Of a stretch of 64,000 nucleotides of DNA, positions 1 through 64,000 are shown in pieces. The notes below the pieces were generated by a model. The model was given only the letters and a program-made list of their open reading frames with translations. It did no database searches and was not told the origin of the DNA. The DNA lies in assembly GCA_963674595.2 (NCBI GenBank), contig CAXXFV010000013.1:21261-85260 (forward strand). Reading direction: 5' to 3'. Source of the DNA: a bacterium (GTDB lineage: Bacteria > Zhuqueibacterota > Zhuqueibacteria > Residuimicrobiales > Krinioviventaceae). The translations under genes were made by a program, and so were the position numbers. Each line of letters begins with the position of its first letter. Positions within the stretch are counted from its first letter, which is position 1.

Positions 1-607
1 AAAATTCATCTCCACCAAGCCGCGCAACCTTGTCCGTTGCACGCAAAGATGTTTTCAGGCTTTTGGCAACTTCTATGAGCAGCTTGTCACCCATTTCATG
101 TCCCAAAGTATCATTAATTTCTTTAAAATTATCAATGTCAATATATGCCAGCGAGAATATGTTGCCATATCTTTGAGATCGATGCACTTCATTTGTGAGT
201 TCTACATAGAAACTCCTCGGACTCAGTACCCCTGTTAAATTATCTGTATCAGCGGCAATTACTTCTACTCTATGAACACTCCGAAAATTGGTTATGATGA
301 TTGCCAGCAGTGAATAAGCACACAAATGAGATAATACACTGAAAATATAAGGCCAAACATCCATATTATATGTGGTTATAAATTTTATTGAAAACGCCCA
401 GGCTATCGTCGAAATGAACGCCAAAAATACGCCAGCTTTTTTAGAACCGTACCAGCTAATCAAAACAATAGGAAGAAAAAGAAACGAATTCATATAAAGA
501 CCACCTGCAATGATATCAATGCATAAAATAGATGACAATAAAAACATTGATAACGACCAAATAAGCAGTGATGATCGTTTATCCAGAATATTAAATATGG
601 TTTTCAT
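1..607 (-). CDS. Membrane-anchored diguanylate cyclase (GGDEF), 3' end cut by window edge
   Basis: Not in the ORF track; translated by hand from ATG 607: MKTIFNILDKRSSLLIWSLSMF... hydrophobic helices, then TDNLTG...YIDIDNFKEINDTLGHEMGDKLL...RATDKVARLGGDEF, with intact GGDEF and RxxD I-site. Confidence 0.92.
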   Translation of the reverse strand, partial: MKTIFNILDKRSSLLIWSLSMFLLSSILCIDIIAGGLYMNSFLFLPIVLISWYGSKKAGVFLAFISTIAWAFSIKFITTYNMDVWPYIFSVLSHLCAYSLLAIIITNFRSVHRVEVIAADTDNLTGVLSPRSFYVELTNEVHRSQRYGNIFSLAYIDIDNFKEINDTLGHEMGDKLLIEVAKSLKTSLRATDKVARLGGDEF

Positions 608-1093
608 CTTGTTCTGCAAGTTTTTTTTGATATGGATAGATTAATTTTTTATGAGTTGACTAATTTTAACACCTATTATCTTAAATAAACAGTCTATATA
701 AAAATATAAAACCTGGTTAAAATTTGTTTAGATTGTAAATGAAGTAAAAAATGTTTTATCGGAAGTGTCTTTACTATAAAAGTAAAAAAGTGTGTATTTA
801 TTAGAAAAGAAAAAATACCGGCCCTTTATCAATTTAATTGACAATTCTATAAGATCATTGCCGAAAACAGTTATTATAATATATTCAATTTATTTAATAA
901 ATAACAGCTAAAAGTGCAGTGTTTTTTTTGAGTTTAAGAAAAGGCCGAAAATCCCCTGCGAAACCAATGAAACCGGGATTATATCCCCAAGGTAATTGAT
1001 CGTCCAAGGATTCTACCCTTGCACGGAATAAAAAAAGGGCTTGGCCCTTCTATTGCAAACATTCCTTATTTATGTGCAATGGTGCGGTAAACC

Positions 1094-1768
1094 TCACCCA
1101 ACGACGTTGGGATTAAATCCCTTTACAAAAAGCCAGATGGGCAATAAAAACAGTTCAAATAAAGCGCCAGGTACATATAAAATACCTCCTGCCCCGGTTG
1201 TATTAATTATCCCAAGAATATCCAAAGGAGCACTCACTAATAACAATGCATATCCAATAAGGCCTGCCACCGAAATGAATCGTGGAATTAAACGTGTTTT
1301 GTAAAGTAAATAACACAGCATGATACTGGCAATACCCAGAATAATCATTGCTGTTTGATAACCACTATATCTGGCTTTTACAGCCAAATTTGCCAGGGTT
1401 TGAAAATAGGATACCTCCGGAGAGCCTGCCTTTATATATTCCTGACTCAGAACTAAAAGAAGAAAATAAACAATGACACCAATGATAAGGAGTAAACACT
1501 CCATCACTCTCGAGCATACATATGTAATGGCTATTATTTTATTGTGCTTTTCCAAAATCGGGTAAAACAAAATTGCAATTCCTGCAACCCCAAGGGACAT
1601 GAATAAAATTGAGAATGCTCCGATATAAAATTTAAATTCATTAACATAATAGCCGGCAAGTGGTCCGTGGAGAAGTGGCGCCACAGCATAAGCATCAATC
1701 ATCCCCAGAATCATCGTAATAATAAACAGAGCACCCACAGCTTTTGCCAGTTTGTTTTCTGTATCCAT
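1094..1768 (-). CDS. DUF4386-like integral membrane protein
   Basis: 224 aa, about 6 hydrophobic helices, LIPRFISVAGLIGY and FELFLLPIWLFVKGF motifs recalled as typical of this family. Confidence 0.7.
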   Translation of the reverse strand: MDTENKLAKAVGALFIITMILGMIDAYAVAPLLHGPLAGYYVNEFKFYIGAFSILFMSLGVAGIAILFYPILEKHNKIIAITYVCSRVMECLLLIIGVIVYFLLLVLSQEYIKAGSPEVSYFQTLANLAVKARYSGYQTAMIILGIASIMLCYLLYKTRLIPRFISVAGLIGYALLLVSAPLDILGIINTTGAGGILYVPGALFELFLLPIWLFVKGFNPNVVG

Positions 1769-2148
1769 ACTTTTCTCATTTTGTTAAAATTTAGCCTTTA
1801 TATATTTCCAAAGCCATATCTACAACGGCGGCATCCTGGCTTTTCCCTAAATATAGTTATTTTTTATACAAAATGGTTAAATATAAGAACTTTTTATTCG
1901 TCCAAAACGTTCACACACCATTTACCGCTCGCCGGGGATTTGCAATCCCATGCGGAACCAATAAAATCGGGATTTTTTCCTCCAATGCCAAAAAGCGCCC
2001 TCCCTTCAACTTCACTCAGGGTGACACGGTTTAAAATTATCCTTCCCCGTCATCCCGAGCGGAGTCGAGGGATGCTCAGAGCCCAGTCTCCTTTCCACCC
2101 TTCGACTACGCTCAGGGTGACGCCTGTTAAAAAAAACAATCTAAAACA

Positions 2149-2168
2149 TGTATACCATTTGGTATACA
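2149..2168. promoter_or_regulatory. Palindromic candidate enhancer-binding-protein site
   Basis: TGTATACCA-tt-TGGTATACA, about 120 bp upstream of a sigma54-type promoter. Confidence 0.45.
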
Positions 2169-2284
2169 AAATCGTGAAATTTTAAATTTTAAATTCTACT
2201 TTATTGAATATTCATTCAAAACGATTTCAGCCTATTTATAAAATTTACAACACATTACATAAAAAATCAGCAAAATCCCAAAAC

Positions 2285-2300
2285 TGGCACAAATCCTGCA
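2285..2300 (+). promoter_or_regulatory. Sigma54 -24/-12 promoter
   Basis: TGGCACAAATCCTGCA has GG-N10-GC spacing, 60 bp upstream of the REC-kinase/cheW/MCP operon. Confidence 0.65.
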
Positions 2301-2359
2301 TTAGTCCGGATATAAATACGCATCTGTAGAGGAATGAACAATATAGAGAAGGAAACAGA

Positions 2360-3361
2360 TTGAAATTATTACTCATAGACGACCAAAAAGATGTAACACT
2401 CAGTCTAAAAGAAGCAATTGAACCAGGGGGCCATGAATGTGTGATGTATAACAATCCCCGAAAAGCGATTGAAAAGTTTAGACAGGATAATTTTGATGCC
2501 ATCATAACAGATTATAAAATGCCCGGGATGAATGGTATAGACATTTTAAAAGAAGCCCAGCAGCAAAAACCAGGGTTACCGGTTATTATATTAACGGGTT
2601 TTGCCAATGCAGATAATGCAATTGAAGCCGTTAATCATGGTGCTTATGCCTTTATGAAAAAACCATTGGACTTTAAGACATTTTTAAATACCCTGAAAGA
2701 TATTGAAACAAAATTCTATCGCCATCCAAATGTAAAAACAAAATGCAACAAACTTTTAAAAGAAAATCAAATACTAGTTAAAGAAATTCATCATCGAATC
2801 AAAAACAACCTTCAGCTTATCAACAGCCTGATAAAATTGCAGCAACAGCATATAAGCAACCAGGAAGCAAAAGATATTCTCAGTAAAACATATCAAAGAA
2901 TTCAAGCCATTTCAATGGTTCACGAAAAACTCTACAGCTCTGAAAACTTGAATTTAAACCTTGAAAAATATATAAAACAACAAACAAAAGACATGTTATC
3001 TTGTGCGCCGGATAGTATTAAAATAAAAACTAAATTCAACTTGAATCCAATTTATGTCAGTATCAACAATGCGGTTCCCTGGGGAATTGTTATATACGAA
3101 CTGACTAATAATGCTATTCTACACGCTTTTCAACATCAAAAAAATATAGATAATACTATCACCATCAGCCTTCATAAAAACAAGGCAAATCGAATAGAAT
3201 TATCAATTTCCGACAATGGTGTCGGGTTTCCCGACTCTTTTGATATTGGTAATATACACACGTTGGGTCTAAATATGGTTTCACTCATTGTTCAAACACA
3301 GCTTGAAGGAACAATGACAATAGAAAGACAGCCTGAAAACTGTATACACATTTTAGTTTAA
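2360..3361 (+). CDS. Receiver domain plus HisKA_2-type histidine kinase
   Basis: LLLIDD...IITDYKMPG...KP receiver motifs; EIHHRIKNNLQ H-box; ELTNNAILHAF N-box and DNGVGF G1-box. Confidence 0.9.
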   Translation: MKLLLIDDQKDVTLSLKEAIEPGGHECVMYNNPRKAIEKFRQDNFDAIITDYKMPGMNGIDILKEAQQQKPGLPVIILTGFANADNAIEAVNHGAYAFMKKPLDFKTFLNTLKDIETKFYRHPNVKTKCNKLLKENQILVKEIHHRIKNNLQLINSLIKLQQQHISNQEAKDILSKTYQRIQAISMVHEKLYSSENLNLNLEKYIKQQTKDMLSCAPDSIKIKTKFNLNPIYVSINNAVPWGIVIYELTNNAILHAFQHQKNIDNTITISLHKNKANRIELSISDNGVGFPDSFDIGNIHTLGLNMVSLIVQTQLEGTMTIERQPENCIHILV

Positions 3362-3413
3362 CCTAAAATTAATTTAATACAATTAAAAAATGGACATGGA
3401 AAAGGAGTTAAAT

Positions 3414-3938
3414 ATGGCTAACACAAAAAATGAAACGGTTGTTAACCGTGCATTTGATCTTGGCGGTAAATATCTGACATTTTTCCTCGGCTCAGAAGAA
3501 TATGCATTGGAAATTCTTAAAGTCGTGGAAATTGTTGGGTTCATTCCACCTACGCCCATTCCACAAACTCCGAATTTCATATTAGGCCTGATTAACCTGA
3601 GAGGGAAAATTTTGCCTATTATGGATCTGCGGTCCAAATTCAATATGACAAACCAGGAACAAAACGAAGAAACAGTTATTATTGATGTGCAGGTACGCGG
3701 AGTGGAGATGGGAATTGTGGTGGACAAAGTATCTGAAGTATTAGATATTCCAACAGAGTCGATAGAAGAAGCGCCGGATTTTGGAACAAACATCACTACG
3801 GACTTTATTCTTGGAATTGGTAAAACAGAAAAAAATGTGAAAATTCTGTTAAACATAGATAAAGTATTAACCAGAGAAGAATTAAAATCAGTAGAAAAAA
3901 TGGCGCAAAACACAAAACAGGAACAAGCTGCTGCTTAA
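3414..3938 (+). CDS. cheW: Chemotaxis coupling protein CheW
   Basis: KYLTFFLGSEEYAL...GLINLRGKILPIMDLR...GIVVDKVSEV; AAGGAG RBS before ATG 3414 (track start 3390). Confidence 0.95.
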   Translation: MANTKNETVVNRAFDLGGKYLTFFLGSEEYALEILKVVEIVGFIPPTPIPQTPNFILGLINLRGKILPIMDLRSKFNMTNQEQNEETVIIDVQVRGVEMGIVVDKVSEVLDIPTESIEEAPDFGTNITTDFILGIGKTEKNVKILLNIDKVLTREELKSVEKMAQNTKQEQAAA

Positions 3939-3977
3939 CAAATTGACAATACGGAATAGAGTTTTAGGAGAAAAAAA

Positions 3978-6389
3978 ATGAAAAACAAATTAAAAAGTTT
4001 AAAATACCTGTTAACGATCATTGTTGTATTTGGCTTTATCGTTTTAATAGCCGTTAGTGGAATCATTTCCTACAGGTCGGCATACCACGCTGTTGAAGAA
4101 TCGTTCGTCAACCAATTGTTAAATTTTAATAAAGATATTGATCGTCAGCTCGTTAACTTTATAGAAGACCAAAAAAACAACGCTCTCTTTTTAGCGAAAA
4201 ACAGAACTGTCGTCAATGCAATGAAAACCGGTAATTATGATGAAGCGTCAGAATTATTAAAAACCTTTTATAATCAAAAGGGAATTTATGAAAACACATT
4301 CCTCTCAACCGCGCAAGAGAACTCGGAAATTGTCGCGGATCCGGGAATCGGCTCCGTAGGTCTAAAATGGCGCAACACCGGTTTTAATGATAATATTACA
4401 GCCACACTGGCAGGTAAAGTTCATGTTAGCGACATCAACAAATCACCTGTAAACGGAATGATCGTCAAAGTGATAACAGCACCCATTATGGACAATGGTG
4501 AGGTTATTGGTATCCTTGGTTTACCGGTTGATGTTGGAACCTATTCTTATAAACTGGTTAGTGAATTAACGATGGGTGTGACAGGTTATGCATTCGTAAT
4601 AAACGATGAAGGAAAGACATTTGCCCATCCGGACAAGAAACAAATTTATAATCTTAATGTTTCTGATTTTGACTGGGGAAGACAAATTCTGGATTCTAAA
4701 GGAGAAACATTAATTCGCTATGAATGGGAAGGCAAAAAGAAGATTTTAACAGCGGTTTATAACAAAGAATATAACCATTACGTTGCTGCAACAATTTATG
4801 TCTCAGACATTTCAGCAGAAGCAACCACAATGGCAAAAACAACCGCAACAATTGGTATTTTACTGCTTGTTCTTATCGGTGGATTTATTGCAATATTCCT
4901 TATTAAAAGATTACAGCCATTGCAGGATGCTGTTACTGTTGCCGACAAACTGGCCCTTGGTGATATAAATGTAGACATTCATGCAAAACGTGATGATGAA
5001 ATAGGTCAATTGATCTCATCCTTTAACAAAATGATCGGCTCTTTACGTGAAAAAGTCCGGGCAGCAGAAAGCATCGCGGCCGGAGATTTTTCAGTCAACG
5101 TCGAAGCCGCATCCAGAGCCGATGTACTTGGTAATGCAATGATTACCATGAAACAAAGTGTAGGTCATATGGTAACGGACGTCAACATGCTGGCAAAAGC
5201 TGCGGTTGAAGGCCAGCTTTCTGTTCGTGCAGATCAAAGCAAACATGCCGGCGAATATGGCAATATCGTTAACGGCATCAACAACACGCTGGATGCCGTT
5301 GTAGGCCCGATAAATGAGGCTGCCGATGTATTAGACCGTGTAGCGAATCGTGATCTATCAGCAAGAATTTTAGGCGATTATAAAGGTGACTATGCCCGAA
5401 TCAAAAATGCCGTCAATACAGCCGTTTCAAACCTCGATGAAGGTATGCAGCAGGTTTCCATAGCCTCGGAACAGGTTGCCTCCGCATCTGATCAAATCGG
5501 AACAGGCAGCCAGGTTGTTGCCCAGGGAGCATCCGAACAAGCCAGTTCTTTGGAAGAAGTTTCCAGTAACCTGCAGGAAATGTCTGCCATGACAAAACAA
5601 AACACTGCAACCGCCAAAGAAGCAAAAACCACTTCCGAAAGAGCACGTGAATTTGCAGCGCAGGGAAGCGACAGCATGAACAATCTTTCTGATGCAATCA
5701 GTCAAATTAAAAACTCTTCAGATGAAACTGCAAAAATCGTTAAAACCATTGATGAAATTGCATTTCAAACAAACTTGCTGGCCCTTAACGCAGCCGTAGA
5801 AGCAGCCAGAGCCGGCGAAGCAGGCAAAGGATTTGCCGTTGTGGCCGAAGAAGTTCGTAACCTGGCAATGCGCAGTGCAAAAGCCGCTAAAGACACGGCA
5901 GCTATGATCCAGGAAGCTGTTAAAAACGCGGATAACGGTGTTAATTTAAACGTTGAAGTAACAAAAATATTAAAAGAAACAACCGAAAACGTAAACAAAG
6001 TCGGCGAAATGATGGCTGAAATTGCCGCCGCTTCTGAACAGCAAAGCGAAGGTATTGACCAGATTAATAGCGCTGTTGACCAGATGAATCAGGTCACCCA
6101 GCAAAACGCTGCAAACTCTGAAGAATCAGCAAGCGCCGCACAAGAACTCTCCAGTCAGGCAGAAGAAATGCGCAGCCTGGTGGCAGCTTATAAATTAAGC
6201 AAAGAGACAAGTTCCTATAGCAGTAAAGGTTCGATGAATTTTAATACTGTTCAACGGCCTGCACCTGCGCCTGTTAACATTGCTAAAAACGGAAACTCTA
6301 AAGATAGTGATCCGGAAACAGTCATTCCATTTAGTAACGGAAATGCTTTTTCATCATCATCAGATGGTGATATTTTAAAACATTTTTAA
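3978..6389 (+). CDS. Methyl-accepting chemotaxis protein (dCache sensor, HAMP domains, MCP signal domain)
   Basis: Two TM helices flanking an extracytoplasmic Cache-like region, DEIGQL HAMP motif, [34 protein letters not shown] signature. Confidence 0.96.
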
Positions 6390-6402
6390 ATATATATTCC
6401 GT

Positions 6403-6479
6403 TTCTTTTGCAGATTTGGTTTTAATGTGTGTTATGTTTATGTATAATTAATATGAGGTAAATAACATCTGCAAAAGAA
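6403..6479 (+). terminator. Long inverted repeat after MCP gene, possible terminator or stability stem
   Basis: TTCTTTTGCAGAT (6403-6415) and ATCTGCAAAAGAA (6467-6479) are perfect 13-bp arms. Confidence 0.35.
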
Positions 6480-6643
6480 GCCTTTATAGCTGTAATACGC
6501 AAATGAATGGCTCTCAACACATTGTTGGAGCCATTTTTGATTTGCCCTTATGTCATCCCGAGCGGAGTCGAGGGATTCTCAGAGATACTCGCCCCGGAAA
6601 CATTCCCAAAACGAACAAAAGATTTTCAATTCAACGGCAGATT

Positions 6644-7660
6644 TTACTTGAATTCCTCGCGGTCATCAGAATGTTTTGCAAACCGGCCTTTATCTTTCGG
6701 GTGCACATTATCGTGCCGTGGCCACGGCCATCCCCCGAATTGGGTCGTTTGATAATCATAAAAAGCCTGTTGTATCTCTTGCCGGGTATTCATAACAAAC
6801 GGACCGTGCTGCACAACCGGTTCGTTAATCGGACGTCCCTGCAACAACAACAGAGAGGCCGGCTCATTTCCATTTTCAAGAATAACAGAATTTTCAGGCA
6901 GCAGATCCACAGAATTATACGAGTCAATTTCAATACCTGCAAGCCTGATCTTGTCGCCCCTGTAAAAATATAGAGAACGGTTGATCTCAGGTGATGCTGT
7001 TGGAATGGTCCATTGGGCATTTGCCTCTAATTGAACAAGCCAGATAGCCACCTCATTGCTTGCATCATGTGCCCAGGAGTCCGGCGCAGGTTCCGGGGCC
7101 GTGGTGTCACTGATTCTTCCGGCAATGATGGTTATTTCAATTGCCCTGCCGGACGGGTCCTTTGTTGTCAGTGTGGGGATGTCCTCAGCCCACAACATAT
7201 TATAATACGGATTCGCAAACTTTTTTTCCTTTGGTAGGTTTAGCCAGATTTGAAAAAGTTCAAGCGGATTCTCTTTATCCTGGTTGATGAGCGGAAACAT
7301 TTCACAGTGCTGAAGTCCCGCACCTGCCGTCATCCATTGAACGTCGCCATCGCCATATCGGCCCGACGCTCCATGCGAATCGGAATGATCGACAAATCCC
7401 TTTAAAGCGACGGTAACAGTTTCAAACCCTCTATGAGGATGGGCCGGAAAACCGGGAATCCTTTCTCCATGATACATTCGCCAGCCATCCTTTATCGTAA
7501 AATCCTGTCCCAGATTACGTCCTGCCAGCGACGCATTGGGTCCCAATTCGGCGTTGCCTGCCGGATAGTTGTCCTGGTGATGCACACAAAAAAGAAACGG
7601 ATTGGGAGTTTCCCAGGTAAAACCAAGAGGTTTAATATTTGAAATGAGTTTATTATACAT
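6644..7660 (-). CDS. Pirin family protein
   Basis: GFPAHPHRGFETVT, HSDS, VQWMTAGAGLQHCEM, FQIWLNLP and EPVVQHGPFVMN motifs. Confidence 0.95.
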   Translation of the reverse strand: MYNKLISNIKPLGFTWETPNPFLFCVHHQDNYPAGNAELGPNASLAGRNLGQDFTIKDGWRMYHGERIPGFPAHPHRGFETVTVALKGFVDHSDSHGASGRYGDGDVQWMTAGAGLQHCEMFPLINQDKENPLELFQIWLNLPKEKKFANPYYNMLWAEDIPTLTTKDPSGRAIEITIIAGRISDTTAPEPAPDSWAHDASNEVAIWLVQLEANAQWTIPTASPEINRSLYFYRGDKIRLAGIEIDSYNSVDLLPENSVILENGNEPASLLLLQGRPINEPVVQHGPFVMNTRQEIQQAFYDYQTTQFGGWPWPRHDNVHPKDKGRFAKHSDDREEFK

Positions 7661-7802
7661 GTTCTCACCTCATCTTGAATAAAAATTATGTTATGGATCA
7701 ATTTGATCTTCAAGGGGTTCTCTACCCTTGTAAAGAATAACAAAAGGGTTTTGCCCTTCTATTCCAATCATTCCCTATGTATGGTTATAATGTGCATACG
7801 TT

Positions 7803-7826
7803 GTAGGGGCAATTCATGAATTGCCC
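7803..7826 (+). repeat. Repeat module M1: GTAG-type REP hairpin GTAGGGGCAATTCATGAATTGCCC
   Basis: Other copies at about 17813, 21041, 44207, 63829; degenerate at about 6525, 52997, 55121. Usually followed directly by module A. Confidence 0.85.
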
Positions 7827-7830
7827 TTCC

Positions 7831-7905
7831 TGTCATCCCGAGCGGAGTCGAGGGATGATTATCGACCTGTCTCCTGTCCACCCTTCGACTTCGCTCAGGG
7901 TGACA
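7831..7905 (+). repeat. Repeat module A: TGTCATCCCGAGCGGAGTCGAGGG...CCTTCGACTnCGCTCAGGGTGACA foldback
   Basis: Full copies at 2048-2122, 7831-7905, 7950-8023, 37511-37580; half copies at 6551, 14266, 17840, 21069, 53021, 55149, 63853. Confidence 0.9.
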
Positions 7906-8076
7906 CCCATCAACAACACGAGAGGTGACATGATTTAGTCCGTCTACACGTCATCCCGAGCAGAGTTAAGGGATGATTATAGACCTGTCTCCTGTCCACC
8001 CTTCGACTACGCTCAGGGTAACACCCATTTTAAATTCGTCTTCCCCTCATCCCAAACAAATTCAAGAGCGGCATAT

Positions 8077-8105
8077 AAAAAAAAGGGAACTCAGCGTTCC
8101 CTTTT
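8077..8105 (-). terminator. Rho-independent terminator
   Basis: AAAAGGGAAC-loop-GTTCCCTTTT stem with a U-run on the minus strand, 15 nt after the stop at 8121. Confidence 0.8.
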
Positions 8106-8120
8106 CACATCAATACTCTT

Positions 8121-10058
8121 TTATTTAACCAGCATCACCTTTTGCGTTTTCTGCACGTTCCCGGTCTGCATGCGGATGATATAGGTTCCTGTGGGCACAT
8201 GGCTTCCGGCATGGTCTGTGGCGTTCCAGCAGACGTGATAACGTCCGGCAGTCTGGTTACCGGCATGCAGCACCTTGAGCCGGCGGCCCAGCATGTCAAA
8301 AACAGCAATTTCAACATCCGAATCGTCTGCCAGGTTATAGCCGATGTATGTTTCCGGGTTAAAAGGATTGGGGTATGCCTTGTCCATGTCTGTGGTTTCA
8401 GGCAAAGCATCCACGGTTATGTTTACAGAAGCGATCATGCTCACCCGTCCGTCAACATTTACATCCGAAAGCCGGTAAAAATAGGCGGTCCCGGGATGAA
8501 CGTTGGAATCGGTAAAGGTGTAATTCGCAACAGAAGAACTGGTACCCTGGCCGTTTAAAGCGCTGTGTGTTTTATAAGAAGCAACAGGTGCCCAGGAAGT
8601 TTGGTCCTGCGAACGTTCAAGAACAAATCCCAAATTATTGGTTTCACTTTCGGTGGTCCATTTTAGAATGACAGAAGCGCCTTGCTGCGTTGCCGAAAAA
8701 CCGGACAATTGAACGGGCAAAGAAACGTCGCCGCTGGAAAGCGGATCATTGTTAATAGTCCCTGCAAGTGAACCGGTAACCAGCGTTAAACCGGCATTTT
8801 CAACAATCACGCCCTGCACCACACCGGTGGCGTCCCCGGCCACATCACAGGTAAGAAAATACCAGGCATCGCCGACACCAATGGCATTGGAGAATCCCGA
8901 AAAAGACACACTGCTGCCTTCACCCGGGTCGGCGGCAACAGTAGAGCCGAGCTGTGTGTCTGAACCGAATGAATTATTTGATGATTTCCACAATTTAAAA
9001 TTGGTGGCCCCCGTACGCGCTCCGTTCAGTTTGATGGAAACACCGGTCAGCGACGCGCCTGCCGTGGCAGCCGTCAACTGAAAACGGCCGATGGGCTGGT
9101 CCGTGTCACCTCTCGTTACACTGGGCGAAAAAGCGCTGCCGTTGGTAAAGGTCACGGATTCCGTTTCAAAACTTTGCACGGCCCCGTAACCCGTGCCGGC
9201 CGAATTGGTGGCATAGGCCCGGTAATAATACGTGGTGTTTGAGGACAAAGAGCCGATTGCCTCACTAAAACTGCCTGTCCCGGACCCGTTTCCGTCCTTG
9301 GTGATGCCGCTCTCCCACACCTCGGGATCGGTGCTGTCGGTGGTGGAATAGACCACGCCCCGGTCCAAAACGGTCAAGTTCCCGGCGGACGTCACATTTC
9401 CGCCAAGAGTGGCGGCCGTATACCCTATGGACGAAGCCGCCGTGGTGGTTACGGTGGGGACCGATACGGTGTTTTTGACGGTCAGCGTCGCCCACTCTTC
9501 AACGCCGTCCCAGGGGCGGTTGTCGTTCAAATATCCACCATTCGGCTTGATGATGAAATAATATTCCGTGTTAAGGCTGGCATTGGCCGTGGCAACGATA
9601 GAGTATTCTAATTCATGGGAGCTGTTTCCGCTAAACTCAAAGCTCCTGTTGGGATTGGCCTCAATGAACGTGCCGCCGGCAAAGGGATTTTCATTGGGAA
9701 AATTCGGTTCATTGTTCATCACGTCCGCTTCTGTAAAATAATCGGTAAGTGCGATATTAAAATGCGCCGATGCATTATTGTTCACCGCTGTCCAAACAGC
9801 GTCATTCGTATCTTTAACCGTAGAATAATACAAATCAATGTAATAACCGCCCGAAAAGGATTCTTCGTTTTCAATGCCGAGTCTCAACCTTATTTGCTGG
9901 CCCGGGGTAATGGTAATGGCCGTGTTGGTGGCGCCGGCCCAGTTTTCGTTACCGGGCTCGGCGTTGTCAAGACGCCACCGGTAGTTGGCCTGGCGAAGGT
10001 CCGCAAAAGCATGCGATGCCAAAAGGAAAACAAATAACAAAATTACAACTTTTTTCAT
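8121..10058 (-). CDS. Secreted modular protein with Fn3-like domain and C-terminal FlgD-Ig/T9SS-type sorting domain
   Basis: Signal peptide, QANYRWRLDN N-domain, TTYYYRAYATNSAGTGYG Fn3 motif, SLPVQLSGFSA...WTTESETNNLGF domain, AYPNPFNPET C-terminal domain. Confidence 0.85.
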   Translation of the reverse strand: MKKVVILLFVFLLASHAFADLRQANYRWRLDNAEPGNENWAGATNTAITITPGQQIRLRLGIENEESFSGGYYIDLYYSTVKDTNDAVWTAVNNNASAHFNIALTDYFTEADVMNNEPNFPNENPFAGGTFIEANPNRSFEFSGNSSHELEYSIVATANASLNTEYYFIIKPNGGYLNDNRPWDGVEEWATLTVKNTVSVPTVTTTAASSIGYTAATLGGNVTSAGNLTVLDRGVVYSTTDSTDPEVWESGITKDGNGSGTGSFSEAIGSLSSNTTYYYRAYATNSAGTGYGAVQSFETESVTFTNGSAFSPSVTRGDTDQPIGRFQLTAATAGASLTGVSIKLNGARTGATNFKLWKSSNNSFGSDTQLGSTVAADPGEGSSVSFSGFSNAIGVGDAWYFLTCDVAGDATGVVQGVIVENAGLTLVTGSLAGTINNDPLSSGDVSLPVQLSGFSATQQGASVILKWTTESETNNLGFVLERSQDQTSWAPVASYKTHSALNGQGTSSSVANYTFTDSNVHPGTAYFYRLSDVNVDGRVSMIASVNITVDALPETTDMDKAYPNPFNPETYIGYNLADDSDVEIAVFDMLGRRLKVLHAGNQTAGRYHVCWNATDHAGSHVPTGTYIIRMQTGNVQKTQKVMLVK

Positions 10059-10135
10059 TACTCAAACCTCCTGTTGGAGTGATATGAATGGATTATCCAC
10101 GTCAAAAACAACCGATTATTTTCTCCATGGAACTG

Positions 10136-11668
10136 TTAGTTACCGTGTTTCATTTTTCTATTAAACAAAAAAGCTGAAATCAAAATAAAAATACCCGCCC
10201 AAATCATCCAGTCGCCCAGGGTTTGATACAATGTCGTCCGGGTCCCGGGCGTCAGCTCAACATCAATACATGAAGGAAGAGTTGAAACATGGCGTTTTAT
10301 TATTTTACCATTTCCTTCTATCAGCCCGGCAATCCCCCGGTTGCTGTTTACAACCACGTTTTTACCTGTTTCCACGGCCCGCATTCGTGCATAGTAAAAA
10401 TGGTGTTTAACCAGGTGGGTACCTTCAAACCAGGCGTCGTTACTCATATTTACCAAAAAATCGGCTCCCATTTTTACCGCCTTATGGGACTGGTAAGGCA
10501 GCAAAGACTCGTTGCAAATCAGCACGCCGATTTTGCCGAAAGACGTATTTAGCAGCCGGATGTCTGACCCGGCCAAAACATTGTTGTGAACACCTTGCGA
10601 CAGAAAAGGCACTCTCAGCGATGGACTGAGCAAAGGTTTTTCTATAAACGAAAGCAGGTCCACCTTGTCATACCTTGATGTGACCCTGCCATCCGGTTCA
10701 ATATAATAAGCGGAATTATAAACCTTGCCGGGGTCCCCTTCAGCCTCACTCAAAGAACCAAGGATGTGTCCCGCTTTCGATTCATAGGTAATTTGCAAAA
10801 TCATATGTAAAAGATCGTCGTCCGTTCGAAAGGTCCAGGGCAGGGCCGTCTCCGACCACAGGATAATATCGGGATGTTTCTTTACAGCCTGGCGGTTGAG
10901 ATTAAAATAAATGGCTGCCAGCGAGTCACCGGTGGATGCCTGCCATTTTGTTTCGGCTTTCATATTTTCCTGAAGAATGGCTATTTTTACGGGCTTGCTT
11001 TTCTCATTTGACGGATTGGACGCAATAAACCCGAATCCATAAAAAAGCAAAACCAGTCCCGCCCCGATAACAGCAACGGAACACTGCTTTTTCACGATAG
11101 CATAAACAAAAAGATAATTGACCGCCATAATAACAGCCGATATCCCCCACTGTCCCGTAACCGCAGCCAGTTGAATGCCGTTAAGGTTTGATGCCTGTGT
11201 GAACCCGAGAGAGTATTTCAGCCAGGGCATTCCGGGCAGCAGATTCATACGCAGCCATTCGCACAGAATCCAGATGGCGCCCGCCAATATTATTTGAAGG
11301 ACCAGGGAAGATTTTATATGCTCTTTTTTACCAAAAAACCAGGTAAAAACAACGGCAAATAGCGCCGGAAAAAACGCGTAATAGAGCACCGCCGCCATCC
11401 AGATAGGCACGCCCAAAAGGGTCTGGCTGCCGCTGTAGCGTTGGGTGCTTGCTGTAATCCAGAACAATAGCACACTTGCTTCGGTAATCCCGAACAACCA
11501 CCCGTAAAAAAAGGCCTTTTTGGGAGGCTGTGAAAGCAATACGGACAAAAGCGGGACCAGGGCGATCCAGATCAGCCAAAACCACACATGATAAATGGAA
11601 ATGCTAACCATAATACCGGACAGGATGACCATGAAAATATTATGGTATTTTTGCGGAACAAAAGGCAT
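10136..11668 (-). CDS. lnt: Apolipoprotein N-acyltransferase family protein
   Basis: Multi-TM N-terminus and nitrilase-fold triad WSETA (E), YDKVDL (K), LICNES (C), plus SNDAWF and RAVETG. Start at 11668 by RBS (track 11689). Confidence 0.92.
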   Translation of the reverse strand: MPFVPQKYHNIFMVILSGIMVSISIYHVWFWLIWIALVPLLSVLLSQPPKKAFFYGWLFGITEASVLLFWITASTQRYSGSQTLLGVPIWMAAVLYYAFFPALFAVVFTWFFGKKEHIKSSLVLQIILAGAIWILCEWLRMNLLPGMPWLKYSLGFTQASNLNGIQLAAVTGQWGISAVIMAVNYLFVYAIVKKQCSVAVIGAGLVLLFYGFGFIASNPSNEKSKPVKIAILQENMKAETKWQASTGDSLAAIYFNLNRQAVKKHPDIILWSETALPWTFRTDDDLLHMILQITYESKAGHILGSLSEAEGDPGKVYNSAYYIEPDGRVTSRYDKVDLLSFIEKPLLSPSLRVPFLSQGVHNNVLAGSDIRLLNTSFGKIGVLICNESLLPYQSHKAVKMGADFLVNMSNDAWFEGTHLVKHHFYYARMRAVETGKNVVVNSNRGIAGLIEGNGKIIKRHVSTLPSCIDVELTPGTRTTLYQTLGDWMIWAGIFILISAFLFNRKMKHGN

Positions 11669-11857
11669 GAACGATCTCCCTCGCAGCATTTTGTTTGGAA
11701 TTTAATAACACTGGTCAAGTCACAGTATGGACCCTTGATCCGTCATTTAATTGATATAAAAGTATATGGCGTTTGCAGAAATATCTTATTACCAGGTGCT
11801 GAACATAAACACAATATTCCACTTGAAACAATCAGGAATATGATGACAGCCAAACGT

Positions 11858-11976
11858 AATCACTTCCTTGTGTATGCTTTTGAAACCCGTACTTGTAAAA
11901 GGTGGTAAATCAGTCAGGGACCTCAAAAAATTAATGCTCGACCAGGTTGTATAAAAAACAGTCCCTTAAAACTGAC
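11858..11976 (-). ncRNA. Candidate structured leader RNA (motif G), copy 1, upstream of lnt
   Basis: GTCAGT...AGGGAC...TGGTCGAGCA...GTCCCT.ACTGATTTACC...AAGGAAGTGATT, directly after promoter TTGCAG-N17-TATTAT (12010-11982). Confidence 0.55.
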
Positions 11977-12171
11977 AGACAATAATACAAACTTTCTTAA
12001 ACTGCTGCAAGCTGTTTTTAAAAAATTTTTAGCCGGCAGTTGTAAATATTGCGCTTAGTGTGGGTGTTGGGTAATTTCCAGGTCAGCAAAATGTCCGGGC
12101 GATCAATTGATATATGCAGGGGTTAAAAATTTAAAATCCCCATGGTTTACTTTATTCAGAACACAGGCATC

Positions 12172-12199
12172 GTAGAGACGCACGGCCGTGCGTCTCTAC
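12172..12199. repeat. Repeat module N: GTAGAGACGCACGGCCGTGCGTCTCTAC palindrome
   Basis: Perfect 28-bp palindrome; degenerate copy at about 41971-41997. Both follow module M2 (GTAGGGGTTAAAAATTTTTAACCCCTAC type, best copy 18302-18329, also about 12116, 39414, 41915). Confidence 0.8.
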
Positions 12200-12368
12200 A
12201 ACTTTGCTTAAGGTCCGGGCCTTGATCGGAACCGAAACACAAATCAAAACACGTCATTCCTGCGAAACAGGAATCCAGAAATTTTACGGAACGTCTTTGT
12301 GACCTCTGCAGCTCTAAAACTAATTTTTTGCTCGCAATTGGAACACTCTAGGCGGGTAAAAAGTCAGT

Positions 12369-13625
12369 TTACTTAAGCAGGATCATTTTTTTAATCACAC
12401 TCGTACCGCCACCGTCCAGACGATAGAAATATGTTCCTGAAGATAAATTCCGAGCATCAAACAACACCTGATGTGTACCGGCCTGACAGTGACCGTCCAA
12501 CAATACCGCAACCTTTTGTCCACTCATGTTGTAAACCTGGAGGCTGTAATGATCGTTTTTTGCCGCCTGGAAGGTGATTTTTGTGGCCGGATTAAATGGA
12601 TTTGGATAATTTTGTTGTAAAACAAAATCCGTAAAAAGTTCACTATCGATTTGTTCAATTCCTGCCGTGCTTCCTGAATAAGTATACGCGGATAGTAATC
12701 CACCACCATTAGTGGTAAAAATAGTACCGCTAGATGAAACAGCAACGCTTATGGGATAACCATCCTCAATGTTTGCAGTATTGGTAAAACCGGAACCATC
12801 AAAAGTATAAGCACGCAGGCCATTATTACTATTAGCAAGAAAAATTGTACCATCTGATGAAATTGCGGCATCAATTGTACGGCCAATATCAGTCTGAGTG
12901 ATTTGAGTAAAAGAAACACCATCATACGTGTACGCACACAAACCTCCGGCGTCACCATTTGAAAGAAATACAGTACCATCTGATGAAACTATCACACTAT
13001 GGGCGTCACTTTCTCCGTCACCAATATTTGCTGTTTTAGAAAACGTAGAACCATCAAATGAGAATGCAATTAAACCATTCGATTCTATAGCAATAAAAAC
13101 TGTATTGTCAGAAGAAACAGTTAATCCAGTAGCATAAATATCATAATTTAATATTTCAGTTATTTTATTAAAAGAGGAGCCATTATAACTAAATGCATAT
13201 AATCTTGAAGACTCACCGGCAGTAAATACTGTGCCGTCAGCCGATACAGCTATATCTTTGGCATGAAAACCTTGCGCGGATGCTGTGTTGGTAAAAGAAT
13301 TTCCATTATATGTAAAGGCATGAATGCCCCCATCACCGCTTGCAGTAAAAACCGAACCGTCAAAAGAAACAGTGACTGCCAAAATTTCTATTCCATCCAA
13401 ATTAATATGGGCGGTATTGGTAAAGGTCGTTCCATCAAACGTATAGGCACGCAGACCATCATAACCGTTAGCAATAAAAACAGTACCGTCCGAAGAAACA
13501 GCTACATCATATGCCTGACCATCGACATTGATAGCAGCGGTATTGGTAAAGGTGTGAGGTAGCTGACAATAAACCAGGTTGTACCCCAAAAAAACAAACA
13601 ATAATAGTAAAGCGCTTTTTTTCAT
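12369..13625 (-). CDS. Secreted beta-propeller-like repeat protein with C-terminal sorting domain
   Basis: Seven ~42-aa repeats (V.VSSDGTVF.A....GL.AY.FDG..FT.TA.I) and QNYPNPFNPAT C-terminal domain. Confidence 0.85.
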   Translation of the reverse strand: MKKSALLLLFVFLGYNLVYCQLPHTFTNTAAINVDGQAYDVAVSSDGTVFIANGYDGLRAYTFDGTTFTNTAHINLDGIEILAVTVSFDGSVFTASGDGGIHAFTYNGNSFTNTASAQGFHAKDIAVSADGTVFTAGESSRLYAFSYNGSSFNKITEILNYDIYATGLTVSSDNTVFIAIESNGLIAFSFDGSTFSKTANIGDGESDAHSVIVSSDGTVFLSNGDAGGLCAYTYDGVSFTQITQTDIGRTIDAAISSDGTIFLANSNNGLRAYTFDGSGFTNTANIEDGYPISVAVSSSGTIFTTNGGGLLSAYTYSGSTAGIEQIDSELFTDFVLQQNYPNPFNPATKITFQAAKNDHYSLQVYNMSGQKVAVLLDGHCQAGTHQVLFDARNLSSGTYFYRLDGGGTSVIKKMILLK

Positions 13626-13724
13626 TTTACCTCCTTTTTAAATTGAAAAGATTTATCAGGATTATTTTAATTTATATATAATTTGCCGTTGCCATTATAT
13701 CCTGGTCATATAACAAAATCGGGT

Positions 13725-13844
13725 AATCTCTTCCTTACAAGTATTTTAAATCCCGATATTTTAAAAAAAGTGGTAAATCAGTCAAGGTTGTCAGGAGGCC
13801 CCGTGCGTGACCAAATTGTCCTGAAAATCGTCCTTTTGTCTGAT
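13725..13844 (-). ncRNA. Candidate structured leader RNA (motif G), copy 2
   Basis: ATCAG..AAGG..TCAGGA..TTTGGTCACGCACGGG..TCCTGA..CCTT..CTGATTTACC...AAGGAAGAGATT after promoter TTGCCT-N17-TATAAT (13879-13851). Confidence 0.6.
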
Positions 13845-13934
13845 AAAATAATTATACAAATTAAATAAAATCAAGGCAAGATATTTTTGAAAAATTTTGA
13901 AAATAATATTTACCCATCCTCAAATTCTTTATCT

Positions 13935-14010
13935 TCTCACAATGTTCACAAAGCTCACAAAGGATGATTTAAATTGTTATTTCTTTGTGTACCTTGTGTA
14001 CTTTGTGAGG
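13935..14010 (+). repeat. Repeat module C: CTCACAATGTTCACAAAGCTCACAAAG...CTTTGTG..CTTGTG..CTTTGTGAG foldback
   Basis: Copies at 13935, 26596, 37320, 42092, 44422, 48994, 54476, 57012, 58192, 60275, 62780, 63927, all in the same orientation. Built of ~9-nt CACAAAG units and their complements. Confidence 0.92.
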
Positions 14011-14611
14011 GTTTATATTAACCAGGACATTTGGCCCTGTTGAAAATGTAAAGTTACCTTTTTTGAATATTGTCGTTTAATCTCGATTTTGTAAAAAATT
14101 CAGGACAGACTAATTCTCCGCTCGCAGGGGACATACATTCCCCTGCGGAACCAATGAAACCGGGATTTTATCCCAAATGGAAACAAATTCTCCTGCTTGA
14201 AACCCGGGCCTTGAGCGGAGTCGAAAGGCCGCTCAGGGTAGCACCCGATTGAAACCCGTCTACACGTCATCCCGGGCGGTGTCGAGGGAACACTCAGCAG
14301 CTCTCCCCCACTCTGCATTTGCCTTTTGTTTAAAAATTACGTATCTTTTATTCAGATACTCGCCCCCTATTCATTCATGTTCATACCAGGTGTACACGTT
14401 CAATGCACCCGGTTGATATATGGATAAAAGTGTACAATAATTTAAATTTTTATTATTCCAGATCAAACAAAATGTTGATTGTCCCTCGCCAGGCGATCGT
14501 TTCATTGGTTAACGAATGTAAAAATAAGGATAAACATAATTTGCCGGTACTCATAACGACAAGAATTATCCTGATATCATTATCATGTTCGCTTATTCGA
14601 TGGAGGTGTTA

Positions 14612-15607
14612 ATGAAAACGATAATCCTCAGGTTGTGCATCATCATAATAATGGCGAATGTAATAGTATTTGCAGATACCGGTTCAGGAGCATCTGATTC
14701 CGGCTTTTTAACGTCCTTGCCGCCGGCACCGCCGAATTTGAAACAGCCTTTTAACAGTCAGCAATCGGTCCAGGCTCCTGTAAACTTTTTATGGGACCGC
14801 CTTTTACATGCTGCCTCCTACAATATTCAGGTTTCACTCTCTGACAGCCTTGATGATCCTATTGTAAACCAGGACGCCCTTTCCGATACGTTTTATACTC
14901 TCACTGATCTTGATCGTAATTCAAAATATTACTGGCACGTGTGCGCCGTAAATGTGGCCGGTACAGGAAATTTTTCACCAACCTGGGATTTTACGACCAT
15001 CGGAGATGAACCCGGTATACCGGAATTATCCTCACCGGAAAACGCGGCACAGGGGATTTCAATCAGTACCGATTTAATATGGAACTCTGTGCCTGGCGCC
15101 GAAACCTATACGTTGCAGGTTTCCACACTTCCCGATTTTTCTTCTCTTACCATTGAAAAAACTGAAACCAATGATACCCTGTGCACGGCTGAAAATCTTG
15201 TCATCAATACGCTTTATTTTTGGCGTGTTAATGCAAAAAATTCGGTTGGAACAAGCGCCTGGTCATCCGTTTGGATGTTTACTACAGGCGCAACATCGGT
15301 TGACAATTCAAAAACCGGTCAGCTCCCGGAGAATTTTGCACTGTTACCGATCTATCCCAATCCTTTTAATGGCAGGACCTCGATAACGTTTGAGCTTCCC
15401 CGGGCTGCCAATGTATCCATCATCATTTATAACAGCATCGGTCAGGTTTTTTACAAGGCGGCAGCAGGATATTATCCGGCAGGGCGCCATACAATCCACT
15501 GGAACGGATACAGCAGTTCCGGAGAGAGTGCCACCAGCGGCCAATATATATGCCGTTTTCAGGCACAAAATCACATCATGATACAGAAAATGCTGCTAGT
15601 TCGATAA
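14612..15607 (+). CDS. Secreted protein with two Fn3-like domains and C-terminal sorting domain
   Basis: GGAGG RBS before ATG 14612; two repeats ending YYW.V.A.N..GT...S..W.FTT; IYPNPFNG C-terminal domain. Confidence 0.85.
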   Translation: MKTIILRLCIIIIMANVIVFADTGSGASDSGFLTSLPPAPPNLKQPFNSQQSVQAPVNFLWDRLLHAASYNIQVSLSDSLDDPIVNQDALSDTFYTLTDLDRNSKYYWHVCAVNVAGTGNFSPTWDFTTIGDEPGIPELSSPENAAQGISISTDLIWNSVPGAETYTLQVSTLPDFSSLTIEKTETNDTLCTAENLVINTLYFWRVNAKNSVGTSAWSSVWMFTTGATSVDNSKTGQLPENFALLPIYPNPFNGRTSITFELPRAANVSIIIYNSIGQVFYKAAAGYYPAGRHTIHWNGYSSSGESATSGQYICRFQAQNHIMIQKMLLVR

Positions 15608-15661
15608 ATGAAATAAAAATGCTGCATTAACATCAAAACAATCAATTCAAAAAAGGCAGAT

Positions 15662-17764
15662 ATGAAAACATTCATAAAATGCTTCTTTGTTTTAATAACC
15701 TGGGGGACATTGTTTTCTCAAACAAATAATGTACCTGTGATTGAAAATGTACGATTCATACAGCACACTGACGGAACATTGCTGGTGGACATATATTACG
15801 ATGTTTTGGACGCTGATGGGAACACGCTTGAAATTAAAGTTGAGGCTTCTAACGATAACGGCGCCAGTTGGACATTGCCGTGCAGCACATTAAGCGGTGA
15901 TGTTGGCTCCGGCATAAGTTCCGGCCAGAATAAACATGTGTTGTGGGATTTTTACGCAGACAATCCTCTTATCAGCGGCTATAGTTTTCGTATTCGCATC
16001 ACGGCAGATGACAATAAACATACGCTCTTTACCAGCATCAGTCCTGCCGGTTCAGGCAGCATAAGCCGCAATCCCGATCAATATGTCTTTGATCACAACG
16101 AAACCGTCACCTTAACGGCAACGGCAAATGCCGGATATCTGTTTGATTACTGGGTAGGAGATGTGGCCGACAGCACCAATCCGAAAACATTAATCATGGA
16201 CAGCACGAAAAGTGTCACCGCTCATTTTACACAATCCGGCGCCCATGTCATAGTTACCTCTCCCAACGGCGGTGAAAATTATGACACCAATGACACCATG
16301 CCGGTGCGGTGGGATTATTCGCCGGATTCGGGCGACAGTGTATGGATTGATTTATATAAAGGCGGACAGTTTTACAAACGCCTCAATGACGGGCAGGATG
16401 TCGGCAATGACGGTGATCACGACGAGCATATAGCCGATGACATTGAATCAGGGTTCGATTACCGCGTACGCATCACCAGTACAGCCGATTCAAGCATCAA
16501 CGATGAAAGTGATGATAATTTCACCATCACTCAGCCAACTCCCGCCTATATAACCGTCACCTCTCCCAACGGCGGGGAAACCTTTAATATCGATGACACC
16601 ATGCCGGTGCGATGGAATTATTCGCCGGATTCGGGCACAAGAGTGTGGATTGATTTATATAAAGGCAGTCAGTTTTACAAACGATTTAAAGGCGGGCAGG
16701 ATGTCGCTAATGACGGCAATCACGACGAAATTATAACCGATGATATTCAATCAGGGTCCGATTTCCGTGTACGCGTCACCAGTACATCCAATTCAAGCAT
16801 CAACGATGAAAGTGATAATAATTTCATCATCACCCAGACCGCTGCCGCCTATATAACCGTTGCCTCGCCCAACGGCGGGGAAACCTTTAAAGTCGGTGAC
16901 ACTATGCCGATACGATGGAATCATTCGCCGGATTCAGGCGACAGAGTATGGATTGATTTATATAAAGACGGACAGTTTTATAAACGCCTCAAAAACGGTC
17001 AGGATGTCGATAATGACGGCAGCCACGACGAAATTCTGACCAGTGAATTTCAACTGGATGAAAATTATCGTGTCCGTATTACGAGCACCTCGAATTACAG
17101 CATCCGGGATGAGAGCAACCAGGATTTTACAATTGCACAGGGACCGCCATACGAAATCGGCTCAGTCACCGACATCGATGGCAATATCTATAAAACCGTA
17201 AAAATCGGCACCCAATGGTGGATGATGGAGAACCTGAAAGCAGAGCACTATCGTAATGGCGAATCCATACCTAACATTACGAACGCTGGTGAATGGAAAA
17301 GCCTGAATAACGGCGCCTGGTGTGTTTATGATAATGATGAGACCTATGCAGACACCTATGGCTATTTATACAATTGGTATGCGGCGATAGATATCCGTAA
17401 CCTTGCGCCGACGGGCTGGCATGTGCCGACAGATGACGAATGGCAAATTTTGACAGATTACCTGGGCGGCAGTGCCACCGCAGGCGGGATGATTAAGATG
17501 ACCGGTACTGTTGGAGACGGCACCGGACTGTGGCTTTCGCCAAACCTTGGAGCAACAAATGAAAGCGGCTTTTCCGCGTTGCCTGGCGGGCATCGTACCA
17601 GCAATGGAGACTTTAACAATATAAAAAGTTATGCGATCTTTTGGACCTCTACTGAATACACTAACTATGCGTGGCGGCGGGTCCTGTATTATAATGATGC
17701 CACTATCAGCCGTACCTACATTTATAAGGGAATGGGATTTTCAGTTCGCTGCGTCAAGGATTAG
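15662..17764 (+). CDS. Secreted modular protein: InlB B-repeat-like, three Ig-like repeats and C-terminal Fibrobacter succinogenes major paralogous (FISUMP) domain
   Basis: VTDIDGNIYKTVKIGTQWWMMENL...YGYLYNWYA...GWHVPTDDEW...GFSVRCVKD; three VTSPNGGE repeats. Confidence 0.88.
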   Translation: MKTFIKCFFVLITWGTLFSQTNNVPVIENVRFIQHTDGTLLVDIYYDVLDADGNTLEIKVEASNDNGASWTLPCSTLSGDVGSGISSGQNKHVLWDFYADNPLISGYSFRIRITADDNKHTLFTSISPAGSGSISRNPDQYVFDHNETVTLTATANAGYLFDYWVGDVADSTNPKTLIMDSTKSVTAHFTQSGAHVIVTSPNGGENYDTNDTMPVRWDYSPDSGDSVWIDLYKGGQFYKRLNDGQDVGNDGDHDEHIADDIESGFDYRVRITSTADSSINDESDDNFTITQPTPAYITVTSPNGGETFNIDDTMPVRWNYSPDSGTRVWIDLYKGSQFYKRFKGGQDVANDGNHDEIITDDIQSGSDFRVRVTSTSNSSINDESDNNFIITQTAAAYITVASPNGGETFKVGDTMPIRWNHSPDSGDRVWIDLYKDGQFYKRLKNGQDVDNDGSHDEILTSEFQLDENYRVRITSTSNYSIRDESNQDFTIAQGPPYEIGSVTDIDGNIYKTVKIGTQWWMMENLKAEHYRNGESIPNITNAGEWKSLNNGAWCVYDNDETYADTYGYLYNWYAAIDIRNLAPTGWHVPTDDEWQILTDYLGGSATAGGMIKMTGTVGDGTGLWLSPNLGATNESGFSALPGGHRTSNGDFNNIKSYAIFWTSTEYTNYAWRRVLYYNDATISRTYIYKGMGFSVRCVKD
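16247..17140 (+). repeat. Intragenic tandem repeat, 3 x 303 bp
   Basis: V(T/A)SPNGGE codons start at 16253, 16556 and 16859. Confidence 0.9.
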
Positions 17765-17842
17765 GCTTTAAATCAAGCTGACACCCTTTGACAATAACAT
17801 ATGACGCTGTTGGTGGGGCAATTCATGAATTATCCTTACGTC

Positions 17843-17955
17843 ATCCCGAGCGGAGTCGAGGGATGTTCAGCGACATCTCGCCCCATGATCCCGAGTGTTA
17901 ACGAGGGATGTTCAGCGACATCTCGCCCCATGATCCCGAGTGTTAACGAGGGATG
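17843..17955 (+). repeat. 45-bp tandem repeat (about 2.5 copies) derived from module A
   Basis: ATCCCGAG...GAGGGATGTTCAGCGACATCTCGCCCCATG units start at 17843, 17888 and 17933. Confidence 0.9.
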
Positions 17956-18477
17956 CCTGCTCACAGAGGATTTGCAATCCCCTGCGCAACCAATGAAACC
18001 GGGATTTTATCCCCAATGCCAAAAATTCAATTTCTGCGAAAACCCGCCATCGTACATCTAAAACAAAAAAACCAAATGTCATGCTGGAAGCATCTTCCCG
18101 ACTTTTAATCTACTCTTAATTCCGGCAAGATTCTTCCGGAATGACAGAGTGAAAAATTCGTTAAACAAACCAGGGCATCTGCCCTGATCCATTCTCAAAA
18201 AACGGGACCATATTAATATTTACATTACAAAACCTCAAGTTAATTTGCGCCCTGGGAAATTTCAAGAATCAGCAGAATCATTGGACGATCAATTAATATG
18301 TGTAGGGGTTAAAAATTTTTAACCCCTACATGGTTTGACCGTCTTAAAATTTCACTTTGGTAAGTTCAATAAATTTGACATACCCCTTGTTCACCCTCTG
18401 AAAACGTTCCCGAATCAGACCCGGTCCGTGAGCGGAGCCGAAAGGCCGCTCCAGGTGACACCACACAACATCGCCCC

Positions 18478-20862
18478 CTACTGACCGGTGCCGCTCCATT
18501 TCCAGTTACGGATTTCCGGCATGTCTTCTCCGTGTATCCGGATATACTTTTTATGGTCCAGCAGCTTATCGCGGAGAAACTGTTTGGCATAGGCCGCACG
18601 TGAACTCAACTTGGGCACGCGGTCAATAACATCACCCACCAGATGGAACCGGTCAAGATCGTTCAGCACCATCATATCAAAAGGCGTGGTTGTGGTTCCT
18701 TCTTCTTTATATCCACGCACATGAAGGTTTTTGTGATTGGTCCGGCGATAGGTGAGCCGATGAATGAGCAGAGGATATCCGTGAAAAGCGAAAATAATGG
18801 GTTTGTCTTTGGTAAAAAGCACATCAAAATCCTTGTCGCTCAATCCGTGCGGATGTTCACTCTGCGGCTGCAGCGTCATTAAATCTACCACATTGACAAA
18901 ACGAACCTTCAGGTCCGGAAAGTGCTGCCACAAAATATCAACCGCAGCCAATGTTTCCATGGTCGGGCCATCACCGGCACAGGCCATCACCACATCAGGT
19001 TCTCCGCCCTTGTCATTGCTGGCCCATTCCCAGATGCCCAACCCTGCCGTGCAGTGTTTAACGGCAGAATCCATGTCCAGCCATTGCAGTGACGGCTGTT
19101 TTCCTGCGATGATGACATTGACATAATCACGGCTCCGTAAACAATGGTCGGTCACCGAAAGCAGAGTATTGGTATCCGGCGGCAAATACACACGAATGAT
19201 TTCCGCTTTTTTATTCACAACATGGTCGATAAAACCAGGGTCCTGATGGCTGAACCCATTGTGGTCCTGCCGCCATACAAGTGACGAGAGCAGATAGTTC
19301 ATGGAAGCAATCGACCGCCGCCACGGGATGTTCTTGGTCACTTTGAGCCATTTTGCGTGCTGGTTAAACATCGAATCAATAATATGAATGAACGCCTCGT
19401 AGCAAGAGAAAAAGCCGTGTCGGCCTGTTAAAAGATAACCTTCAAGCCAGCCTTCACACTGATGCTCGCTTAACATTTCCATCACCCGGCCCTCGGGCGA
19501 AACGTTTTCGTCACCGGGAACGATCTCTGCGGTAGAACAGCGGTCCGTCACCTCAAACACGGCCTTCCAGCGGTTTGACGCTGTTTCATCCGGACTAAAG
19601 ACACGAAAGTTAGTAGGGTTATATTTTATCACATCGCGGATAAACTCGCCCTGAACACGTGTGGCTTCTCCATACACCGTGCCGGGATTCGGCAATTGAA
19701 TGGCATAATTACGGAAATCCGGTAAACGAAGATCATGCAGTAAAAGCCCGCCATTGGCATGCGGATTGGCGCTCATGCGGCGTTCCCCTTTCGGGGCCAG
19801 CTCTGCAAATTCAGCATGCAATTTACCGTTTTCATCAAACAACTCTTGCGGCTGATAGCTCCGCATCCATTTTTCCAAAAGCTTTACATGCCCCTCATGG
19901 CTCATATCGCCCATGGGCACTTGATGCGAACGGAACGTACCTTCGGTTGGTTTGCCGTCCACTTCCTTGGGACCGGTCCATCCCTTTGGCGACCGCAGGA
20001 TAATCATCGGCCATTTGGGACGCGTTGTAAATCCATTCTTACGGGCATCCTTTTGAATTTTGCGGATATCAGTTATCACAGTATCAAGGGTGGCAGCAAA
20101 AAGTTGATGCATCTCTGCCGGATCATCTCCCTCCACAAAATAGGGCGAGTAACCATAACCGGAAAAGAGCGCTTTCAGTTCGTCATGCGGAATGCGGGCC
20201 AAAACAGTAGGACCGGCAATTTTATAGCCGTTTAAATGCAGGATAGGCAGCACAGCGCCGTCATGGACCGGATTGAGAAATTTGTTCGAATGCCAGCTTG
20301 TAGCAAGCGGACCTGTCTCGGCTTCGCCGTCACCAACTATACACGCAACCAGCAAATCGGGATTATCAAATGCAGCCCCATAAGCGTGAGACAACGAATA
20401 CCCCAGTTCACCGCCTTCGTGAATGGAGCCCGGTGTTTCGGGCGCCACATGGCTTGGAATACCCCCCGGAAAAGAGAATTGTTTGAACAACTGCTTCATC
20501 CCGTCCTGGTCTTGCGAAATGTTGGGATAAACCTCGCTATAGGTTCCTTCAAGATAAGCGTTTGCCACCAATCCCGGACCTCCGTGACCCGGTCCGGTGA
20601 TATAGATCATGTTCAGATCAAATTCCTTGATCAACCGGTTAAGGTGAACATAGATAAAATTCAGGCCCGGTGTAGTGCCCCAGTGACCAAGAAGCCTCGG
20701 CTTGATGTCCTCCAGCTTGAGCGGTCTTTTTAAAAGTGGATTGTCATAAAGATAAATTTGGCCGACGGATAAATAATTCGCGGCACGCCAATAAGCATTC
20801 ATTTTCGAGACAAGCTCGGGAGATAAGGACTTGTCTACTCTATTTATATTATTTGCATTCAT
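18478..20862 (-). CDS. xfp: Xylulose-5-phosphate/fructose-6-phosphate phosphoketolase
   Basis: [45 protein letters not shown] motif, [13 protein letters not shown]. Start at 20862 by RBS (track 20898). Confidence 0.97.
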
Positions 20863-21345
20863 AATGTTAGTCCCTTCTATAATTTTGATTGTTCCCATTG
20901 TCTGATAACAAAAGGTATTATCAAATTACAAAAGAAAACCTGCATTCCCAAGATAAAAAAGTGAATATGGAAAAAGTGTGCGTTTCTACCGCACTTTTTT
21001 CGCCCGTTCCGGTATTCATTTTACAGGGCGCTAAAAAGTTGTAAAAGCAATTCATGAATTGTCCTCTGGTCATCCCGGGCGGAGCCGAGGGATACCCATA
21101 AAAGCCAGGCCTTTTTTTCCATTCCTCGACCTCAAAGGCAGAATTTCGCCGAGGTTAAAAATTTCCCTCCGCGACCTCTGCGGCTCTGCGTTAAAACAAA
21201 CAAGCTCGCCCCGGAATTCCTTTTCCAGGGCGTTAAATAAAACAGGGCATTTTGCCCTGATTATTTCTAAAACATCGGAATAAACACCCCGCCTTATTTG
21301 CGCCTTGTGAAACATTCCCAAAGGAAGCAAAAAAAATATTTTTTT

Positions 21346-22209
21346 CTACCAGCAATGCAAAGTTAAACCTAAATAAACTTTTAAAAAGAAATTCGGATCA
21401 AATTCCGGTACATCTGCCATGTGATATGATGGTGGATGCTGTTTTGTATTATTAACGTTCCAGTATTCTTTATTAAATGATATTGTGCCACCAATTTCGC
21501 AACCCAAAATATACAAACCTGGAAGTTTTTTTATTTTGAAATATTTATTAAATACAGCACCGTAAATCAAACCCGTATTATATGTTGAATAACGTTTGTC
21601 AGTAGTAAAAAAACAATTTAAATGTCTTATTCTATAACTCATTTCCGGATGTATCCATAAATACTCAAAACATATACCCAGGTAGGGGTAAACAATTAAA
21701 TTTGAATTCAGAAACGGACGAAAGCCTATTTTTATATCGGTATTCAGGTTGTAAAATAATATTTTACGATTAAAAGGAACAGTAATATCCAAAATAGTTT
21801 TCATTTCATTCTTTTCCAATTTATTAAATCCACCTGAAATACACGTGTTTAGAACAAGGTGTTTTTTTAAAAACGTTCCGTGAATATCAATTGGTAGAAA
21901 GTAGTCAACACCGTCAAGCTCATGGTATCTTTTCAACTGTGCATTAATGGCATTATATTCGACTTTTTCATATCCGAATGAAATACCCGTTATAATACTA
22001 TTTTGAGAAATATCATTATTCTGTTTTCCAAAAATTATCGTTGAATTGAGGACAAACACAACTATAAGCAAAAAATTTAATTTCATTTTAACCCCTGCTG
22101 TATAATAAACCGTATTTAACAGTAACTTTTTTACAAATGAGAAAGTTATATGAATTGATTTAAGAATTATAACGAGTGATGCATAGAAAGAGATGTTGGT
22201 CTTTTTCAT
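21346..22209 (-). CDS. Hypothetical exported protein, possible outer-membrane beta-barrel
   Basis: Alternating aromatic beta-strand pattern and aromatic C-terminus; second possible start with signal peptide at 22086. Confidence 0.55.
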   Translation of the reverse strand: MKKTNISFYASLVIILKSIHITFSFVKKLLLNTVYYTAGVKMKLNFLLIVVFVLNSTIIFGKQNNDISQNSIITGISFGYEKVEYNAINAQLKRYHELDGVDYFLPIDIHGTFLKKHLVLNTCISGGFNKLEKNEMKTILDITVPFNRKILFYNLNTDIKIGFRPFLNSNLIVYPYLGICFEYLWIHPEMSYRIRHLNCFFTTDKRYSTYNTGLIYGAVFNKYFKIKKLPGLYILGCEIGGTISFNKEYWNVNNTKQHPPSYHMADVPEFDPNFFLKVYLGLTLHCW

Positions 22210-22300
22210 TGTTTTTCCTTTTGCTGACCGTTATATTTCATTCCCTGTGTTTAAACATCTTGTTCTCTTTGTTCTTATTCCCGGGGCACACATAACGCTT

Positions 22301-23026
22301 TTAATATCCGCCGACGTCAACCATGCACCATTCATAATTACCTCTTATAGAGCCGGTTTTCGCATCAATTTCAATTCCATGTCCGCCCAATTTTTCCGTT
22401 TGATTTTTAATATACCAACAATAGCGTTTTACGGTTGGATTAACCCGGAAAACGACATGCCATGGAAAATAGCCTGGTGCAAATCCATTTACTTTTGCAA
22501 TTTCAACCGCTTGTCTATCGTTTATATTAAAAGGCATTTTCAATGTATTACCAGGGTCTCCATCCGTTACCGCCACATCTTCCACGATATGCCCCAAAGA
22601 ATTGTGATAGGTTGAAACTACCAGGTTTGTTCTATAGTCATTGATCGTTATTTGATGGAAATATGATACCAGGTATTTACTACAAATGTCATCGGTTTCA
22701 CAATAGTCAGAAAGGACCATAGATGAACGAAATTTCAAGTATTTATTAAAATAATCCAGACCAAAATGGTCTATTAAATATCCCCTTGAAACGGCAATAA
22801 TCGAATCCGGTACCTGTGCAAGATTAGTATTGTAACGATCATTATTTTCACTGAAAAGCAGGTATGGTTGACCATTTGATACTTTTAAAATACTATTACC
22901 CGGTGAGCGTAAAAAGTCCTCAACATTTTCTAAATTTTCAACGAAAACCAGCGATTTGTCCCGTTGACAGTTGACAAACAACAAACCTGTTATGATGACT
23001 AAAAAAACGGTCCTTGTTGTTTTCAT
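22301..23026 (-). CDS. Putative lipoprotein with PepSY-like C-terminus
   Basis: LLFVNC lipobox-like motif; INDRQAVEIAK...IEIDAKTGSI; GGAGG RBS. Confidence 0.65.
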   Translation of the reverse strand: MKTTRTVFLVIITGLLFVNCQRDKSLVFVENLENVEDFLRSPGNSILKVSNGQPYLLFSENNDRYNTNLAQVPDSIIAVSRGYLIDHFGLDYFNKYLKFRSSMVLSDYCETDDICSKYLVSYFHQITINDYRTNLVVSTYHNSLGHIVEDVAVTDGDPGNTLKMPFNINDRQAVEIAKVNGFAPGYFPWHVVFRVNPTVKRYCWYIKNQTEKLGGHGIEIDAKTGSIRGNYEWCMVDVGGY

Positions 23027-23195
23027 TTACCCCTCCATAAGTGATGATGACATTGCATTACGCATGAACAGTCATTGGATTTTTTCCCATGACATGACAA
23101 TTGCGAGATATAACAGAACTGAAATTTCTTGATAGATTTTTCACTGTCTGAAACATTCATATAATTTTAATTGTCTAGGTTAAAAATTATCAAAA

Positions 23196-23211
23196 AGCAA
23201 TTGATGTGCCA
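23196..23211 (-). promoter_or_regulatory. Sigma54 -24/-12 promoter
   Basis: TGGCACATCAATTGCT is a full consensus match; upstream inverted repeat CAGTTTTTTGA-N8-TCAAAAAACTG (23280-23309) is a candidate activator site. Confidence 0.75.
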
Positions 23212-23480
23212 TACCCTTAAATTATTGTAATTTATTGAATTAAATTATTTTAACAGGAAAGATTTATATTATTAGTTTACAGTTTTTTGAAAAAACCATC
23301 AAAAAACTGAGGTCGCTATCCTTAAAAACAGATATATTTCCGAAAAAAAATGTGATCGTCCAGGGGTTTCTTTGAACAGATTAACAAAAGGTCTTGGCCT
23401 TTTATATAAAACATTCATTATTTATGGTCATAACGTGTAAAAGCCAAGCCTTTACTTTATTACGTTTTTACTTCTTAATC

Positions 23481-23515
23481 ATGCAATGATGCGGTAGAAC
23501 CGCACCCTGCTGACT
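23481..23515 (+). repeat. Repeat module E: (TGCAAT)GGTGCGGTAGAACCGCACCCT(A/G)C, a GTAG-type REP on the minus strand
   Basis: Copies at about 1074, 23481, 38964, 45816, 49488, 50338, 52364, 52905, 53151, 54141. Confidence 0.85.
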
Positions 23516-23544
23516 TTTACAAACAACAAAACCTTTTATTTCTG

Positions 23545-24387
23545 CTATTCAAAACTTTTCCTGTTTGCCATCATTTCAAGTTTTTCAATCCGGTCTTGAA
23601 CAGGCGGATGTGTTGAAAAAAGTTTTTGCAGCCCGCCCAAAAACGGGTTCACAATAAACATATGAGCATGGGCCGGGTTACCGCGTGTCATAGACCTCTG
23701 CTGAATTCCGTTACTGATTTTAACCAAAGCATTGGCAAGGCCCAGGGGTTTATTTGATATTTCAGCGCCGCCGGCATCTGCCGCATATTCACGGGTCCGG
23801 GAAATCATTGAACGGATTAACATTCCTGCCAGAGGTGCGCCGACAAGCACAAAAATAAGCGCTAAAGGATTTTGGCGCTGCTGAGAGTTCCTCATGGACC
23901 CGCTAAACCTCGCAAACTGACCCAGCATGGCCAACGCGCCTGCCATGGTGGCGGCTATTGTTCCTGTTAAAATATCACGATGCCGAACATGGGCCAGCTC
24001 ATGGGCCATTACCCCCTCTAATTCGTCATCATTTAAAATATTCAAAATCCCCTCAGTTGCCGCCACAGCCGCATGCTGCGGATTCCTTCCGGTGGCAAAG
24101 GCATTCGGGGTTTGTTCCGGCACAACATAAACTTTTGGCATGGGAAGGTCGGCCTTTTGCGACAGGTCCCGGACAATGCGGTAAAGCCGTGATTCAGGTC
24201 CGGCTTCCTGGACCCGGTATTGTTTCAATACCATTTTGTCACTAAACCAGTAAGCATAAAAATTCATGGCGCCTGCTGCCAGGAAAGCAATAAAAGCGCC
24301 CTGACTGCCGGCCACGGCTCCGCCAATATAGACAAAAAGTACTGTTAGAACCGTCATTAACAAAAAAGTACGAACATTGTTGCCCAT
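23545..24387 (-). CDS. htpX: Zinc metalloprotease HtpX (M48)
   Basis: PNAFATGRNPQHAAVAAT, AHELAH, SRTREYAAD and FSTHPP motifs. Confidence 0.95.
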   Translation of the reverse strand: MGNNVRTFLLMTVLTVLFVYIGGAVAGSQGAFIAFLAAGAMNFYAYWFSDKMVLKQYRVQEAGPESRLYRIVRDLSQKADLPMPKVYVVPEQTPNAFATGRNPQHAAVAATEGILNILNDDELEGVMAHELAHVRHRDILTGTIAATMAGALAMLGQFARFSGSMRNSQQRQNPLALIFVLVGAPLAGMLIRSMISRTREYAADAGGAEISNKPLGLANALVKISNGIQQRSMTRGNPAHAHMFIVNPFLGGLQKLFSTHPPVQDRIEKLEMMANRKSFE

Positions 24388-24635
24388 TTTATTACCTCAC
24401 AGATCAGAACCGTCTCACGGTCCGTTCATTTTTAATTTTTTCGTCTATCCGGATACAGTGGTATCACACGGACTTGTAATCCGGGTAAAAACAGACGTAT
24501 CCTGTTCCGATCCAATCAACTGATGGACCAGCCCGTCTCTTATAATTTTAATCCGGGTTTTCTGAGAATCCCGGTGGTGGAATTGATGCAATTCCATCGT
24601 CAATTCATACACCAAATTCCCGCAAAACCGCTTGC

Positions 24636-24839
24636 CTAGTCTTTTAAAACAAACGTAACTTTCATCACAACACGATATTCCTTTATCTCGCCGTCCACAA
24701 CCTCCACATGTTGATCTTTAATCCAGGCTCCCTTGACATTATCAAGAGTTTTATTGGCCCTTTTGATTCCCCTTTTAATAGCATCGTCAAAACTTTCTTT
24801 GGAAGATGATATAATTTCAGTGACCTTTGCTACACTCAT
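24636..24839 (-). CDS. Dodecin family protein
   Basis: MSVAKVTEIISSSKESFDDAI...EYRVVMKVTFVL, 67 aa, AAGGAG RBS. Confidence 0.92.
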   Translation of the reverse strand: MSVAKVTEIISSSKESFDDAIKRGIKRANKTLDNVKGAWIKDQHVEVVDGEIKEYRVVMKVTFVLKD

Positions 24840-25094
24840 GGTTATCTCCTTTTAAATCAAAAATGATTGATTTGAATGATAATTACAACTTGACACCTGC
24901 ATAACATATCACAAGCAGGATAATATTTCCAAATTTATTATTTAGCCGCGATGTAACAATATTTAAATTGAATCAATAAAAATATAATGGTTATGCCACA
25001 CGTTCGCCTTTCAATTTATCTTTCAACGCTTGTTGATCGTACAAGGGTACGGAATAACAAAGGGGCTTTGCCCTTTTATGAAAAACATTCCTAC

Positions 25095-25156
25095 CCGCTC
25101 GCAGGGGATTTGCAATCCCCTGCGGAACCAATGAAACCGGGATTTTATCCCCAATG
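25095..25156 (+). repeat. Repeat module B: CCGCTCGCAGGGGATTTGCAATCCCCTGCGGAACCAATGAAACCGGGATTTTATCCCCAATG
   Basis: 11-bp perfect stem at 25100-25124 plus a conserved asymmetric tail. Full or partial copies at 950, 1925, 14118, 17957, 25095, 26771, 28637, 33738, 33846, 37205, 39325, 42005, 44309, 50273, 55178/56907 (split by IS), 58033, all in the same orientation. Confidence 0.95.
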
Positions 25157-25255
25157 GAAACCGCATTCCACAACTTTGAATTGCATATTATAAAATAAAT
25201 AGATATAATTTATTATTGTTTAGACAAAGACATCAATTACAATGCGGAGAAGACT

Positions 25256-26500
25256 ATGAATCATGACTATTTAAAGATAAGTTTGGAATCAAACCTGAAA
25301 GATGAACTCTATGATCTGCTGGAAGGAGACATTATTGAAGAGATTATACAACAGGGACAAGTTGGTAAAGAAATGAACTTTTGGAAGATGATTCATGAAG
25401 GTCACAGCTTCAAGATTACAAAAAACCTGGCGCCAAGAATATTTAAATTGTGCACCGAAGCAAAAGATGCCTTGAGCTTTGACGAGGATATTGACTTTTT
25501 CATAGCCAATTCACCGGAAACAAATGCGGTTGCCGTGCCCAAATTTGGAGAGGAGAGCAAACACCTTGTCATATTAAACTCTGAGATTATAGAAAAATTT
25601 GATGACGATGAACTCAAATTTATCATCGGACATGAAATCGGCCATTTGATCAGTGATTACGGCACATTTTCAAGAATTTTAAACTTTGTTTTTCCTGAAT
25701 TCAAACAAATACCCATTGTTTTTAAAAATAAAATCATACTCTGGCAAAAGTTATCAGAACTGACGGCCGATCGTTATGGATTTATCGCTTCACCAAACCT
25801 GGAAAAATGTTTATCCAATTTTTTCAAACTGGCATCGGGATTGGACACGACCAAAATATCCTTTAATGCAGACGCCTATTTGACGGAAACAAATCAGCTC
25901 ATTGACAAATTTAAAAAAGAGCCCTATTCCATGATTTCATCCCACCCGGTTAATCCAGTCAGGATAAAAGCAATACAGTACTTTAGTGAATCTGATCTAT
26001 TCAAAAAAATTAAAAATCATAAAGCGATAAAAAAAGATGATGCACTTGACAAAAATATAAGTGAGCTCAGCAGCCTGTTGATGGTCCTTTCCAATTCGGA
26101 ACTGGATGCTCACCGGACCTATTTTATAGCATCGGCCGGTATTTTGTCGGCTTCAATTGATAAAAAAATAGGTATTGAAGAACTGGACCATATTATAGAT
26201 GTGTTGGGCAATTTTACAATGTTCCCCAAGGCTTTCATAGATAATCTTGCACAAGCGGGTGATGTTCAAAACGTCTTCCTGCAATCAACGGGCGCCATAT
26301 TGAAAATAAATCCGGGGGAACGATTCAACATGTTTGCTTTTTTAATAGAAATGGTCCTTGCAGATAAAAAAATCGCCAAAGAAGAGATAGAATTTCTTTA
26401 TACCACCGGAAAAGGGGTATTCGGATTTCAAAAAAAGGAAACAGCGCAGATGATTGGGGAGGCAATCCGCAACAAGTTTATGCCAAGGTCTTATAATTGA
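25256..26500 (+). CDS. M48 family metallopeptidase with C-terminal TerB-like domain
   Basis: ELKFIIGHEIGH, SELTADR, SSHP; C-terminal SIDKKIGIEE and LADKKIAKEE motifs resembling TerB. Confidence 0.8.
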   Translation: MNHDYLKISLESNLKDELYDLLEGDIIEEIIQQGQVGKEMNFWKMIHEGHSFKITKNLAPRIFKLCTEAKDALSFDEDIDFFIANSPETNAVAVPKFGEESKHLVILNSEIIEKFDDDELKFIIGHEIGHLISDYGTFSRILNFVFPEFKQIPIVFKNKIILWQKLSELTADRYGFIASPNLEKCLSNFFKLASGLDTTKISFNADAYLTETNQLIDKFKKEPYSMISSHPVNPVRIKAIQYFSESDLFKKIKNHKAIKKDDALDKNISELSSLLMVLSNSELDAHRTYFIASAGILSASIDKKIGIEELDHIIDVLGNFTMFPKAFIDNLAQAGDVQNVFLQSTGAILKINPGERFNMFAFLIEMVLADKKIAKEEIEFLYTTGKGVFGFQKKETAQMIGEAIRNKFMPRSYN

Positions 26501-27182
26501 AATGCTTAAATCTTGATCGTCCGGGAATTCATACCCTTCGACGACGCTCAGGGTGACACTCGCCAACAGCGAAGGGTAATGCCGCTCGGTTTCGACTCTC
26601 ACAAAGCTCACAAAGGATGATTTAAATTGTTATTTCTTTGTGTGCCTTGTGTACTTTGTGAGGATTTAAATTAACCAGGACATTTGGCCCTGTTGAAAAT
26701 GACAAGTTACCTTTTTTGAATATTCTCGTTTAATCTCGATTTTGTAAAAAATTCAGGACAGACTAATTCTCCACTCGCAGGGGATTCGCAATCCCCTATG
26801 GAGCCAATAAAACCAGAATTTTATCCCCAATGCCAAAAACCTGATCGTACAAGGGTTCTACCCTTGTACGCAATAACAAAAGGGCTTTGCCCTTATCCGT
26901 TCTCAAATAACGGGTCCATATTAATATTCACATCATTTAGCCTCAATTTAATTTGCGCCCTGGGAAATTTCCTGCAAAAGCAGTGTGGATGAAATTTTTC
27001 GTTTGATCAACTATTTTTTTCAAAAATCCGAAAATTATGTTTGACATTTATCATAAAATTGTTTTATTATACGGTATGCGTTATATCTTTATGTTTTGTT
27101 GAATGTTTAGCGATAACTTTTTTGGAATAACTCTGGCTCTTTTTCTCAAAATTATTCTTTTAAAGGGACAGTGTATTTATTT

Positions 27183-27533
27183 ATGAAAAAAATCTTTTTG
27201 ATTAAAGTGTTTTTATTTATAATATTGTTCACAAACGTGTTTGCTCTGTTTGCTGCTGATTCTATCAACGTTAAAAATGCCGGCATGGATGCTGTCAATG
27301 GAAATTATGAATTAAAAGGGACTTTTAACAATCACCCGTTATATGTCAAGGGCGATTGCCAGATCCGTTACAAGGGATGCAAAAGCAAATGGGTCATTCT
27401 TTATAAAAATATATCATATTATAAAAACTATAACGATAGTGACATTTGTCCAATACTGGATTGGCAAATGACCTGTGCAGCAAAAAAAGACTCTCTCCAG
27501 GCGCCGGTTTTAACTGTTATTGATGATAAATAG
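27183..27533 (+). CDS. Small secreted Cys-containing protein
   Basis: Signal peptide; domain resembles the N-terminus of the next gene. Confidence 0.7.
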   Translation: MKKIFLIKVFLFIILFTNVFALFAADSINVKNAGMDAVNGNYELKGTFNNHPLYVKGDCQIRYKGCKSKWVILYKNISYYKNYNDSDICPILDWQMTCAAKKDSLQAPVLTVIDDK

Positions 27534-27588
27534 ATTGCAAATACCTGTTATGGCGAAAGAATAAAAAGCAGTAGAAAGGAAGAAGACC

Positions 27589-28587
27589 ATGGGTTTATTC
27601 AAAAGAGTTGTTGTGATAGCTTGCCTGATAACATCAATTCGGCTTTATGCCGATGACCCGCCCTCTTGTTACATTGTCAGCAATGCTGAGAACAGTAGCT
27701 ATAACGGCACCTATCTATTGTTAAACAGAACATGTGATAATCGCCCACTATACGCGATGGCTGTGGGATCTGATAGCATTTTTTTAGGAAACAAAGGTTG
27801 TACTACTAAATGGGCATTAGCATTAAATGATATTACATATGAATGCCCGACATATACAATAGATAGTGATGGCGATTTGCCGCCCTCCTCGGGATATTAT
27901 CAAGGATCAATTGGCGCTAATCCTGGTGGTGTTACACCATCGAACCTCGTTATAACCAACGGTGACGGATCTTTACCGGTTGAACTGTCTGCTTTTTCAG
28001 CCTGTGAAGAAAACGGAGTGGTTGTTATTTCATGGACAACCCAGAGTGAAATTGATCATTTGGGTTTTATCTTACAACGTGCCATAAAAGCTGATGAGGA
28101 TGCAAACTGGCAGACGGTTGCCAGCTATAAAACCAATTCTCATTTAAAAGCAAGCGGCGACAGCCGAAACGCCAAAACTTATGAGTTGCGCGATAAAACG
28201 GTTGAAAACGAAACCGTATATTATTACCGATTGAAAAGTGTGAATATTGACGGTTCAGTTGAATACTCTTATGCTATTTCGGTTGAAACCAGTGTTGCAG
28301 CGCCTGTTGAATTTGCTTTGCATCACGCTTTTCCCAATCCCTTTAATCCTGAAACAACACTCACATTTGATCTTGCCCGGGCTTGTAATGTTTCTTTGAT
28401 TGTTTCAGATATTACCGGAAAACAAATCAGGGCATTATTGTATAATTACATGTCTGAGGGAAACCATACAGTGAAATGGGATGGATTGGACCACCAGGGT
28501 AATCGTGCCGTCAGTGGAGTTTATTTTATTACACTAGAGACAAATATGGGGCACCGGTTTACAGAAAAAGTTTTAATGTTGAAATAG
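27589..28587 (+). CDS. Secreted protein with C-terminal FlgD-Ig/T9SS-type sorting domain
   Basis: SLPVELSAFSA...WTTQSEIDHLGF domain and AFPNPFNPET C-terminal domain. Confidence 0.85.
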   Translation: MGLFKRVVVIACLITSIRLYADDPPSCYIVSNAENSSYNGTYLLLNRTCDNRPLYAMAVGSDSIFLGNKGCTTKWALALNDITYECPTYTIDSDGDLPPSSGYYQGSIGANPGGVTPSNLVITNGDGSLPVELSAFSACEENGVVVISWTTQSEIDHLGFILQRAIKADEDANWQTVASYKTNSHLKASGDSRNAKTYELRDKTVENETVYYYRLKSVNIDGSVEYSYAISVETSVAAPVEFALHHAFPNPFNPETTLTFDLARACNVSLIVSDITGKQIRALLYNYMSEGNHTVKWDGLDHQGNRAVSGVYFITLETNMGHRFTEKVLMLK

Positions 28588-28590
28588 ATC

Positions 28591-28620
28591 AAAAGCGGCA
28601 TATTTTGCCGCTTTTTTTTT
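28591..28620 (+). terminator. Rho-independent terminator
   Basis: AAAAGCGGCA-loop-TGCCGCTTTTTTTTT immediately after the stop at 28587. Confidence 0.88.
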
Positions 28621-28781
28621 ACTCTCCCCGAAATTTCCGCTCGCAGGGGATTTGCAATCCCATGCGGAACCAATAAAACCGGGATTTTATCCCCGATGGA
28701 ATTAAATTCTCCCGCCTCGACTCTGGCCTTGAACGAAGCCGAAAAGCCGCTCATGAAAGAGTCCCTGAAAAATCAAAATAA

Positions 28782-31700
28782 TTATACCCTTGGTTTATAT
28801 TGTTCTTCCTTTATGACAATTTTCCATGTTAAACCATTTACATTATCAACTTTAATCCGGCCGTCAAGCTGGTTTTCAACCAGGCTGAATACTGTTTTAA
28901 GGCCTAAATTAATATCCCTTTCTATATCAAATCCATCCTCAAAACCAATACCATTATCACTTAAAATAATATAAAGTTCACCTTGCCGCGATGTTGATAT
29001 ATTTATTTTTATCATTCCCTCCCGGTTTTCGGGAAAAGCATGTTTAATACTATTTGATATCAATTCATTCAAAACCAATCCCAGGGGTGCAGCCGTATCA
29101 ATGAGTATATTAATGTCCTCGCATTCACAAAAAAACCGGACATTGTTTGAAACAAGGTAACTCGATTTTATCAAAGGTAACAACTTTGTTATATAATCAT
29201 TTAAATTTAAATGTGACAGGTCTTTGGACTCATATAACATTTGATGAACAAGTGACATTGATATAATTTTTCCTTCAATCTCTTTAAATATGAGGTTGAT
29301 TTTTTCATTAGATTCCCGTGTTGCGTACAGTCTAAGCATGGATGAAATAATTTGCATATTGTTTTTCGTTCTGTGATAGAGTTCACGCAATAGAATTTCT
29401 TTTTCTTCAAGTGAAGCTTTAATTTTGTCTTCATATATTTTACGTTCGGTAATATCACTGACAACACCGGTAACCTTTTTAACGTTACCCTGAACATCTC
29501 TTTCTACCTCGGCTATTGAATGAATTGTTTTCCGAATTCCCTTATCAGCCGTTAAGATATCAAAGACCAGATCGTATTTTTTCTCATATTCTATCAGATC
29601 AATTAAGGCCTGATGCACCCGGTCTCTTTCCGGAATGCAGCTTTCCACATTCTCTGTAGTAAAATCCGGGCTCTCCAGTTCAAAACCATAGATCCTTTTG
29701 GCTTCATCCGAACCCCAAAATTTTGTCGTTACAGGGTCATATTCCCAATTACCTACATGCCCCATGGCCTGAGCTTTTTTATAGCGATTTTGATTAATCA
29801 GGAGGTCTTTTTCCATTTGCTTACGTTCTGTGATATCTGTTACAACCGCTTCAATAGCAATCGGATTTCCTGTTTCATCTTTTCGCAATGTATTACGCTG
29901 GTTCAACCATTTTTCTTTGCCGTCCTTGCAGATGATCTGATATTCGCAGGATGGTGGTAATTTACCATCAATCATTTTGTGACATTCATTTTTGAAATAT
30001 TCTTCCCAATCCGGATGAATCATTTTCCTGAACAATAAAGGATCTTTATAAAACTCATTTGGTGAATATCCCGTAATATCTAAAGACGCTGGACTGATAT
30101 ACTCGTAAATTGCATCCGGAATGGACATACGATAAATCATATCTTTGGCATTTTCAGCCAATAAGCGGAAGAGCCGCTCACTTTCTTTTAGTTTTACTTG
30201 TGCCTGTCTTTTATCGGTTATGTCACGAGTTACTCCTGCAATACCAACAATAGTACCATCAGCATCATGGAGAGGATTTAAAATTACATCATAGTGTCTG
30301 ATCTCACCAGTGCGGTCGGGAGTTGATGTTTCGGAAATGACCGTCGAATTCGTCTCATACACCATTCTATGGAGTTCGTCCCATTCCTGACACATCTCCT
30401 CAGGGAAATTCAGCTCTCTGTGAGTTTTTCCCAGAATTTGGTCCACAGGCAGCCCAAAAAACTTGACCAGACTGGGACTGGCATGAGTGAATCTGCTGTC
30501 ACGGTCGTAACTGTGGATATAATCAACTGAAGCGTTATCTATCAAACGGTATTTTTCTTCGCTGGTTTTTAAAGCTATTTCGGCCTGTTTTTCTTTCGTT
30601 ACATCCTGTAATGTTCCATAGATTTTTATGCATATATCATTTTCCATTATCCTGCGGCCATGAGCCCTAAACCACCTTATATTTCCCTTTGCCGTTTTCG
30701 CCCTGGCCTCAAAATCCAGTTCAATTCCATGCTCTATCAGATCTGTCATTTTTTTTGAAATCATTTCCCGATATTCAGGCAGGTAAAATTCCACATGTTC
30801 ATCAGGTCCGGGAACTGGATGGTTATAATCGATTTCTACAACATCATAGGTCCCTTTTGTCCAAAGTGCCGTTCGATGAATTAAATCCATTTCCCAGCCA
30901 CCGATATTGGCAATATTGCCGACTTCTGTGAGCAGAGCGTCGTTTTTTAACAACTTTTCTTCTGCTTGTTTTTTTTCTGTAATATCTTGTGCAGCGCCCC
31001 ATAAAGCTGTGGTTTTTCCCTCTGCATTTTGAATGGCTTCACCACGCACCCACATCCAACCTTTGCTTCCGTCTTTTTTTACCGTTACCAGTTCGAGTTC
31101 ATATGCAATCCCTGTTTTTCTCGTCTTTTCCAAAGCAGATGACAGAACATCCCAACTTTCAGGTGTAAACAACTTCATATGTTCGGTATAGGGCGGCACT
31201 GGAAGTGCAGGATCAAAACCATACATTCTATACAGTTCTTCTGACCATGTAACCTGATTTGTTGCTACATCCAGATACCAACTTCCTATATGCGCTAATG
31301 CCTGCGCTTTTTTAAGCTCTTTTTCGTTATTTTCTGCTCGTTCTTTGGCTTTTATTAACTCCTCTTCTGCTTTTTTTTGTTCGGTAATATCATCAAAAAT
31401 CACACAAAAACGATCCTTAGTATCCCAGGGGCGATATGCCCGACAGTGATAGAGTTTTTGGGTCGGCCCATGATAATTATCGAAAATCAGGGTTTCACCT
31501 GTAACAGCAGCATGTCCATATTTTTCAATCCAACTTTGTTCTGTTCCGGGCCACACTTGATGAACTGTTTTTCCTTTTACTTTATCATCTTTCACACCGG
31601 TAATTTTTTCAAAAACTTCATTGATATACACAAACCTGTAACTGACAAATTTACCATTTTTATCAAACACAGAATCGAATATCACAAAGGCATTCAGCAT

Positions 31701-33290
31701 ACTATCCAAAACCGATTGCAGCTCTTTTGATTGTTCTATAATGTCTTCTTCTGCTTTTTTGCGTTCGGTAATATCCACAGCCATACTATGCAGTATTCTT
31801 TTTCCTTTGGCGTTTTTTCCTATAGGCGTCGTTTTAAATTCCCAGATTCTTTTTGAACCATTCTTGGCCCGAACATTCCATTCGCAATTATTTACAGTTT
31901 TATCGATTTCAAAGAGTTTATCAATATAATTTTTTTTAGTACCTGAAGCTGATCCGTAGGCTTGTTTGGTCCAGGCAGATATAGTTGGAATGTCTTCAAT
32001 GGTATAACCCGAATAATCTGTCCAACCTTTACTTATTTGTAAAACATTACCATCCTCGTCATAGATCATAATAGGCACAGGCGAATCAGTAATAGCTCTT
32101 TTAAATTGTCTTTCACTTTCTTTCAAAGCCTCCTGGGCCAATTTTCTCTCGGTCGTGTCCGTTAACAGGTTGATGGTTGCCGGCTTGCCCTCCCATTGAA
32201 TTTTTGCTGACGTAATGAAAACCCACTTTATAATACCTCCTGCGCTCATAATCCTGAAATCATATGAATCAGGAAATTTTTCACCAGCGATGCGGCGCTG
32301 ATAGTTCGAAAATACAAATTCACGGTCTTCAGGCCATATATAATCAATAAAAGGTTTCCCCAAAAGTTCTTCAGCAGGAGCGCCTAAAAGCTCTGACATC
32401 TTTTTGTTTACAAATTTCAAGACTCCTTCCTGTGCAACAATAATTGCTTCATTTGCCGTATTGATAAGAGTACGGTACTTTTCTTCACTTTCTTCCAAAG
32501 TTTTTTCAGCCTGTTTGCGTTCTGTGATGTCTTCACCAGAACTTAATAAACCGGTTATATTGCCAAAATCATCAGTAACCAGAGTATTGAACCATTTTAC
32601 AATTCTCTTTTGGCCATCTTTTCTTACAATTTCATTTTCATGCGTCTCCTGACCCTCTGCTTTCCCATGAATTAATTTTTTAAAATACTCTTTTAACTCA
32701 TGTCTATTTTCTTCCGGTAAACATACCGAGAACCAATCCTTCCCATATAGCTCACCTTCTTTATAACCCAAAATATCGTGACCTTTTTTATTCAGTAACG
32801 TTATTTCGCCATTCCGGTTTAAAGCAAGAATCATACTTGCGACAATGTTTAAATAGTTATTAGCCACATTTTGTTGTTTAATAAGTGCTTCTTTAGCCAG
32901 TTTGTGTTTGGTAATATCTCTGCCGATACAATATATCGTCTTTTCTTTAATATCAGGTGTTGCAGTCCACTGAATATGCTTGATTGTACTGTCCTTACAA
33001 ACGATTCGAATTTCAAAATTTTTAGTAATTTCTCCCTTAATTAAACGAGCAACATGTTCTTCATTTTTGGTATGATCATCAGGATGTATAAATTCCTGAA
33101 AAGGTTTTGAGAGTAATTCTTTTTCAGTATATCCAAATAATTTTATACAGGCAGGATTTATGTATTTATAATGTCCATCCATTTCGGCAATGCAGATTAA
33201 ATCCGGTGATAGATCAAAAAATGAATCTTTCATTTCTTCAGATAGGTTTATGTTGCATCGATTTTTCGTTTTTTTCGTGTGATGCGGCAT
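28782..33290 (-). CDS. Cytoplasmic multi-PAS (10 PAS/PAC) HisKA_2 histidine kinase
   Basis: Ten PAC-terminal D(I/V/T)T..K/R motifs; RELYHRTKNNMQ H-box, NELISNSIKHAF, DNGIGF. Confidence 0.93.
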   Translation of the reverse strand: MPHHTKKTKNRCNINLSEEMKDSFFDLSPDLICIAEMDGHYKYINPACIKLFGYTEKELLSKPFQEFIHPDDHTKNEEHVARLIKGEITKNFEIRIVCKDSTIKHIQWTATPDIKEKTIYCIGRDITKHKLAKEALIKQQNVANNYLNIVASMILALNRNGEITLLNKKGHDILGYKEGELYGKDWFSVCLPEENRHELKEYFKKLIHGKAEGQETHENEIVRKDGQKRIVKWFNTLVTDDFGNITGLLSSGEDITERKQAEKTLEESEEKYRTLINTANEAIIVAQEGVLKFVNKKMSELLGAPAEELLGKPFIDYIWPEDREFVFSNYQRRIAGEKFPDSYDFRIMSAGGIIKWVFITSAKIQWEGKPATINLLTDTTERKLAQEALKESERQFKRAITDSPVPIMIYDEDGNVLQISKGWTDYSGYTIEDIPTISAWTKQAYGSASGTKKNYIDKLFEIDKTVNNCEWNVRAKNGSKRIWEFKTTPIGKNAKGKRILHSMAVDITERKKAEEDIIEQSKELQSVLDSMLNAFVIFDSVFDKNGKFVSYRFVYINEVFEKITGVKDDKVKGKTVHQVWPGTEQSWIEKYGHAAVTGETLIFDNYHGPTQKLYHCRAYRPWDTKDRFCVIFDDITEQKKAEEELIKAKERAENNEKELKKAQALAHIGSWYLDVATNQVTWSEELYRMYGFDPALPVPPYTEHMKLFTPESWDVLSSALEKTRKTGIAYELELVTVKKDGSKGWMWVRGEAIQNAEGKTTALWGAAQDITEKKQAEEKLLKNDALLTEVGNIANIGGWEMDLIHRTALWTKGTYDVVEIDYNHPVPGPDEHVEFYLPEYREMISKKMTDLIEHGIELDFEARAKTAKGNIRWFRAHGRRIMENDICIKIYGTLQDVTKEKQAEIALKTSEEKYRLIDNASVDYIHSYDRDSRFTHASPSLVKFFGLPVDQILGKTHRELNFPEEMCQEWDELHRMVYETNSTVISETSTPDRTGEIRHYDVILNPLHDADGTIVGIAGVTRDITDKRQAQVKLKESERLFRLLAENAKDMIYRMSIPDAIYEYISPASLDITGYSPNEFYKDPLLFRKMIHPDWEEYFKNECHKMIDGKLPPSCEYQIICKDGKEKWLNQRNTLRKDETGNPIAIEAVVTDITERKQMEKDLLINQNRYKKAQAMGHVGNWEYDPVTTKFWGSDEAKRIYGFELESPDFTTENVESCIPERDRVHQALIDLIEYEKKYDLVFDILTADKGIRKTIHSIAEVERDVQGNVKKVTGVVSDITERKIYEDKIKASLEEKEILLRELYHRTKNNMQIISSMLRLYATRESNEKINLIFKEIEGKIISMSLVHQMLYESKDLSHLNLNDYITKLLPLIKSSYLVSNNVRFFCECEDINILIDTAAPLGLVLNELISNSIKHAFPENREGMIKINISTSRQGELYIILSDNGIGFEDGFDIERDINLGLKTVFSLVENQLDGRIKVDNVNGLTWKIVIKEEQYKPRV

Positions 33291-34039
33291 GAGAACGACC
33301 TCATTAAAATATTTTTAGTTAAATATAGATGTATAATATAAGATAGTTTGTGGATAATTATGAAGCGAGCGTCTACATCAGTGGTGGTGAATAAATATAT
33401 CTTGCCAGATTATTCGGTTTTAAATCAATCTCCAGGTTTAAATTGATAATATATATATAATCCACTGCATATTTATATTGAGCATATTGTAAACATTACA
33501 ATTAAACTTAATATGTATCAAGATGTTAAAAAGGGGGATAAAGGCTGAGTATAATTAACTGCAATTACCAATCGTCCTAAAAAAAACATGAATGACCGTC
33601 TATCAAAAATACAAATTATTCATGGCTAGTGCAACTGGTATTTAGGTTTATTCAAGTTTTTAGAGATTATTAGCATTATTTTCAAGTACTATTTGAACAG
33701 TTTAACTCTAATATGATAGTTTATATTAGAAATGTATTCCCCGGCGGAACCCATAAAACCGGGATTATATCCCCAATGGAAATTAATTCTCCCGCTTCCA
33801 CTCGGGCCTTGAAAACAGCCGAAAGGCCGCTCCGGGTGTTACTCCCCGCTCGCAGGGGATTTGCAATCCACTGCGGAACCAATGAATTCGGGATTTTATC
33901 CCCGATGTAAGCAAATTTCCCCCTTTGGCTTTGTTCTGGGTAACACCGATTTAACTCCATCTACACTTCATCCCAGAGTCCGGAGATGCAGATATTTGCC
34001 ATGAAAAAATCACCAAAACGAGCAGAGAATGAAAAAACT

Positions 34040-36823
34040 CTATTTTTGTAAAATTAATTTCCTGGTCTCAATATAATTATCAGCTTTTAACCTGTACAAA
34101 TAAATTCCATTTGCCAGGCCGCCAGGTTGCCATTTTACATTGTATTCTCCTGCTGTATGATAACCATCAACTAATGTCTCTATGAGTTGACCGGAAAGAT
34201 TATAAATAGCAAGCTTGACATATGATGATGTTGGTAACTGAAAACTAATCGTTGTTTCAGGATTAAAGGGATTCGGGTAATTCTGTTTCAATCTAAAAGA
34301 CTTTATGTTTTCAATATCATTAGATTCACACGTTACATCCGAACTGGATGTAAAATAAGCCGTAACATCTTTATCCTGCGTCATCGTTATATTTTTAGGA
34401 TTTACGCTTCCGCTTATTCCACCCCAATAATCAAATGTAAAGCCTGAATTTGCGACTGCTTCTAATTGTACTGTTTCGTTATAACTAAAATTAGTCTTGT
34501 TTGGAGTTTTATTCACACTACCAGAACCTGATGGACTGGAAGAAAGTACAAGATTACAATAAGAAAGAGCAACAGATTTTGTGCCTGACCAGCCGGAAAC
34601 GATACCTGTGTGTGTTTGACATCGGGCGCGTGCTTTAACATATTTAGTGCCGGAGCTGCTAAAAGCGTGGCTTTTTGTTAAAGCGCCCCAGCTTGATTGC
34701 GATCCGTCACCCCAATCAAACTGATATTCAACCGTATGTCCCAAATTGCTGCTTGAGCCTCCGGTAGTGAATGCTAAACTTTGCCCAACCTTGCCGCTAG
34801 AAGGACCGCTTGGTTTATTTGGTGTGGAGACAGTCTCCTGACTCTGGTTTTGAGTAAAATTAGCCGTAACACTTTTATCACCGCTCATTGTCAACGTTTG
34901 TGGATTGGCACTGCCGCTTAACGCACCATCCCAAGTATTAAAGTAATAACCTGAAATCGGATTAGCAGTTAACTGAACTGTTTCATTATAAGTAAAATTG
35001 GTCTTGTCCGGATTTTTATTAACACTCCCTTTACCGGCAGGATTTATTGTAATTGAAAGAACACAGTAAGAGATGGCAACAGATTTTGTGCTTGACCAAC
35101 CGGATACTATACTTGTGTGTGTTTGACATCGGGCGCGTGCTTTAACATATTTAGTGCCTGTGCTACTAAATGTGTGGCTTTTTGTTGAAGCGCCCCAACT
35201 TGATTGTGATCCATCACCCCAATCAAACTGGTATTCAACATTGTGTCCTAAATTACTGTTTGAGCCTCCAGTACTGAATGATAAACTTTGCCCAACCTTG
35301 CCGCTAGAAGGACCGCTGGGCTGATTAGGTGTGGAGATGGTCTCCTGACTTTGGCTTTGAGTGAAATTGACCGTAACACTTTTATCACCGCTCATTGTCA
35401 ATGTTTGTGGATTGGAACTACCACTTAACGCACCATCCCAACTATTAAAGTAATAACCTGAAATTGCGCTGGCTGTTAACTGAACTGTTTCGTTATAAGT
35501 AAAATTGGTCTTGTCTGGATTTTTATTAACACTTCCTTTGCCGGCAGGATTTATTGTAATTGAAAGAATACAGTAAGAGATGGCAACAGATTTTGTGCTT
35601 GACCAACTGGAAACAATACTCGTATGTGTTTGACATCGGGCGCGTGCTTTAACATATTTAGTGCCTGTGCTGCTAAAAGTGTGGCTTTTTGTTAAAGCGC
35701 CCCAACTTGATTGTGATCCATCACCCCAATCAAACTGGTATTCAACATTGTGACCTAAATTACTGTTTGAGCCTCCGGTAGTAAAAGATAAACTTTGTCC
35801 TGCTTTACCGCTTGAAGGACCGCTGGGTTGATTGGGTGTGGATACTGTCTCTTCTGTTTGAGGTTCTGTTACAGTTATATAATTTGTTTTTGTTACTTCA
35901 TCTCTTTGACTCACAGAAATTGCATTCAAAGTAACATTATAAGTACCTGGTGTACTATAAGTATGTAAGGGATTTTGTGTACTGCTGGTTGCTCCATCTC
36001 CGAACGACCAGTTCCAATCTCTTGGATCACCCACAGTTAAATCTGTAAAATTTACAGATAAAGGGGCAGAACCTGTCCTTGGAGATGCTGAAAAATCGAT
36101 ATTATGCGTTATAGGACCTTCAAAACTACCGGAACTTGGAAAAAATAAATCATGCCATGTACCATCATTATAAGTACATTGAAAACGAAATGTGTTGGTG
36201 CCAAACATGAGATAGCTGCCATTAACTGTTTGATAATACTCTTTTCCTGTTCGAATATCACCAGATCCTTCATTCATTATCATAGTGTTTGATCTACTGG
36301 TACCAGAGTTTATACACACATAAACACTAGAGGGTTCGTCTCCTTCAGTGTCGGTGCAAATAACACTATATCTATAGGTATCCTCATTAAGCTTTCCCCC
36401 GGATTGAGGCGTCACCTGACCATTTGACAAAGCCGGAGGTTGATTTTCAGGTTCTTCAGATGCAATTATTACAATATCAAAAACTTTTTCTATTTTTAGT
36501 TCGTGATCAGAATTATAAAACCGATAAGTAACAGTCCCGGTAAACGTTGTACCATTAGCGACAGAACCGGCAACCGATATGTCAAATCGGGCATATACAG
36601 CATAACCATTACTTATAAGATCATCATGAGTGACATTAATAGTGCCTGGAAACGAATCATTTATTTCATAAAATGGATAAGCGAGAACAGAGGTCGATCC
36701 TACATTTTTATTTAAACTCTTCGTTTCTCCAGGTGGGATATAAATCGTTGTTTGCGCCAGCACCAGTTCTGACATCAAAATCAAACCCGAAACCAAATAA
36801 AACAACATGCTTTTACAATTCAT
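34040..36823 (-). CDS. Secreted PKD / InlB B-repeat-like surface protein with C-terminal sorting domain
   Basis: WSFGDG and FDWGDG PKD motifs, three tandem PKD plus B-repeat units, QNYPNPFNPET C-terminal domain. Confidence 0.88.
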   Translation of the reverse strand: MNCKSMLFYLVSGLILMSELVLAQTTIYIPPGETKSLNKNVGSTSVLAYPFYEINDSFPGTINVTHDDLISNGYAVYARFDISVAGSVANGTTFTGTVTYRFYNSDHELKIEKVFDIVIIASEEPENQPPALSNGQVTPQSGGKLNEDTYRYSVICTDTEGDEPSSVYVCINSGTSRSNTMIMNEGSGDIRTGKEYYQTVNGSYLMFGTNTFRFQCTYNDGTWHDLFFPSSGSFEGPITHNIDFSASPRTGSAPLSVNFTDLTVGDPRDWNWSFGDGATSSTQNPLHTYSTPGTYNVTLNAISVSQRDEVTKTNYITVTEPQTEETVSTPNQPSGPSSGKAGQSLSFTTGGSNSNLGHNVEYQFDWGDGSQSSWGALTKSHTFSSTGTKYVKARARCQTHTSIVSSWSSTKSVAISYCILSITINPAGKGSVNKNPDKTNFTYNETVQLTASAISGYYFNSWDGALSGSSNPQTLTMSGDKSVTVNFTQSQSQETISTPNQPSGPSSGKVGQSLSFSTGGSNSNLGHNVEYQFDWGDGSQSSWGASTKSHTFSSTGTKYVKARARCQTHTSIVSGWSSTKSVAISYCVLSITINPAGKGSVNKNPDKTNFTYNETVQLTANPISGYYFNTWDGALSGSANPQTLTMSGDKSVTANFTQNQSQETVSTPNKPSGPSSGKVGQSLAFTTGGSSSNLGHTVEYQFDWGDGSQSSWGALTKSHAFSSSGTKYVKARARCQTHTGIVSGWSGTKSVALSYCNLVLSSSPSGSGSVNKTPNKTNFSYNETVQLEAVANSGFTFDYWGGISGSVNPKNITMTQDKDVTAYFTSSSDVTCESNDIENIKSFRLKQNYPNPFNPETTISFQLPTSSYVKLAIYNLSGQLIETLVDGYHTAGEYNVKWQPGGLANGIYLYRLKADNYIETRKLILQK
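34345..35851 (-). repeat. Intragenic tandem repeat, 3 x 507 bp
   Basis: ET(V/I)STPN units at 35851, 35344 and 34837, visibly similar at DNA level. Confidence 0.92.
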
Positions 36824-37044
36824 TTCTAGTCCTCTTGGATTTAATTATTAACCTATGTTAATATGAAAAAACAAATAAATAGTTATAATAAAAAATTAAT
36901 TTAAAATTTAATTCAATATAAAAAAAGGGACATACAAATCAATTATGTTTTCTATAATAAAAACCGGCTAATTGTTTCACACAAAATGTTTGATTTTTCA
37001 AAAAAATAGTTTAGTACTTTGCTTTTGGAATTTTTTTTTAAGGT

Positions 37045-37110
37045 GGTAAATCAGCTAAAGGTTGTCAGGAGTTCCCAAACTTATTCCTAATAACAAACTT
37101 AAAGTCTGAC
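37045..37110 (-). ncRNA. Candidate structured leader RNA (motif G), copy 3, divergent loop
   Basis: GTCAG..AAG.TTGTT..AGGA..TCCT.GACAA.CCTT..CTGATTTACC after TTGCCT -35 (37145-37140). Confidence 0.5.
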
Positions 37111-37352
37111 AAAGTAATATAACAAATTTAATAAAAGCAAGGCAAGGGATTTATATAAAATATTGAAAATAAAAAAACAGCCGATATAAACAGGGGTTTA
37201 TTTTCCCGCTCGCAGGTGCTTAAAAATCCCCCTGCGCAACCAATGAATTCGGGATTTTATCCCCAATGGGAACAAATCCCCCCTTGGCTCCGCTCCGAGT
37301 GACACGGCTCGTTTTAACCTCTCACAATGTTCACAAAGCTCACAAAGAAACA

Positions 37353-37478
37353 GTTGTAGGCTGGGCCAAAATGGCCCGGCATTGAATTGATACTTTTATT
37401 AATTTTGTAATATTTGTATAAATATTTTCTTTCCGTTTATCTTATTGCCGGGTTCCACAAGGGAACCCGGCCTACAAC
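37353..37478 (+). repeat. REPIN-like doublet (GTAG-hairpin...hairpin-CTAC), about 126 bp
   Basis: Close match to the reverse complement of 46643-46773. Confidence 0.85.
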
Positions 37479-37621
37479 TCAGGGCAACACCCGTTTTAAT
37501 TTCGTTTCCCTGTCATCCCGAACGGAGTCGAGGACTCTAAGAGACCTGTCTCCGTATCTTCCTTCGATTTACTCAGGGAAAACGAAAGGTTGTGTTCGTC
37601 ATTTTGAATCCAGCATTTTCA

Positions 37622-38431
37622 CTAAAAAATTCCCTTTGTATGAAGCGCATTAATCACCATAAACAAAGCTGCCAACCAATTCGTATAAGCAAATAGTTTT
37701 TTAAGATGTTTAGGCTTTGTTATCAACGCAAATTTTCCGCCCAACAATCCACCCATAACTGTAACAAATGCTAACGGAACAGCCCATAAAGGGTTAAAAT
37801 CTCCCTGGATAGCATGCCCCGCAAAACCCATAAACGCAGTTGCCGCTATAAGTGTTGATGCTGTTCCGACGGCTGTGTGCATCGGCACCCCACAAGCCAA
37901 AACCATTAACGGAACCAGGAAAGAACCTCCTGAAACGCCAACCATCCCGGAACCAAAACCTGTTAAAACAGTGACCGGTAAAGCGATCCATAAATTTACA
38001 TTATAAATTTCATTGCCGGATTTTATACTTATAATTCCTAAATGTTTATTTTTTGAGATGGTCTGATTCTCTGAAACAGGAACCAGCATTACTATTCCGG
38101 CTATTAACAACATTACGGCAAAAATCAGCTTTAATGAAAATCCGCTGAACAAATGAGAAAAATATCCTCCCCCAAGTGCTGACAAGGCCGTAAATGTGCC
38201 GATCAGCACAGCCAACACCCATGATACGGACTTGTTTTTTTGAAAAACAATCATGGCTGCCACAGAAGCCGAAAAAAGAATAAACTGACCGGTTGTCGCT
38301 GCTTCGTGCATTGGAATATTGGCAATTGCCAAAATTACAACATAAAAATTCCCTCCGCCCTTACCAACCATTGTCATGGCAACAGCAACAATAAAAATGA
38401 GAAAGCTAACTATAACAAGATTTATCATCAA
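37622..38431 (-). CDS. Sulfite exporter TauE/SafE family protein
   Basis: GKGGG and GVSGGSFLVP motifs, AVGTAS, about 8 TM helices. Confidence 0.9.
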   Translation of the reverse strand: MMINLVIVSFLIFIVAVAMTMVGKGGGNFYVVILAIANIPMHEAATTGQFILFSASVAAMIVFQKNKSVSWVLAVLIGTFTALSALGGGYFSHLFSGFSLKLIFAVMLLIAGIVMLVPVSENQTISKNKHLGIISIKSGNEIYNVNLWIALPVTVLTGFGSGMVGVSGGSFLVPLMVLACGVPMHTAVGTASTLIAATAFMGFAGHAIQGDFNPLWAVPLAFVTVMGGLLGGKFALITKPKHLKKLFAYTNWLAALFMVINALHTKGIF

Positions 38432-38442
38432 ATAATCCCTCT

Positions 38443-38835
38443 TTAGTTTTTGCCTTTAATGACATTGAGAACCTTTCCCGGCTTTAAAGCTTCTGTCAGA
38501 GCAGAATATCCGCCGTCAACAATGCGTATTTCCGGGAATCCTAATGATAGCAAATAGGCATAGACAATGGATGATCTGACATTAGAGGGACAAAATACAC
38601 CTATAAATTTTGTTTTTGATATCTCATCAATTCTGTCAGGAATTTCGTTGATCGGTATATTCAAAGATTCCACATGAGCGTGATGCTCCAATTTTATAGA
38701 GATGGAATCGGATTCTTCTTTTGATCGAACATCCAATAAAAGACATTTCTCCATATCAAAAAACTTTTCCGGTGATATTTTATGTTTTCCGTTTCCAAAA
38801 TAATCTAATGTAAAACTTTTAAGAACATTTTCCAT
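38443..38835 (-). CDS. Rhodanese-like domain protein
   Basis: LLDVRSKEE, LNIP, active-site loop FCPSNVRS, DGGY. Confidence 0.9.
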   Translation of the reverse strand: MENVLKSFTLDYFGNGKHKISPEKFFDMEKCLLLDVRSKEESDSISIKLEHHAHVESLNIPINEIPDRIDEISKTKFIGVFCPSNVRSSIVYAYLLSLGFPEIRIVDGGYSALTEALKPGKVLNVIKGKN

Positions 38836-39026
38836 TTCACTCTCCTTTATAATATGGGTATAACGTTATTTCAATACATTTCTTTACCCATATTCGCAGT
38901 GGACATATATAGTTTTAGAGTGCCGTCTTTCGGCATCGTTTAGATGATTTTTTCTTAATCCTCATGCAATGGTGCGGTAGAACCGCTCCCCACAGATGAA
39001 AACAATTCTCAATATCTTGTAAAATA

Positions 39027-39055
39027 ATGATACAGATTAAATAAAATCAAGGCAA
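39027..39055 (-). promoter_or_regulatory. Repeated sigma70-type promoter module without the leader hairpin
   Basis: TTGCCT-N17-TATCAT, near-identical to the promoter at 13851-13879. Confidence 0.65.
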
Positions 39056-39232
39056 GGAATTTATAAAAACACTGGAAATATTTTCGAGGGCGTAAAAAAA
39101 AACAGGACATCTGCCCTGCTATAATAATTATCCCCAATGGAAATAAATTCTTCCCCATCAGCTTTGCTCAGGGTGGCACCCGTTCGAAATCGCGGACGCT
39201 GAGCAAAGTCGAAGCGGGAGCGTTGTCAAGCT

Positions 39233-39325
39233 GTGATCGTCCAGGGGTTCTCTACCCCTGGACGCATTAACAAAAGGGCTTGGCCCTTTTATATAAAACA
39301 TTCTTTATTTATTGTTGTAATGTGC
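39233..39325 (+). repeat. Repeat module F: GATCGTCCAGGGGTTC..TACCCCTG...AACAAAAGGGCTTGGCCCTTTTATATAAAACATTC.TTATTTAT
   Basis: Copies at about 998, 7705, 23352, 25035, 26843, 39233, 42121, 44459, 60079, 62540. Confidence 0.85.
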
Positions 39326-39466
39326 CGCTCGCAGGAGATATACATTCCCCTGCGGAACCAATGAAATCAGGATTTCATCCCCAGCAAAACATCCGCACGA
39401 TCAATTGATATGTGCAGGGATTAAATTTTTAATCCCTGCATGGTTTGATCGTTATAATAAATCACT

Positions 39467-40615
39467 CTATTTTATTTCAAGAGAGCCTTCCATGCCCTCC
39501 ACTTGCTCCAAATCGTCCTTGTCGATTTTATCCATATATTTTTTCAATGGACTGCCGTTATCAATCTGTTTGGCGACCCACAGAAAAGAATTGGCGTTTT
39601 CTTTACCCAAACTTTTATAAACCAGATAAGCCTGAACATATCCCTCGCCAATGTCCTGCAAATCATTCGAACTCAGGCTACCGGGCCTGCCGTCCAGACC
39701 GGGAATTTGAATATCAGTTCCGGTAACCATTTCATCCGGATTGCCGATATTCTCATTGTTCGCACGATAAATATTGGGCCACAAGTTGCCCGCAGCGTAA
39801 TACTCTTCCGACAACAGCCACAAACTCTGTCCGGGGGCAATGCTATGCTGTGCAGCAGGAATTCCCTTGCTGGCAGCCGGCGCTTTTTTGACAACAGGTG
39901 TGGCCGGCTGTTGTGGGGTCTCCCCGGCAGCCTGTTGTTCGGCAGCCTGCGGGGTGGTAACAGGTTCTTCCTCGGCAGCTTGTTGTTCATCAGCCTGCGG
40001 GGTGACAACAGGTTCTGACGCTGCAGCCGGTTCCTGCTGACCGGCAGTTTGCGGGGGCGTAAGGGATTCATCCTGAGCGATATTTGATCCGGAAGACGGC
40101 CACAAAAAATAGATGAGCAGCACAACAATTAAAAGTAAAGCCAAAATCCACAGCCAGCCAAGGTTACGCTTTTTTTCTTTGGGAGCAGCCTGAAACGCCG
40201 GTTCTGTTTCCGCTTTAAAAATTGGGGCAGGTTCGGGTGCAGGGGCTGTATCAGGTTCTGTTTCTTTTACCGGTTCAACCGGGGCTGCCGGTTTTTCTTT
40301 AAGGAGTGTTGCCTTTAGGTGCGCATATTTGCGGTTTATAAATGTTCGCAAATCCAGCTCAGGTTTATAATGCACGGCGCTATGGGCGGCAACGACTATC
40401 TCTTCACCGGTCTGCGGATTACGTCCGTTTCGGGCCTCGTGCCATTTTAAATGAAAACGCCCCAATCCTTTATAAATCATCAATCCATCTCTGTCCAGTC
40501 CTTCTTTAGCCAGTTGGGCAGATTCAAGCAAAAGGTCGTGAACCAGTTGCCTGGAAGCGCCTGTTTCCGCTGCAACTTTATCAACCAGTTCGGTGAAATT
40601 AAGTTTATTTTCCAT
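39467..40615 (-). CDS. HU/IHF-family domain, TM helix, Pro/Ala/Glu-rich linker and LysM-like domain fusion
   Basis: N-terminal GLGRF...ARNGRNPQTGEEI...YKP HU motif; WLWILALLLIVVLLIYFLW TM helix; HSIAPGQSLWLLSEEYY...WPNIYRAN...IQIP LysM pattern. Confidence 0.85.
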   Translation of the reverse strand: MENKLNFTELVDKVAAETGASRQLVHDLLLESAQLAKEGLDRDGLMIYKGLGRFHLKWHEARNGRNPQTGEEIVVAAHSAVHYKPELDLRTFINRKYAHLKATLLKEKPAAPVEPVKETEPDTAPAPEPAPIFKAETEPAFQAAPKEKKRNLGWLWILALLLIVVLLIYFLWPSSGSNIAQDESLTPPQTAGQQEPAAASEPVVTPQADEQQAAEEEPVTTPQAAEQQAAGETPQQPATPVVKKAPAASKGIPAAQHSIAPGQSLWLLSEEYYAAGNLWPNIYRANNENIGNPDEMVTGTDIQIPGLDGRPGSLSSNDLQDIGEGYVQAYLVYKSLGKENANSFLWVAKQIDNGSPLKKYMDKIDKDDLEQVEGMEGSLEIK

Positions 40616-40616
40616 G

Positions 40617-40901
40617 TTATAACCTCCTGTTCTTCAAGGCTTCCTTGAGGGAGGCGCTTGCACGGAACTTGACAACCCGTTTTAGCGGCAGCAGCATAAA
40701 ACATTTTTGCTGTGGATTATAGGATTTGCGTTTTTTCTTCAAAACCACTCTGAATAAACCCAGTCCCGGAATTGTAATAATCATATCTTTATCAAGATAT
40801 TCCATTATAATCCGGGCGCTGCTTTCCAAAATGTGTTTTATTTCAGTCTGTGGTATTCCAAGTCGTGTGGATAGACTCTTTTGCAGCTCAGAATTGGTCA
40901 T
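40617..40901 (-). CDS. HU family DNA-binding protein
   Basis: ITIPGLGLF...RKSYNPQ...KRVVKFRASASLKE; stop lies 1 nt before the next ATG. Confidence 0.88.
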   Translation of the reverse strand: MTNSELQKSLSTRLGIPQTEIKHILESSARIIMEYLDKDMIITIPGLGLFRVVLKKKRKSYNPQQKCFMLLPLKRVVKFRASASLKEALKNRRL

Positions 40902-41015
40902 TACAGCCTCCTTGTATTTTTGGTCGTCCCTCCTGTATCAAATAGTCCTTAATTATGGTTACATTTTTCAACGCACACCGGCCGGAACCGCTGAGCAATC
41001 AAGAATTTCATCAAT

Positions 41016-41567
41016 CTACCATTTTGGAGCCGATGAAAGCGAAAACCAGGATTCCTTATATTTATAAAGTTTTTCCATTGTAACAGGATGTTTTTTTGCC
41101 TGTCTTTTAACGAAATATAAATAATTCTCTTCTTTATCTATGATGATTGAATCACCATATGCAATTCCATATTCTTCCAGAATTGGTCTTCCTGTATTTA
41201 CAGGGTAAAATATTTCGGTAGTAAGAACGCTGTCATTATCAAGTTTATAATAACCAATTAAACCACCATCTGTATAATTTAAATCCTCATTTGTTAATGA
41301 ATCACTAAATAGATCACTACGGTAAACTCGTCCATTTCCCCAAAATCTATAAAAATAAAATTGAGTAGTATCAGTACCATATAATTTAGACATGTAGACA
41401 GCATTTGTATCAATATATGTCGTCGTAGATAACTGGAATGGATAATTTATAAGTTCAAATTCCGGTTTAATTGGTCGATAACCGCCACCCGGCGTTTGAT
41501 AAGCAATAGGTGAACATGATATAAATAATAATGCTATAAATACTAATTTTAAAAATAGTGATTTCAT
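41016..41567 (-). CDS. Hypothetical lipoprotein
   Basis: LFISC lipobox; FYRFWGNG...GYYKLDNDSV pattern loosely shared with 49541..50227. Confidence 0.7.
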   Translation of the reverse strand: MKSLFLKLVFIALLFISCSPIAYQTPGGGYRPIKPEFELINYPFQLSTTTYIDTNAVYMSKLYGTDTTQFYFYRFWGNGRVYRSDLFSDSLTNEDLNYTDGGLIGYYKLDNDSVLTTEIFYPVNTGRPILEEYGIAYGDSIIIDKEENYLYFVKRQAKKHPVTMEKLYKYKESWFSLSSAPKW

Positions 41568-41730
41568 CTTTATTCGACCTGGTTATAATTTAACGGCGCC
41601 ATCCATTATATATTTTAAATGGTAATCATAGCGGTACTCCCGAACCGGCACCATATTAATATAAACAAACCACACCCCATCCAATAATAATGACCGTGAA
41701 ATAACAGGAATGTGATTTTGTGAGCAACGC

Positions 41731-41852
41731 AATCTCTTCCTCGTGTAAGTATTTGAATTTCGTATTTATATAAAGGTAGTAAATCAGCCGATAACTTGAA
41801 TAGTTCCCGTGCGCGACCAAATCGTCCTAAAAAGTCGTTCGTTATGACTGAC
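41731..41852 (-). ncRNA. Candidate structured leader RNA (motif G), copy 4
   Basis: GTCAGTC.ATAAC..TAGGACGATTTGGTCGCGCACGGG..CTA..GTTAT.GGCTGATTTAC...GAGGAAGAGATT after TTGCCT-N17-TATTAT (41887-41859). Confidence 0.6.
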
Positions 41853-42355
41853 AAGATAATAATACAAATTAAATAAAAACAAGGCAAGTGGTTTTTAAAA
41901 AAAGTTGAAAATAGTGCGGGGATTTAAAATTTTAAATCCTTACATGGATTACTTTACAGAACACTGACTTGATAGAGACGTACGGCCGTGCGTCTACAAC
42001 TATGCTGCGGAACCAATGAATTCGGGATTATATCCCCAATCCAAAAGTGATTCCCTTCGAGTCTGCCCAGGGTGACACGACTCGCCTTCATCTCTCATAA
42101 AGCTCACCAAGAAGCAGAACTGTGATCATCCAGGGGTTCCTGGCCCTTGTATATAAAACATACCTTATTTATAGTCGATGCTCGCCCCGCAACTCTTTTC
42201 CGGGGCGTTAAATAAACCAGGGCATCTGCCCGGCCCCGTTCTCAAATAACGGGCCCATATAAATCATTACACCTCGGTTTATCGGGGTAAATACCCCGCC
42301 TGATGTGCGCCTTGAGAAATTTCCAAGGCGTCCAAGTAAACAAAACAAAGCGTCA

Positions 42356-44095
42356 TTATTCCGCTATTTCCAACTTGTAATAAGATTCGTTAACATATGG
42401 ATTTGGATCATAGCCCGGGTCCTGGCTTACCTTATAATCTCCCGAACCGTTTGTCCAGACACTTTGAATGGTGTTATCAAATTCCAGTAAATCATTTTTA
42501 TAGGTATCAGCATACGCATTTACACTAAAATTGTATTCGTGATAATTTTGAAACACTTGATCCTGTATGTTACTGCGATACCAATAACCATCGTTGACAA
42601 TATCTGCGGTTTCGGCCAGTGTTCTTTGAAATTGACTCTGGGATGAAGCAATGGACACCTGCCTTTGCGAATTAGCCGCCATAATAGCCTGTTGGTTATA
42701 CCATGCAGCAAATCGAGCATAGGCCTCTTTCCACGCGTTATTCCATTTAAAAGAATTGATCATCATTTGCAAAAGTGGTTGATACTCATCTTCAAAATGT
42801 TCCGGTACCTGTATCAACATAAAAGTCGCTGACCACATTTGAGTTTGAACCGCAAAATTCTGATGTATCATACCTTCGGTAAGCAGGCCAATATCGGTGA
42901 AATAAGATTTTCCATTTAAACTATTACGAATGCGAAACGTATTAGCAAAAACAAAAGCATTTGGTGCATTGTTATAATTCTGTGCTTTAATTTGATCCTG
43001 AACTTTTGTGTTCACTTTTTCTTCAAGCAATTCATATTCATCAATATAAGTCAAAAAATCAGGTAGTATAATTTGTGTTAAATAACTCTGTAACGGCATC
43101 CATTCCATTATTTTATAGCCACGGGCGGAACCATAAACAAGGTTGTGCATATTATCGTTGGACGAAAAGTAAAATTGCCTTGGAAAAATACAAAACTGCA
43201 GCTCCTCATCAGGGCTTTCGATGGCAATAGCGGGAAATGCCACAGGTGGTGTTTTGTTCCAATCCCATATAATATCTTCATACAATCCCCAGCCTTCCGG
43301 TATTAAACAGCGGGCCACTTCCATATTAAATTGCGGATCATATATTACATGCCTTTTCAATGAAAGCTTTTGCAGTTGGGCCGGCCCCTGCTGATTTTCG
43401 ATCCTATTCCGGTTTTCGTCATACCCCGTCATTTGTGTTGTCTGGGGATATTCATCATCATCATCGCCGGACTGTTGCGCCACATGGTTATTATCACGTG
43501 TTCGGGGATCTTGCCATCCCTGCATTTTAAAACTGTTCACAATACTCATCAGTCGAAACTTTTCAAGCATAAACTCATCTTTAGTGAATGCAATTCCGAA
43601 AAACAAACCGAATTCATTGTCTTTATGATATTCGAGCTGTAATTGTAACAACTGTTTTTGGTGTTCGAATTCCAATGACAGAGATACCATTTCCACACCT
43701 TTATCATTCTTGTCAGCGATAAAAGATCTATCATCCTTAGCTTGGCCAAGATCAAAAAACGGGTGTTTTCCATCAAGAAAATCGTTGATCAACTCAATAC
43801 CCGTTACACCGTCTTCAACAAAACGCGGTTGAATAATCGCAAAAACATCTTTGGATTCGGACTGGACGCATATATATTCTGAATCCACAAGGTCAACCGT
43901 CCAGTCTTTGGGGATTTCCACTGAATATCCCAGGTCCTGGTCGGTATGAGTAACCCATTGAAAGTTTTTATATTCTGCATATCCCTTTTCAGGCTCCTTG
44001 AGCATATCGGATAGATCTATGACTTGCGAGTGAGCATCAGGCATTACAGAAATCAAACCGATAAAAATTAATATTGAAAGTAAATTATATTTCAT
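42356..44095 (-). CDS. Hypothetical secreted protein, 579 aa
   Basis: Signal peptide, AGGAG RBS, two domains each starting with a (I/L)P.(D/G)W motif separated by an acidic linker. Confidence 0.75.
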   Translation of the reverse strand: MKYNLLSILIFIGLISVMPDAHSQVIDLSDMLKEPEKGYAEYKNFQWVTHTDQDLGYSVEIPKDWTVDLVDSEYICVQSESKDVFAIIQPRFVEDGVTGIELINDFLDGKHPFFDLGQAKDDRSFIADKNDKGVEMVSLSLEFEHQKQLLQLQLEYHKDNEFGLFFGIAFTKDEFMLEKFRLMSIVNSFKMQGWQDPRTRDNNHVAQQSGDDDDEYPQTTQMTGYDENRNRIENQQGPAQLQKLSLKRHVIYDPQFNMEVARCLIPEGWGLYEDIIWDWNKTPPVAFPAIAIESPDEELQFCIFPRQFYFSSNDNMHNLVYGSARGYKIMEWMPLQSYLTQIILPDFLTYIDEYELLEEKVNTKVQDQIKAQNYNNAPNAFVFANTFRIRNSLNGKSYFTDIGLLTEGMIHQNFAVQTQMWSATFMLIQVPEHFEDEYQPLLQMMINSFKWNNAWKEAYARFAAWYNQQAIMAANSQRQVSIASSQSQFQRTLAETADIVNDGYWYRSNIQDQVFQNYHEYNFSVNAYADTYKNDLLEFDNTIQSVWTNGSGDYKVSQDPGYDPNPYVNESYYKLEIAE

Positions 44096-44254
44096 AATTC
44101 CTCCTATATTAATTGTAAAAAAATAGCAATTGGTATTTAAAAATCAATTTACTCGTTCTTTTTTTCACTCCAGGAATTTCATCTCCAAAGCATTAAATAT
44201 AAAGCTGTAAAGTCAATTCATGAATTGGCCTACGACCCACCCTTAGACACTGCT

Positions 44255-44306
44255 CCCGCTTCGACCCGGTCCTTGAGCGGAGCCGAAAGGCCGCTCAGGG
44301 TAACAC
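44255..44306 (+). repeat. Repeat module I: CCCGCTTCGACTCGGTCCTTGAGCGGAGCCGAAAGGCCGCTCAGGGTGACAC
   Basis: GAGCGG-AGCC-GAAA-GGCCGCTC hairpin; copies at about 14200, 18420, 28711, 33791, 44255, 48927, 53077, 54410, 58138, 60209, 62670, 63860. Confidence 0.88.
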
Positions 44307-44661
44307 TCCCGCTCGCAGGGGATTTGCAATCCCCTGTGGAACCAATGAAATTGGGATTATATCCCCAATCCAAAAGTGATTCCCTTCGAGTCTGCTCAGG
44401 GTGAAACGGCTCGTCTTAACCTCTCACAATGTTCACAAAGCTCACAAAGAAGCAGAAATGTGATCGTCCAGGGGTTCATAGCCTTTCTCTATAAATCATT
44501 CCTTATTTATATCCGATGCTCGCCCCGGAACTCTTTTCCGGGGCGTTAAATAAACCAGGGCATCTTGCCCGGATCAATTCTCAAATAACGGGCCCATATA
44601 AATCATTACACCTCGGTTTATCGGGGTAAATACCCCGCCTGATGTGCGCCCTGGGAAAACG

Positions 44662-44744
44662 GTAGGTTGGGTTCATCTTTTTGAACCCAACATTTTCATC
44701 AGGGTTTTGTTAATTGGCGGGTCCGTGATCCGGACCCGCGCTAC
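44662..44744 (+). repeat. REPIN-like doublet L+K (GTAGGTTGGGTTC..GAACCCAAC...GGCGGGTCCGTGATCCGGACCCGCGCTAC)
   Basis: Degenerate copies at about 37588-37621, 61122-61200 and 61876-61908; overlaps the stop of 44710..45777. Confidence 0.75.
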
Positions 44745-45777
44745 TACTTCTAATGAATCTCATATTTTCAAGATATTTGATAACTTCAAGTGATATTCTG
44801 CACTTAAGATTAGAGCAATCATTTATCCAAAAAACATCCTGTTCTGAAGTTTTCTTTAAATAAAGTATACCACTCAGATTCTTAAAATATGAATTGAAAT
44901 CTTCAATATCTTTAAATCCTTTTGTAATAAAAAAGTCTTTGTTATTACGAATGATGTTTGTGAAAATACAATGAATTGTTTTACTTAGATCGAAATCTTC
45001 ATGAGTCTCGCTTGCAGAAGTAATTATAAGTAAATTTGTTTTATTGGGAATTAATTGTCTTATTTTATCAAAAATATCATCTGTAAATTTATAATATTCT
45101 TTTTGTGAGTAAAATACAGGCCTTGAAGTCAAACCATAATAGCATATAAAGCTATTGTTTGCTTTTCTAGTAGGACTTGTAACTTCCATAAAAAAGTTAT
45201 TATCAAATCCAGGAACTACAAATTCTTTAATGTCATCAGAAGATAGCTTTTGATCAAAGTTATCAACTTTTTTTTTTATAAATTTAACAATATTTGGTAT
45301 TTCATTGTGAAGTTTTGTAAAAATAGAATCATTTTTTACAGTGCAATCTATCCAGAATGAAAATGCAAGAGAAGACTTTAGATGAGATATTTGATTTTTT
45401 ATTTTTTCGTCAAACTCTTTTACCAAATCATCGTGCTGTGCACCAATAATTCTCTTCACCTCGATAATAAATTCAGTTTCATTTTTATATTGAACTAGAA
45501 AGTCAGGTTTTTTATTATATTTTTTAAATTCTTTTTCATACGTTACTGTGAAAAGTTCGTTCCTGAGTAACAAGTATGCTACTTCCATTTCGAATATCAA
45601 ATCTGACATTTCGTTTTTTTTATTGTTACAGTTTTTAATTTTTTTTCTGATTTTATCTTTATTGTACAATACAAAATTATAAAATCTATTTGATGAGATT
45701 AACCAATTTTCTACAATAGAAGTGAAATCCTTATCTCCGTTTCTGAATATGTATTTTATCAGACTGTTTTTATCCAT
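44710..45777 (-). CDS. Putative PD-(D/E)XK nuclease-fold protein
   Basis: FEMEVAYLL...YEKE...KPDFLV...IIEVKRI; very AT-rich. Confidence 0.6.
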   Translation of the reverse strand: MDKNSLIKYIFRNGDKDFTSIVENWLISSNRFYNFVLYNKDKIRKKIKNCNNKKNEMSDLIFEMEVAYLLLRNELFTVTYEKEFKKYNKKPDFLVQYKNETEFIIEVKRIIGAQHDDLVKEFDEKIKNQISHLKSSLAFSFWIDCTVKNDSIFTKLHNEIPNIVKFIKKKVDNFDQKLSSDDIKEFVVPGFDNNFFMEVTSPTRKANNSFICYYGLTSRPVFYSQKEYYKFTDDIFDKIRQLIPNKTNLLIITSASETHEDFDLSKTIHCIFTNIIRNNKDFFITKGFKDIEDFNSYFKNLSGILYLKKTSEQDVFWINDCSNLKCRISLEVIKYLENMRFIRSSSAGPDHGPAN

Positions 45778-45848
45778 TATATTTCCTGTTTAGGAACCTC
45801 TGTGCGATCATAACCTGCAATGGTGCGGTAGAACCGCAACCTACAGAC

Positions 45849-45955
45849 TGATCCGTTCTCAAATAACGGGCCCATATTAATCATTAAACCTTAAACTTAT
45901 CGGGATAGATACCTCGCTTGATTTACGCCTTGGGAAACATTCCCAAGGCGAGCAG
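45849..45955 (+). repeat. Repeat module D: (TAAAACAGGGCATCTTGCCCTG)ATCCGTTCTCAAATAACGGGCCCAT...TATCGGGGTAAATACCCCGCC...CGCCTTGGGAAACATTCCCA(A/T)GGCG
   Basis: Copies at about 18162, 21232, 26896, 42208, 44545, 45849, 54566, 57092, 58264, 59240, 62878; fragments at about 6590, 14019, 26671, 39095, 49083, 50369, 60356, 61855. Confidence 0.92.
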
Positions 45956-45963
45956 AAACAAAT

Positions 45964-46560
45964 TTAAGTATAATTAATCTTCTCTAATTCTAAGATTAAA
46001 CCAATGTTTTTAAATGAAATGTTTGCAATCTTAGAAAAATCAAAAAAGGCCTCACCAGTCGAATTTCCTCCACTAGTAATTATAACTTCTTCTCTTAATG
46101 GCTCTGTCCTTTTACAATTATAACCAGTTAAATTCCAAACTTGTTCTTTTGTAATTACTTGAAAATTATTACTATTATTTTCAAAGGGAAAGGCAATTTC
46201 AATTATTGGAATATTAGCAAGATGGTAATTATCCAGCATTAGTTCAATTTTATTAAGAGAAAAGATTGAATCAGTATTATTTTCAATTTTAAAACTAGTT
46301 AATACACATTCATACTCTTTGCTTATTTTGTAATAAAACACAGAAAAATTAAAATTAATTTCATCAATTTCTAGTGTAAGTCCATTATTTTCTAACACAT
46401 AGAAAGCTTTATATAAAATATCTTTTATACACAACTCTCTATCAAAAGATCTATATTCCTTAAATAAATTGATTTTATTTTGAATATGCCCACAGTGTGG
46501 ACAGTAATTAAAAACATTCATTGCTTTTTCATTACAATTTCTACAAATTATATAATCCAT
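45964..46560 (-). CDS. Hypothetical protein with N-terminal zinc ribbon
   Basis: CRNC-X9-CPHC; AAGGAG RBS before ATG 46560 (track 46620). Confidence 0.7.
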   Translation of the reverse strand: MDYIICRNCNEKAMNVFNYCPHCGHIQNKINLFKEYRSFDRELCIKDILYKAFYVLENNGLTLEIDEINFNFSVFYYKISKEYECVLTSFKIENNTDSIFSLNKIELMLDNYHLANIPIIEIAFPFENNSNNFQVITKEQVWNLTGYNCKRTEPLREEVIITSGGNSTGEAFFDFSKIANISFKNIGLILELEKINYT

Positions 46561-46642
46561 TTTTACTCCTTGTAAAATAAATACAAAAAATATTTCAGAA
46601 TGTAATATATATGTCTTCATAACCTTTTAGAAAGATTTATAA

Positions 46643-46773
46643 GTTGTAGGCCGGATTTTCTTGTTGAACCCGGCAATAGAAATAACCGGAAGGAAAATAT
46701 TTATACAAGTATTACAAAATTAATAAAAATAAGTATCAAATAAATGATGGGCCAAAATGGCCCATCCTACACC
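46643..46773 (-). repeat. REPIN-like doublet, inverted copy of 37353-37478
   Basis: Reverse complement aligns across both hairpins and the AT-rich core. Confidence 0.85.
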
Positions 46774-46793
46774 ATTTCAAATTGAAAATTAAT

Positions 46794-47543
46794 TTATTTT
46801 CCAATTAATGCTTGCAAATTTATGGAGAAACCTGCTTCTACAAGTTCTTGTGCAAGTTTTGTTTTCCATGCACCTGATTTATCAATTTCAGTATATACAA
46901 CGCCCTGATAGTCTGATGGTATTTCAACTCCTGCCTTATATAATGCGCACACTCTTTGTCTTCCTAATTTCCCTAAGAAATAACCTAATTCCATTATAAC
47001 GTTTTGGCGAGCTCGATCATTTATTGAATTTGAATTATCTTTTGAACCACCAACATCGTCAGGTGTTAAAAGCACAACTGCAAATCCTACATCTGAGAAG
47101 ACTTCAAATTTTTCAATTATTGTTTTTCCACTATTGGCTTGTTCATGGAGAATAATAGGCGCTAATTTTAATTTCTCTATAAATCTAGCCACGGACTCTT
47201 TTGTTTCTGCATCATGCCCATGAACAATAAACACTTTATTCGTTTTTGTAAGTGCTGCTTGATTACTCGACGAATCTTGAGTATCCATTGTTTTGCTTCT
47301 TATAATATTAGACTCTGCTTTCAATACAAGTCCTTCAAGGTAACCTATTTGACTTGGAAGGGAACTTTCCCATGATGAGAATCTATCAGGGCCCAATGAT
47401 AAAAACTTTTCTGCCACTTCAGAACTGATTGCAATTTTTAAAAACATATTTACACGTGAGAGCCAATTCTGATATTGACTGCTAACTTGACAAGACCAGC
47501 CAGACTCTATTATGTCATTAATCTTTCCTACAAGTTTCTCCAT
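46794..47543 (-). CDS. TIR-like nucleotide-binding protein (CAP12/PF10137-type TIR)
   Basis: KVFIVHGHD...IILHEQANSGKTIIEKFE...FAVVLLTPDD...RARQNVIMELGYF...IPSDYQGVVY; start at 47543 by RBS (track 47615). Confidence 0.88.
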   Translation of the reverse strand: MEKLVGKINDIIESGWSCQVSSQYQNWLSRVNMFLKIAISSEVAEKFLSLGPDRFSSWESSLPSQIGYLEGLVLKAESNIIRSKTMDTQDSSSNQAALTKTNKVFIVHGHDAETKESVARFIEKLKLAPIILHEQANSGKTIIEKFEVFSDVGFAVVLLTPDDVGGSKDNSNSINDRARQNVIMELGYFLGKLGRQRVCALYKAGVEIPSDYQGVVYTEIDKSGAWKTKLAQELVEAGFSINLQALIGK

Positions 47544-47702
47544 AAAATTCCTTTCAACCTGCCATGTATTACTTTTCCAGTGCGTTAGATAAATATGGGG
47601 CTTTGTTTTGTTCAATTCTGATGGTATTTTATACCTACAAATGCTAAGCCTTTACTTTATTTACTCCCAGCAGATTTCAACCTCCTGGCGTGTTGCTCTT
47701 AG

Positions 47703-48560
47703 TTATAAAACCATTTCTTTGTATTCAGATGAGTCTCTATGTTTTTCTTCACTAAAAATCAAGTGTAGGCTATAGTACTTATAAACTTCTACGGCTAGTT
47801 TATCTGCTTGTGAACTTCCTAATAATCCTTTGTAAAAAATCTTCACTCTATTATTTTCAATAGGTCCTAATTCAAAATAGCCATCAATCCTATCGCCAAT
47901 AAAATTATATAGTTGTTGTAGCATATCCGACGAATTCCACTTTAAAGAACTTTTCGATATAGTCTTTTTGTCTATTTCACCAATTTTGTCTTTGAGTGAA
48001 TCGATTTGGAGGCTAAGGTAGTCTAATTTAGCATCAGTTCCTGTCTCTCCCTCATAGGGTCGAGCTGATGATCTTAACCCGAAGTAACGCCAAAGTGTAT
48101 TTACACCTTTGCTCCTCACTTCTGTTACGCGGATGTGTTCAGCTAGCTTTTTGATTTCATTTTCCAGTTCCCACGGTTCGATGGAACTCTTGTATTCTTG
48201 ATAATTAAGAATTCCAGTATCGAAAGGTATCTTTTGCGTGTGCTCATCTTTAACAACACAGACAGATTTGTTCAAAGAAGTCCTTATTCCAAATTCAAAG
48301 AATACATTTGGATTTAGGCAAGACATGTCACAAAGGACAAGATCAGCCATTTCCAGGTTGCGAATAATTTCTGCGTGAATAAGATCTGAACCCTTTGCAA
48401 TAGGTGTTATTGGCTCATATCCCGCAGCTAAAACAGATGGCGTAAAAAGGCATTGCAAAACATGCATAAAGTGATCTGAACCATCCCTATACTTTTCAAG
48501 CTGTGTATCAGGTGTAGTTATAGGCATAATAATAAAGCAAGTTTTATCGTTCTTGGGCAT
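47703..48560 (-). CDS. Nucleoside 2-deoxyribosyltransferase-like (NDT/TIR-like fold) protein
   Basis: KTCFIIMPI...ADLVLCDMSCLNPNVFFEFGIR...IPFD motif. Confidence 0.75.
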   Translation of the reverse strand: MPKNDKTCFIIMPITTPDTQLEKYRDGSDHFMHVLQCLFTPSVLAAGYEPITPIAKGSDLIHAEIIRNLEMADLVLCDMSCLNPNVFFEFGIRTSLNKSVCVVKDEHTQKIPFDTGILNYQEYKSSIEPWELENEIKKLAEHIRVTEVRSKGVNTLWRYFGLRSSARPYEGETGTDAKLDYLSLQIDSLKDKIGEIDKKTISKSSLKWNSSDMLQQLYNFIGDRIDGYFELGPIENNRVKIFYKGLLGSSQADKLAVEVYKYYSLHLIFSEEKHRDSSEYKEMVL

Positions 48561-48694
48561 CCTGGAATCTCCATCCTTATTTTGCTGAGTAACAATATAT
48601 TATTGTACAACTCTATCAACTAAACATACTACACTTCACCACACCCAAAATATCTAACCGTAAACCAACAGGAATATGACTCTCTAACCGACTC

Positions 48695-48819
48695 AATCTC
48701 TTCCTCGTAAGTACTAAAACTTCCCATATATAAATTTAAAATGAGGTAAATCAGTTTAAGGTTTTCAGGCTCTCCCATGCGCGACCAAATCGTCCTGAAA
48801 AATCGTCCTTTTGTCTGAT
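48695..48819 (-). ncRNA. Candidate structured leader RNA (motif G), copy 5
   Basis: ATCAG..AAGG..TTCAGG.ACGATTTGGTCGCGCATGGG..CCTGAA..CCTT..CTGATTTACC...GAGGAAGAGATT after TTGCAC-N17-TAACAT (48854-48826). Confidence 0.6.
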
Positions 48820-49134
48820 AAAAGAATGTTACAAATTTTGTGTTATTAGTGCAAGCGGTTTTTAAATATGTTTAAAATAAGTGTAGGGGTAGAATATCCT
48901 TTAGGGTAAATAACCTGCCTTCTGCTCCCGCTTCAAGTCCGGTCCTTGAGCGGAGATGAAAGGCCGCTCAGCGTGACACATGCTCACCTTACCCTCTCAC
49001 AATGTTCACAAAGCTCACAAAGGTTGATTAAAATTGTTATTTCTCTGTGTGCCTTGTGTGCTTTGTGTGCTTTGTGAGGGTTTGAATAAAACAGGGCAGG
49101 ATATTCATCGTATCGTACGGTTAATTTAAAAAAA

Positions 49135-49401
49135 TCAAGTGTCTTTCATTGGATTTTCATGAGGATAACAGCAAAGAACATTATCCATGTATTCAATTCC
49201 ACAAAAATATTTACAGATTGATATATTTTTTACAGCACATTTATGAGTATCTGTTTTTTCATATTTATTCCACGGACAAACATCTTGCTCCCAGGATATA
49301 TCAGCTTTATTGGAACAAATATCTATGTCCATATTTGCACCATCAAGTTTTTTTATTTCAATACCTTTTTTTTCATTTAATAATTTTAAATACCTTTCCA
49401 T
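49135..49401 (-). CDS. Small Cys-rich hypothetical protein
   Basis: CPWN...CAVKNISICKYFCG...LCCYP; same strand as its neighbours. Confidence 0.6.
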   Translation of the reverse strand: MERYLKLLNEKKGIEIKKLDGANMDIDICSNKADISWEQDVCPWNKYEKTDTHKCAVKNISICKYFCGIEYMDNVLCCYPHENPMKDT

Positions 49402-49540
49402 GTTAAATATACATTATGTTTGGTGATTCTCTTAGTTGCAGGTGCAGTTTTGCGGCACCGTTTAGATAATTTTTTATTAATCCTCATACAATGCTACAGC
49501 AGAACCTCATCCTACTGACTAGAAAATAGAATTCTCACGA

Positions 49541-50227
49541 TTAATTAAAATCCAACAATGGAATATAAACCGGGGGCCACCATTTTGATTTAAAAACCCG
49601 AGAACGAATTGTTGGATTAAGTGAATCTGGTTTTTGAGCATATTGACGGAATTGATATACGTCGTTCTCTTGACCAGTTAAACCTTTTAAAAGAATAAAT
49701 GTAGAGTCATTTTTAATAATACCAATTGTTTTCTTTAACTCGTAAGGCACAATAGGAAGAATATTACCAGAGGAAGCTAATTTGTAATGATACAAAATTA
49801 GAGTATCACCGACTATATGATAAACGCCCCAATCCTGAACATCCTTTTTATATTTTTTTGAATGTTTTTTCAATACTTTATAAAATGTTTCATGAGCACA
49901 TTCAAATGTATTATATTCTTGGATATCATTTGAACTATGCTTTTGTTTAAATGAATCCCAACCAAGTCCAGATATACTGCCTGTCATTACATAAGCTGTA
50001 CCATTTTTATATAGGATAATTGGTTTGATGGATTTTTTATTTTCACAAGTACTTGAATTATAGGTGTATTCATAGTAATAGTACCCATTACATTTTAGTC
50101 TATTTATTATCTTTTCATTATCGTTTTTATAATCAACGAATTTATTCTTTTTATAAACAATACTACACGAATTTAAAAATAATAGAATAATACATAAAAC
50201 ATATATGTATAGCTTCCTATTATTCAT
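49541..50227 (-). CDS. Hypothetical lipoprotein
   Basis: FLNSC lipobox, GGAGG RBS. Confidence 0.72.
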   Translation of the reverse strand: MNNRKLYIYVLCIILLFLNSCSIVYKKNKFVDYKNDNEKIINRLKCNGYYYYEYTYNSSTCENKKSIKPIILYKNGTAYVMTGSISGLGWDSFKQKHSSNDIQEYNTFECAHETFYKVLKKHSKKYKKDVQDWGVYHIVGDTLILYHYKLASSGNILPIVPYELKKTIGIIKNDSTFILLKGLTGQENDVYQFRQYAQKPDSLNPTIRSRVFKSKWWPPVYIPLLDFN

Positions 50228-50422
50228 TGCACCTCCTAATAATATAATGAATTTGCATTACCACGACTTCCTCCGCTCACAGGAGATTTCATCCCCAATG
50301 TAAATAAAATTCCCCCGCAAACAGCACTCAAGGTGGAAATGGTACAGCAGCACCGCACCCTGCTGAACGGGAAACATTCCCATGGCGGGCAGAAAAATTT
50401 AGTACTAAATAATTTTTATCGT

Positions 50423-52276
50423 TCATTTATTTAAATTAATTAAAAATCTATCACCTGAATTGTCCGCACATATAATATTAGTGATGCAGCCATTCTCACG
50501 GGCAGCATCAGCATATTCTTTGTATACATATTCCAGGTCTTCTAATTCCAATGCCTGCATTGGAAAAATTACTTTTGGTTTCAGTTTATTTATACTGTAA
50601 ATAAATCCTTTTTCTATTGGTTTTCTGTCTCGAATTCGGAAGGACCTTATTGGAATAAAAGCAACATCAATATCTTTATGGTGTTGCATAAAGTTATCGA
50701 TTTCATCTTTAAATTCGAAAAATGATTCATCTTTTCGAATCACATGATTACCCAAATGAAAAAATGAAATCCCGTCAACTTTAACAAGATAACCGACACC
50801 ACCTTCAATTGCTTTGGTTCCGAGGATTTCGATTGAATCCACATTTTTAGATTGCCCCGGACCTATATATTCATAAGCAGGACCATTGTATTTATTTTCC
50901 CGATGAATCCTTGTTTTATTGGGATCAAATCCAAATACATAGGTAATGTTTTTATTTTGCTTTTGCCACTCTAATATTTTTGTATCATATCTGTCGTACC
51001 GTCCATTTGTCACAAAGACATATACATTCTGACCAACCAATTCTTCAGCAGGAATATAACCATTTGATAATGACGGAACATCCGGCCCCCGGTCATTTTT
51101 CGAATAATCGAAAATTAGTAAATGGTTGGTTGTTTTTATCGCCCATCCACTTCTTCCTAAATACCAGATAATAGCTTCTTTTAGTGATAATTTTTTATTC
51201 AACCAATATAAAGCGTTACTATTATCATCATTTTTTTCAGCATACGCTTCTTTTTCCTGCAAAAATTTTTGAACATTTTTATGGTCATATTTATTTGCAT
51301 AATATAAAGGTGTTTTTTTATCACTATCCAATACGTTAACATCAGCTCCTGCATTAATTAACAGTTGAACAATATCACCATATCCCAATATAGAAGCCTT
51401 ATGCAAGGCTGTTCTGCCATAATGCTTGTCTTTTATTTCTATTTTGGCGCCATGCTTTAAAAGCAATTCAGTACTTTCTTTGCATTTAATCATAACCGCT
51501 TGAATGAGCGGTGTTATATTTGCTTCATTAACAATATTTATATCAGCATCATTTTCCAACAGCAATTCTATTACGTCAAGTGCCCCCACTTGACTCGCTC
51601 TATGAAGAGCAGATGCACCGTAATTAGTAAAAAGATCTAATTTAGCACCATTTTCAATAAGCAATTTTGCATTTTCATACTTTGTAAAAGCGGCGGCATG
51701 CATTAATGGCGAATACAATTGCTCATCCCTTGTATTCACATCAGCACCTTTGGAAATTAAATATTCAACGATTTCCGGATCAGATCGAAATGCAGCAAAA
51801 TGTAAAGGGGTTACCTGACTGCGGGATTTGATTTCAATATCGGCACCATTTTCAACCAATACTTTAACAACATTTAAATTATTTCTCATAACCGCACAAT
51901 GTAAAGTGCTATAAGAGCCTATATTCTGACTATTGATATCTGAACCGCTGTCGACAAGTAATTGCGCCATCTCTTTTTGATTATGAAATACAGTTAATTG
52001 CAGCGGAATATTTAAATCATTCATAACAGCATTTACATCTGCATGATAACCAATTAGTATTTTTGTAATTTCCAGATTGTTTAATTCAGATGCAATATGC
52101 AAGGGCGTATAACCTTTTTCGTCTTTTATATTTACCAATGTAGAGTCATTGATCAAAAGACCCTTAACCTTTTCAAGATTACCATCCCGAACGGCTATAT
52201 GAATTTCGTCAGCATGAACTAAAAATGGCAGATTTAATAAAACAAAAAGTAAAGGAACAATAAAAAAATGATACAT
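50423..52276 (-). CDS. Exported ankyrin-repeat protein fused to a degenerate metallo-beta-lactamase-fold domain
   Basis: About 9-10 TPLH/TALH ankyrin repeats; IWYLGRSGWAIKT..LLIFDY, VFVTNGRYDRYD, FFHLGN and IFPMQ occupy MBL-fold positions. Confidence 0.85.
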   Translation of the reverse strand: MYHFFIVPLLFVLLNLPFLVHADEIHIAVRDGNLEKVKGLLINDSTLVNIKDEKGYTPLHIASELNNLEITKILIGYHADVNAVMNDLNIPLQLTVFHNQKEMAQLLVDSGSDINSQNIGSYSTLHCAVMRNNLNVVKVLVENGADIEIKSRSQVTPLHFAAFRSDPEIVEYLISKGADVNTRDEQLYSPLMHAAAFTKYENAKLLIENGAKLDLFTNYGASALHRASQVGALDVIELLLENDADINIVNEANITPLIQAVMIKCKESTELLLKHGAKIEIKDKHYGRTALHKASILGYGDIVQLLINAGADVNVLDSDKKTPLYYANKYDHKNVQKFLQEKEAYAEKNDDNSNALYWLNKKLSLKEAIIWYLGRSGWAIKTTNHLLIFDYSKNDRGPDVPSLSNGYIPAEELVGQNVYVFVTNGRYDRYDTKILEWQKQNKNITYVFGFDPNKTRIHRENKYNGPAYEYIGPGQSKNVDSIEILGTKAIEGGVGYLVKVDGISFFHLGNHVIRKDESFFEFKDEIDNFMQHHKDIDVAFIPIRSFRIRDRKPIEKGFIYSINKLKPKVIFPMQALELEDLEYVYKEYADAARENGCITNIICADNSGDRFLINLNK

Positions 52277-52399
52277 TTTTCTTTCTCCCTTAAAATTTCT
52301 AATAAATCGATTTCTCGCCCAAGATCGTTTTAATACAGTTCCATATCTATATTTACAGTTGTATGGTGCAGTTTTACCGCATCCCTGCGACTGGTTAGG

Positions 52400-52846
52400 C
52401 TATTTTATATTTAATATTGGAACAATGTTCTCTTCTTTCGTTGATTTTTTTCCTATTCCTTTAAAAATTTTAAAATGATGTGTATGTTTCCTGCCATCAT
52501 AGTGGAACACTGTCTTTAGTTTTGTACCTTTGCTATTAAAATAGTGTATCTCTTTCCAACCCTTGTTGAGCGGTATTTGTAAAAATTGGTCAATTTCTTT
52601 GATATTTTCATCTGAATAATGATAGTTGAAATATTCTGCTACGTAAGAGTTACTTTGGCCGCTATAAAATTGAATTTCATAAATTATGTCATTACTGATA
52701 TCAATAATAATCGAGAGACTAGTTTTAACTTTACCTTGTGCAGAGCCGACTGTGATTATTAAATCTTTGCCGGATTCCACTGTGCTTAGAGTGTATGTAT
52801 TCTTGTCAGCAAATTTTCTGTTAATGTGTTTTTGCCATTCACTCAT
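52400..52846 (-). CDS. Hypothetical protein flanked by ~65-bp direct repeats
   Basis: Likely start MSEWQ at 52846; the upstream extension in the ORF track runs through repeat DNA. Confidence 0.6.
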   Translation of the reverse strand: MSEWQKHINRKFADKNTYTLSTVESGKDLIITVGSAQGKVKTSLSIIIDISNDIIYEIQFYSGQSNSYVAEYFNYHYSDENIKEIDQFLQIPLNKGWKEIHYFNSKGTKLKTVFHYDGRKHTHHFKIFKGIGKKSTKEENIVPILNIK

Positions 52847-52938
52847 TTTAATAAAGGCCTGGTATAGTTTTAATACAGTTCCATATCTGTATTTACAGTT
52901 ATATGATGCAATTTTGCGGCACCCTGCCACTTTTAAGA

Positions 52939-52967
52939 ATAGTACAAATTTAGTCAATCCCCTGCAA
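52939..52967 (-). promoter_or_regulatory. Repeated sigma70-type promoter module
   Basis: TTGCAG-N17-TACTAT with the same upstream flank as the motif G promoters. Confidence 0.6.
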
Positions 52968-53194
52968 GCGGTTTTTGAAAAATGTTGAAAACAAGTATAG
53001 GGACATAAATTGCCCTTTCCGTCATCCCGAGCGGAGTCGAAAGGCCGTTCAGAGTGACATCCGTTCGACGACGCTCCCTCTTCGACTCGGTCCTTGAGCG
53101 GAGCCGAAAGGTCGTTCAGGGTGACACCTGCCGGCGATAAACATCCGGAAAATGGTGCGGTAGAACCACACCCTGCTGACTGTAATCCGGATTT

Positions 53195-54041
53195 TTAATA
53201 ATATTTGTAATGAATTTCATGGTCTATATGAGAACTATAACGAGGCACATATACTTTTTCAATGACTAATTCATATCTCTTGTTATATTTATAAAATATT
53301 TGGTCACTTACATCACTAAAATTTGCCCCATAACCTTTAACATTTACAAGCAGTCCATCATTATAATAATATACATATCTATGTTCAAGTAAACCGGCAG
53401 CGGTATAAACAAACTTTTCAGTCATAATTTCATTAAAATATTTGTATACGATAGAATTTATCAAGTCACCCCCCATAATAATACTCTGCTTTCATTAACA
53501 GCCCGTTTAAATATTCAAATTTATCTCTGTAAGATTTTGCATATTCTTTATGAGGGTCCCTTCTTATTGATTCAACAAGATTTCCCTCAATATCATATTT
53601 ATAAAAAACCGTATCCCGCAGAGTAAAATTTGGAGTTGAATGGAGTGTTTCTTTTTGCACAAGCCTGTTTAAAGAATCGTATCGATATTCAATGGTATCT
53701 GTAAAAGTGTTTCCATCAAAAACCACTTCTTTTATCAAATTGGACAGACTATCATAATAATAATGGGTGGTAGAGTAAATTTCCAGATCCGAGGATGCTT
53801 TTGTTTTAGTTTTGAGCAATCCGTTACCATAATATTCGTAATTTGTTCTTTCAAGAATATTATTTGAATCAAGCGGATAGTACGTCTCAGATTTTACCTT
53901 AGAGTTAGAAACTCGAAGCGGTCCTGCCGGCCGGGATTCTCCACTGAAATCAGATTCTATCTGGTTTGTTAAATCCTTTGAACAGGAGAGTGTAAAACAG
54001 ATTACAAAGAACAATACAAAATACCGGGTTTTAGATTTCAT
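53195..54041 (-). pseudogene. YD/RHS-repeat-like lipoprotein split by a frameshift in a G6 run
   Basis: ORF 53466..54041 (FTLSC lipobox, YYYD..SNLIKE repeats) ends YYYGG*; removing one G at 53469-53474 fuses it to 53195..53476 (GGDLINS...), which continues the same Tyr-rich repeats. Confidence 0.75.
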
Positions 54042-54177
54042 AATTAAACCTCCGTTTATCCGGGGCTTCACCCCAATTGTGTAGTTTTGCCTTTGGCTCC
54101 GGTCAACTCGACACGAAACCACCGGAGATTAACATCCGGGAAATGGTGCGGTAGGACCACACCCTGCCGGCTGATTC

Positions 54178-54302
54178 AATCTCTTCCTCGTAAGTACTAA
54201 AACTTCCCATATATAAATTTAAAATGAGGTAAATCAGTTTAAGGTTTTCAGGCTCTCCCATGCGCGACCAAATCGTCCTGAAAAATCGTTCATTTGTCTG
54301 AT
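54178..54302 (-). ncRNA. Candidate structured leader RNA (motif G), copy 6
   Basis: Near-identical to copy 5; promoter TTGCAC-N17-TATCAT (54337-54309). Confidence 0.6.
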
Positions 54303-54704
54303 TAAATAATGATACAAACTTTGTGTTATTAGTGCAAGTAGTTTTTAATTATGTTTAAAATAAGTGTAGGGGTAGAATATCCTTTAGGGTAAATAACCTG
54401 CCTTCTGCTCCCGCTTCAAGTCCGGGCCTTGAGCGGAGATGAAAGGCCGCGCAAGGTGACACCGCTCGGTTTCGACTCTCACAATGTTCTCAAAGCTCAC
54501 AAAGTATGATTTAAATTGTTATTCCCTTGTGCACGGAGTGTGCCTTGTGCGCTTTGTGAGGACTTGAATAAACCAGGCCATCTTGCCCTGATCCGTTCTC
54601 AAATAACAGGCCCATATGAATTATTAAACCCTTGCTTTATCGGGGTAAACACCCCGCCTAATTTACACCCTGGGAAAGGTTTTCAGGGCGAACAATGCAA
54701 CTGC

Positions 54705-55046
54705 CTATTTTGCCCATTCTTTAACATTTTCATCAATTTCTATTTCTTTAACAAATCCATCTTCAATTATCAAATTTATCCATATTGTATTGATACAATT
54801 ATCTTTTTCAAACACATTATCAGGACCGTAAATATTATTCATAATTGCTAACGCAGAATCTTTTGAAACTCTTTGAATATAAAAATTTCCAAACATTGCA
54901 TTTGCTTTTATTTTATTGGCAAATTCCCAGGTCACATGATTATGATAAGATTGTGTCACACTATTATCAATATTAGAATATATCCAATATCCATTAGACA
55001 GAATTAAAAGCAAAAGCAATAATATTATTAATATCTTTGTTTTCAT
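54705..55046 (-). CDS. Small membrane-anchored protein, Imm58-like immunity protein candidate
   Basis: Hydrophobic N-terminus then SNGYWIYSNIDNSVTQSY, resembling the Imm58 pattern from memory. Confidence 0.45.
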   Translation of the reverse strand: MKTKILIILLLLLLILSNGYWIYSNIDNSVTQSYHNHVTWEFANKIKANAMFGNFYIQRVSKDSALAIMNNIYGPDNVFEKDNCINTIWINLIIEDGFVKEIEIDENVKEWAK

Positions 55047-55182
55047 AAATTATAATTTTCGTTCCTCTCTGGAATTCCACTCCAATACGTTAATTAAAAA
55101 TTTGTAAGGGTACATATCCTGTAGGGACACTTTATAAATTGCCCTTATGTCATCCCGAGTGATTACAAGGAATGTTCTGCTC

Positions 55183-56906
55183 GGGGCTGTATCAAAAGTT
55201 CTTTATAATAAGATAAAAAATAAGTATAATTTTAAAAAAAGGAAAGTAATACGAGTAGGAGCGGATGAAAAAGTTTAGAGAAGTCCATCAGAACCAAATA
55301 ATGTTATTGCCACCGAGCCTGGATGAATTTATAGACAAAAACCATCTGGTCCGGGTATTGGATTCTGTAATAGATCGAATTTCTTCAAAATCCATAGAAG
55401 ATCGTTTTAGCGGAGGCGGCACACCGTCCTATCATCCGCGAATGATGCTCAAAGTTATTTTATATGCTTATATTTGCCATATTTATAGTTGTCGTAAAAT
55501 CGCCAAAGCACTGCGTGAAGATTTACCCTTTATGTGGCTTTCCGGTATGAGCCGTCCTGATTTTAATACAGTAAATCGTTTTCGCAGTGAGTACTTTCGC
55601 AACACGATGGAAGATATTTTTAGCCAGGTATTGCTGTTTTTAGAAGCAGAAGGCTATATTGATTTAAAAGATTATTTTGTTGATGGCAGTAAATTTGAGG
55701 CAAACGCAGGTAAATACACCTACGTGTGGAGAAAAAATACCGAACGTTATAAAGCCGCTGTAAAGCAACGGGTCCAATCCCTATTTCACGAGATTGATGA
55801 GCTTAATGCTGAAGAGGACTTGAAATATGGGGAAAGCGATCTACCGGAGCGGGGAGAGCATTCGGACATCACGGCTGAGAACATTGAAAAGGTTGCAGAA
55901 GAAATCAACGAACGACTGGAAAAAGAAGGGAATAAGAAAAAGGCCCGCTCTTTAAAAAGCCGGGCCAACAAGCTGAAGAAGGAATCGGAAAAATTGGCCA
56001 AATATGAGGACCAGGAAAATAAACTTGCCGGCCGCAACTCTTATTCCAAAACAGACACCGACTCAACCTTTATGCGAATGAAAGATGAAACGCTTCGGCC
56101 TGCCTATAATGTGCAAATCAGTACCAACCACCAATTTCTTGTCAATTATTCTGTTGGTCAAAATGCATCGGACTCAGCCAGCTTTCCAGCCCATCTTTTC
56201 AAGATCGTCAAGCGGAATGAAAAATTTATTCCAGAGACCTATACCGGAGACTGTGGCTATGGCAATCATGAAAACTATTTACTTTTGTCTGAATATAAAA
56301 TAGAAAACTTTTTGAAATATGGTTCGTTCCATCGAGAACAAAGCCGTAGTTTTCGTCAAAATATCTTTCATCGAGATAATATGAGATATGATAAGCAGCA
56401 GGATTGCTTCTATTGTCCGGCAGACAGAGCGCTCTGGTTCCGGGATATAAGGACCAGGAAAACAGCAACAGGGTTCCTCAATCAACAACGTGTTTATGAA
56501 TGTGAAGATTGTGGCGGTTGTTCACATGCCGAAAAATGTAAAAGAGGTGCTGGCCATCGAACAGTGCAGATAAATCGTGAATTGGAAAAATTCAAGGCAA
56601 AAGCCCGCGAGAATTTGAATTCTGAAAAAGGTATAAAACTCCGTAAAAAAAGAGGCAATGAAGTTGAAACCCCATTTGCTGATTTCAAGAAAAACCAAAA
56701 ATTCAGTAAATTTAGTTTAAGGGGAATTGAAAAAGTAAACCATGAATTTGGGTTGCTATGCTTGGCATTTAATATCCGAAAATACTATAAAAAATCAGGA
56801 AATTAAAAAAATATAAAGCCCGCTTCTCTTAAAGCAGGCTTCATTTCTAAATAATACTAAAATTACTTTATTGAATTGCAGTTTTTTGGGCTTTTGATAC
56901 AGCCCC
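55183..56906 (+). mobile_element. IS1182-family insertion sequence, about 1.72 kb
   Basis: Perfect terminal inverted repeats GGGGCTGTATCAAAAG (55183-55198) and CTTTTGATACAGCCCC (56891-56906) around a single transposase; no target duplication seen. Confidence 0.93.
55265..56806 (+). CDS. IS1182-family DDE transposase
   Basis: YHPRMMLKVILYAY...SCRKI...WLSGMSRPDF.T..RFR, VDGSKFEANA, SKTDTDS, GDCGY, YCP..CxxC..C, VETPFA. Confidence 0.95.
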   Translation: MKKFREVHQNQIMLLPPSLDEFIDKNHLVRVLDSVIDRISSKSIEDRFSGGGTPSYHPRMMLKVILYAYICHIYSCRKIAKALREDLPFMWLSGMSRPDFNTVNRFRSEYFRNTMEDIFSQVLLFLEAEGYIDLKDYFVDGSKFEANAGKYTYVWRKNTERYKAAVKQRVQSLFHEIDELNAEEDLKYGESDLPERGEHSDITAENIEKVAEEINERLEKEGNKKKARSLKSRANKLKKESEKLAKYEDQENKLAGRNSYSKTDTDSTFMRMKDETLRPAYNVQISTNHQFLVNYSVGQNASDSASFPAHLFKIVKRNEKFIPETYTGDCGYGNHENYLLLSEYKIENFLKYGSFHREQSRSFRQNIFHRDNMRYDKQQDCFYCPADRALWFRDIRTRKTATGFLNQQRVYECEDCGGCSHAEKCKRGAGHRTVQINRELEKFKAKARENLNSEKGIKLRKKRGNEVETPFADFKKNQKFSKFSLRGIEKVNHEFGLLCLAFNIRKYYKKSGN

Positions 56907-57253
56907 GGAACCAATGAATTCGGGATTTTATCCCCAAATCCAAAAGTGCCTCCCTTCGACTACGCTCAGGGTGACACCGCCAACAGCAAAGGGTGAAAAG
57001 CCTGCCTTCATCTCTCACAATGTTCACAAAGCTCACAAAGATTGATTTGAATTGTTATTACTTTGTGTGCTTTGTGCGCTTTGTGAGGGCGTTAAATAAA
57101 ACAGGGCATCTTGCCCTGATCCGTTCTCAAATAACGGACCCATATGAATCATTAAACCCTTGCTTTATCGGGGTAAACACCCCTCCTAATTTGCGCCTTG
57201 GGAAACATTCCCATGGCGAGTAGAAGGCTAATTATATTAAAATGATAGCCATA

Positions 57254-57952
57254 CTATTTTTTTAATCTTAGAACGACTGTTCCGGCAATTAAATCATGTA
57301 ATGCTCTCCTCTTATCACTAAATAACATTGTTATTATATCGAGTATTGACCATATAGACATTAATACTCCGAGAAACAATAAGAAATAGTTAAATAGAGT
57401 GATATTTTTATTAATACCGGATACAAATATTACATATAAAACGATGCTGCTAAATAATGGGACAATATCTCTCATAAGAGCCTGTTTATACGTAATTTCT
57501 TTTTTTTCACTCTTGTCAAATATCTTTACATCCATTAGCATCTTACCAAATGTTTGCCCAAATTTTCCATGTAACACTATATAATAAATATGTGGTAGAA
57601 ACGTTGATAACACAGTACCAAATGTAATAAAAACATCCAATGAAAATTCCAACAAAAATTTTATTAAATAACCAACGATGCCAATAAATATACCGTCAAT
57701 AAACAACGAAAAATATCTAGGCCAAAATGTCTTATATTTTTCAGTAGCATTTATCCCCTTTGTTTTTCTCTCTTCCTCTAAAATATTTTTTTTTATATTC
57801 AATAAATTTTCGTCTGCTTCATTTCTTTCAGATAAGATATCAATTGCCAAAGTTATCATTTCATTATTCGATTCCGGATTGTTTATTATTAACCTCAGAA
57901 TATCAGATGATTTTCTCCGATACATTTTTAAATAGATATTATTACTTTCCAT
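57254..57952 (-). CDS. RDD family membrane protein
   Basis: FWPRYFSLFIDG...GQTFGK...R...RRALHDLIAGTVV. Confidence 0.9.
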   Translation of the reverse strand: MESNNIYLKMYRRKSSDILRLIINNPESNNEMITLAIDILSERNEADENLLNIKKNILEEERKTKGINATEKYKTFWPRYFSLFIDGIFIGIVGYLIKFLLEFSLDVFITFGTVLSTFLPHIYYIVLHGKFGQTFGKMLMDVKIFDKSEKKEITYKQALMRDIVPLFSSIVLYVIFVSGINKNITLFNYFLLFLGVLMSIWSILDIITMLFSDKRRALHDLIAGTVVLRLKK

Positions 57953-58433
57953 AATAATCTTTCGTTTTATTTTAAATAATATTTACAGGTATAACGGGGA
58001 ACTCAGCTGACCTGGGCAAACATTCAATATCTCTGCTCGCAGGGGATTTGCAATCCCCTGTGGAACCAATAAATTCGGGATTTTATCCCCAAATCCAAAA
58101 GTGCCTCCCTTCGACTCAGTCCTTGAGCAGAATCCGGGCGGTCCTTGAGCGGAGCCGAAAGGCCGCCCAAGGTGACACCGCTCGGTTTCGACTCTCACAA
58201 TGTTCACAAAGCTCACAAAGATTGATTTGAATTGTTATTCCCTTGTGCGCTTTGTGAGGGCTTGAATAAACCAGGGCATCTTTCCCTGATCCGTTCTCAA
58301 ATAACAGGCCTATATTAATCATTAAACCGTTGGTTTATCGGGGTAAATACCCCGCCTGATTTGCACCTTGGGAAACATTCCCATGGCGAGCAGTAAAAAC
58401 AAAAAATTTTTTTAATTTCATTTTTTAGTTCCT

Positions 58434-59087
58434 TTAGTAATAATAATTAAGCATGAAACAAGAGGTTATATATTTTGCATCGACACCTAATATTCCAGAT
58501 AAGGTGTCAACACTTCCATAAAGATCAATCCGGGTTTGCCATTCAATGGAAAACCTGTCGAACTTTTTCCCGAAACCGATGCGGACATCAATAGTAGAGT
58601 TCTCGATTGCAGGTATAAATTTATCATATGCAGGGGAGTAGTCTGCATTTTCTTTTGGAAAATCTCCAGGATCATCTCGAAAAATAATAGAAATTTTCGA
58701 TTTATCAATGATTGCCAAACATGGCGCCAAAGCGGCTGTAAAATAAATTTTTTTCTGTCCCGCAAACATATAATTATACTTGATTGGAAAGGTCAGGTAC
58801 GCTACCTGCCAGTCAGCATTAAGCTTTGTCAACCATTCTTCACCGTAAACATACTTGTTTTCTACCCGTGCGCCTCTGTGTAAATATTCAATTCCGAATG
58901 AAAAATAGCTCCTTTCACTTTTTCTCCACTCCTTACCCAATTCTATCGAAAAACCGGGCAATATTTTGGAATCGTTATTATAAAATGTAGACAAATTAAA
59001 TCCTGCACTAATGTATTTTTTAGATGCATAGCTTTGTATTGGTAAGAAGACCAATAAAATAAAAAGGATTAACTTTTTAATTTTCAA
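58434..59087 (-). CDS. Outer-membrane beta-barrel (PorT/porin-like) protein
   Basis: Signal peptide, AGFNLS, EYLHRG, YLTFPI, aromatic C-terminus. Confidence 0.7.
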   Translation of the reverse strand: MKIKKLILFILLVFLPIQSYASKKYISAGFNLSTFYNNDSKILPGFSIELGKEWRKSERSYFSFGIEYLHRGARVENKYVYGEEWLTKLNADWQVAYLTFPIKYNYMFAGQKKIYFTAALAPCLAIIDKSKISIIFRDDPGDFPKENADYSPAYDKFIPAIENSTIDVRIGFGKKFDRFSIEWQTRIDLYGSVDTLSGILGVDAKYITSCFMLNYYY

Positions 59088-59374
59088 ACTCCTTTAAGTT
59101 AAAGATAATTATTCAAAACCAATTTAGGGCGGCACACCGCTAAATATACCATCAAAAAGAAATATGTTAACACATTGTTTAATTATAAATAAATCGATGA
59201 ATTTTCTTTGTAACACAAACTTATCGATTATAAAAGTCATTAAATAAAACAGGGCATCTTTCCCTGATCCGTTCTCAAATAACGGACCCATATGAATCAT
59301 TAAACCCTTGCTTTATCGGGGTAAACACCCCTCCTAATTTGCGCCTTGGGAAACATTCCCATGGCGAGCAGTGA

Positions 59375-60055
59375 CTAATTAGATTTTAATTTATTAATCT
59401 CTAATAATCTCTGATTCACTATTTCTGTATCTTCAAGTTTTTTTCTAATATCAATTTCCTTGTTAAAATAGAATATAGCTGAATCAGCAAGATTTTGCTG
59501 TAGATAGTTATTTCCAATCCACATCAATGCATCTGCGGTTCTATCACTCTTGTCTCCAAAAGATTTACTGGAGAGTCTATAGTATTCTTGTCGATATTTT
59601 AATGCATCACGATTCTGACTGTTTTGTTCAAGACATTCTGCTAATTGAAAGAGAGTTTCTCTAAAAGTTTTAGTATCTTGAAGATTATTAATTACTCCAA
59701 TTTGGTACGCTCGCTGGTATAAATCAATAATTTTTTCTTTGTTATAAGAATCTTTAGTATTTGCGTAATCCATATTGGTCACACGAAAACAAAGAGCAAC
59801 AAAGTTTATAATTTTCGCATGTTGAGGTTCTTTACTTTTTAATAAACCAAAAACCTTGTCAGCTTGTAGTTTTAAGCTATCAAAATTAATTATATTATCA
59901 CAATTATAAATCATTCTCAGCTTTGAATATTCAATTCCCAATTCTGATTTCTCAAATTCTTTAGGAAATTTAATATCATACAACCGATTTCTTTCTTCAT
60001 TTGCCGAACATGATATTAAAATAAATATGATTAATATGAATAGTATATTTTTCAT
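59375..60055 (-). CDS. TPR-containing lipoprotein
   Basis: LISC lipobox; helical TPR-like segments (TADALMWIGNNY...A..YF.K...I). Confidence 0.72.
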   Translation of the reverse strand: MKNILFILIIFILISCSANEERNRLYDIKFPKEFEKSELGIEYSKLRMIYNCDNIINFDSLKLQADKVFGLLKSKEPQHAKIINFVALCFRVTNMDYANTKDSYNKEKIIDLYQRAYQIGVINNLQDTKTFRETLFQLAECLEQNSQNRDALKYRQEYYRLSSKSFGDKSDRTADALMWIGNNYLQQNLADSAIFYFNKEIDIRKKLEDTEIVNQRLLEINKLKSN

Positions 60056-60503
60056 AACATTAAAATCAAGATGGTACTTGATCGCCCAATGGTTTATAGC
60101 CCTTCTTTATCAAACATTCCTTATTTACAGCCATTATATGTAAAGGCCAAGCCTTTACTTTGTTACGTCAAGAGGCAGGAACCTCTTGCCGATCATATCG
60201 ATTACCCTCCCGCTTCGACTCGGTCCTTGAGCGGAGCCGAAAGGCCGCCCAGCGTGACACATGCTCACCTTACCCTCTCACAATGTTCACAAAGCTCACA
60301 AAGGATGATTAAAATTGTTATTTCTTTGTGTACCTTGTGTACTTTGTGAGGGCTTGAATAAAACAGGACATGTGCCCCGCTCTGTTCATTATTGTCCGAA
60401 TCACGAACCCATACTATCGCGCAAATTAAATAATGCTGAGGAAAAGGATCCCCAGGCATTGGACGTTCTGCAAGTTAATCGTTAATACTGTTTATACACA
60501 AAA

Positions 60504-61100
60504 TTAATAACAATAATAATACCATTGATCGTCAATTTTTTTTAGTTTTTTAGTAGAATGAAAATATCCATTTTTAAATCTTTTGGCAAACAATTCTATA
60601 TATTTCTCCGGGACATAAATTAAACCCGACGAATGATCTCTCTTTCGATCAATCTCAAAATAAACAGATTCTTTTTCCGTTCTCATGTAATCAATTTCAT
60701 TTTCATATAAAAACGACAACCATTTATATAATTCATCCACACTCAAGTTATGCTGCTTCTCAAACCAGGATAAATCTGAACGAACAGGCGGGCGATGATT
60801 TCCGTTCATCCAAATATTAAACTCTATATTATCTGAATGTTTTAACATGTCCATTAAATTAATATTTATACTCGTACATTTATAACCTTCTATAAAAAAA
60901 GTCTTTTTATTTTTATCAAGCAGGCTAATACAATAAATTTTACGTTGATTACAATAATCATCTGCTGTTGCTTCCAAAACAACTCTGTTCTTATCTATCT
61001 TTTCTTTAAATATTTGATACTCGTAATCCTTTTCAAAATATTTACAACAACATATCGGAACAATTATTAACAAAATCCTGACAATGTTTCTATTTTGCAT
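60504..61100 (-). CDS. Hypothetical exported protein or lipoprotein
   Basis: Hydrophobic N-terminus ending in CCC; C-terminal GLIYVP...KKIDDQWYYY. Confidence 0.65.
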   Translation of the reverse strand: MQNRNIVRILLIIVPICCCKYFEKDYEYQIFKEKIDKNRVVLEATADDYCNQRKIYCISLLDKNKKTFFIEGYKCTSININLMDMLKHSDNIEFNIWMNGNHRPPVRSDLSWFEKQHNLSVDELYKWLSFLYENEIDYMRTEKESVYFEIDRKRDHSSGLIYVPEKYIELFAKRFKNGYFHSTKKLKKIDDQWYYYCY

Positions 61101-61199
61101 TTTTAAAATCTCCCAATACCCTGGTTGCAGATCAGATTAATCTTTTGAACCCAGCATGTTCACCAGGATTGTGTTGATGGGTGTGGCCGTATCACGGAC

Positions 61200-61769
61200 C
61201 TAAGCGATCCATAACATTAATGATTTTGCAATTTTCCATCCGCTGCTGTCTTTTTTAAGCATGATAAGCTGGCCGGCTGCACTTAAAGGGGCTGAAAAAT
61301 CTGTAAAATAAACCAGTCCCTGATCCCTCAGGATATTAAAACCAACCTGTGAAAAATGAATCAGCGCATAAGCATTTGGATGTAATTCTTTCCATTGGTT
61401 TGCATTTTCTTCATCAATTAAATAACATGTAACTTCCAGGTTTGGTATACCCATTAATTCAATTTTATTTTGATTTTTGGCAAGATAATCTTGTATAGTA
61501 CTATTCTGCAAATCAGGAAAATGTTCTTTGATATAATCAATTTCATCTGAAATATCATAGAATAACGTAGAATCACCTAAAACAAACACAGGATTAGCAC
61601 TATCTTTGTGTAAATTTAAAGCGGCGGTGTAAACAAAATAATCCAGAGTATTGCCGGTCTCTTTGGTTTCTATAATTCCGGTAATATCGTCCTTATCCCG
61701 TTCGCAATTAAACAACATTGTTAAACTGACGATCAATAATAATGTTAACAAAAATAATCGTTTTAACAT
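61200..61769 (-). CDS. Hypothetical lipoprotein
   Basis: MLFNC lipobox-like; FSQVGFN...GLVY...MLKK...WKI C-terminal motif; start at 61769 by RBS. Confidence 0.7.
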   Translation of the reverse strand: MLKRLFLLTLLLIVSLTMLFNCERDKDDITGIIETKETGNTLDYFVYTAALNLHKDSANPVFVLGDSTLFYDISDEIDYIKEHFPDLQNSTIQDYLAKNQNKIELMGIPNLEVTCYLIDEENANQWKELHPNAYALIHFSQVGFNILRDQGLVYFTDFSAPLSAAGQLIMLKKDSSGWKIAKSLMLWIA

Positions 61770-61913
61770 GACTGTTCCCTCCATTATCTATGATATAAAA
61801 TAATTTTAACAGATTTCTATATCCACAACACAAACCGCCGGGTGTGCAGCATATTTCGGGGTAAATACCCCGGTGAATTGGCGGGGCCGGATTATGGACC
61901 TAGCCTGCTAATT

Positions 61914-62510
61914 TCATTTTTTATCAACCCAATAACACTTGTATTTTGTAAATGTACTATTCTCTTTTTTAAAATGAAATTCAAATTTCCATTCTCCGCG
62001 TTTCCCATCAATAAAACTGTTAAAACCATACGGATAATCAACAAATCCGTCTTTTTGGATCAGTTGATGAAATAAAAACCTGGATTTGTATAAAGAAGGA
62101 TGTATGACAATGATTGAATCCAGCATAATTTCATCATATAAAAAATGGCTCTGAAAATGCAAGGCAACGCTGTCAACATCATAATAATGAATTCGATATC
62201 CCATAAGAATTTTCGAGCTGATCAAGGTAATATCAAGTTCTTTAGTTTGATTTTTACCCAGAACAACGTTAACAAGCGTGTCTTCATAACTTGCATGAAA
62301 TAGTTTAATATCATAATTACCATCAGGCATATTCTCAATTACAAATGGTGTTTTTTTATCAATATATTTGTTATTTAAAATAATACCTGCTCCTTCAGGA
62401 GTCGACGTTATTGAAATTTTGCCTTGATTTTCATTTTCACTGTCTGCCGGATTTTTAGAACAGGAAAAACAAATAAACATGACAAGCAAACAGACAACAT
62501 TTTTTTTCAT
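61914..62510 (-). CDS. PEGA-domain lipoprotein
   Basis: CFSC lipobox; GKISITSTPEGAGIILN...KTP...GNYDIKL. Confidence 0.85.
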   Translation of the reverse strand: MKKNVVCLLVMFICFSCSKNPADSENENQGKISITSTPEGAGIILNNKYIDKKTPFVIENMPDGNYDIKLFHASYEDTLVNVVLGKNQTKELDITLISSKILMGYRIHYYDVDSVALHFQSHFLYDEIMLDSIIVIHPSLYKSRFLFHQLIQKDGFVDYPYGFNSFIDGKRGEWKFEFHFKKENSTFTKYKCYWVDKK

Positions 62511-63010
62511 ACTGGCCCCATAATTTTAGTTATTTTTGGTCTTCCAGGGATTTCTACCCCCCGGACGAATTAACGAAAGTGCCTGGCCCTCCTATATAAA
62601 ACATTTCTTATTTATGGTTGTAATGTATAAAAACGTTTCTACGCCCACTCTTCAACTCCGCTTGGCGTCCGCTTCAAGTCCGGTCCTTGAGCAAAACCCG
62701 GGCGGTCCTTGAGCGGAGTCGAAAGGCCGCTCAGGGTGACACCCGCCAACAGCGAAGGGTGACACCCGCTCGCCTTACCCTCTCACAATGTTCACAAAGC
62801 TCACAAAGGATGATTTAAATTGTTATTTCCTTGTGCACGGAGTGTGCTTTGTGTGCCTTGTGAGCTTTGTGAGGGTTTGAATAAGCCAGGGCATCTTGCC
62901 CTGATCCGTTCTCAAATAACAGGCGCATATTAATAATTAAACCTCGGTTTATCGGGTTAGGTTCCCCGCCTGATTCGCGCGTTGGGAAACATTTTCAGGG
63001 GCGTGAATAA

Positions 63011-63715
63011 TTAAAAAGTTCGTTTACATGCAGCAGTACAATCAAGTCCCTCTGGACATTTTTCATACTCCCAAATAACATCAAATAAACGCGTTAGGGC
63101 GTTATACATATCATCATTTGTACCATATTTAAAAATCCGACTTTCTAACCCATCTTTATTTGTTTCATACGGTGTAAAATATGCAACTCGTTCAGTTATT
63201 ACAATCCTACCAATATGCGGTGTGTTAAAACATTTTATTTTGATTTTTTTGGATGTATCATGATTTATAATAGAATTTTGCGTCTCTAAAATGTCGTTTT
63301 TTAAATTACCTCTATATGCTTTACTGGCAGTTTCTAATTCAGATTGCCTGTGGGCAGTCCAATCAGTTTCATCTGAAGTAAAGATTGTTCTAGGCAATAG
63401 AATACGAATTGAGTCTTTGTTCTTGCTGTTTTCATAAATTTCTTGAAATTTGGGACCTTTTCTCAAGTCTAATCCTCTTCCGGTTAGTATAGCAATATTT
63501 TTTGCTTTTTTTAATTCTATTTGCAAGTCTTCTACAACATCTTCCGAATTTTTAAATATATTTTTTATCTCAATGCCAAGGACTTTTCCTAAAATGTTAG
63601 AAACTATTTTTTTTCCTGATTTTTTTACAAACAAATCTGAAATAGCCTTTATAATAAAATATGCAATTAAGGAAGCTAATATTCCCATGATGAGTGCCAT
63701 CTGCCATTTTTCCAT
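63011..63715 (-). CDS. N-terminal TM plus PLD-like (DUF5919-type) domain protein
   Basis: TM helix, then IAILTGRG, IRILL, RIVIT...YFTPY, FDVIWE pattern; no HKD motif. Confidence 0.5.
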   Translation of the reverse strand: MEKWQMALIMGILASLIAYFIIKAISDLFVKKSGKKIVSNILGKVLGIEIKNIFKNSEDVVEDLQIELKKAKNIAILTGRGLDLRKGPKFQEIYENSKNKDSIRILLPRTIFTSDETDWTAHRQSELETASKAYRGNLKNDILETQNSIINHDTSKKIKIKCFNTPHIGRIVITERVAYFTPYETNKDGLESRIFKYGTNDDMYNALTRLFDVIWEYEKCPEGLDCTAACKRTF

Positions 63716-64000
63716 TTTCACTCCAAATTTATTATAGTATTTTTATTTTAATTTTTAAAAATTTACATGAATAGGTTAAGGCTAATCCTAAAATTACTTT
63801 TCCAAGGCGTTAAATAAAAAGTTGAATTGGCAATTCATGAATTGCCCTTCCTGTCATCCCGAGCGGAGTCGAAAGGCCGCTCAGGGTGCCACCACCAACA
63901 GCGAAGGGCAAAAGGCTCGCCTTCATCTCTCACAATGTTCACAAAGCTCACAAAGGATGATTAAAATTGTTATTTCTTTGTGTGCCTTGTGAGCTTTGTG

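Follow-up and report, generated by a model that had tools for sequence, protein, structure and literature searches.

Why should nearly every spacer in one stretch of a bacterial genome be filled with short hairpins, in ever-changing combinations and almost all facing the same way? The question is raised by the window, by which we mean the whole 64,000-nt stretch analysed here (GCA_963674595.2, CAXXFV010000013.1:21261-85260). It lies within an 85-kb contig (C13) of a 37-contig assembly that is probably a MAG, with 5.06 % contamination.

Repeat families in the intergenic spacers

Twelve module families were defined by nhmmer profiles built from seeds in the window and searched genome-wide. Counting non-overlapping profile matches (E≤0.01, whole genome) as loci, we obtained 43 for B, 66 for F, 39 for S, 29 for G, 44 for C, 37 for K, 39 for D, 14 for I, 8 for N, 34 for T, 11 for L and 139 for P. 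With window gene and spacer borders set by a crude longest-ORF caller, 28 of the 29 spacers of at least 150 bp contain at least one module (Table 1); modules cover 6,204 of the 15,771 non-coding bases, and 324 module bases lie inside called ORFs. The spacers are a community of at least 12 families of short hairpin-forming non-coding repeats. One of these, P, is a gene-oriented upstream element and not a REP, and occurs on 20 contigs. From 44 to 64 kb, the window's genes are small and follow one another on the same strand; an RHS fragment and a TIR effector are among them.

Table 1. Module-bearing spacers of the window, with an inserted IS, and RAYT-scoring genes elsewhere in the genome (contig given)
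Feature	Coordinates	Strand	Remarks
B-F-T spacer	620..1093	+	
B-S-G-S spacer	1769..2359	+	divergent genes
G spacer	6390..6643	+	convergent genes
F-G-S-G-S spacer	7661..8120	+	G/S are inverted pairs of one hairpin type
L-P-I-N-C spacer	11690..12368	+	one NTS-like H hairpin near 12250
P-K-B-C-G spacer	13626..14584	+	divergent genes
G-B-D-I-C spacer	17765..18477	+	convergent genes
G-D spacer	20899..21345	+	
F-T spacer	23027..23544	+	
F-B spacer	24388..25255	+	divergent genes; B seed copy 25088-25160
S-K-B-D spacer	26501..27170	+	two flanking + strand genes, modules still +
B-C spacer	28588..28781	+	convergent genes
P-B-C-B spacer	33291..34039	+	
P-B-K-L-G spacer	36824..37621	+	
T-P-D-F-B-I spacer	38836..39466	+	F seed copy 39235-39312
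P-I-N-B-K-D spacer	41568..42355	+	first example of the earlier note
C-B-S-K-D spacer	44096..44709	+	D seed copy 44540-44660
T-D spacer	45778..45963	+	
L spacer	46621..46793	.	filled by long GTAG...CTAC palindrome
P-C-K-T spacer	48561..49540	+	
P-G-C-T spacer	52958..53194	+	
T-P-C-K-D spacer	54123..54704	+	
IS element	55177..56920	+	replaces hairpin 1 of a B module
IS transposase gene	55265-56806		DDE_Tnp_1_6 and DUF772
(IS end)-B-S-K-D spacer	56807..57253	+	
B-C-C-K-D spacer	57953..58433	+	
D spacer	59088..59374	+	
F(-)-C-K spacer	60056..60503	+	
F-C-K-D spacer	62511..63010	+	second example of the earlier note
G-K spacer	63722..64000	+	contig end falls inside K
RAYT, F-linked	C29:40576-41121	-	NF047646 102.2 bits
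RAYT, B-linked	C26:88026-88496	-	NF047646 96.2 bits
RAYT, D-linked	C29:188857-189408	+	NF047646 108.8 bits
Fourth RAYT-scoring protein	C23:97828-98376		NF047646 85.5 bits

An earlier note, made from the sequence alone, had read the spacers as mosaics of modules in varying subsets and orders, a description that stands: its four example spacers hold their modules in the order given, and the 93 clusters of at least two modules on the four module-rich contigs comprise 84 different strings, besides 106 single-module sites. So many different strings show that the spacers did not arise by deletion from a single master element. Strict module order is absent (B precedes C 11 times, C precedes B nine times), and asymmetric (non-P) modules occur in both orientations in only two of the 93 clusters. 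The linker GGAACCAATGAAACCGGGATT, said to keep one orientation over the window, was matched 14 times with at most three mismatches, always on the + strand (0 matches in 100 shuffles). In the B hairpins, 80.8 % of cells are paired; two pairs are changed on both sides, with no excess of such compensatory change over shuffles. Rfam 15 returned no matches across the window at gathering thresholds, and only chance-level matches at E-value thresholds in 41500-45000 and 48500-48950.

Transposase genes and hairpin classes

Eight Y1_Tnp matches were found in the genome. Of the five weaker-scoring Y1_Tnp proteins tested, four passed the 80-bit cut-off of NF047646 (REP-associated tyrosine transposase); the fifth (C16:568563-569117) fell below it at 62.4 bits. 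On the IS200 model, the transposase genes scored 17-28 bits, below its cut-off of 55, so that, by profile score, these putative transposases are RAYT and not IS200. The only PDB match was E. coli TnpA-REP 4ER8 (E 0.0034, weak overall); the alignment places HLHLV on HMHCI and YIHNNPVRKG on YIYINPVKHG, corresponding to the HUH motif and the catalytic tyrosine, and both motifs are likewise visible in the three module-linked RAYT paralogues. Homologues at E≤1e-10 numbered 355, the named ones being annotated as RayT, REP-associated transposase or transposase.

The three paralogues, each single-copy by tblastn, lie on C29 and C26, two of the four module-rich contigs, and not on the contig of the window; two of the genes sit in module-rich stretches. 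The F-linked gene is flanked by inverted F copies (F+ and F-) and the B-linked gene by inverted B copies (B+ and B-), the left one IS-interrupted; in a pair search with B, F, S, G, C, D, T and P, only B and F gave a RAYT between inverted copies. To the left of the D-linked gene lies the reverse complement of the 3′ part of D, and to its right that of the 5′ part; D is the two ends of a RAYT element without its gene. These arrangements support F, B and D (with its long-hairpin variant K-D) as putative gene-less partners of the three RAYTs. The expectation in the earlier note that RAYT genes would be found flanked by modules was therefore borne out for F, B and D; beside G, S, C and H no RAYT gene was found. 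Looking for a partner enzyme gave no result for any of C, S, G, H, T, I, N and L.

The assignment to the GTAG-capped REP type is not supported for the RAYT-linked families. B, F and D begin with the feet CCGCTCG, GATCG and GCTCG, respectively, and all three lack what defines GTAG-tagged REPs, a conserved GTAG lying unpaired 5′ to the hairpin foot; with their G(C/A)TCG feet, the RAYT-linked families differ from GTAG-tagged REPs as described in the passages cited (PMC3333891, PMC3733652; papers are cited here for parts of their text). GTAG...CTAC ends are restricted to the minor modules N, I and L and the GTAGGGGCAAT hairpin preceding G, where GTAG is part of the stem. The GTAGGGGCAAT hairpin is similar to hairpins upstream of the Y1 genes on C16 and C8.

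A second hairpin class is formed by G, S, C and H. H (GTCATTCCTGCGmAAGCAGGAATC, 20 copies) is densest in C29:58-74 kb and, compared by eye with the printed NTS consensus, differs mainly by one compensated stem pair. The Neisseria repeats known as NIMEs are grouped with dRS3-NTS. G and S have the (C)GTCA start of these repeats and, like them, a stem beginning A-T then T-A, but differ in a stem of 5 bp and a conserved 12-nt loop. G, S, C and H are a cross-phylum hairpin type resembling CGTC-tagged/NTS repeats, which are associated with Ssn (GIY-YIG, cd10448) nucleases; the likeness extends to clustering, orientation and occurrence in many phyla, as far as the cited parts of PMC3733652 and PMC11893778 describe them. 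The published degenerate SRM pattern, however, misses G, S and H altogether; it gave no match in C13 and 16 in the 6.6-Mb genome. Four GIY-YIG matches were found in the genome, one of them a small gene (C15:237482-237703) that no such repeat adjoins; no GIY-YIG, DUF559 or RAYT gene was found beside G, S, C or H, nor any GIY-YIG gene in C29:58-74 kb.

Orientation, copying and genomic distribution

We consider it probable that RAYT-driven, strand-specific spread of repeat families has built these one-way, regionally confined mosaics. RAYT enzymes would cut and rejoin one strand of the hairpins as ssDNA at replication forks, an action inferred from the precedent of IS608/ISDra2 and of E. coli TnpA-REP in vitro; fresh copies would insert beside or inside older ones, mostly nearby, giving mosaics with a single orientation with respect to the moving fork and a restricted genomic range, with local duplication of whole composites contributing to the pattern.

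On C13, the six asymmetric families number 82 copies on the + strand and one on the - strand (B 20/0, C 19/0, D 16/0, S 7/0, G 13/1, T 7/0); the strand of K, I, N, L and partly F is uninformative because these are palindromic. As had been claimed, this polarity is kept in spacers with convergent, divergent and ++ neighbours. Genome-wide, orientation is likewise non-random: on four contigs, 162 of 191 copies have a strand sign contrary to that of the 20-kb GC skew, and orientation flips in blocks together with the skew, neither ori nor ter having been located in this assembly of contigs. At third codon positions, GC skew on the C13 + strand is -0.170 for + genes and -0.071 for - genes. One block is an exception (C26 30-96 kb), with + modules and a weakly positive third-position skew. 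Replication direction here is that given by GC skew and gene-strand bias only; for D, the strand that corresponds to RAYT sense is the G-rich, gene-rich (presumed leading) one. Module orientation matches the rule published for IS200-type elements, families of which are reported, in the part of PMC3971601 cited, to be biased to point with the fork, gene sense included.

Orientation could instead be kept by selection for a role in transcripts, through stabilising mRNA 3′ ends, terminating transcription or acting as another kind of RNA signal. Where the flanking genes are in tandem, 109 of 126 modules run antisense to both of them, and REPs reportedly sit for the most part downstream of genes, with an action on mRNA (PMC3733652, passages cited); skew and neighbouring genes make separable predictions in only 8 modules from ~3 spacers, which split 5 to 3. 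However, agreement with the regional skew persists for 56 of 62 modules in convergent or divergent spacers, the ++ spacer at 26501-27170 retains its + orientation, 37-55 kb shows no excess of terminator-like sites (15 vs 13.0 expected) and Rfam families gave no match, all of which makes such selection quite unlikely as the cause.

Local segmental duplication, gene conversion and inter-spacer recombination, with orientation inherited and the RAYTs as bystanders, would also produce similar spacers. Non-coding HSPs span two whole modules in 122 cases, three in 22, four in 11 and at least five in three (36 with at least three), and some multi-module pairs are 96-97 % identical and 2-4 kb apart (C29:116202-116630 vs 118308-118741, 96.8 %; C29:68159-68554 vs 72183-72580, 96.5 %). 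Within the window, 48690-49098 and 54173-54580 are 90 % identical, a composite duplicated as a unit; judged by such alignments, multi-module pieces are indeed copied as units. Against duplication as the whole explanation, exactly one module is covered by 1,160 of the 1,757 non-coding HSPs, the clusters and single-module sites are as diverse as described above, the genes separating the spacers are unrelated to one another, and B, F and D each match the flanks of a different RAYT. Local duplication probably contributes, yet leaves the spread of single modules unexplained, and as a sufficient account it is very unlikely. The earlier suggestion of composite units spreading together is upheld by the multi-module HSPs, though G, S, C and H are not supported as RAYT substrates.

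Insertion, as RAYT-driven spread would have it, is also what paralogous loci suggest. An operon on C8 is 88 % identical to the one by 1769..2359, with homology beginning right after the last S, and a gene on C6, 80 % identical to the one between 57953..58433 and 59088..59374, is without the D copies on both sides; homology is lost exactly at module edges, suggesting insertion-like boundaries. A search of public contigs from two studies yielded no clean empty/filled sites, the contigs breaking at modules.

An integron-like cassette array, with modules as attC-type sites, would give one orientation as well. The genome does encode an integron integrase (C3:115823-116767; TIGR02249, 453.7 bits), and the gene run at 44-64 kb would suit cassettes; but the integrase gene maps to a contig nearly devoid of modules (one B, two K loci and 11 P), RYYYAAC/GTTRRRY boxes are, by eye, not conserved at module ends, the spacers measure 200-980 bp with up to six modules against one site of 60-140 nt, and modules also lie between large housekeeping-type genes. 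We regard such an array as extremely improbable.

As for confinement, 343 of 364 non-P copies (94 %) fall in four contigs making up 9.5 % of the genome. Given the fragmentation, probable MAG origin and contamination of the assembly, these contigs might derive from a relative filled with repeats genome-wide, the regional restriction then being a binning artefact. This is unlikely: modules are restricted to parts of C29 and C26 themselves, copies of the same IS, 98-99 % identical, are shared by module-rich (C13, C26, C29) and module-poor (C3, C19) contigs, P is widespread, and in tetranucleotide composition the four contigs fall within the cloud formed by the remaining ones. Misbinning would affect the claim of a confined domain only, not the identity of the repeats.

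Relation to known systems

The window is an unusually rich, one-directional version of the known REP/RAYT system, on account of its ~12 co-oriented families, three with a dedicated transposase gene. In common with the REP/BIME/REPIN and RAYT systems of Enterobacteria, Pseudomonas and Stenotrophomonas, as covered in parts of PMC3333891, PMC3116915 and PMC6006769, it has short intergenic hairpin repeats, a single-copy Y1/HUH transposase per family flanked by its own repeats (REPtron), and several families per genome in clusters and higher-order arrays, with new copies beside old. The complexity claimed in the earlier note, beyond two-REP BIMEs or REPINs, is seen here but is not new in kind: single genomes with several REP families, each having its own RAYT, as well as mosaics (BIMEs), are already described in the cited portions of PMC6006769, PMC3116915 and PMC2817692. 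The inverted-pair unit of REPINs/BIMEs is found in F (11 F-F adjacencies), in D (inverted terminal hairpins) and in G-S pairs, whereas B, C and H are one-way singles; unlike alternating REP/iREP pairs, B is a single asymmetric unit whose linker is conserved and which includes a second hairpin. Further differences from REP systems are that regional copies nearly all point one way and are mixed with a second hairpin class, and that each family has few copies (~30-65), located in roughly one-tenth of the assembly.

IS200/IS605 elements (IS608, ISDra2) move by ‘peel and paste’ at the lagging-strand template, with replichore-linked orientation (Ton-Hoang 2010, cited in PMC3333891 and PMC3971601, used in part). 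They share a related Y1 transposase and subterminal hairpins with the system described here, and D repeats their layout of left end, gene and right end, with gene-less derivatives. Unlike in IS200/IS605, the transposase genes are single-copy and RAYT-scoring, and the elements that have multiplied are gene-less derivatives.

More tentatively, and as a possibility about which we remain doubtful, a domain of ~0.3-0.6 Mb in this FCB-group (reportedly KSB1) genome may be undergoing colonisation by hairpin elements of two unrelated ssDNA enzyme classes, RAYT-type (B, F, D) and NTS/Ssn-like (H, G, S), inserting strand-specifically at the fork and next to one another; P, in the same spacers, would be a lineage-specific mobile upstream cassette, made up of promoter-like boxes and a 75-nt leader hairpin and preceding more than 130 genes. 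On this tentative reading, the spacers would be a record of fork direction and of local, cis-preferring spread from RAYT loci, and would offer direct genomic evidence that REP mobilisation obeys the lagging-strand rule of IS200/IS605, which symmetric REPIN doublets hide.

Hairpin modules of the intergenic DNA

The window, on contig C13, belongs to a 6.6-Mb assembly of 37 contigs (97.6 % complete, 5.06 % contamination). Its gene content is unremarkable for chromosomal and accessory DNA and includes chemotaxis and type IX secretion cargo genes, phosphoketolase, PAS kinases, one IS, a TIR effector and fragments of ankyrin and RHS proteins. A 4.3-kb chemotaxis operon (2130–6388; response-regulator kinase, CheW and MCP) has a paralogue at C8:150007–154260 (88 % identical), and upstream of both is a TGGCAC-N5-TGC box of the kind usual in sigma-54 promoters (by eye). 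The genes of two secreted multi-domain proteins, a Fib_succ_major protein and a PKD/InlB-repeat T9SS cargo, contain internal tandem repeats of 303 bp (16240–17145) and 507 bp (34419–35732), respectively.

About a quarter of the window (15,771 of 64,000 bases, with genes called by a crude ORF caller) is non-coding, many of its spacers are 400–980 bp long, and the repeat listing contains at least 60 direct-repeat families. Using window seeds, we built nhmmer profiles for twelve hairpin-repeat families and counted non-overlapping genome loci at E≤0.01 (see table). At least one module was found in 28 of the 29 spacers of 150 bp or more, bearing out the earlier note's claim that almost every spacer is built of modules, and the four spacers it described agree with our annotation. 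Modules cover 6,204 non-coding bases; their value for annotation is that they account for 39 % of the window's non-coding DNA, for spurious ORFs over repeats and for contig breaks. Rfam, at gathering and E-value thresholds, returned no usable match, and a 13-mer repeat density map was dominated by AT-rich chance words and proved uninformative.

Locations of modules, RAYT genes, IS copies and orientation blocks (window positions unless a contig, C, is named)
Feature	Location	Strand	Genome loci or context
Module B	25088-25160 (seed)		43
Module F	39235-39312 (seed)		66
Module S	7866-7910 (seed)		39
Module G	7802-7862 (seed)		29
Module C	44244-44310 (seed)		44
Module K	13935-14050 (seed)		37
Module D	44540-44660 (seed)		39
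Module I	39390-39452 (seed)		14
Module N	12160-12210 (seed)		8
Module P	13770-13912 (seed)		139
Module T	49433-49520 (seed)		34
Module L	46641-46775 (seed)		11
H	~12250-12280		
P, window copies	~11903-12030; ~13771-13912; ~33566; ~37044-37170; ~38997-39081; ~41654-41944; ~48630-48897; ~52935; ~54177-54371	-	
RAYT	C29:40576-41121	-	between F copy and inverted F copy
RAYT	C26:88026-88496	-	between B copy and inverted full-length B copy
RAYT	C29:188857-189408	+	left, reverse complement of D 3′ part; right, reverse complement of D 5′ part
Fourth RAYT	C23:97828-98376		own inverted hairpin pair
IS (DDE_Tnp_1_6/DUF772 transposase)	55177-56920		
Same IS	C26:86162-87888; C3:219031-220777; C19:43243-44967; C29:1363-3086		
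Orientation block	C29, up to 13 kb	+	
Orientation block	C29:19-33 kb	-	
Orientation block	C29:40-45 kb	+	
Orientation block	C29:49-112 kb	-	
Orientation block	C29:116-125 kb	+	

The four module-rich contigs contain 199 clusters, 106 of which consist of a single module; the remaining 93 form 84 distinct strings, in keeping with the combinatorial mosaic proposed earlier. Module order is not strict, except that P tends to stand first. Among the non-coding HSPs between these contigs, 1,160 of 1,757 cover one module, with 122 spanning two, 22 three, 11 four and 3 five or more, and some multi-module pairs are 96–97 % identical and only 2–4 kb apart. These size classes and near-identical neighbours point to the spread of modules one by one, together with local copying of whole composites. 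Homology between the window and paralogous genes on C8 and C6 ends exactly at module edges, and public contigs (four runs, two studies) break at modules; no empty or filled insertion sites were readable in those contigs, the listed joints being cross-mappings between repeat copies. The B hairpins are well paired (80.8 %, versus 33–53 % in slid controls) yet display no excess covariation, so B copies look young rather than structurally selected.

RAYT genes and their cognate modules

The tests available identify a REP/RAYT system of several families, accompanied by a second, NTS-like hairpin class. Eight Y1_Tnp matches were detected in the genome, and the five weaker-scoring ones were compared with curated cut-offs: four exceeded that of the NCBIfam equivalog 'REP-associated tyrosine transposase' (RAYT), while all five fell far below the IS200 cut-off. 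Three of the four RAYTs are paralogues of 156–183 aa with HUH and tyrosine motifs, whose sole PDB relative is E. coli TnpA-REP (4ER8) and whose named homologues are labelled RayT or REP-associated transposase.

The expectation that RAYT genes elsewhere in the genome would be flanked by modules held for three families, F, B and D. Compensated changes distinguish the three F stems that were aligned (CCAGGGG/CCCCTGG, CCAAGGG/CCTTGG and CTGGAGG/CCTCCGG). As the reverse complements of its two parts flank the third RAYT gene, D is, on sequence comparison, both ends of that element minus the gene. The frame GCTCGCC...GGCGTTAAAT is common to the surrounds of K and D, and K is therefore best read as a putative long-hairpin substitute for the first hairpin of D. 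An attC (integron recombination site) reading of K-D was dropped, GTTAAR-like boxes being present in only 2 of ~10 copies (by eye). B, F and D have a common architecture of a G(C/A)TCG foot, a hairpin and then CG; the earlier assignment to the GTAG-capped REP type thus fails for these RAYT-linked modules, in which this architecture stands in place of the GTAG tag of proteobacterial REPs.

The fourth RAYT (85.5 bits) is flanked by a different hairpin pair (GTGTGGCACGCGCC...). Outside these hairpins, C23:97164–98805 contains two direct ~200-bp copies with P in them, as though a P region had received the RAYT unit by insertion or been duplicated together with it. Another group of Y1 genes (on C16, C8 and others) has upstream hairpins of the form GTAGGGGCA...TGCCC, which resemble the small GTAG hairpin preceding G.

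Module B is also associated with the IS, whose five copies are 98–99 % identical. On C13 and C26 it occupies the same site in B, replacing hairpin 1, and its flanks on C3 are probably decayed B, suggesting that this IS may target the B hairpin. Its position in B fits the reported targeting of REPs by IS elements (PMC1525189).

The second hairpin class and element P

S (CACCCT-TCGACTnCGCTC-AGGGTGAC) and G (GTCATCCC-GAGCGGAGTCGA-GGGATG) are one hairpin type on opposite strands, with a retained 12-nt loop and differing stems, and are often arranged as G...S inverted pairs; C is a hybrid of the two. The 23-nt S core (CCTTCGACTnCGCTCAGGGTGAC) was found at more than 122 loci in species of at least ten phyla (Bacteroidota, Clostridia, Zixibacteria, Calditrichota, Ignavibacteria, Chloroflexota, CPR, Gemmatimonadota, Planctomycetota, Spirochaetota and others), where the flanks are not conserved and G-like hairpins with the same loop are often nearby. 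The 20 copies of a further hairpin, H (GTCATTCCTGCGmAAGCAGGAATC), are confined to one strand, and 15 of them lie in C29:60–103 kb, including a short array at 60.4–61.2 kb (60400–61185) with a spacing of 123–195 bp. A single compensated stem pair is the main difference between H and the published Neisseria NTS consensus (PMC11893778).

These features point to the CGTC-tagged/NTS class, described as lacking a transposase (Di Nocera 2013, PMC3733652) and as tied to GIY-YIG Ssn nucleases (Chenal 2025, PMC11893778). The published SRM pattern matches no module. GIY-YIG genes, which the earlier note had envisaged as flanked by modules, were found beside none, and no GIY-YIG or DUF559 gene adjoins a module as a partner of G, S, C or H. 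With a negative SRM pattern, no repeat next to the single small GIY-YIG gene and no such gene in the H-rich C29 stretch, these hairpins are candidate members only.

Element P is a repeat of 130–290 nt with 133–139 copies on 20 contigs. The copies examined (window, C3 and C23) lie just upstream of a gene and on its strand, and P orientation is uniform within most contigs. The consensus has TTGCGC-17-TATTAT-like boxes (by eye), followed by a ~75-nt hairpin with the conserved top GGTCGnGCAyGGGAG and then by TTTACCAC and ~100 conserved bases. Single P sequences fold alike; RNAalifold returned no consensus structure for P alignments, P was not among the 60 sites listed by a promoter scan, and it had no match in Rfam and no BLAST hit in the 40 relatives searched. 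P may represent a mobile promoter/leader cassette specific to this lineage, or else an sRNA-like unit.

At C3:115820–116812, a P copy also lies directly upstream of an integron integrase gene (TIGR02249, 453.7 bits). At 4 kb from this gene is a 74-nt tandem array (C3:108.3–111.9 kb), with shorter copies at 99.3–100.1 and 101.4–102.4 kb; self-comparison around intI revealed only this array.

Orientation and comparison with known REP/RAYT systems

Most work on REP/RAYT systems concerns Proteobacteria, whose symmetric repeat doublets conceal any strand preference. The asymmetric units of the present system allow orientation to be read. The polarity noticed earlier extends over C13 (+/− copies: B 20/0, C 19/0, D 16/0, S 7/0, G 13/1 and T 7/0), and the asymmetric linker after B likewise occurs 14 times, always on the + strand (0 in 100 shuffles). 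This one-way orientation persists in convergent, divergent and ++ spacers, and only two clusters contain asymmetric (non-P) modules in both orientations.

Contigs C13, C29, C26 and C18, which represent 9.5 % of the genome, hold 343 of the 364 non-P loci (94 %), with modules on C29 and C26 confined to parts of each contig. All three module-linked RAYT genes are on C29 and C26, those linked to F and B in module-rich stretches and that linked to D (C29:189 kb) where modules are sparse.

Long blocks each keep a single orientation, which switches from one block to the next. In 162 of 191 copies, module strand and local GC skew have opposite signs, and 164 of the 191 run against the prevailing gene strand; where neighbouring genes converge or diverge, the skew rule holds for 56 of 62 copies. 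Only eight modules, whose flanking genes run against the regional majority, discriminate between replication and transcription as the cause, and these split 5 to 3. On C13, third-codon-position skew of the + strand is negative for genes of both strands, which fits a replication-linked asymmetry with the − strand leading; the block at C26:30–96 kb is an exception to such an asymmetry. The RAYT within D runs antisense to D as written, so that the RAYT-sense strand of the window D copies is on the presumed leading strand. The same orientation has been reported for IS200, IS200/IS605 and IS607 (PMC3971601) and explained by single-strand transposition at the lagging-strand template (PMC3971601, PMC3333891).

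The most complete relatives encode RAYTs. In one relative, a RAYT has 57-nt inverted flanks, a repeat family present in both orientations whose ~20 clustered copies do not suffice to test polarity about ori and ter. Searches of species representatives did not find the B linker pattern, and B itself gave no BLAST hit in the 40 relatives searched.

The literature already describes genomes with several REP families and a RAYT for each, REPtrons (RAYT genes flanked by cognate repeats), clusters, and tandem arrays whose orientation switches between replichores (PMC6006769, PMC3116915). In contrast to those systems, the repeats described here lack the GTAG tag, are single asymmetric units rather than alternating doublets and are confined to about a tenth of the assembly; many families together are almost absolutely one-way, following strand composition. 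A literature search not aimed at the phylum KSB1 found no paper on such repeats there.

The presence of RAYT-linked modules beside NTS-like and cross-phylum GTCA hairpins suggests that different single-stranded DNA elements occupy common insertion niches. Should a closed genome bear out the orientation rule, this would support the view that RAYTs mobilise repeats in vivo in a strand-specific manner coupled to replication, and the three natural enzyme–substrate pairs with different hairpins would offer a test of RAYT substrate choice.

Follow-up and report, generated by a model that had tools for sequence, protein, structure and literature searches.

In the window analysed here (the whole 64,000-nucleotide stretch of DNA), similar promoter-leader segments recur on the minus strand before unrelated genes, which raises the question of what is being repeated and what it does for the genes that follow. 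A sequence-only reading had counted six copies, and had proposed a cis-regulatory RNA such as a riboswitch or attenuator, or else a free-standing multi-copy sRNA.

Copies in the window and in the genome

The intervals given by the sequence-only reading open with the -35 hexamer at the high coordinate and close with the last base of the AGGAAG(A/T)GATT box at the low one, and all six minus-strand copies are present at those positions. The segments extend on both sides of these intervals, as given below.

11982..12035, minus: copy 1, A/T tract and promoter (-35 TTGCAG 12005-12010; -10 TATTAT 11982-11987)
11784..11981, minus: copy 1, leader (R1 113.2 bits); by motif positions, hairpin I from GTCAG 11972-11976 to CTGATTTAC 11905-11913, second box 11858-11868, ATATTCCT 11834-11841
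13851..13904, minus: copy 2, A/T tract and promoter (-35 13874-13879; -10 TATAAT 13851-13856)
13668..13850, minus: copy 2, leader (R1 107.5 bits); homology fades in alignments right after the second box, 13725-13735
37117..37170, minus: copy 3, A/T tract and promoter with a weaker -10 (TTATAT 37117-37122)
37040..37116, minus: copy 3, truncated leader reduced to hairpin I, the apical TGGTCG box and the second box both missing; R1 match of 46.8 bits given as 36959-37116, alignment homology ending near 37040
41859..41912, minus: copy 4, A/T tract and promoter (-35 41882-41887; -10 TATTAT 41859-41864)
41657..41858, minus: copy 4, full-length leader with hairpins I and II (R1 169.4 bits); box 41731-41741, its partner ATATTCCT 41706-41713, G/T-rich end near 41673-41682
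48826..48879, minus: copy 5, A/T tract and promoter (-35 48849-48854; -10 TAACAT 48826-48831)
48621..48825, minus: copy 5, full-length leader (R1 189.1 bits, the top match of the genome)
54309..54362, minus: copy 6, A/T tract and promoter (-35 54332-54337; -10 TATCAT 54309-54314)
54103..54308, minus: copy 6, leader (R1 127.9 bits); homology fades in the alignment right after the second box, 54178-54188
52936..53001, minus: promoter-only look-alike without leader, before ORF 52400-52957 (nhmmer, HMM positions 18-82, E 1.2e-7)
39004..39079, minus: promoter-only look-alike, before a rhodanese-like ORF at 38443-38835 (Pfam Rhodanese; nhmmer, HMM positions 27-101, E 1.3e-5)

An HMM of the six window copies recovered all six with E-values of 4e-27 to 7e-55, excluding chance similarity. 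The six are real but represent an undercount, as the covariance model R1 built from the copies returned 91 matches in a search of their own genome, and an extended HMM gave 110 nhmmer matches, 91 of which span at least 120 model positions. This single bacterium holds about 90 copies of a unit that couples one promoter to a folded leader RNA, standing before unrelated genes. The copies are clustered: 55 of the 91 have a neighbouring copy within 10 kb (24% expected), and 38 lie on three contigs that make up 7.6% of the genome. A second study yielded a contig (~98.5% identical) in which copy 4 is conserved. A covariance-model search of 60 relatives from the same family, order and class recovered zero module copies, a pattern that suits a lineage-specific amplified module and not a conserved sensor. 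As the sequence-only reading had supposed, the element is not a known Rfam family; no match was found at gathering scores, nor at E<=1 when ten copies were queried.

Anatomy and pairing of the module

The module is ~250 bp in length and consists of an A/T tract and promoter, a ~200-nt leader with two hairpins, and a G/T-rich end. Of 80 copies, 76 preserve the pattern TTGC-N17-TAnnAT, and the spacer measures 17 nt in 72; in the window, five copies carry TTGCnn-N17-TAnnAT with RTCAG 5-6 nt on, the exception being the -10 of copy 3, in agreement with the earlier description. Hairpin I is long and interrupted and begins near the predicted +1. Hairpin II buries a GAGGA-N6-TTG start, in which the SD-like GAGGA and the adjacent TTG pair with the downstream ATATTCCT. 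In most copies homology runs ~90 nt past the second box, and many terminate in GTTGGGT. Mean column identity over 45 copies is 55%, with the blocks TCAG, GGTCG, CTG.TTT, GGG and AGATTG nonetheless at least 90% conserved.

The paired stem changes noted earlier were seen again in the alignment and in single-sequence folds (copy 1, AGGGAC/GTCCCT; copy 4, ATAAC/GTTAT; copy 5, AAGG/CCTT and TTCAGG/CCTGAA). Beyond the window, the arms of hairpin I out-paired the arms of other copies in 56 of 65 cases (-16.2 vs -13.0 kcal/mol), with p-values that are overstated because the copies share ancestry. In the model-fitted alignment, which is biased toward structure, double changes were seen in 20 of 27 pairs, compared with 10.4 +/- 2.1 in shuffled controls. 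The corresponding signal in hairpin II was marginal (-6.27 vs -5.88 kcal/mol, p 0.03). Covariation in a larger alignment, on which the sequence-only reading had staked its proposal, was significant in the model-fitted alignment and the alignment-free arm test, but not in a structure-blind MAFFT alignment of 45 copies, where 11 double-change pairs were found against 7.3 +/- 1.7, 15 of 500 shuffles reached that number and partners shifted by one column scored as well. G-U cells outnumbered A-C cells (156 vs 67) and the given strand folded better than its complement, which together point to a transcript from the given strand. Hairpin I is thermodynamically weak: copies 1 to 6 of the window give z-scores of -1.38, -2.20, 0.05, -0.35, -1.39 and 0.05. 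The compensatory signal in hairpin I is real but modest, and matching arms could also be attained by templated quasi-palindrome mutation of the DNA, without selection on RNA.

These results bear on the reading that the module is passively duplicated DNA whose sole function is that of an ordinary promoter. Confinement to one genome, weak folding energies, the structure-blind result and a short ORF lacking coding constraint (see below) are all consistent with it, but it would leave the near-invariant blocks, the preserved promoters and the preference of hairpin arms for their own partners without explanation, and we consider it quite improbable.

A second reading starts from the GGA and GGGA motifs, which rank among the nearly invariant leader positions and may resemble CsrA sites. 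The leader would then be controlled by CsrA or titrate it, with several conserved motifs (at the arm and apex of hairpin I, in the linker ACGGGAT and in the GAGGAAG box) binding the protein and repressing translation; one such motif overlaps the SD-like box, and the genome encodes one CsrA homologue (86.9 bits). The homologue sits, however, in an ancestral flagellin-like/FliW/CsrA cluster, and the usual target of CsrA in such a cluster is the flagellin mRNA. By a rough estimate, five GGA per ~200 nt is also only about twice the expectation from composition. We consider control by CsrA quite improbable.

Downstream genes and spread of the module

The genes that follow the six window copies are listed below.

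10136..11689, minus: after copy 1, apolipoprotein N-acyltransferase, a second Lnt paralogue (Pfam CN_hydrolase and LNT_N)
12369..13625, minus: after copy 2, secreted beta-propeller-like protein with a type IX secretion C-terminal domain (Pfam Por_Secre_tail)
34040..36823, minus: after copy 3, PKD/InlB B-repeat protein with a type IX secretion C-terminal domain
41016..41567, minus: after copy 4, putative lipoprotein with no Pfam family
46794..48560, minus: after copy 5, two genes, 47703-48560 (weakly TIR/NDT-like) and 46794-47615 (CAP12/Pycsar-type TIR effector)
53466..54122, minus: after copy 6, lipoprotein with RHS repeat

The other Lnt of the genome, on contig C6, is 27% identical to the one after copy 1. 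The earlier label "NDT-like" for 47703-48560 is weak: the match to Pfam Nuc_deoxyrib_tr (E 0.038) falls short of the threshold for that family, and a TIR effector model from PADLOC matches at 1.3e-5. Genome-wide, the downstream genes are likewise unrelated, and include genes for defence, toxin-antitoxin and secreted proteins, Lnt and an integron integrase. Among the products are a type II restriction enzyme (113.4 bits), a ThsB-like TIR (193.9 bits), a DrmD-like SNF2 helicase (255.8 bits), Schlafen-like, MNT-type nucleotidyltransferase and Gp49/HigB-like proteins, a hybrid sensor kinase, type IX secretion cargo, outer-membrane barrels, and lectin-like and LVIVD-repeat proteins. When the 700 nt downstream were scanned for ORFs of at least 100 aa, the longest was co-oriented with the module in 75 of 80 cases, opposed in one and absent in four, supporting the earlier view of a promoter-coupled, strand-specific element before unrelated genes.

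A terminator-like hairpin was found within 200 nt after the module in only 11 of 80 copies, and no shared 3' terminator or attenuator terminator was found across the copies, leaving the free-standing multi-copy sRNA unsupported. The short ORF opened by the module's TTG is not constrained as coding sequence (entropy 1.26/1.08/1.12 at the three codon positions), ranges from 1 to 330 codons in length and ends at -71 to 1598 nt from the downstream gene; the SD-like box buried in hairpin II is not that gene's own ribosome-binding site. A ligand-sensing riboswitch, or a protein- or tRNA-dependent attenuator for each downstream gene, would account for conserved loop sequences beside variable, paired stems and for the buried SD-like box. 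It is nevertheless very unlikely: the scarcity of terminators and the variable gap are joined by weak folding energies, the lack of any pathway common to the downstream genes, and the empty searches of Rfam and of the 60 relatives. The module stands out as an example of promoter re-use, and not as a proven new riboswitch.

The integrase gene (TIGR02249, 454 bits) lies directly downstream of one copy. Its sole canonical start is the module's TTG, and from this start residue 7 aligns to residue 7 of NF011946, the 337-aa NCBIfam integron-integrase equivalog. Integron core sites have the motif GTTRRRY, which the GTTGGGT end of many copies fits, and the downstream genes resemble cassette cargo, suggesting an attC- or attI-like recombination site that marks gene cassettes. 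This reading is disfavoured and barely credible. The copy beside intI lies upstream, is co-oriented and supplies the intI start codon; no inverse core site pairing with the 3' motif was seen by eye; and the two attC sites of the integron itself, with the ends AACGTTAGGT and AACGTTAGGC, bear no relation to the module and occur nowhere else in the genome. A crude attC finder gave eight places, none in the module, although it missed the true attC sites as well.

The ends of the module also bear on how it spread. Of the 110 nhmmer matches, 60 reach the G/T end, 32 stop within the leader and 18 stop after the promoter, an irregularity that also counts against an integron site, and the 5' flanks vary by subfamily. 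Terminal inverted repeats were not above chance (best inverted match 6.68 nt, against 6.65 nt in controls). A selfish miniature mobile element with an outward promoter, either Correia/REPIN-like or an ssDNA hairpin moved by a Y1/HUH transposase, would explain the many copies in one genome with none among 60 relatives, their clustering in variable islands and the complementary arms of hairpin I, which would act as a DNA recognition structure with gene activation as a by-product; the genome's RAYT/IS200-like protein gene even sits between two near-identical copies. However, the inverted REPs flanking that gene are unrelated to the module, the irregular 3' ends, the subfamily-specific 5' flanks and the lack of terminal inverted repeats above chance speak against such an element, the G-U over A-C excess favours a one-strand RNA, and the 75:1 bias toward the downstream gene would not be expected from random insertion. 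We regard a mobile element as unlikely.

The explanation that we judge probable is a lineage-specific, cis-acting expression module of ~250 bp, promoter plus 5' UTR, that was spread by recombination and confers shared post-transcriptional control. A consensus sigma-70-type promoter with its upstream A/T tract would drive the ~200-nt leader, each copy supplying its downstream gene, in cis, with a promoter and 5' untranslated region. The leader is predicted to start at or beside hairpin I, whose arms appear to co-evolve while the apical loop sequence is kept, and this hairpin may protect or process the 5' end and supply a common binding site. Such a site would let some ninety accessory genes be controlled post-transcriptionally in common, perhaps through a shared regulator; if so, defence, toxin-antitoxin, type-IX-secreted proteins, the second Lnt and the integron integrase would all be governed together. 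Copying to at least 91 sites, chiefly in gene-variable islands, may have proceeded by promoter capture or duplication through recombination, and not by transposition or integron recombination.

Comparison with known systems

Some leader RNAs work in cis on the polymerase that transcribes them or on decay from the 5' end; examples are put of phage HK022, the EAR element of B. subtilis and 5' stabiliser hairpins, as in the ompA leader. The module would resemble them in placing a structured RNA right after the promoter to act on its own transcript whatever the gene, but Rfam searches found no sequence or model similarity. In integrons, a short ORF at attI aids cassette translation, and one module copy likewise gives the integron integrase its promoter, SD-like box and start codon; unlike attI and attC, the module lacks paired core sites, its junctions are ragged and the true attC sequences are different. 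The upstream homology box of the Borrelia ospE/ospF-related genes is a promoter region recombined before several different lipoprotein genes, with co-regulation, and is plasmid- or prophage-borne at few related loci. It shares with the module a common upstream promoter region before differing genes, whereas the module occupies about ninety chromosomal loci before wholly unrelated genes and adds a long structured leader.

Correia repeat-enclosed elements of Neisseria, also cited in PMC3575422, are described as having inverted-repeat ends and as able to make a promoter at either or both ends (PMC2649163). Like the module, they are high-copy, intergenic and promoter-supplying, and their transcript hairpins may alter adjacent gene expression; the module differs in its lack of inverted ends, its single promoter, its one gene-relative orientation and its ragged 3' ends. 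Putative mobile promoters (Nijveen, Matus-Garcia and van Passel 2012, PMC3575422), like the module, are highly similar non-coding stretches that precede unrelated genes within a genome and are not linked to any known mobile element. Some of these stretches carry RNA motifs, as the authors point out. By their account most of the families are pairs, surveyed at -150 to -50 of the start codon, whereas the module lies further from the start codon than that window and forms a family of 91 members, with a ~200-nt leader, co-varying hairpin arms and a 75:1 orientation toward the genes that it precedes.

Promoter-plus-leader copies in this genome and the search for them beyond it

A single promoter-plus-leader unit is re-used at ~ninety loci in this genome and points into the next gene (co-oriented at 75 of 80 copies, opposed at one and with no such gene at four, judged by the longest ORF (>=100 aa) in the 700 nt that follow). 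The unit is a module of ~250 bp composed of an A/T tract, a sigma-70-type promoter and a leader RNA of ~200 nt. Six copies and two promoter-only look-alikes lie in the window.

Module copies and promoter-only look-alikes in the window
11858-12010, minus strand: module copy 1
13725-13879, minus strand: module copy 2
37045-37145, minus strand: module copy 3
39004-39079, minus strand: promoter-only look-alike, with A/T tract, -35 and -10, without the leader
41731-41887, minus strand: module copy 4
48695-48854, minus strand: module copy 5
52936-53001, minus strand: promoter-only look-alike, with A/T tract, -35 and -10, without the leader
54178-54337, minus strand: module copy 6

The six copies share 69% mean column identity over ~200 aligned columns, and each interval marked in the sequence-only reading has the -35 hexamer as one exact boundary and the end of the AGGAAG(A/T)GATT box (the second box) as the other. 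That reading's TTGCnn, 17-nt spacer and TAnnAT-type -10 in five copies, with RTCAG 5-6 nt further on, is confirmed; the weaker -10 it had noted in copy 3 reads TTATAT, and the homology of this copy ends past the first hairpin. The stem variants it had listed are all present, in the alignment and in single-sequence folds. An HMM of the six copies re-finds them with E-values of 4e-27 to 7e-55, which rules out chance, and yields ~80 further matches genome-wide at E<1e-8. The count of six holds for the window but is an undercount for the genome, where R1, a covariance model of the family built from 45 copies (202 positions, with 27 pairs assigned by the analyst), has 91 matches at E<=0.001, six of them in the window. 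An extended HMM has 110 genome matches at E<1e-5; in 91 of them the match spans 120 model positions or more.

In an alignment of the 45 long copies, conservation begins at the A/T tract ~25 nt 5' of the -35 and continues through the promoter, a long interrupted hairpin (hairpin I, from RTCAG to CTGAT), a TTTACCAC box, an ACGGGAT linker box, and the box ACGAGGAAGAGATTG with its partner ATATTCCTGTT, fading past a G/T-rich stretch of the TTGGGTTGGGTG type. The family is conserved block-wise although mean identity is 55%. The promoter TTG[CA]NN-N15-19-TANN[AT]T is found in 76 of 80 copies, 72 of which have the 17-nt spacer. The 3' ends are ragged and scattered along the entire model: of the 110 matches, 60 extend to the G/T end, 32 break off in the leader and 18 end after the promoter. 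The last group (~18/110) resembles the two window look-alikes, which suggests that the promoter part is near the general consensus promoter of the organism. The 5' flanks are subfamily-specific, with for example a terminator hairpin, a CACATTTCGTGCGGG-type box or a CAGGATATTCTACCCC-type box. Over 217 nt of upstream flank alone, copies 5 and 6 share 86.6% identity. Judged by eye, the copies form mosaic subfamilies. They are also clustered: 55 of 91 have a neighbouring copy inside 10 kb, against a uniform expectation of 24%, and contigs C13, C29 and C26, with 7.6% of the bases, hold 38 of the 91.

GC-rich repeat families occupy the long intergenic DNA upstream of copies (minus strand, 48905-49120, 54388-54600, 13930-14330 and 41940-42350). 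They include a GAGCGG...CCGCTC palindrome, a long inverted repeat of the form TCACAAAG.../...CTTTGTGA, and a GTAGAGACGCACGG...-type palindrome, and they recur at many loci at variable distances.

Two kinds of mobile repeat were considered and rejected. A Correia-like MITE is contradicted by the absence of terminal inverted repeats, the subfamily-specific 5' flanks and the spread of the 3' ends; in 65 copies, the two ends of one copy give a best inverted match of 6.68 nt on average, against 6.65 nt for ends of different copies. As to a REP mobilized by a RAYT-like gene, the RAYT-like ORF present has inverted REPs of its own, and the module copies flanking it are in direct orientation. This locus (G000:C23:97797-98343, on contig C23 outside the window) holds an IS200/RAYT-like ORF, so named from its N-terminal sequence, and its inverted REP pair between two near-identical direct module copies.

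Outside this genome, R1 found zero matches in 60 genomes, namely 18 from the family (10 genera), 24 others from the order and 18 from the class, under Infernal's stricter filters, and a second run over the order was likewise empty (0/42); the genus has no further representative. An exact-pattern scan returned 5 loci from a set of one genome per GTDB species and 14 from JGI metagenome contigs, none of them an R1 match, with a 21-nt fragment (15.2 bits, E 0.19) as the single trace among the 19. The pattern is strict, its looser form without the first T occurring at only 16 places in this bacterium's own genome, so diverged relatives could escape the scan. That the leader was not recognised as a known family is borne out by Rfam 15, with no matches in the window at gathering scores and none at E<=1 on ten copies. 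Contigs of a second public study carry window positions 37347-42052, copy 4 included, with 72 differing letters in ~4.7 kb; copy 4 is thus stably inherited between two strains. Most of 44.7-54.4 kb is without high-identity cover in these contigs, a gap that carries no evidential weight. Many of their joints connect different copies (e.g., 41743 to 48764), which we attribute to the assembly graph passing through the repeat and not to rearrangement. Among sequencing runs, no RNA data set is listed as holding window positions 41000-49000.

Genes behind the copies and the second box

The upstream neighbour gene is co-oriented with the module at 66 of the 80 copies and divergent at 14. From leader start to ORF the distance is 228-512 nt at 28 of 29 loci measured; the 29th is the integrase described below, where the ORF-picking script jumped to the following gene. 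Genes downstream are not paralogues: by Pfam and NCBIfam, those behind the six window copies, the integrase and 20 further genes belong to differing families or to none. Among these 27, LVIVD repeats are common to two, and a type IX secretion tail is found on three otherwise different proteins. In the window, the description of the downstream genes as unrelated was correct, these being an Lnt, two proteins with type IX secretion tails, two lipoproteins and a weak TIR/NDT-like protein. The Lnt behind copy 1 (10136-11689, minus strand) is a second paralogue, 27% identical to the other Lnt on contig C6, and a close counterpart (36-41% identity) is present in only 4 of 18 family relatives. Directly behind the gene of copy 5 is a protein with a CAP12/Pycsar-type TIR effector domain (46794-47615, minus strand; PF10137, 134.5 bits), so that copy 5 is the probable driver of a defence-like operon of two genes, the TIR/NDT-like protein being followed by this effector.

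Elsewhere in the genome the cargo includes lectin-like, LVIVD-repeat and outer-membrane barrel proteins, a hybrid sensor kinase, a DUF805-TPR protein, a Schlafen-like protein, an MNT-type nucleotidyltransferase, a Gp49/HigB-like toxin, an integron integrase and several family-less proteins. Defence genes among it encode a ThsB-like TIR, a DrmD-like helicase and a type II restriction enzyme. PADLOC matched seven of 10 downstream proteins at E<=0.001, three of them strongly.

The second box lies within a second hairpin (hairpin II), in which AGGAA..GATT pairs with AATC..TTCCT and buries both a GAGGA and the TTG six bases on. At G000:C3:115820-116812, on contig C3, the integron integrase (TIGR02249, 454 bits against a cut-off of 265) lies in frame behind the module. 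The module's TTG is the sole canonical start of this ORF, and read from it, residue 7 aligns with residue 7 of NF011946, the 337-aa NCBIfam integron-integrase equivalog profile. From this register we infer that the module appears to give intI its promoter, SD-like box, start codon and ~eleven codons.

Across the family, the second box is found in 46 of 80 copies and the TTG in 42. The ORF opened by this TTG varies from 1 to 330 codons (median 32), with a gap to the gene of -71 to 1598 nt, and it lacks excess variation at the third codon position (1.26 / 1.08 / 1.12). A leader peptide was rejected on the missing third-position excess and the erratic ORF length and distance to the gene. The suggestion of a riboswitch or attenuator found no support either. 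Terminator-like hairpins follow only 11 of 80 copies and precede 34 of 80, arguing against a terminator-type attenuator, and the buried SD-like box goes with the short, variable-length ORF rather than with the gene, arguing against a riboswitch that sequesters the gene's ribosome-binding site; none of the 60 relatives has an R1 match.

The integrase belongs to a small integron (G000:C3:112971-116812, outside the window, partly covered by locus L060) and is co-oriented with its cassettes. Behind intI come two cassette ORFs, one of 419 aa (lipoprotein-like) and then one of 322 aa, both followed by a canonical attC that ends in AACGTTAGGT or AACGTTAGGC. Directly beside it is a CRISPR array of ~50 identical repeats (G000:C3:102555-111900, also outside the window), and the N-termini of adjoining ORFs resemble a reverse-transcriptase-fused protein, Cas1 and Cas2, names that come from reading the sequence. 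A folded attC or attI site has paired inverse and direct core sites. Many module copies have a 3' GTTGGGT, for which no partner was seen by eye; a crude attC finder gave eight places, none in the module, but it is insensitive and also missed the true attC sites. An attC or attI identity for the module was rejected, as the integron's own canonical attC sites are unrelated to it and unique in the genome, and the module's 3' ends are ragged.

Tests for a conserved leader structure

Hairpins I and II recur in single-sequence folds, and the arms of hairpin I co-vary, though modestly, the covariation being not significant on a structure-blind alignment. With 66 copies in the model-fitted alignment, 86.3% of cells are paired, compared with 83.2% after shuffling, and double changes are found in 20 of 27 pairs, against 10.4 +/- 2.1. 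There are 54 double-change cells, compared with 18.6 +/- 3.8 in shuffles and 19-24 with slid partners, and G-U cells outnumber A-C cells by 156 to 67. In an arm test, where the alignment serves only for cutting out the arms, the 5' arm of hairpin I folds better with its own 3' arm than with those of other copies in 56 of 65 cases (-16.2 vs -13.0 kcal/mol), and the given strand folds better than its complement (-16.2 vs -13.7). The folding z-scores of hairpin I in window copies 1-6 are -1.38, -2.20, 0.05, -0.35, -1.39 and 0.05.

The claim of compensatory stem changes carries over to more copies in the model-fitted alignment and the arm test, but not in the structure-blind MAFFT alignment of 45 copies. 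There, 11 double-change pairs compare with 7.3 +/- 1.7; shuffling reached that number 15 times in 500, and a one-column slide of the partners scores equally. Mutual information on a MAFFT alignment is swamped by the unalignable tail and gives no usable signal. RNAalifold recovers only a 5-bp closing helix from 45 copies and a weak consensus (-2.44 kcal/mol) from the six. Templated mutation in DNA quasi-palindromes could mimic compensation. We read hairpin I as a real, weak, strand-specific hairpin under some constraint.

For hairpin II, own arms reach -6.27 against -5.88 kcal/mol for crossed arms (p 0.03, overstated like all p-values of the arm test since the copies are related to one another); we take hairpin II to be kept mainly as sequence, with marginal co-variation of its arms. 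No long-range helix was supported between the G/T-rich tail and the CA-rich stretch ahead of the second box (own -6.20 vs cross -6.16 kcal/mol, p 0.4), and pairing of the tail with the linker or with the 5' arm of hairpin I was negative in both cases. A search for a trans antisense partner of the apex yielded no separate locus, the seven loose matches outside the copies including four in another repeat.

Possible function and comparison with known systems

Transcription would start at or beside RTCAG, which would place hairpin I at the extreme 5' end. In that position it could protect the mRNA from 5'-end-dependent decay, or alternatively be a double-strand-specific processing site. A shared recognition site may be formed by the invariant apex (GGTCG..CA.GGG) together with the GGA-type boxes, and hairpin II may restrict ribosome access at the module's own start. 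The ragged junctions, mosaic subfamilies and local clustering suggest spread by recombination.

The genome encodes CsrA in a FliW context, and conserved GGA motifs are seen in the leader. A flagellin-like gene, fliW and csrA stand in a row at G000:C23:704846-706630 (locus L118), the ancestral FliW-CsrA arrangement; this is the only CsrA homologue found in the genome. The FliW-associated CsrA is, speculatively, one candidate binder of the leader. A broader reading, which we consider unlikely, is that the leader is the handle of an accessory-genome-wide switch, in which a dedicated trans-factor reads the hairpin I apex and the GGA-type boxes. Candidates for this factor would be RNA-binding proteins, the FliW-partnered CsrA for example, or, by analogy with put, the transcribing polymerase. 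With such a switch, ~ninety horizontally acquired genes would be jointly expressed, silenced or made termination-resistant, the regulon would include anti-phage defence, toxin-antitoxin, type-IX-secreted proteins and the integron integrase, and a new gene would join it just by recombining behind a module copy.

How bacteria express newly acquired genes, and coordinate defence with other accessory genes, is an open problem. One genome appears to solve it with a single reusable promoter-plus-leader unit in ~ninety places, among them the front of an integron integrase and several positions before recognised anti-phage genes. Should the leader turn out to be a shared control point, the family would rank among the largest single-genome cis-RNA families and be a natural plug-in regulon for foreign genes. 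Should it be inert, the family can still serve to calibrate surveys of promoter re-use, as an instance that is unusually large and clean.

Among known systems, Correia elements, in the portions of the source available, are similar in delivering promoters and in forming hairpins in transcripts, but have inverted ends, which the module is without (PMC2649163). The closest described concept is promoter re-use by putative mobile promoters, and the module fits it. The available parts of that survey report more than 4000 families, mostly pairs, some with RNA motifs and their movement unexplained, defined by similarity at -150 to -50 from the start codon (>=80% over >=50 nt) (PMC3575422). With leader starts 228-512 nt before the ORF, the conserved block of the module is mostly upstream of this span. 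Like those promoters, the module is highly similar non-coding DNA upstream of non-paralogous genes in one genome; as far as these parts of the survey describe its families, the module stands out by copy number, strict orientation and a long leader with co-varying arms, and is further set apart by its cargo of defence genes and an integrase (PMC3575422). As an example of promoter re-use it is large and clean, and it is confined to a single uncultured genome.

Follow-up and report, generated by a model that had tools for sequence, protein, structure and literature searches.

Remnants of integron and RAYT genes between the genes of a bacterial accessory array: a candidate decayed and dispersed integron system

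The window considered here is a stretch of 64,000 nucleotides from a bacterium of the Krinioviventaceae, and the array lies at 41016..63721 on its minus strand, spanning about 23 kb. It comprises 20 minus-strand ORFs of 88-617 aa and one plus-strand gene, the transposase of an IS1182 element (55183..56906, plus strand) which is inserted between repeat modules D and G and belongs to a set of five near-identical copies in the genome, the window copy included. The ORFs 53466-54041 and 53195-53476 look like the halves of one RHS-repeat lipoprotein gene, frameshifted at a G6 run, so that the array total is 19 genes. The genes are co-oriented and single (one frameshifted), and the description given by an earlier sequence-only reading, with 19 minus-strand genes and only the IS transposase on plus, is confirmed. 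The same is true of their AT-richness: the median GC of the array ORFs is 0.303 versus 0.393 for 4567 genome ORFs, and the lowest GC quartile of the genome holds 19 of the 20. The protein labels proposed earlier are sound for TIR (CAP12-type), RDD, TPR and PEGA, which pass the Pfam cut-offs together with ankyrin and RHS, whereas those for NDT (E 0.038), Imm58 (E 0.23) and PD-(D/E)XK (a TnsA domain of this type, E 0.007) rest on weak matches. An OMP barrel match falls slightly below the Pfam cut-off. The TIR protein (PADLOC PDC-S35) and the NDT-like protein form a defence-type pair (46794..48560, minus strand).

Co-orientation by itself is unremarkable, as 50 of the 862 same-strand runs in this genome hold at least 19 ORFs. 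The minus-strand run, the IS excepted, extends leftward to 28782; at the other side the window end is the contig end, and the array is therefore cut off upstream. As regards relatives, none of the RDD gene is present in the phylum genomes or metagenome contigs. The TIR gene has three in the phylum genomes, with no attC at the two loci scanned, and for the NDT-like gene only 1 of 31 genomes has its relative as an attC cassette.

The spacers of the array are repetitive. Twenty of 21 match DNA elsewhere in the genome, and a modelled module starts no more than 100 nt past the stop codon at 16 of the 19 gene ends tested, in agreement with the earlier claim that nearly all the genes are bounded by repeat modules. 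Placement directly after stop codons is typical of REPs. It favours a passenger model, according to which the array is an ordinary horizontally acquired variable region where REP-like modules and integrase-gene remnants piled up without causing gene gain. The abundance of co-oriented runs in the genome supports this model as well, and so do NDT-like homologs elsewhere, some of which also precede REP-like hairpins (3 of 31 loci in other genomes, by eye).

The spacers are gene-less remnants, and their sequences point to likely parents in the same genome: RAYT genes, a GxxExxY gene and the integron integrase gene intI. Module I-J (42179..42330, minus strand) is a RAYT from which the coding sequence was deleted, with the left and right ends of RAYT C29:188857-189408 (contigs are abbreviated as C with a number) fused and the last codons kept. 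Its further copies lie at 44517-44657, 45850-45953 (partial), 54583-54691, 57086-57220, 58257-58391, 59240-59369 and 62889-63003; it is found in 8 of the 21 spacers, at 74-93% identity to the RAYT flanks. The G/F hairpins (44308..44374, minus strand; also 42008-42045, 56891-56944, 58035-58090 and, decayed, 50283-50315) correspond to the flanks of RAYT C26:88026-88496, and module M/N (60097..60195, minus strand; also 62550-62623) to those of RAYT C29:40576-41121. All three RAYT genes are flanked by the same hairpins as the dispersed ones. Module H, present in 8 spacers, equals the flanks of the GxxExxY gene C18:86830-87210, and the contig terminates inside its copy at 63927..64000 (minus strand). 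Two GIY-YIG genes, considered as possible parents of modules D and E, were checked and lack such flanks, and no RAYT or RAYT fragment with A-type flanks is found in the genome; hence no parent gene was found for modules D, E and A. An Rfam scan of the window gives three hits, all at chance level.

A second alternative is dedicated capture by RAYT, an HUH nuclease, with single-strand cuts at CA/CT by REP hairpins and insertion of gene-plus-REP circles, REPs being the equivalents of attC. Two of the three related RAYTs of the zone are indeed full length with HUH and tyrosine motifs, several A-type junctions start, by eye, at CAG just 5′ of a G(T/C)AG tag, and cleavage by TnpA-REP at CT or CA is described in PMC8266576. 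Conversely, the A-type REP lacks a RAYT with its flanks, the I and J halves nowhere enclose a gene where the RAYT coding sequence would be, and gene capture by RAYT was not found in the literature searched.

The "promoter plus leader" module is, on sequence comparison, the 5′ end of intI. The genome has one intact IntI, on C3, the sole TIGR02249 hit over cut-off. No intI occurs in the window or adjoining the array, and the window carries four copies of the intI head (predicted promoter, RBS, TTG start and about 15 decayed codons). The copy at 41642..41913 (minus strand; 71% over 171 nt to the region upstream of C3 intI) retains promoter, leader, RBS, TTG and the decayed N-terminal codons LLLDGVW, and sits upstream of the lipoprotein gene 41016-41567. 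The copy at 48620..48880 (minus strand; 74% over 202 nt to the same region) lies upstream of the NDT-like and TIR genes. In the other two an A-type REP cuts the head, after the −10 box in a promoter-only copy (52919..52993, minus strand) and directly after the TTG start at 54173..54363 (minus strand; 78% over 124 nt). Of the 25 copies in which both motifs were found, 23 keep the 18-nt distance between TTG and HIP that intI has. A KLLDQVR-like block (consensus KFLGWVR) is present in 17 of 37 copies at 24 nt, the offset it has in intI, with p 2e-8 versus a downstream control, a value uncorrected for the G-rich composition of the block. Leader-bearing loci number 69 in the genome, so similar putative promoters precede non-homologous genes, and the earlier suggestion that some modules supply a promoter and leader holds as a prediction. 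The heads at C3, C9, C10, C25 and C29 are within related prophage-like units, and a head also precedes an intI pseudogene on C6; most heads are outside a prophage context, fused to REP modules. No gapped palindrome or repeat is common to the intI promoter and lexA/recA, a weak test of a LexA box as recA is in an operon. The leader fold is not more stable than shuffles (three window copies and C3; z 0.2 to 1.4, one −0.4).

The intI heads are followed by attI-like sites: of 22 hits at E<0.9, 12 have a co-oriented head no more than 200 nt upstream. In the array, decayed attI-like sites of type K are seen directly upstream of gene 52400-52846 (52852..52903, minus strand; HMM of 5 full copies, E 3.6e-5) and upstream of the ankyrin gene (52312..52368, minus strand; HMM E 4e-4), the latter, together with the A-type hairpin next to it, making up a direct repeat of 69 nt that encloses gene 52400-52846. 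The stop codon of this gene bears a putative cassette scar, the R''-type GCCTAAC (52394..52400, minus strand), whose type has a background of 4 in 2582 gene ends. The first four bases of this motif are complementary to the final four in the decayed attI core, and the remaining attC is replaced by an A-type REP. A core complementary to the downstream R'', as in a cassette, is thus partly preserved at this gene; the array as a whole is not enriched, with complementary cores at 1 of 18 ORFs against a background of 4-7% and 4 of 8 known cassettes. Only 1 of 19 array genes has the scar, so that most are assigned to a repeat route or have lost their scars, and the 18 scarless genes are a further point for the passenger model. 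That model fits less well with several attI-like sites that are followed by attC cassettes whose core is complementary, which indicates that heads captured genes; the type-K sites C29:61650 and C10:48953 are perfect core/R'' complements. No intI is found beside any type-K site.

None of the 20 array ORFs is followed by attC, and the array falls short of the minimum of two attC sites for a CALIN. The search relied on a rule-based scanner, which recovers six true sites in this genome and four in another (G009), and on a weight matrix, as the attC alignment was too poor for a covariance model; on the array, the left-arm matrix gives nothing beyond the 99th background percentile. The sequence-only reading was correct in reporting no integrase and no attC here; it missed the link to integrons, namely the intact IntI in the genome, the intI-derived promoter module and the attI-like sites inside the array. 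The A-type REP is found at decayed attC sites: it follows 4 of 5 by HMM (the fifth, split by IS1182, by eye only), 0 of 7 intact or near-intact sites and 16 of 391 zone ORFs as background. The idea that short hairpins are mini-attC sites was rejected, as they are GTAG-type REPs.

The repeats are not limited to the array and fill the entire window. Contigs C13 (that of the window), C26 and C29 hold 139 of the 197 repeat loci, and 255 of 313 full 20-kb genome bins are without any copy, so the genome-wide intergenic spread of REP/RAYT elements is absent. The array is the densest part of a repeat zone of about 500 kb (C26-C13-C29) and not a stand-alone unit. Only two of 74 contig ends carry modules, the right end of C13 and the left end of C29, and they fit one internal module copy with a gap of 65-80 nt. 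No bridging contig is among those listed for this junction; from these ends, C13 likely joins C29. If the join holds, an intI-deleted integron and an attC cassette would lie about 7 kb past the contig break, pointing into the array. At C29:6727-7202, a head is followed by a deletion that leaves attI (C29:6727-6835) and the last codons of intI, and a single contig from run X1, which may be the source sample, reads across this deletion. The earlier reading was to be abandoned if true attC sites with an intI lay next to the window: attC and attI are present there, given the inferred join, and intI is deleted. A replication origin behind the strand switch of C29 was ruled out, dnaA being on C4 and the skew roughly fitting one replichore.

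The attI, the intI deletion and the intact attC cassette of C29 point toward the array, and its gene content is of the kind that resembles integron cassettes. Both speak for a third alternative, a single classical cassette array (CALIN) that extends from the C29 attI and has lost all its attC sites to erosion. It is nevertheless highly improbable: the 20 ORFs show no attC and no scar excess, the heads and attI-like sites inside the array indicate that several units joined it in separate steps, and the same architecture runs over about 500 kb in both orientations.

Direct repeats bracket five array genes. The frameshifted RHS-repeat lipoprotein gene (53131..54173, minus strand) lies within a 52-nt repeat of the A-type REP (53131-53182 and 54122-54173, 88%), and a 579-aa gene (42005..44658, minus strand) within a 325-nt repeat (42005-42319 and 44334-44658, 88%); in both pairs the copies are each other's best match (rank 1). 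Successive I-J copies enclose the RDD and OMP genes (56907..59372, minus strand), with repeats of 342 nt (79%) and 133 nt (91%). Oriented repeat clusters share the direction of the downstream gene in 191 of 217 cases. In 23 of 169 cases a spacer has its best match in a neighbouring one, versus about 2 expected; within C13, repeat sharing of adjacent versus distant spacers is 0.43 versus 0.38, no excess. Contigs from three other samples, at a depth of 2-5 and with spacer identity that drops anyway, leave the array at 8 points, 5 of which are inside modelled repeats (p about 0.03 at 25% cover) and a sixth 16 nt away; the others are within a gene and at a stop codon outside the modelled modules. 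Neighbours thus differ from sample to sample, mostly at modules, and the bracketed genes and diverging contigs agree with the earlier view of repeats as places of gene-order difference.

Rare repeats that bracket single genes as mutual best matches, and breakpoints that favour modules, are not expected of passengers, and the passenger model is considered unlikely. The bracketing would suit RAYT capture, except that the repeats vary in type and length (52-342 nt), for which homology is a better fit than a fixed site; this alternative is judged decidedly unlikely. Nor is the earlier proposal of REP mosaics as a dedicated replacement of attC supported, given that the modules are traceable to RAYT, GxxExxY and intI remnants, the junctions lack a common fixed crossover point and no enzyme is shown acting.

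The best reading is a decayed, dispersed integron system in which REPs overwrite attC and repeat recombination reshuffles genes. It is reasonably probable that the array, the downstream stretch of an accessory zone filled with repeats, grew by two overlapping routes, IntI-aided cassette capture and repeat recombination. Integrase-less integron heads would have caught cassettes, aided by the one intact IntI of the genome, presumably acting in trans. REP insertion may have caused the decay of attC, which would lock the cassette in place. Same-direction repeats would then have recombined, with genes added, duplicated or swapped, and the exchanges could have been made by RecA or a RAYT. A bolder version, put forward tentatively, is a "distributed integron" where tens of heads lacking an integrase (intI promoter and attI), spread over half a megabase, would depend on the one intact IntI; heads would catch and express cassettes, REPs in attC would lock them permanently, and RAYT-derived spacers would let units be copied or swapped.

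Wider searches returned little. Spacer 54041-54704 has a weak match in 1 of 18 family genomes, and spacer 57953-58433 has matches of 26-67 nt in 4 of 166 phylum genomes. The type-K pattern occurs in 0 of 166 phylum genomes, the intI head has only chance-level matches in relatives, the J pattern is absent from metagenome and viral contigs and the leader pattern from viral contigs. Five viral type-K hits were discarded as chance matches in coding sequence.

If this reading is true, integron activity can leave large arrays invisible to attC-based tools (IntegronFinder, CALIN mode), and counts of the integron share of accessory genomes would consequently be too low. A "mobile promoter" family would moreover have a concrete source, the truncated intI head, and the insertion of REPs into attC would offer a testable route from cassette to fixed gene. 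The individual parts are known; their combination did not turn up in the open-licence literature listings searched and concerns so far one species.

Several known systems are comparable. The intact integron of the genome, with cassettes downstream of intI in the same direction, shares the layout of Treponema-type integrons (PMC3607928), in which transcription of intI runs toward attI. With the CALIN and In0 elements of PMC4889954, the present system has attI, attC cassettes and intI loss in common; that paper proposes that CALIN cassettes are mobilised in trans, and 10.1101/2025.06.18.660453 states it. A CALIN is attC without intI, whereas here the reverse is found: tens of promoter/intI-stump heads, about 20 attI-like sites and almost no attC. 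The REP, BIME and REPIN elements with RAYT, as outlined in PMC8266576 and PMC3184786, likewise involve RAYT-flank hairpins and mosaics past stop codons that are hit by IS. Unlike them, the modules here derive from three or more RAYTs, from a GxxExxY gene and from intI; they are fused in a set order and orientation, occur in a single accessory zone and are associated with decayed attC. Finally, as in the putative mobile promoters of PMC3575422, one promoter-leader is reused before unrelated genes; unlike in those, its source is here identified as the intI 5′ end, and an attI-like site often lies downstream.

The array (window 41016..63721) comprises 20 ORFs on the minus strand, with a single IS1182 transposase encoded on the plus strand. 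Two of these ORFs resemble the two parts of an RHS-repeat gene split by a frameshift, which agrees with the 19 genes counted in the sequence-only reading. At the frameshift between these lipoprotein gene halves lies a G6 run (window 53466-53476), for which either a slippage switch or simple decay is possible. The AT richness claimed for the genes is real, as median GC is 0.303 in the array versus 0.393 in the genome and 19/20 ORFs fall in the lowest genome quartile, and so is their functional unrelatedness. Among the product labels, CAP12-type TIR, RDD, TPR, PEGA, ankyrin and RHS repeats are supported by Pfam, whereas NDT, Imm58 and PD-(D/E)XK are weak; PADLOC assigns the TIR protein to PDC-S35. 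Co-orientation is genuine in the array but unremarkable in the genome, where 50 of 862 runs are equally long. Homologs of the array genes are rare in the phylum (TIR 3/166, RDD 0/166). The NDT-like gene has close relatives across many phyla; of 33 loci retrieved, 31 were examined, and one proved to be an attC cassette. On this comparison of homologs, the array genes are part of a mobile pool whose members are cassette-borne only sometimes. Two HU-like genes (window 39467-40901) mark where the AT-rich array begins on the left; one of them is a fusion with a membrane anchor and what would be a LysM-like region.

The absence of an integrase and of attC, also claimed earlier, is confirmed within the window. 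No intI is present, a rule-based scanner detects no attC after any of the 20 array ORFs, relaxed threshold included, and a left-arm weight matrix likewise finds none in the array. The scanner retrieves the two sites of the intact integron on contig C3 of the source genome, four others in that genome and four in a relative (G009). Complementary cassette cores occur in 1/18 array ORFs, which is the background level, and in 4/8 known cassettes. Because attC is lacking by both methods and cassette cores are at background, the array is not a CALIN (attC sites without intI); that it represents a single eroded CALIN is considered very improbable. The intact integron (C3:108050-115820) is flanked on one side by a terminase-like gene and on the other by a partial portal-like gene, which a CRISPR array follows. 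A conserved ORF of ~110 aa lies between intI and attI in six relatives (L020, L024-L027, L029) and is missing here.

Some modules had been thought to supply a promoter and leader. This is supported. Four heads lie in the array, and the promoter-leader module is, judged by its sequence, the 5′ end of intI. It lies upstream of the intact intI, of an intI pseudogene on C6 and of an intI deletion on C29. The TTG-to-HIP spacing equals the 18 nt of intI in 23 of the 25 copies with both motifs found. From 69 leader copies extracted, 37 had a recognisable anchor, and in 17 of these the tail agrees with the KLLDQVR block seen in integrases of relatives, at the same offset as in intI, with a control that carries no base-composition correction. 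No copy of the module was detected beyond this species, no operator common to it and lexA or recA was detected, and its folding is not beyond the ordinary. A tandemly duplicated toxin-antitoxin pair, which we take to be RelE/HigA-like, is bracketed by such modules at C29:48870-50840.

The start of C29 carries minus-strand genes leading back to an integron head (C29:6727-7202) that shares homology with the intact integron of C3, at 86% in attI and 80% in the promoter. About 970 nt of its intI are replaced by ~44 nt, with the last intI codons alone kept, and a single contig from run X1, which may be the source sample, spans the deletion. The first cassette has an intact attC; the second is reduced to the R″ of its attC, beside IS insertions. 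On C3, intI is transcribed toward attI, the layout also described for Treponema integrons in the part of PMC3607928 consulted. In a first layer of the proposed history, an integron of prophage-like units would have lost intI, after which its head multiplied. Related prophage-like units occur at C3, C9, C10, C25 and C29. Inside a prophage-like remnant (C29:8785-9410), a repeat block of ~298 nt is present in ~2.1 tandem copies; modules therefore amplify also without cargo.

Two attI-like families were recognised, the C3 type and type K. They give 22 matches at E<0.9, of which roughly half are weak and 8 are training copies; 12 of the 22 have a co-oriented head at most 200 nt upstream. At two type-K sites (C29:61650 and C10:48953), the core and the R″ that follows the next gene are perfectly complementary, and this R″ leads into a whole or half attC, which argues that type K is a present or former working attI; C13:9706 is alike but decayed. 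No intI stands beside any type-K copy. The window holds two decayed copies. Downstream of one lies gene 52400-52846, whose terminal GCCTAAC is complementary to the decayed core in its last four bases; this heptamer occurs near 4/2582 control gene ends. Just outside the array, a promoter module, an A-type REP and a decayed type-K site (window 38864-39081) precede a rhodanese-TauE pair. Among 12 identifiable cassettes, an A-type REP sits at four of the five decayed attC by HMM, and at the fifth by eye, versus 0/7 intact or near-intact ones (zone background 16/391). In the second layer, attI-bearing heads may have caught cassettes, presumably via intact IntI in trans, and the attC sites of these cassettes would subsequently have been overwritten by REPs.

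As had been reported, repeats fill the spacers, 20 of 21 having matches elsewhere in the genome. Profiles built from 21 seeds show that the modules keep a constant order and direction: promoter stands ahead of leader, I ahead of J and G ahead of F in 69, 24 and 25 cases, respectively, with none the other way round. Of the oriented module clusters, 191/217 share the direction of the downstream gene. Parent genes of the modules likely reside in the same genome. I-J consists of the left and right ends of the RAYT (TnpA-REP-type) gene C29:188857, fused with its last codons retained, and is found in 8/21 spacers; the flanks of two related RAYTs account for G/F and M/N. H is the flank of a GxxExxY gene, and it alone is assigned there because that locus is itself a mosaic. 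No parent of A, D or E was found in the genome. A dedicated RAYT capture system is regarded as very unlikely. At C17:82800-86800, many short tandem matches to an internal segment of RAYT C16:568563 probably form a REP array. The three IS1182 copies of the repeat zone (C13, C26, C29) lie in or beside G or A modules and are recent, being 98-100% identical.

The array belongs to a larger repeat-rich zone. The window (C13:21261-85260) ends at the end of C13. C13, C26 and C29 hold 139/197 repeat loci, and most 20-kb genome bins have none. C13 and C26 overlap by 107 nt. Modules are borne by 2/74 contig ends, C13 right and C29 left; both fit one internal copy with a gap of 65-80 nt, from which we infer that these ends join, and no bridging contig is among those listed. 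Direct repeats of 52-342 nt enclose five array genes; for three of these, the enclosing copy is the best-scoring partner that was detected. Zone-wide, the best-matching spacer is the adjacent one in 23/169 cases (~2 expected); within C13, repeat sharing is 0.43 for adjacent versus 0.38 for distant spacers, without excess.

Four of ten sequencing runs were compared with window 44001-64000, leaving out of the breakpoint set records matching by a repeat alone. Among the matches listed, six gene-bearing contigs of other samples (X3, X4, X5; 97-99.6% identity) continue into unlike sequence at 8 points, five of them with an unlike run of at least 400 letters or into other modules. Among the same matches, 5/8 breakpoints fall in modelled modules (p about 0.03); the others lie 16 nt off at the IS boundary, at a stop codon in an unmodelled hairpin and inside a gene. 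With contig depth at 2-5, these breakpoints provide moderate evidence suggesting shuffling. In a contig of X4 (1198 nt), a head, a K site and the 44629-44749 repeat are joined around ~1 kb unlike the window. In X5 record 25, the lipoprotein gene 61200-61784 is interrupted at window 61475 by repeat modules, then 3.3 kb of other DNA. In the third layer, RAYT- and GxxExxY-derived modules would have fused with heads, and the resulting same-direction blocks would provide homology for duplication, deletion and exchange. The integron route is shown directly for one window gene only, and a passenger model is held to be unlikely; the three-layer history of intI loss with head multiplication, cassette capture with REP overwriting, and repeat exchange is considered reasonably probable.

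The array was compared with the consulted parts of PMC4889954, PMC9892861, PMC8266576, PMC3184786, PMC3607928, 10.1101/2025.06.18.660453 and PMC3575422. Searches of mostly openly accessible literature listed no earlier description of intI-stump heads having been amplified or of a REP inserting into attC; the intI origin of the heads, the attI-like sites and the association of REP with attC are results of the present analysis. By the membership tests, the array falls outside both integrons and CALINs, yet it functions as an integron array does and is partly descended from integron parts. It carries the RAYT flanks by which REP systems are recognised, and its promoter modules resemble the putative mobile promoters as described in the part of PMC3575422 consulted.
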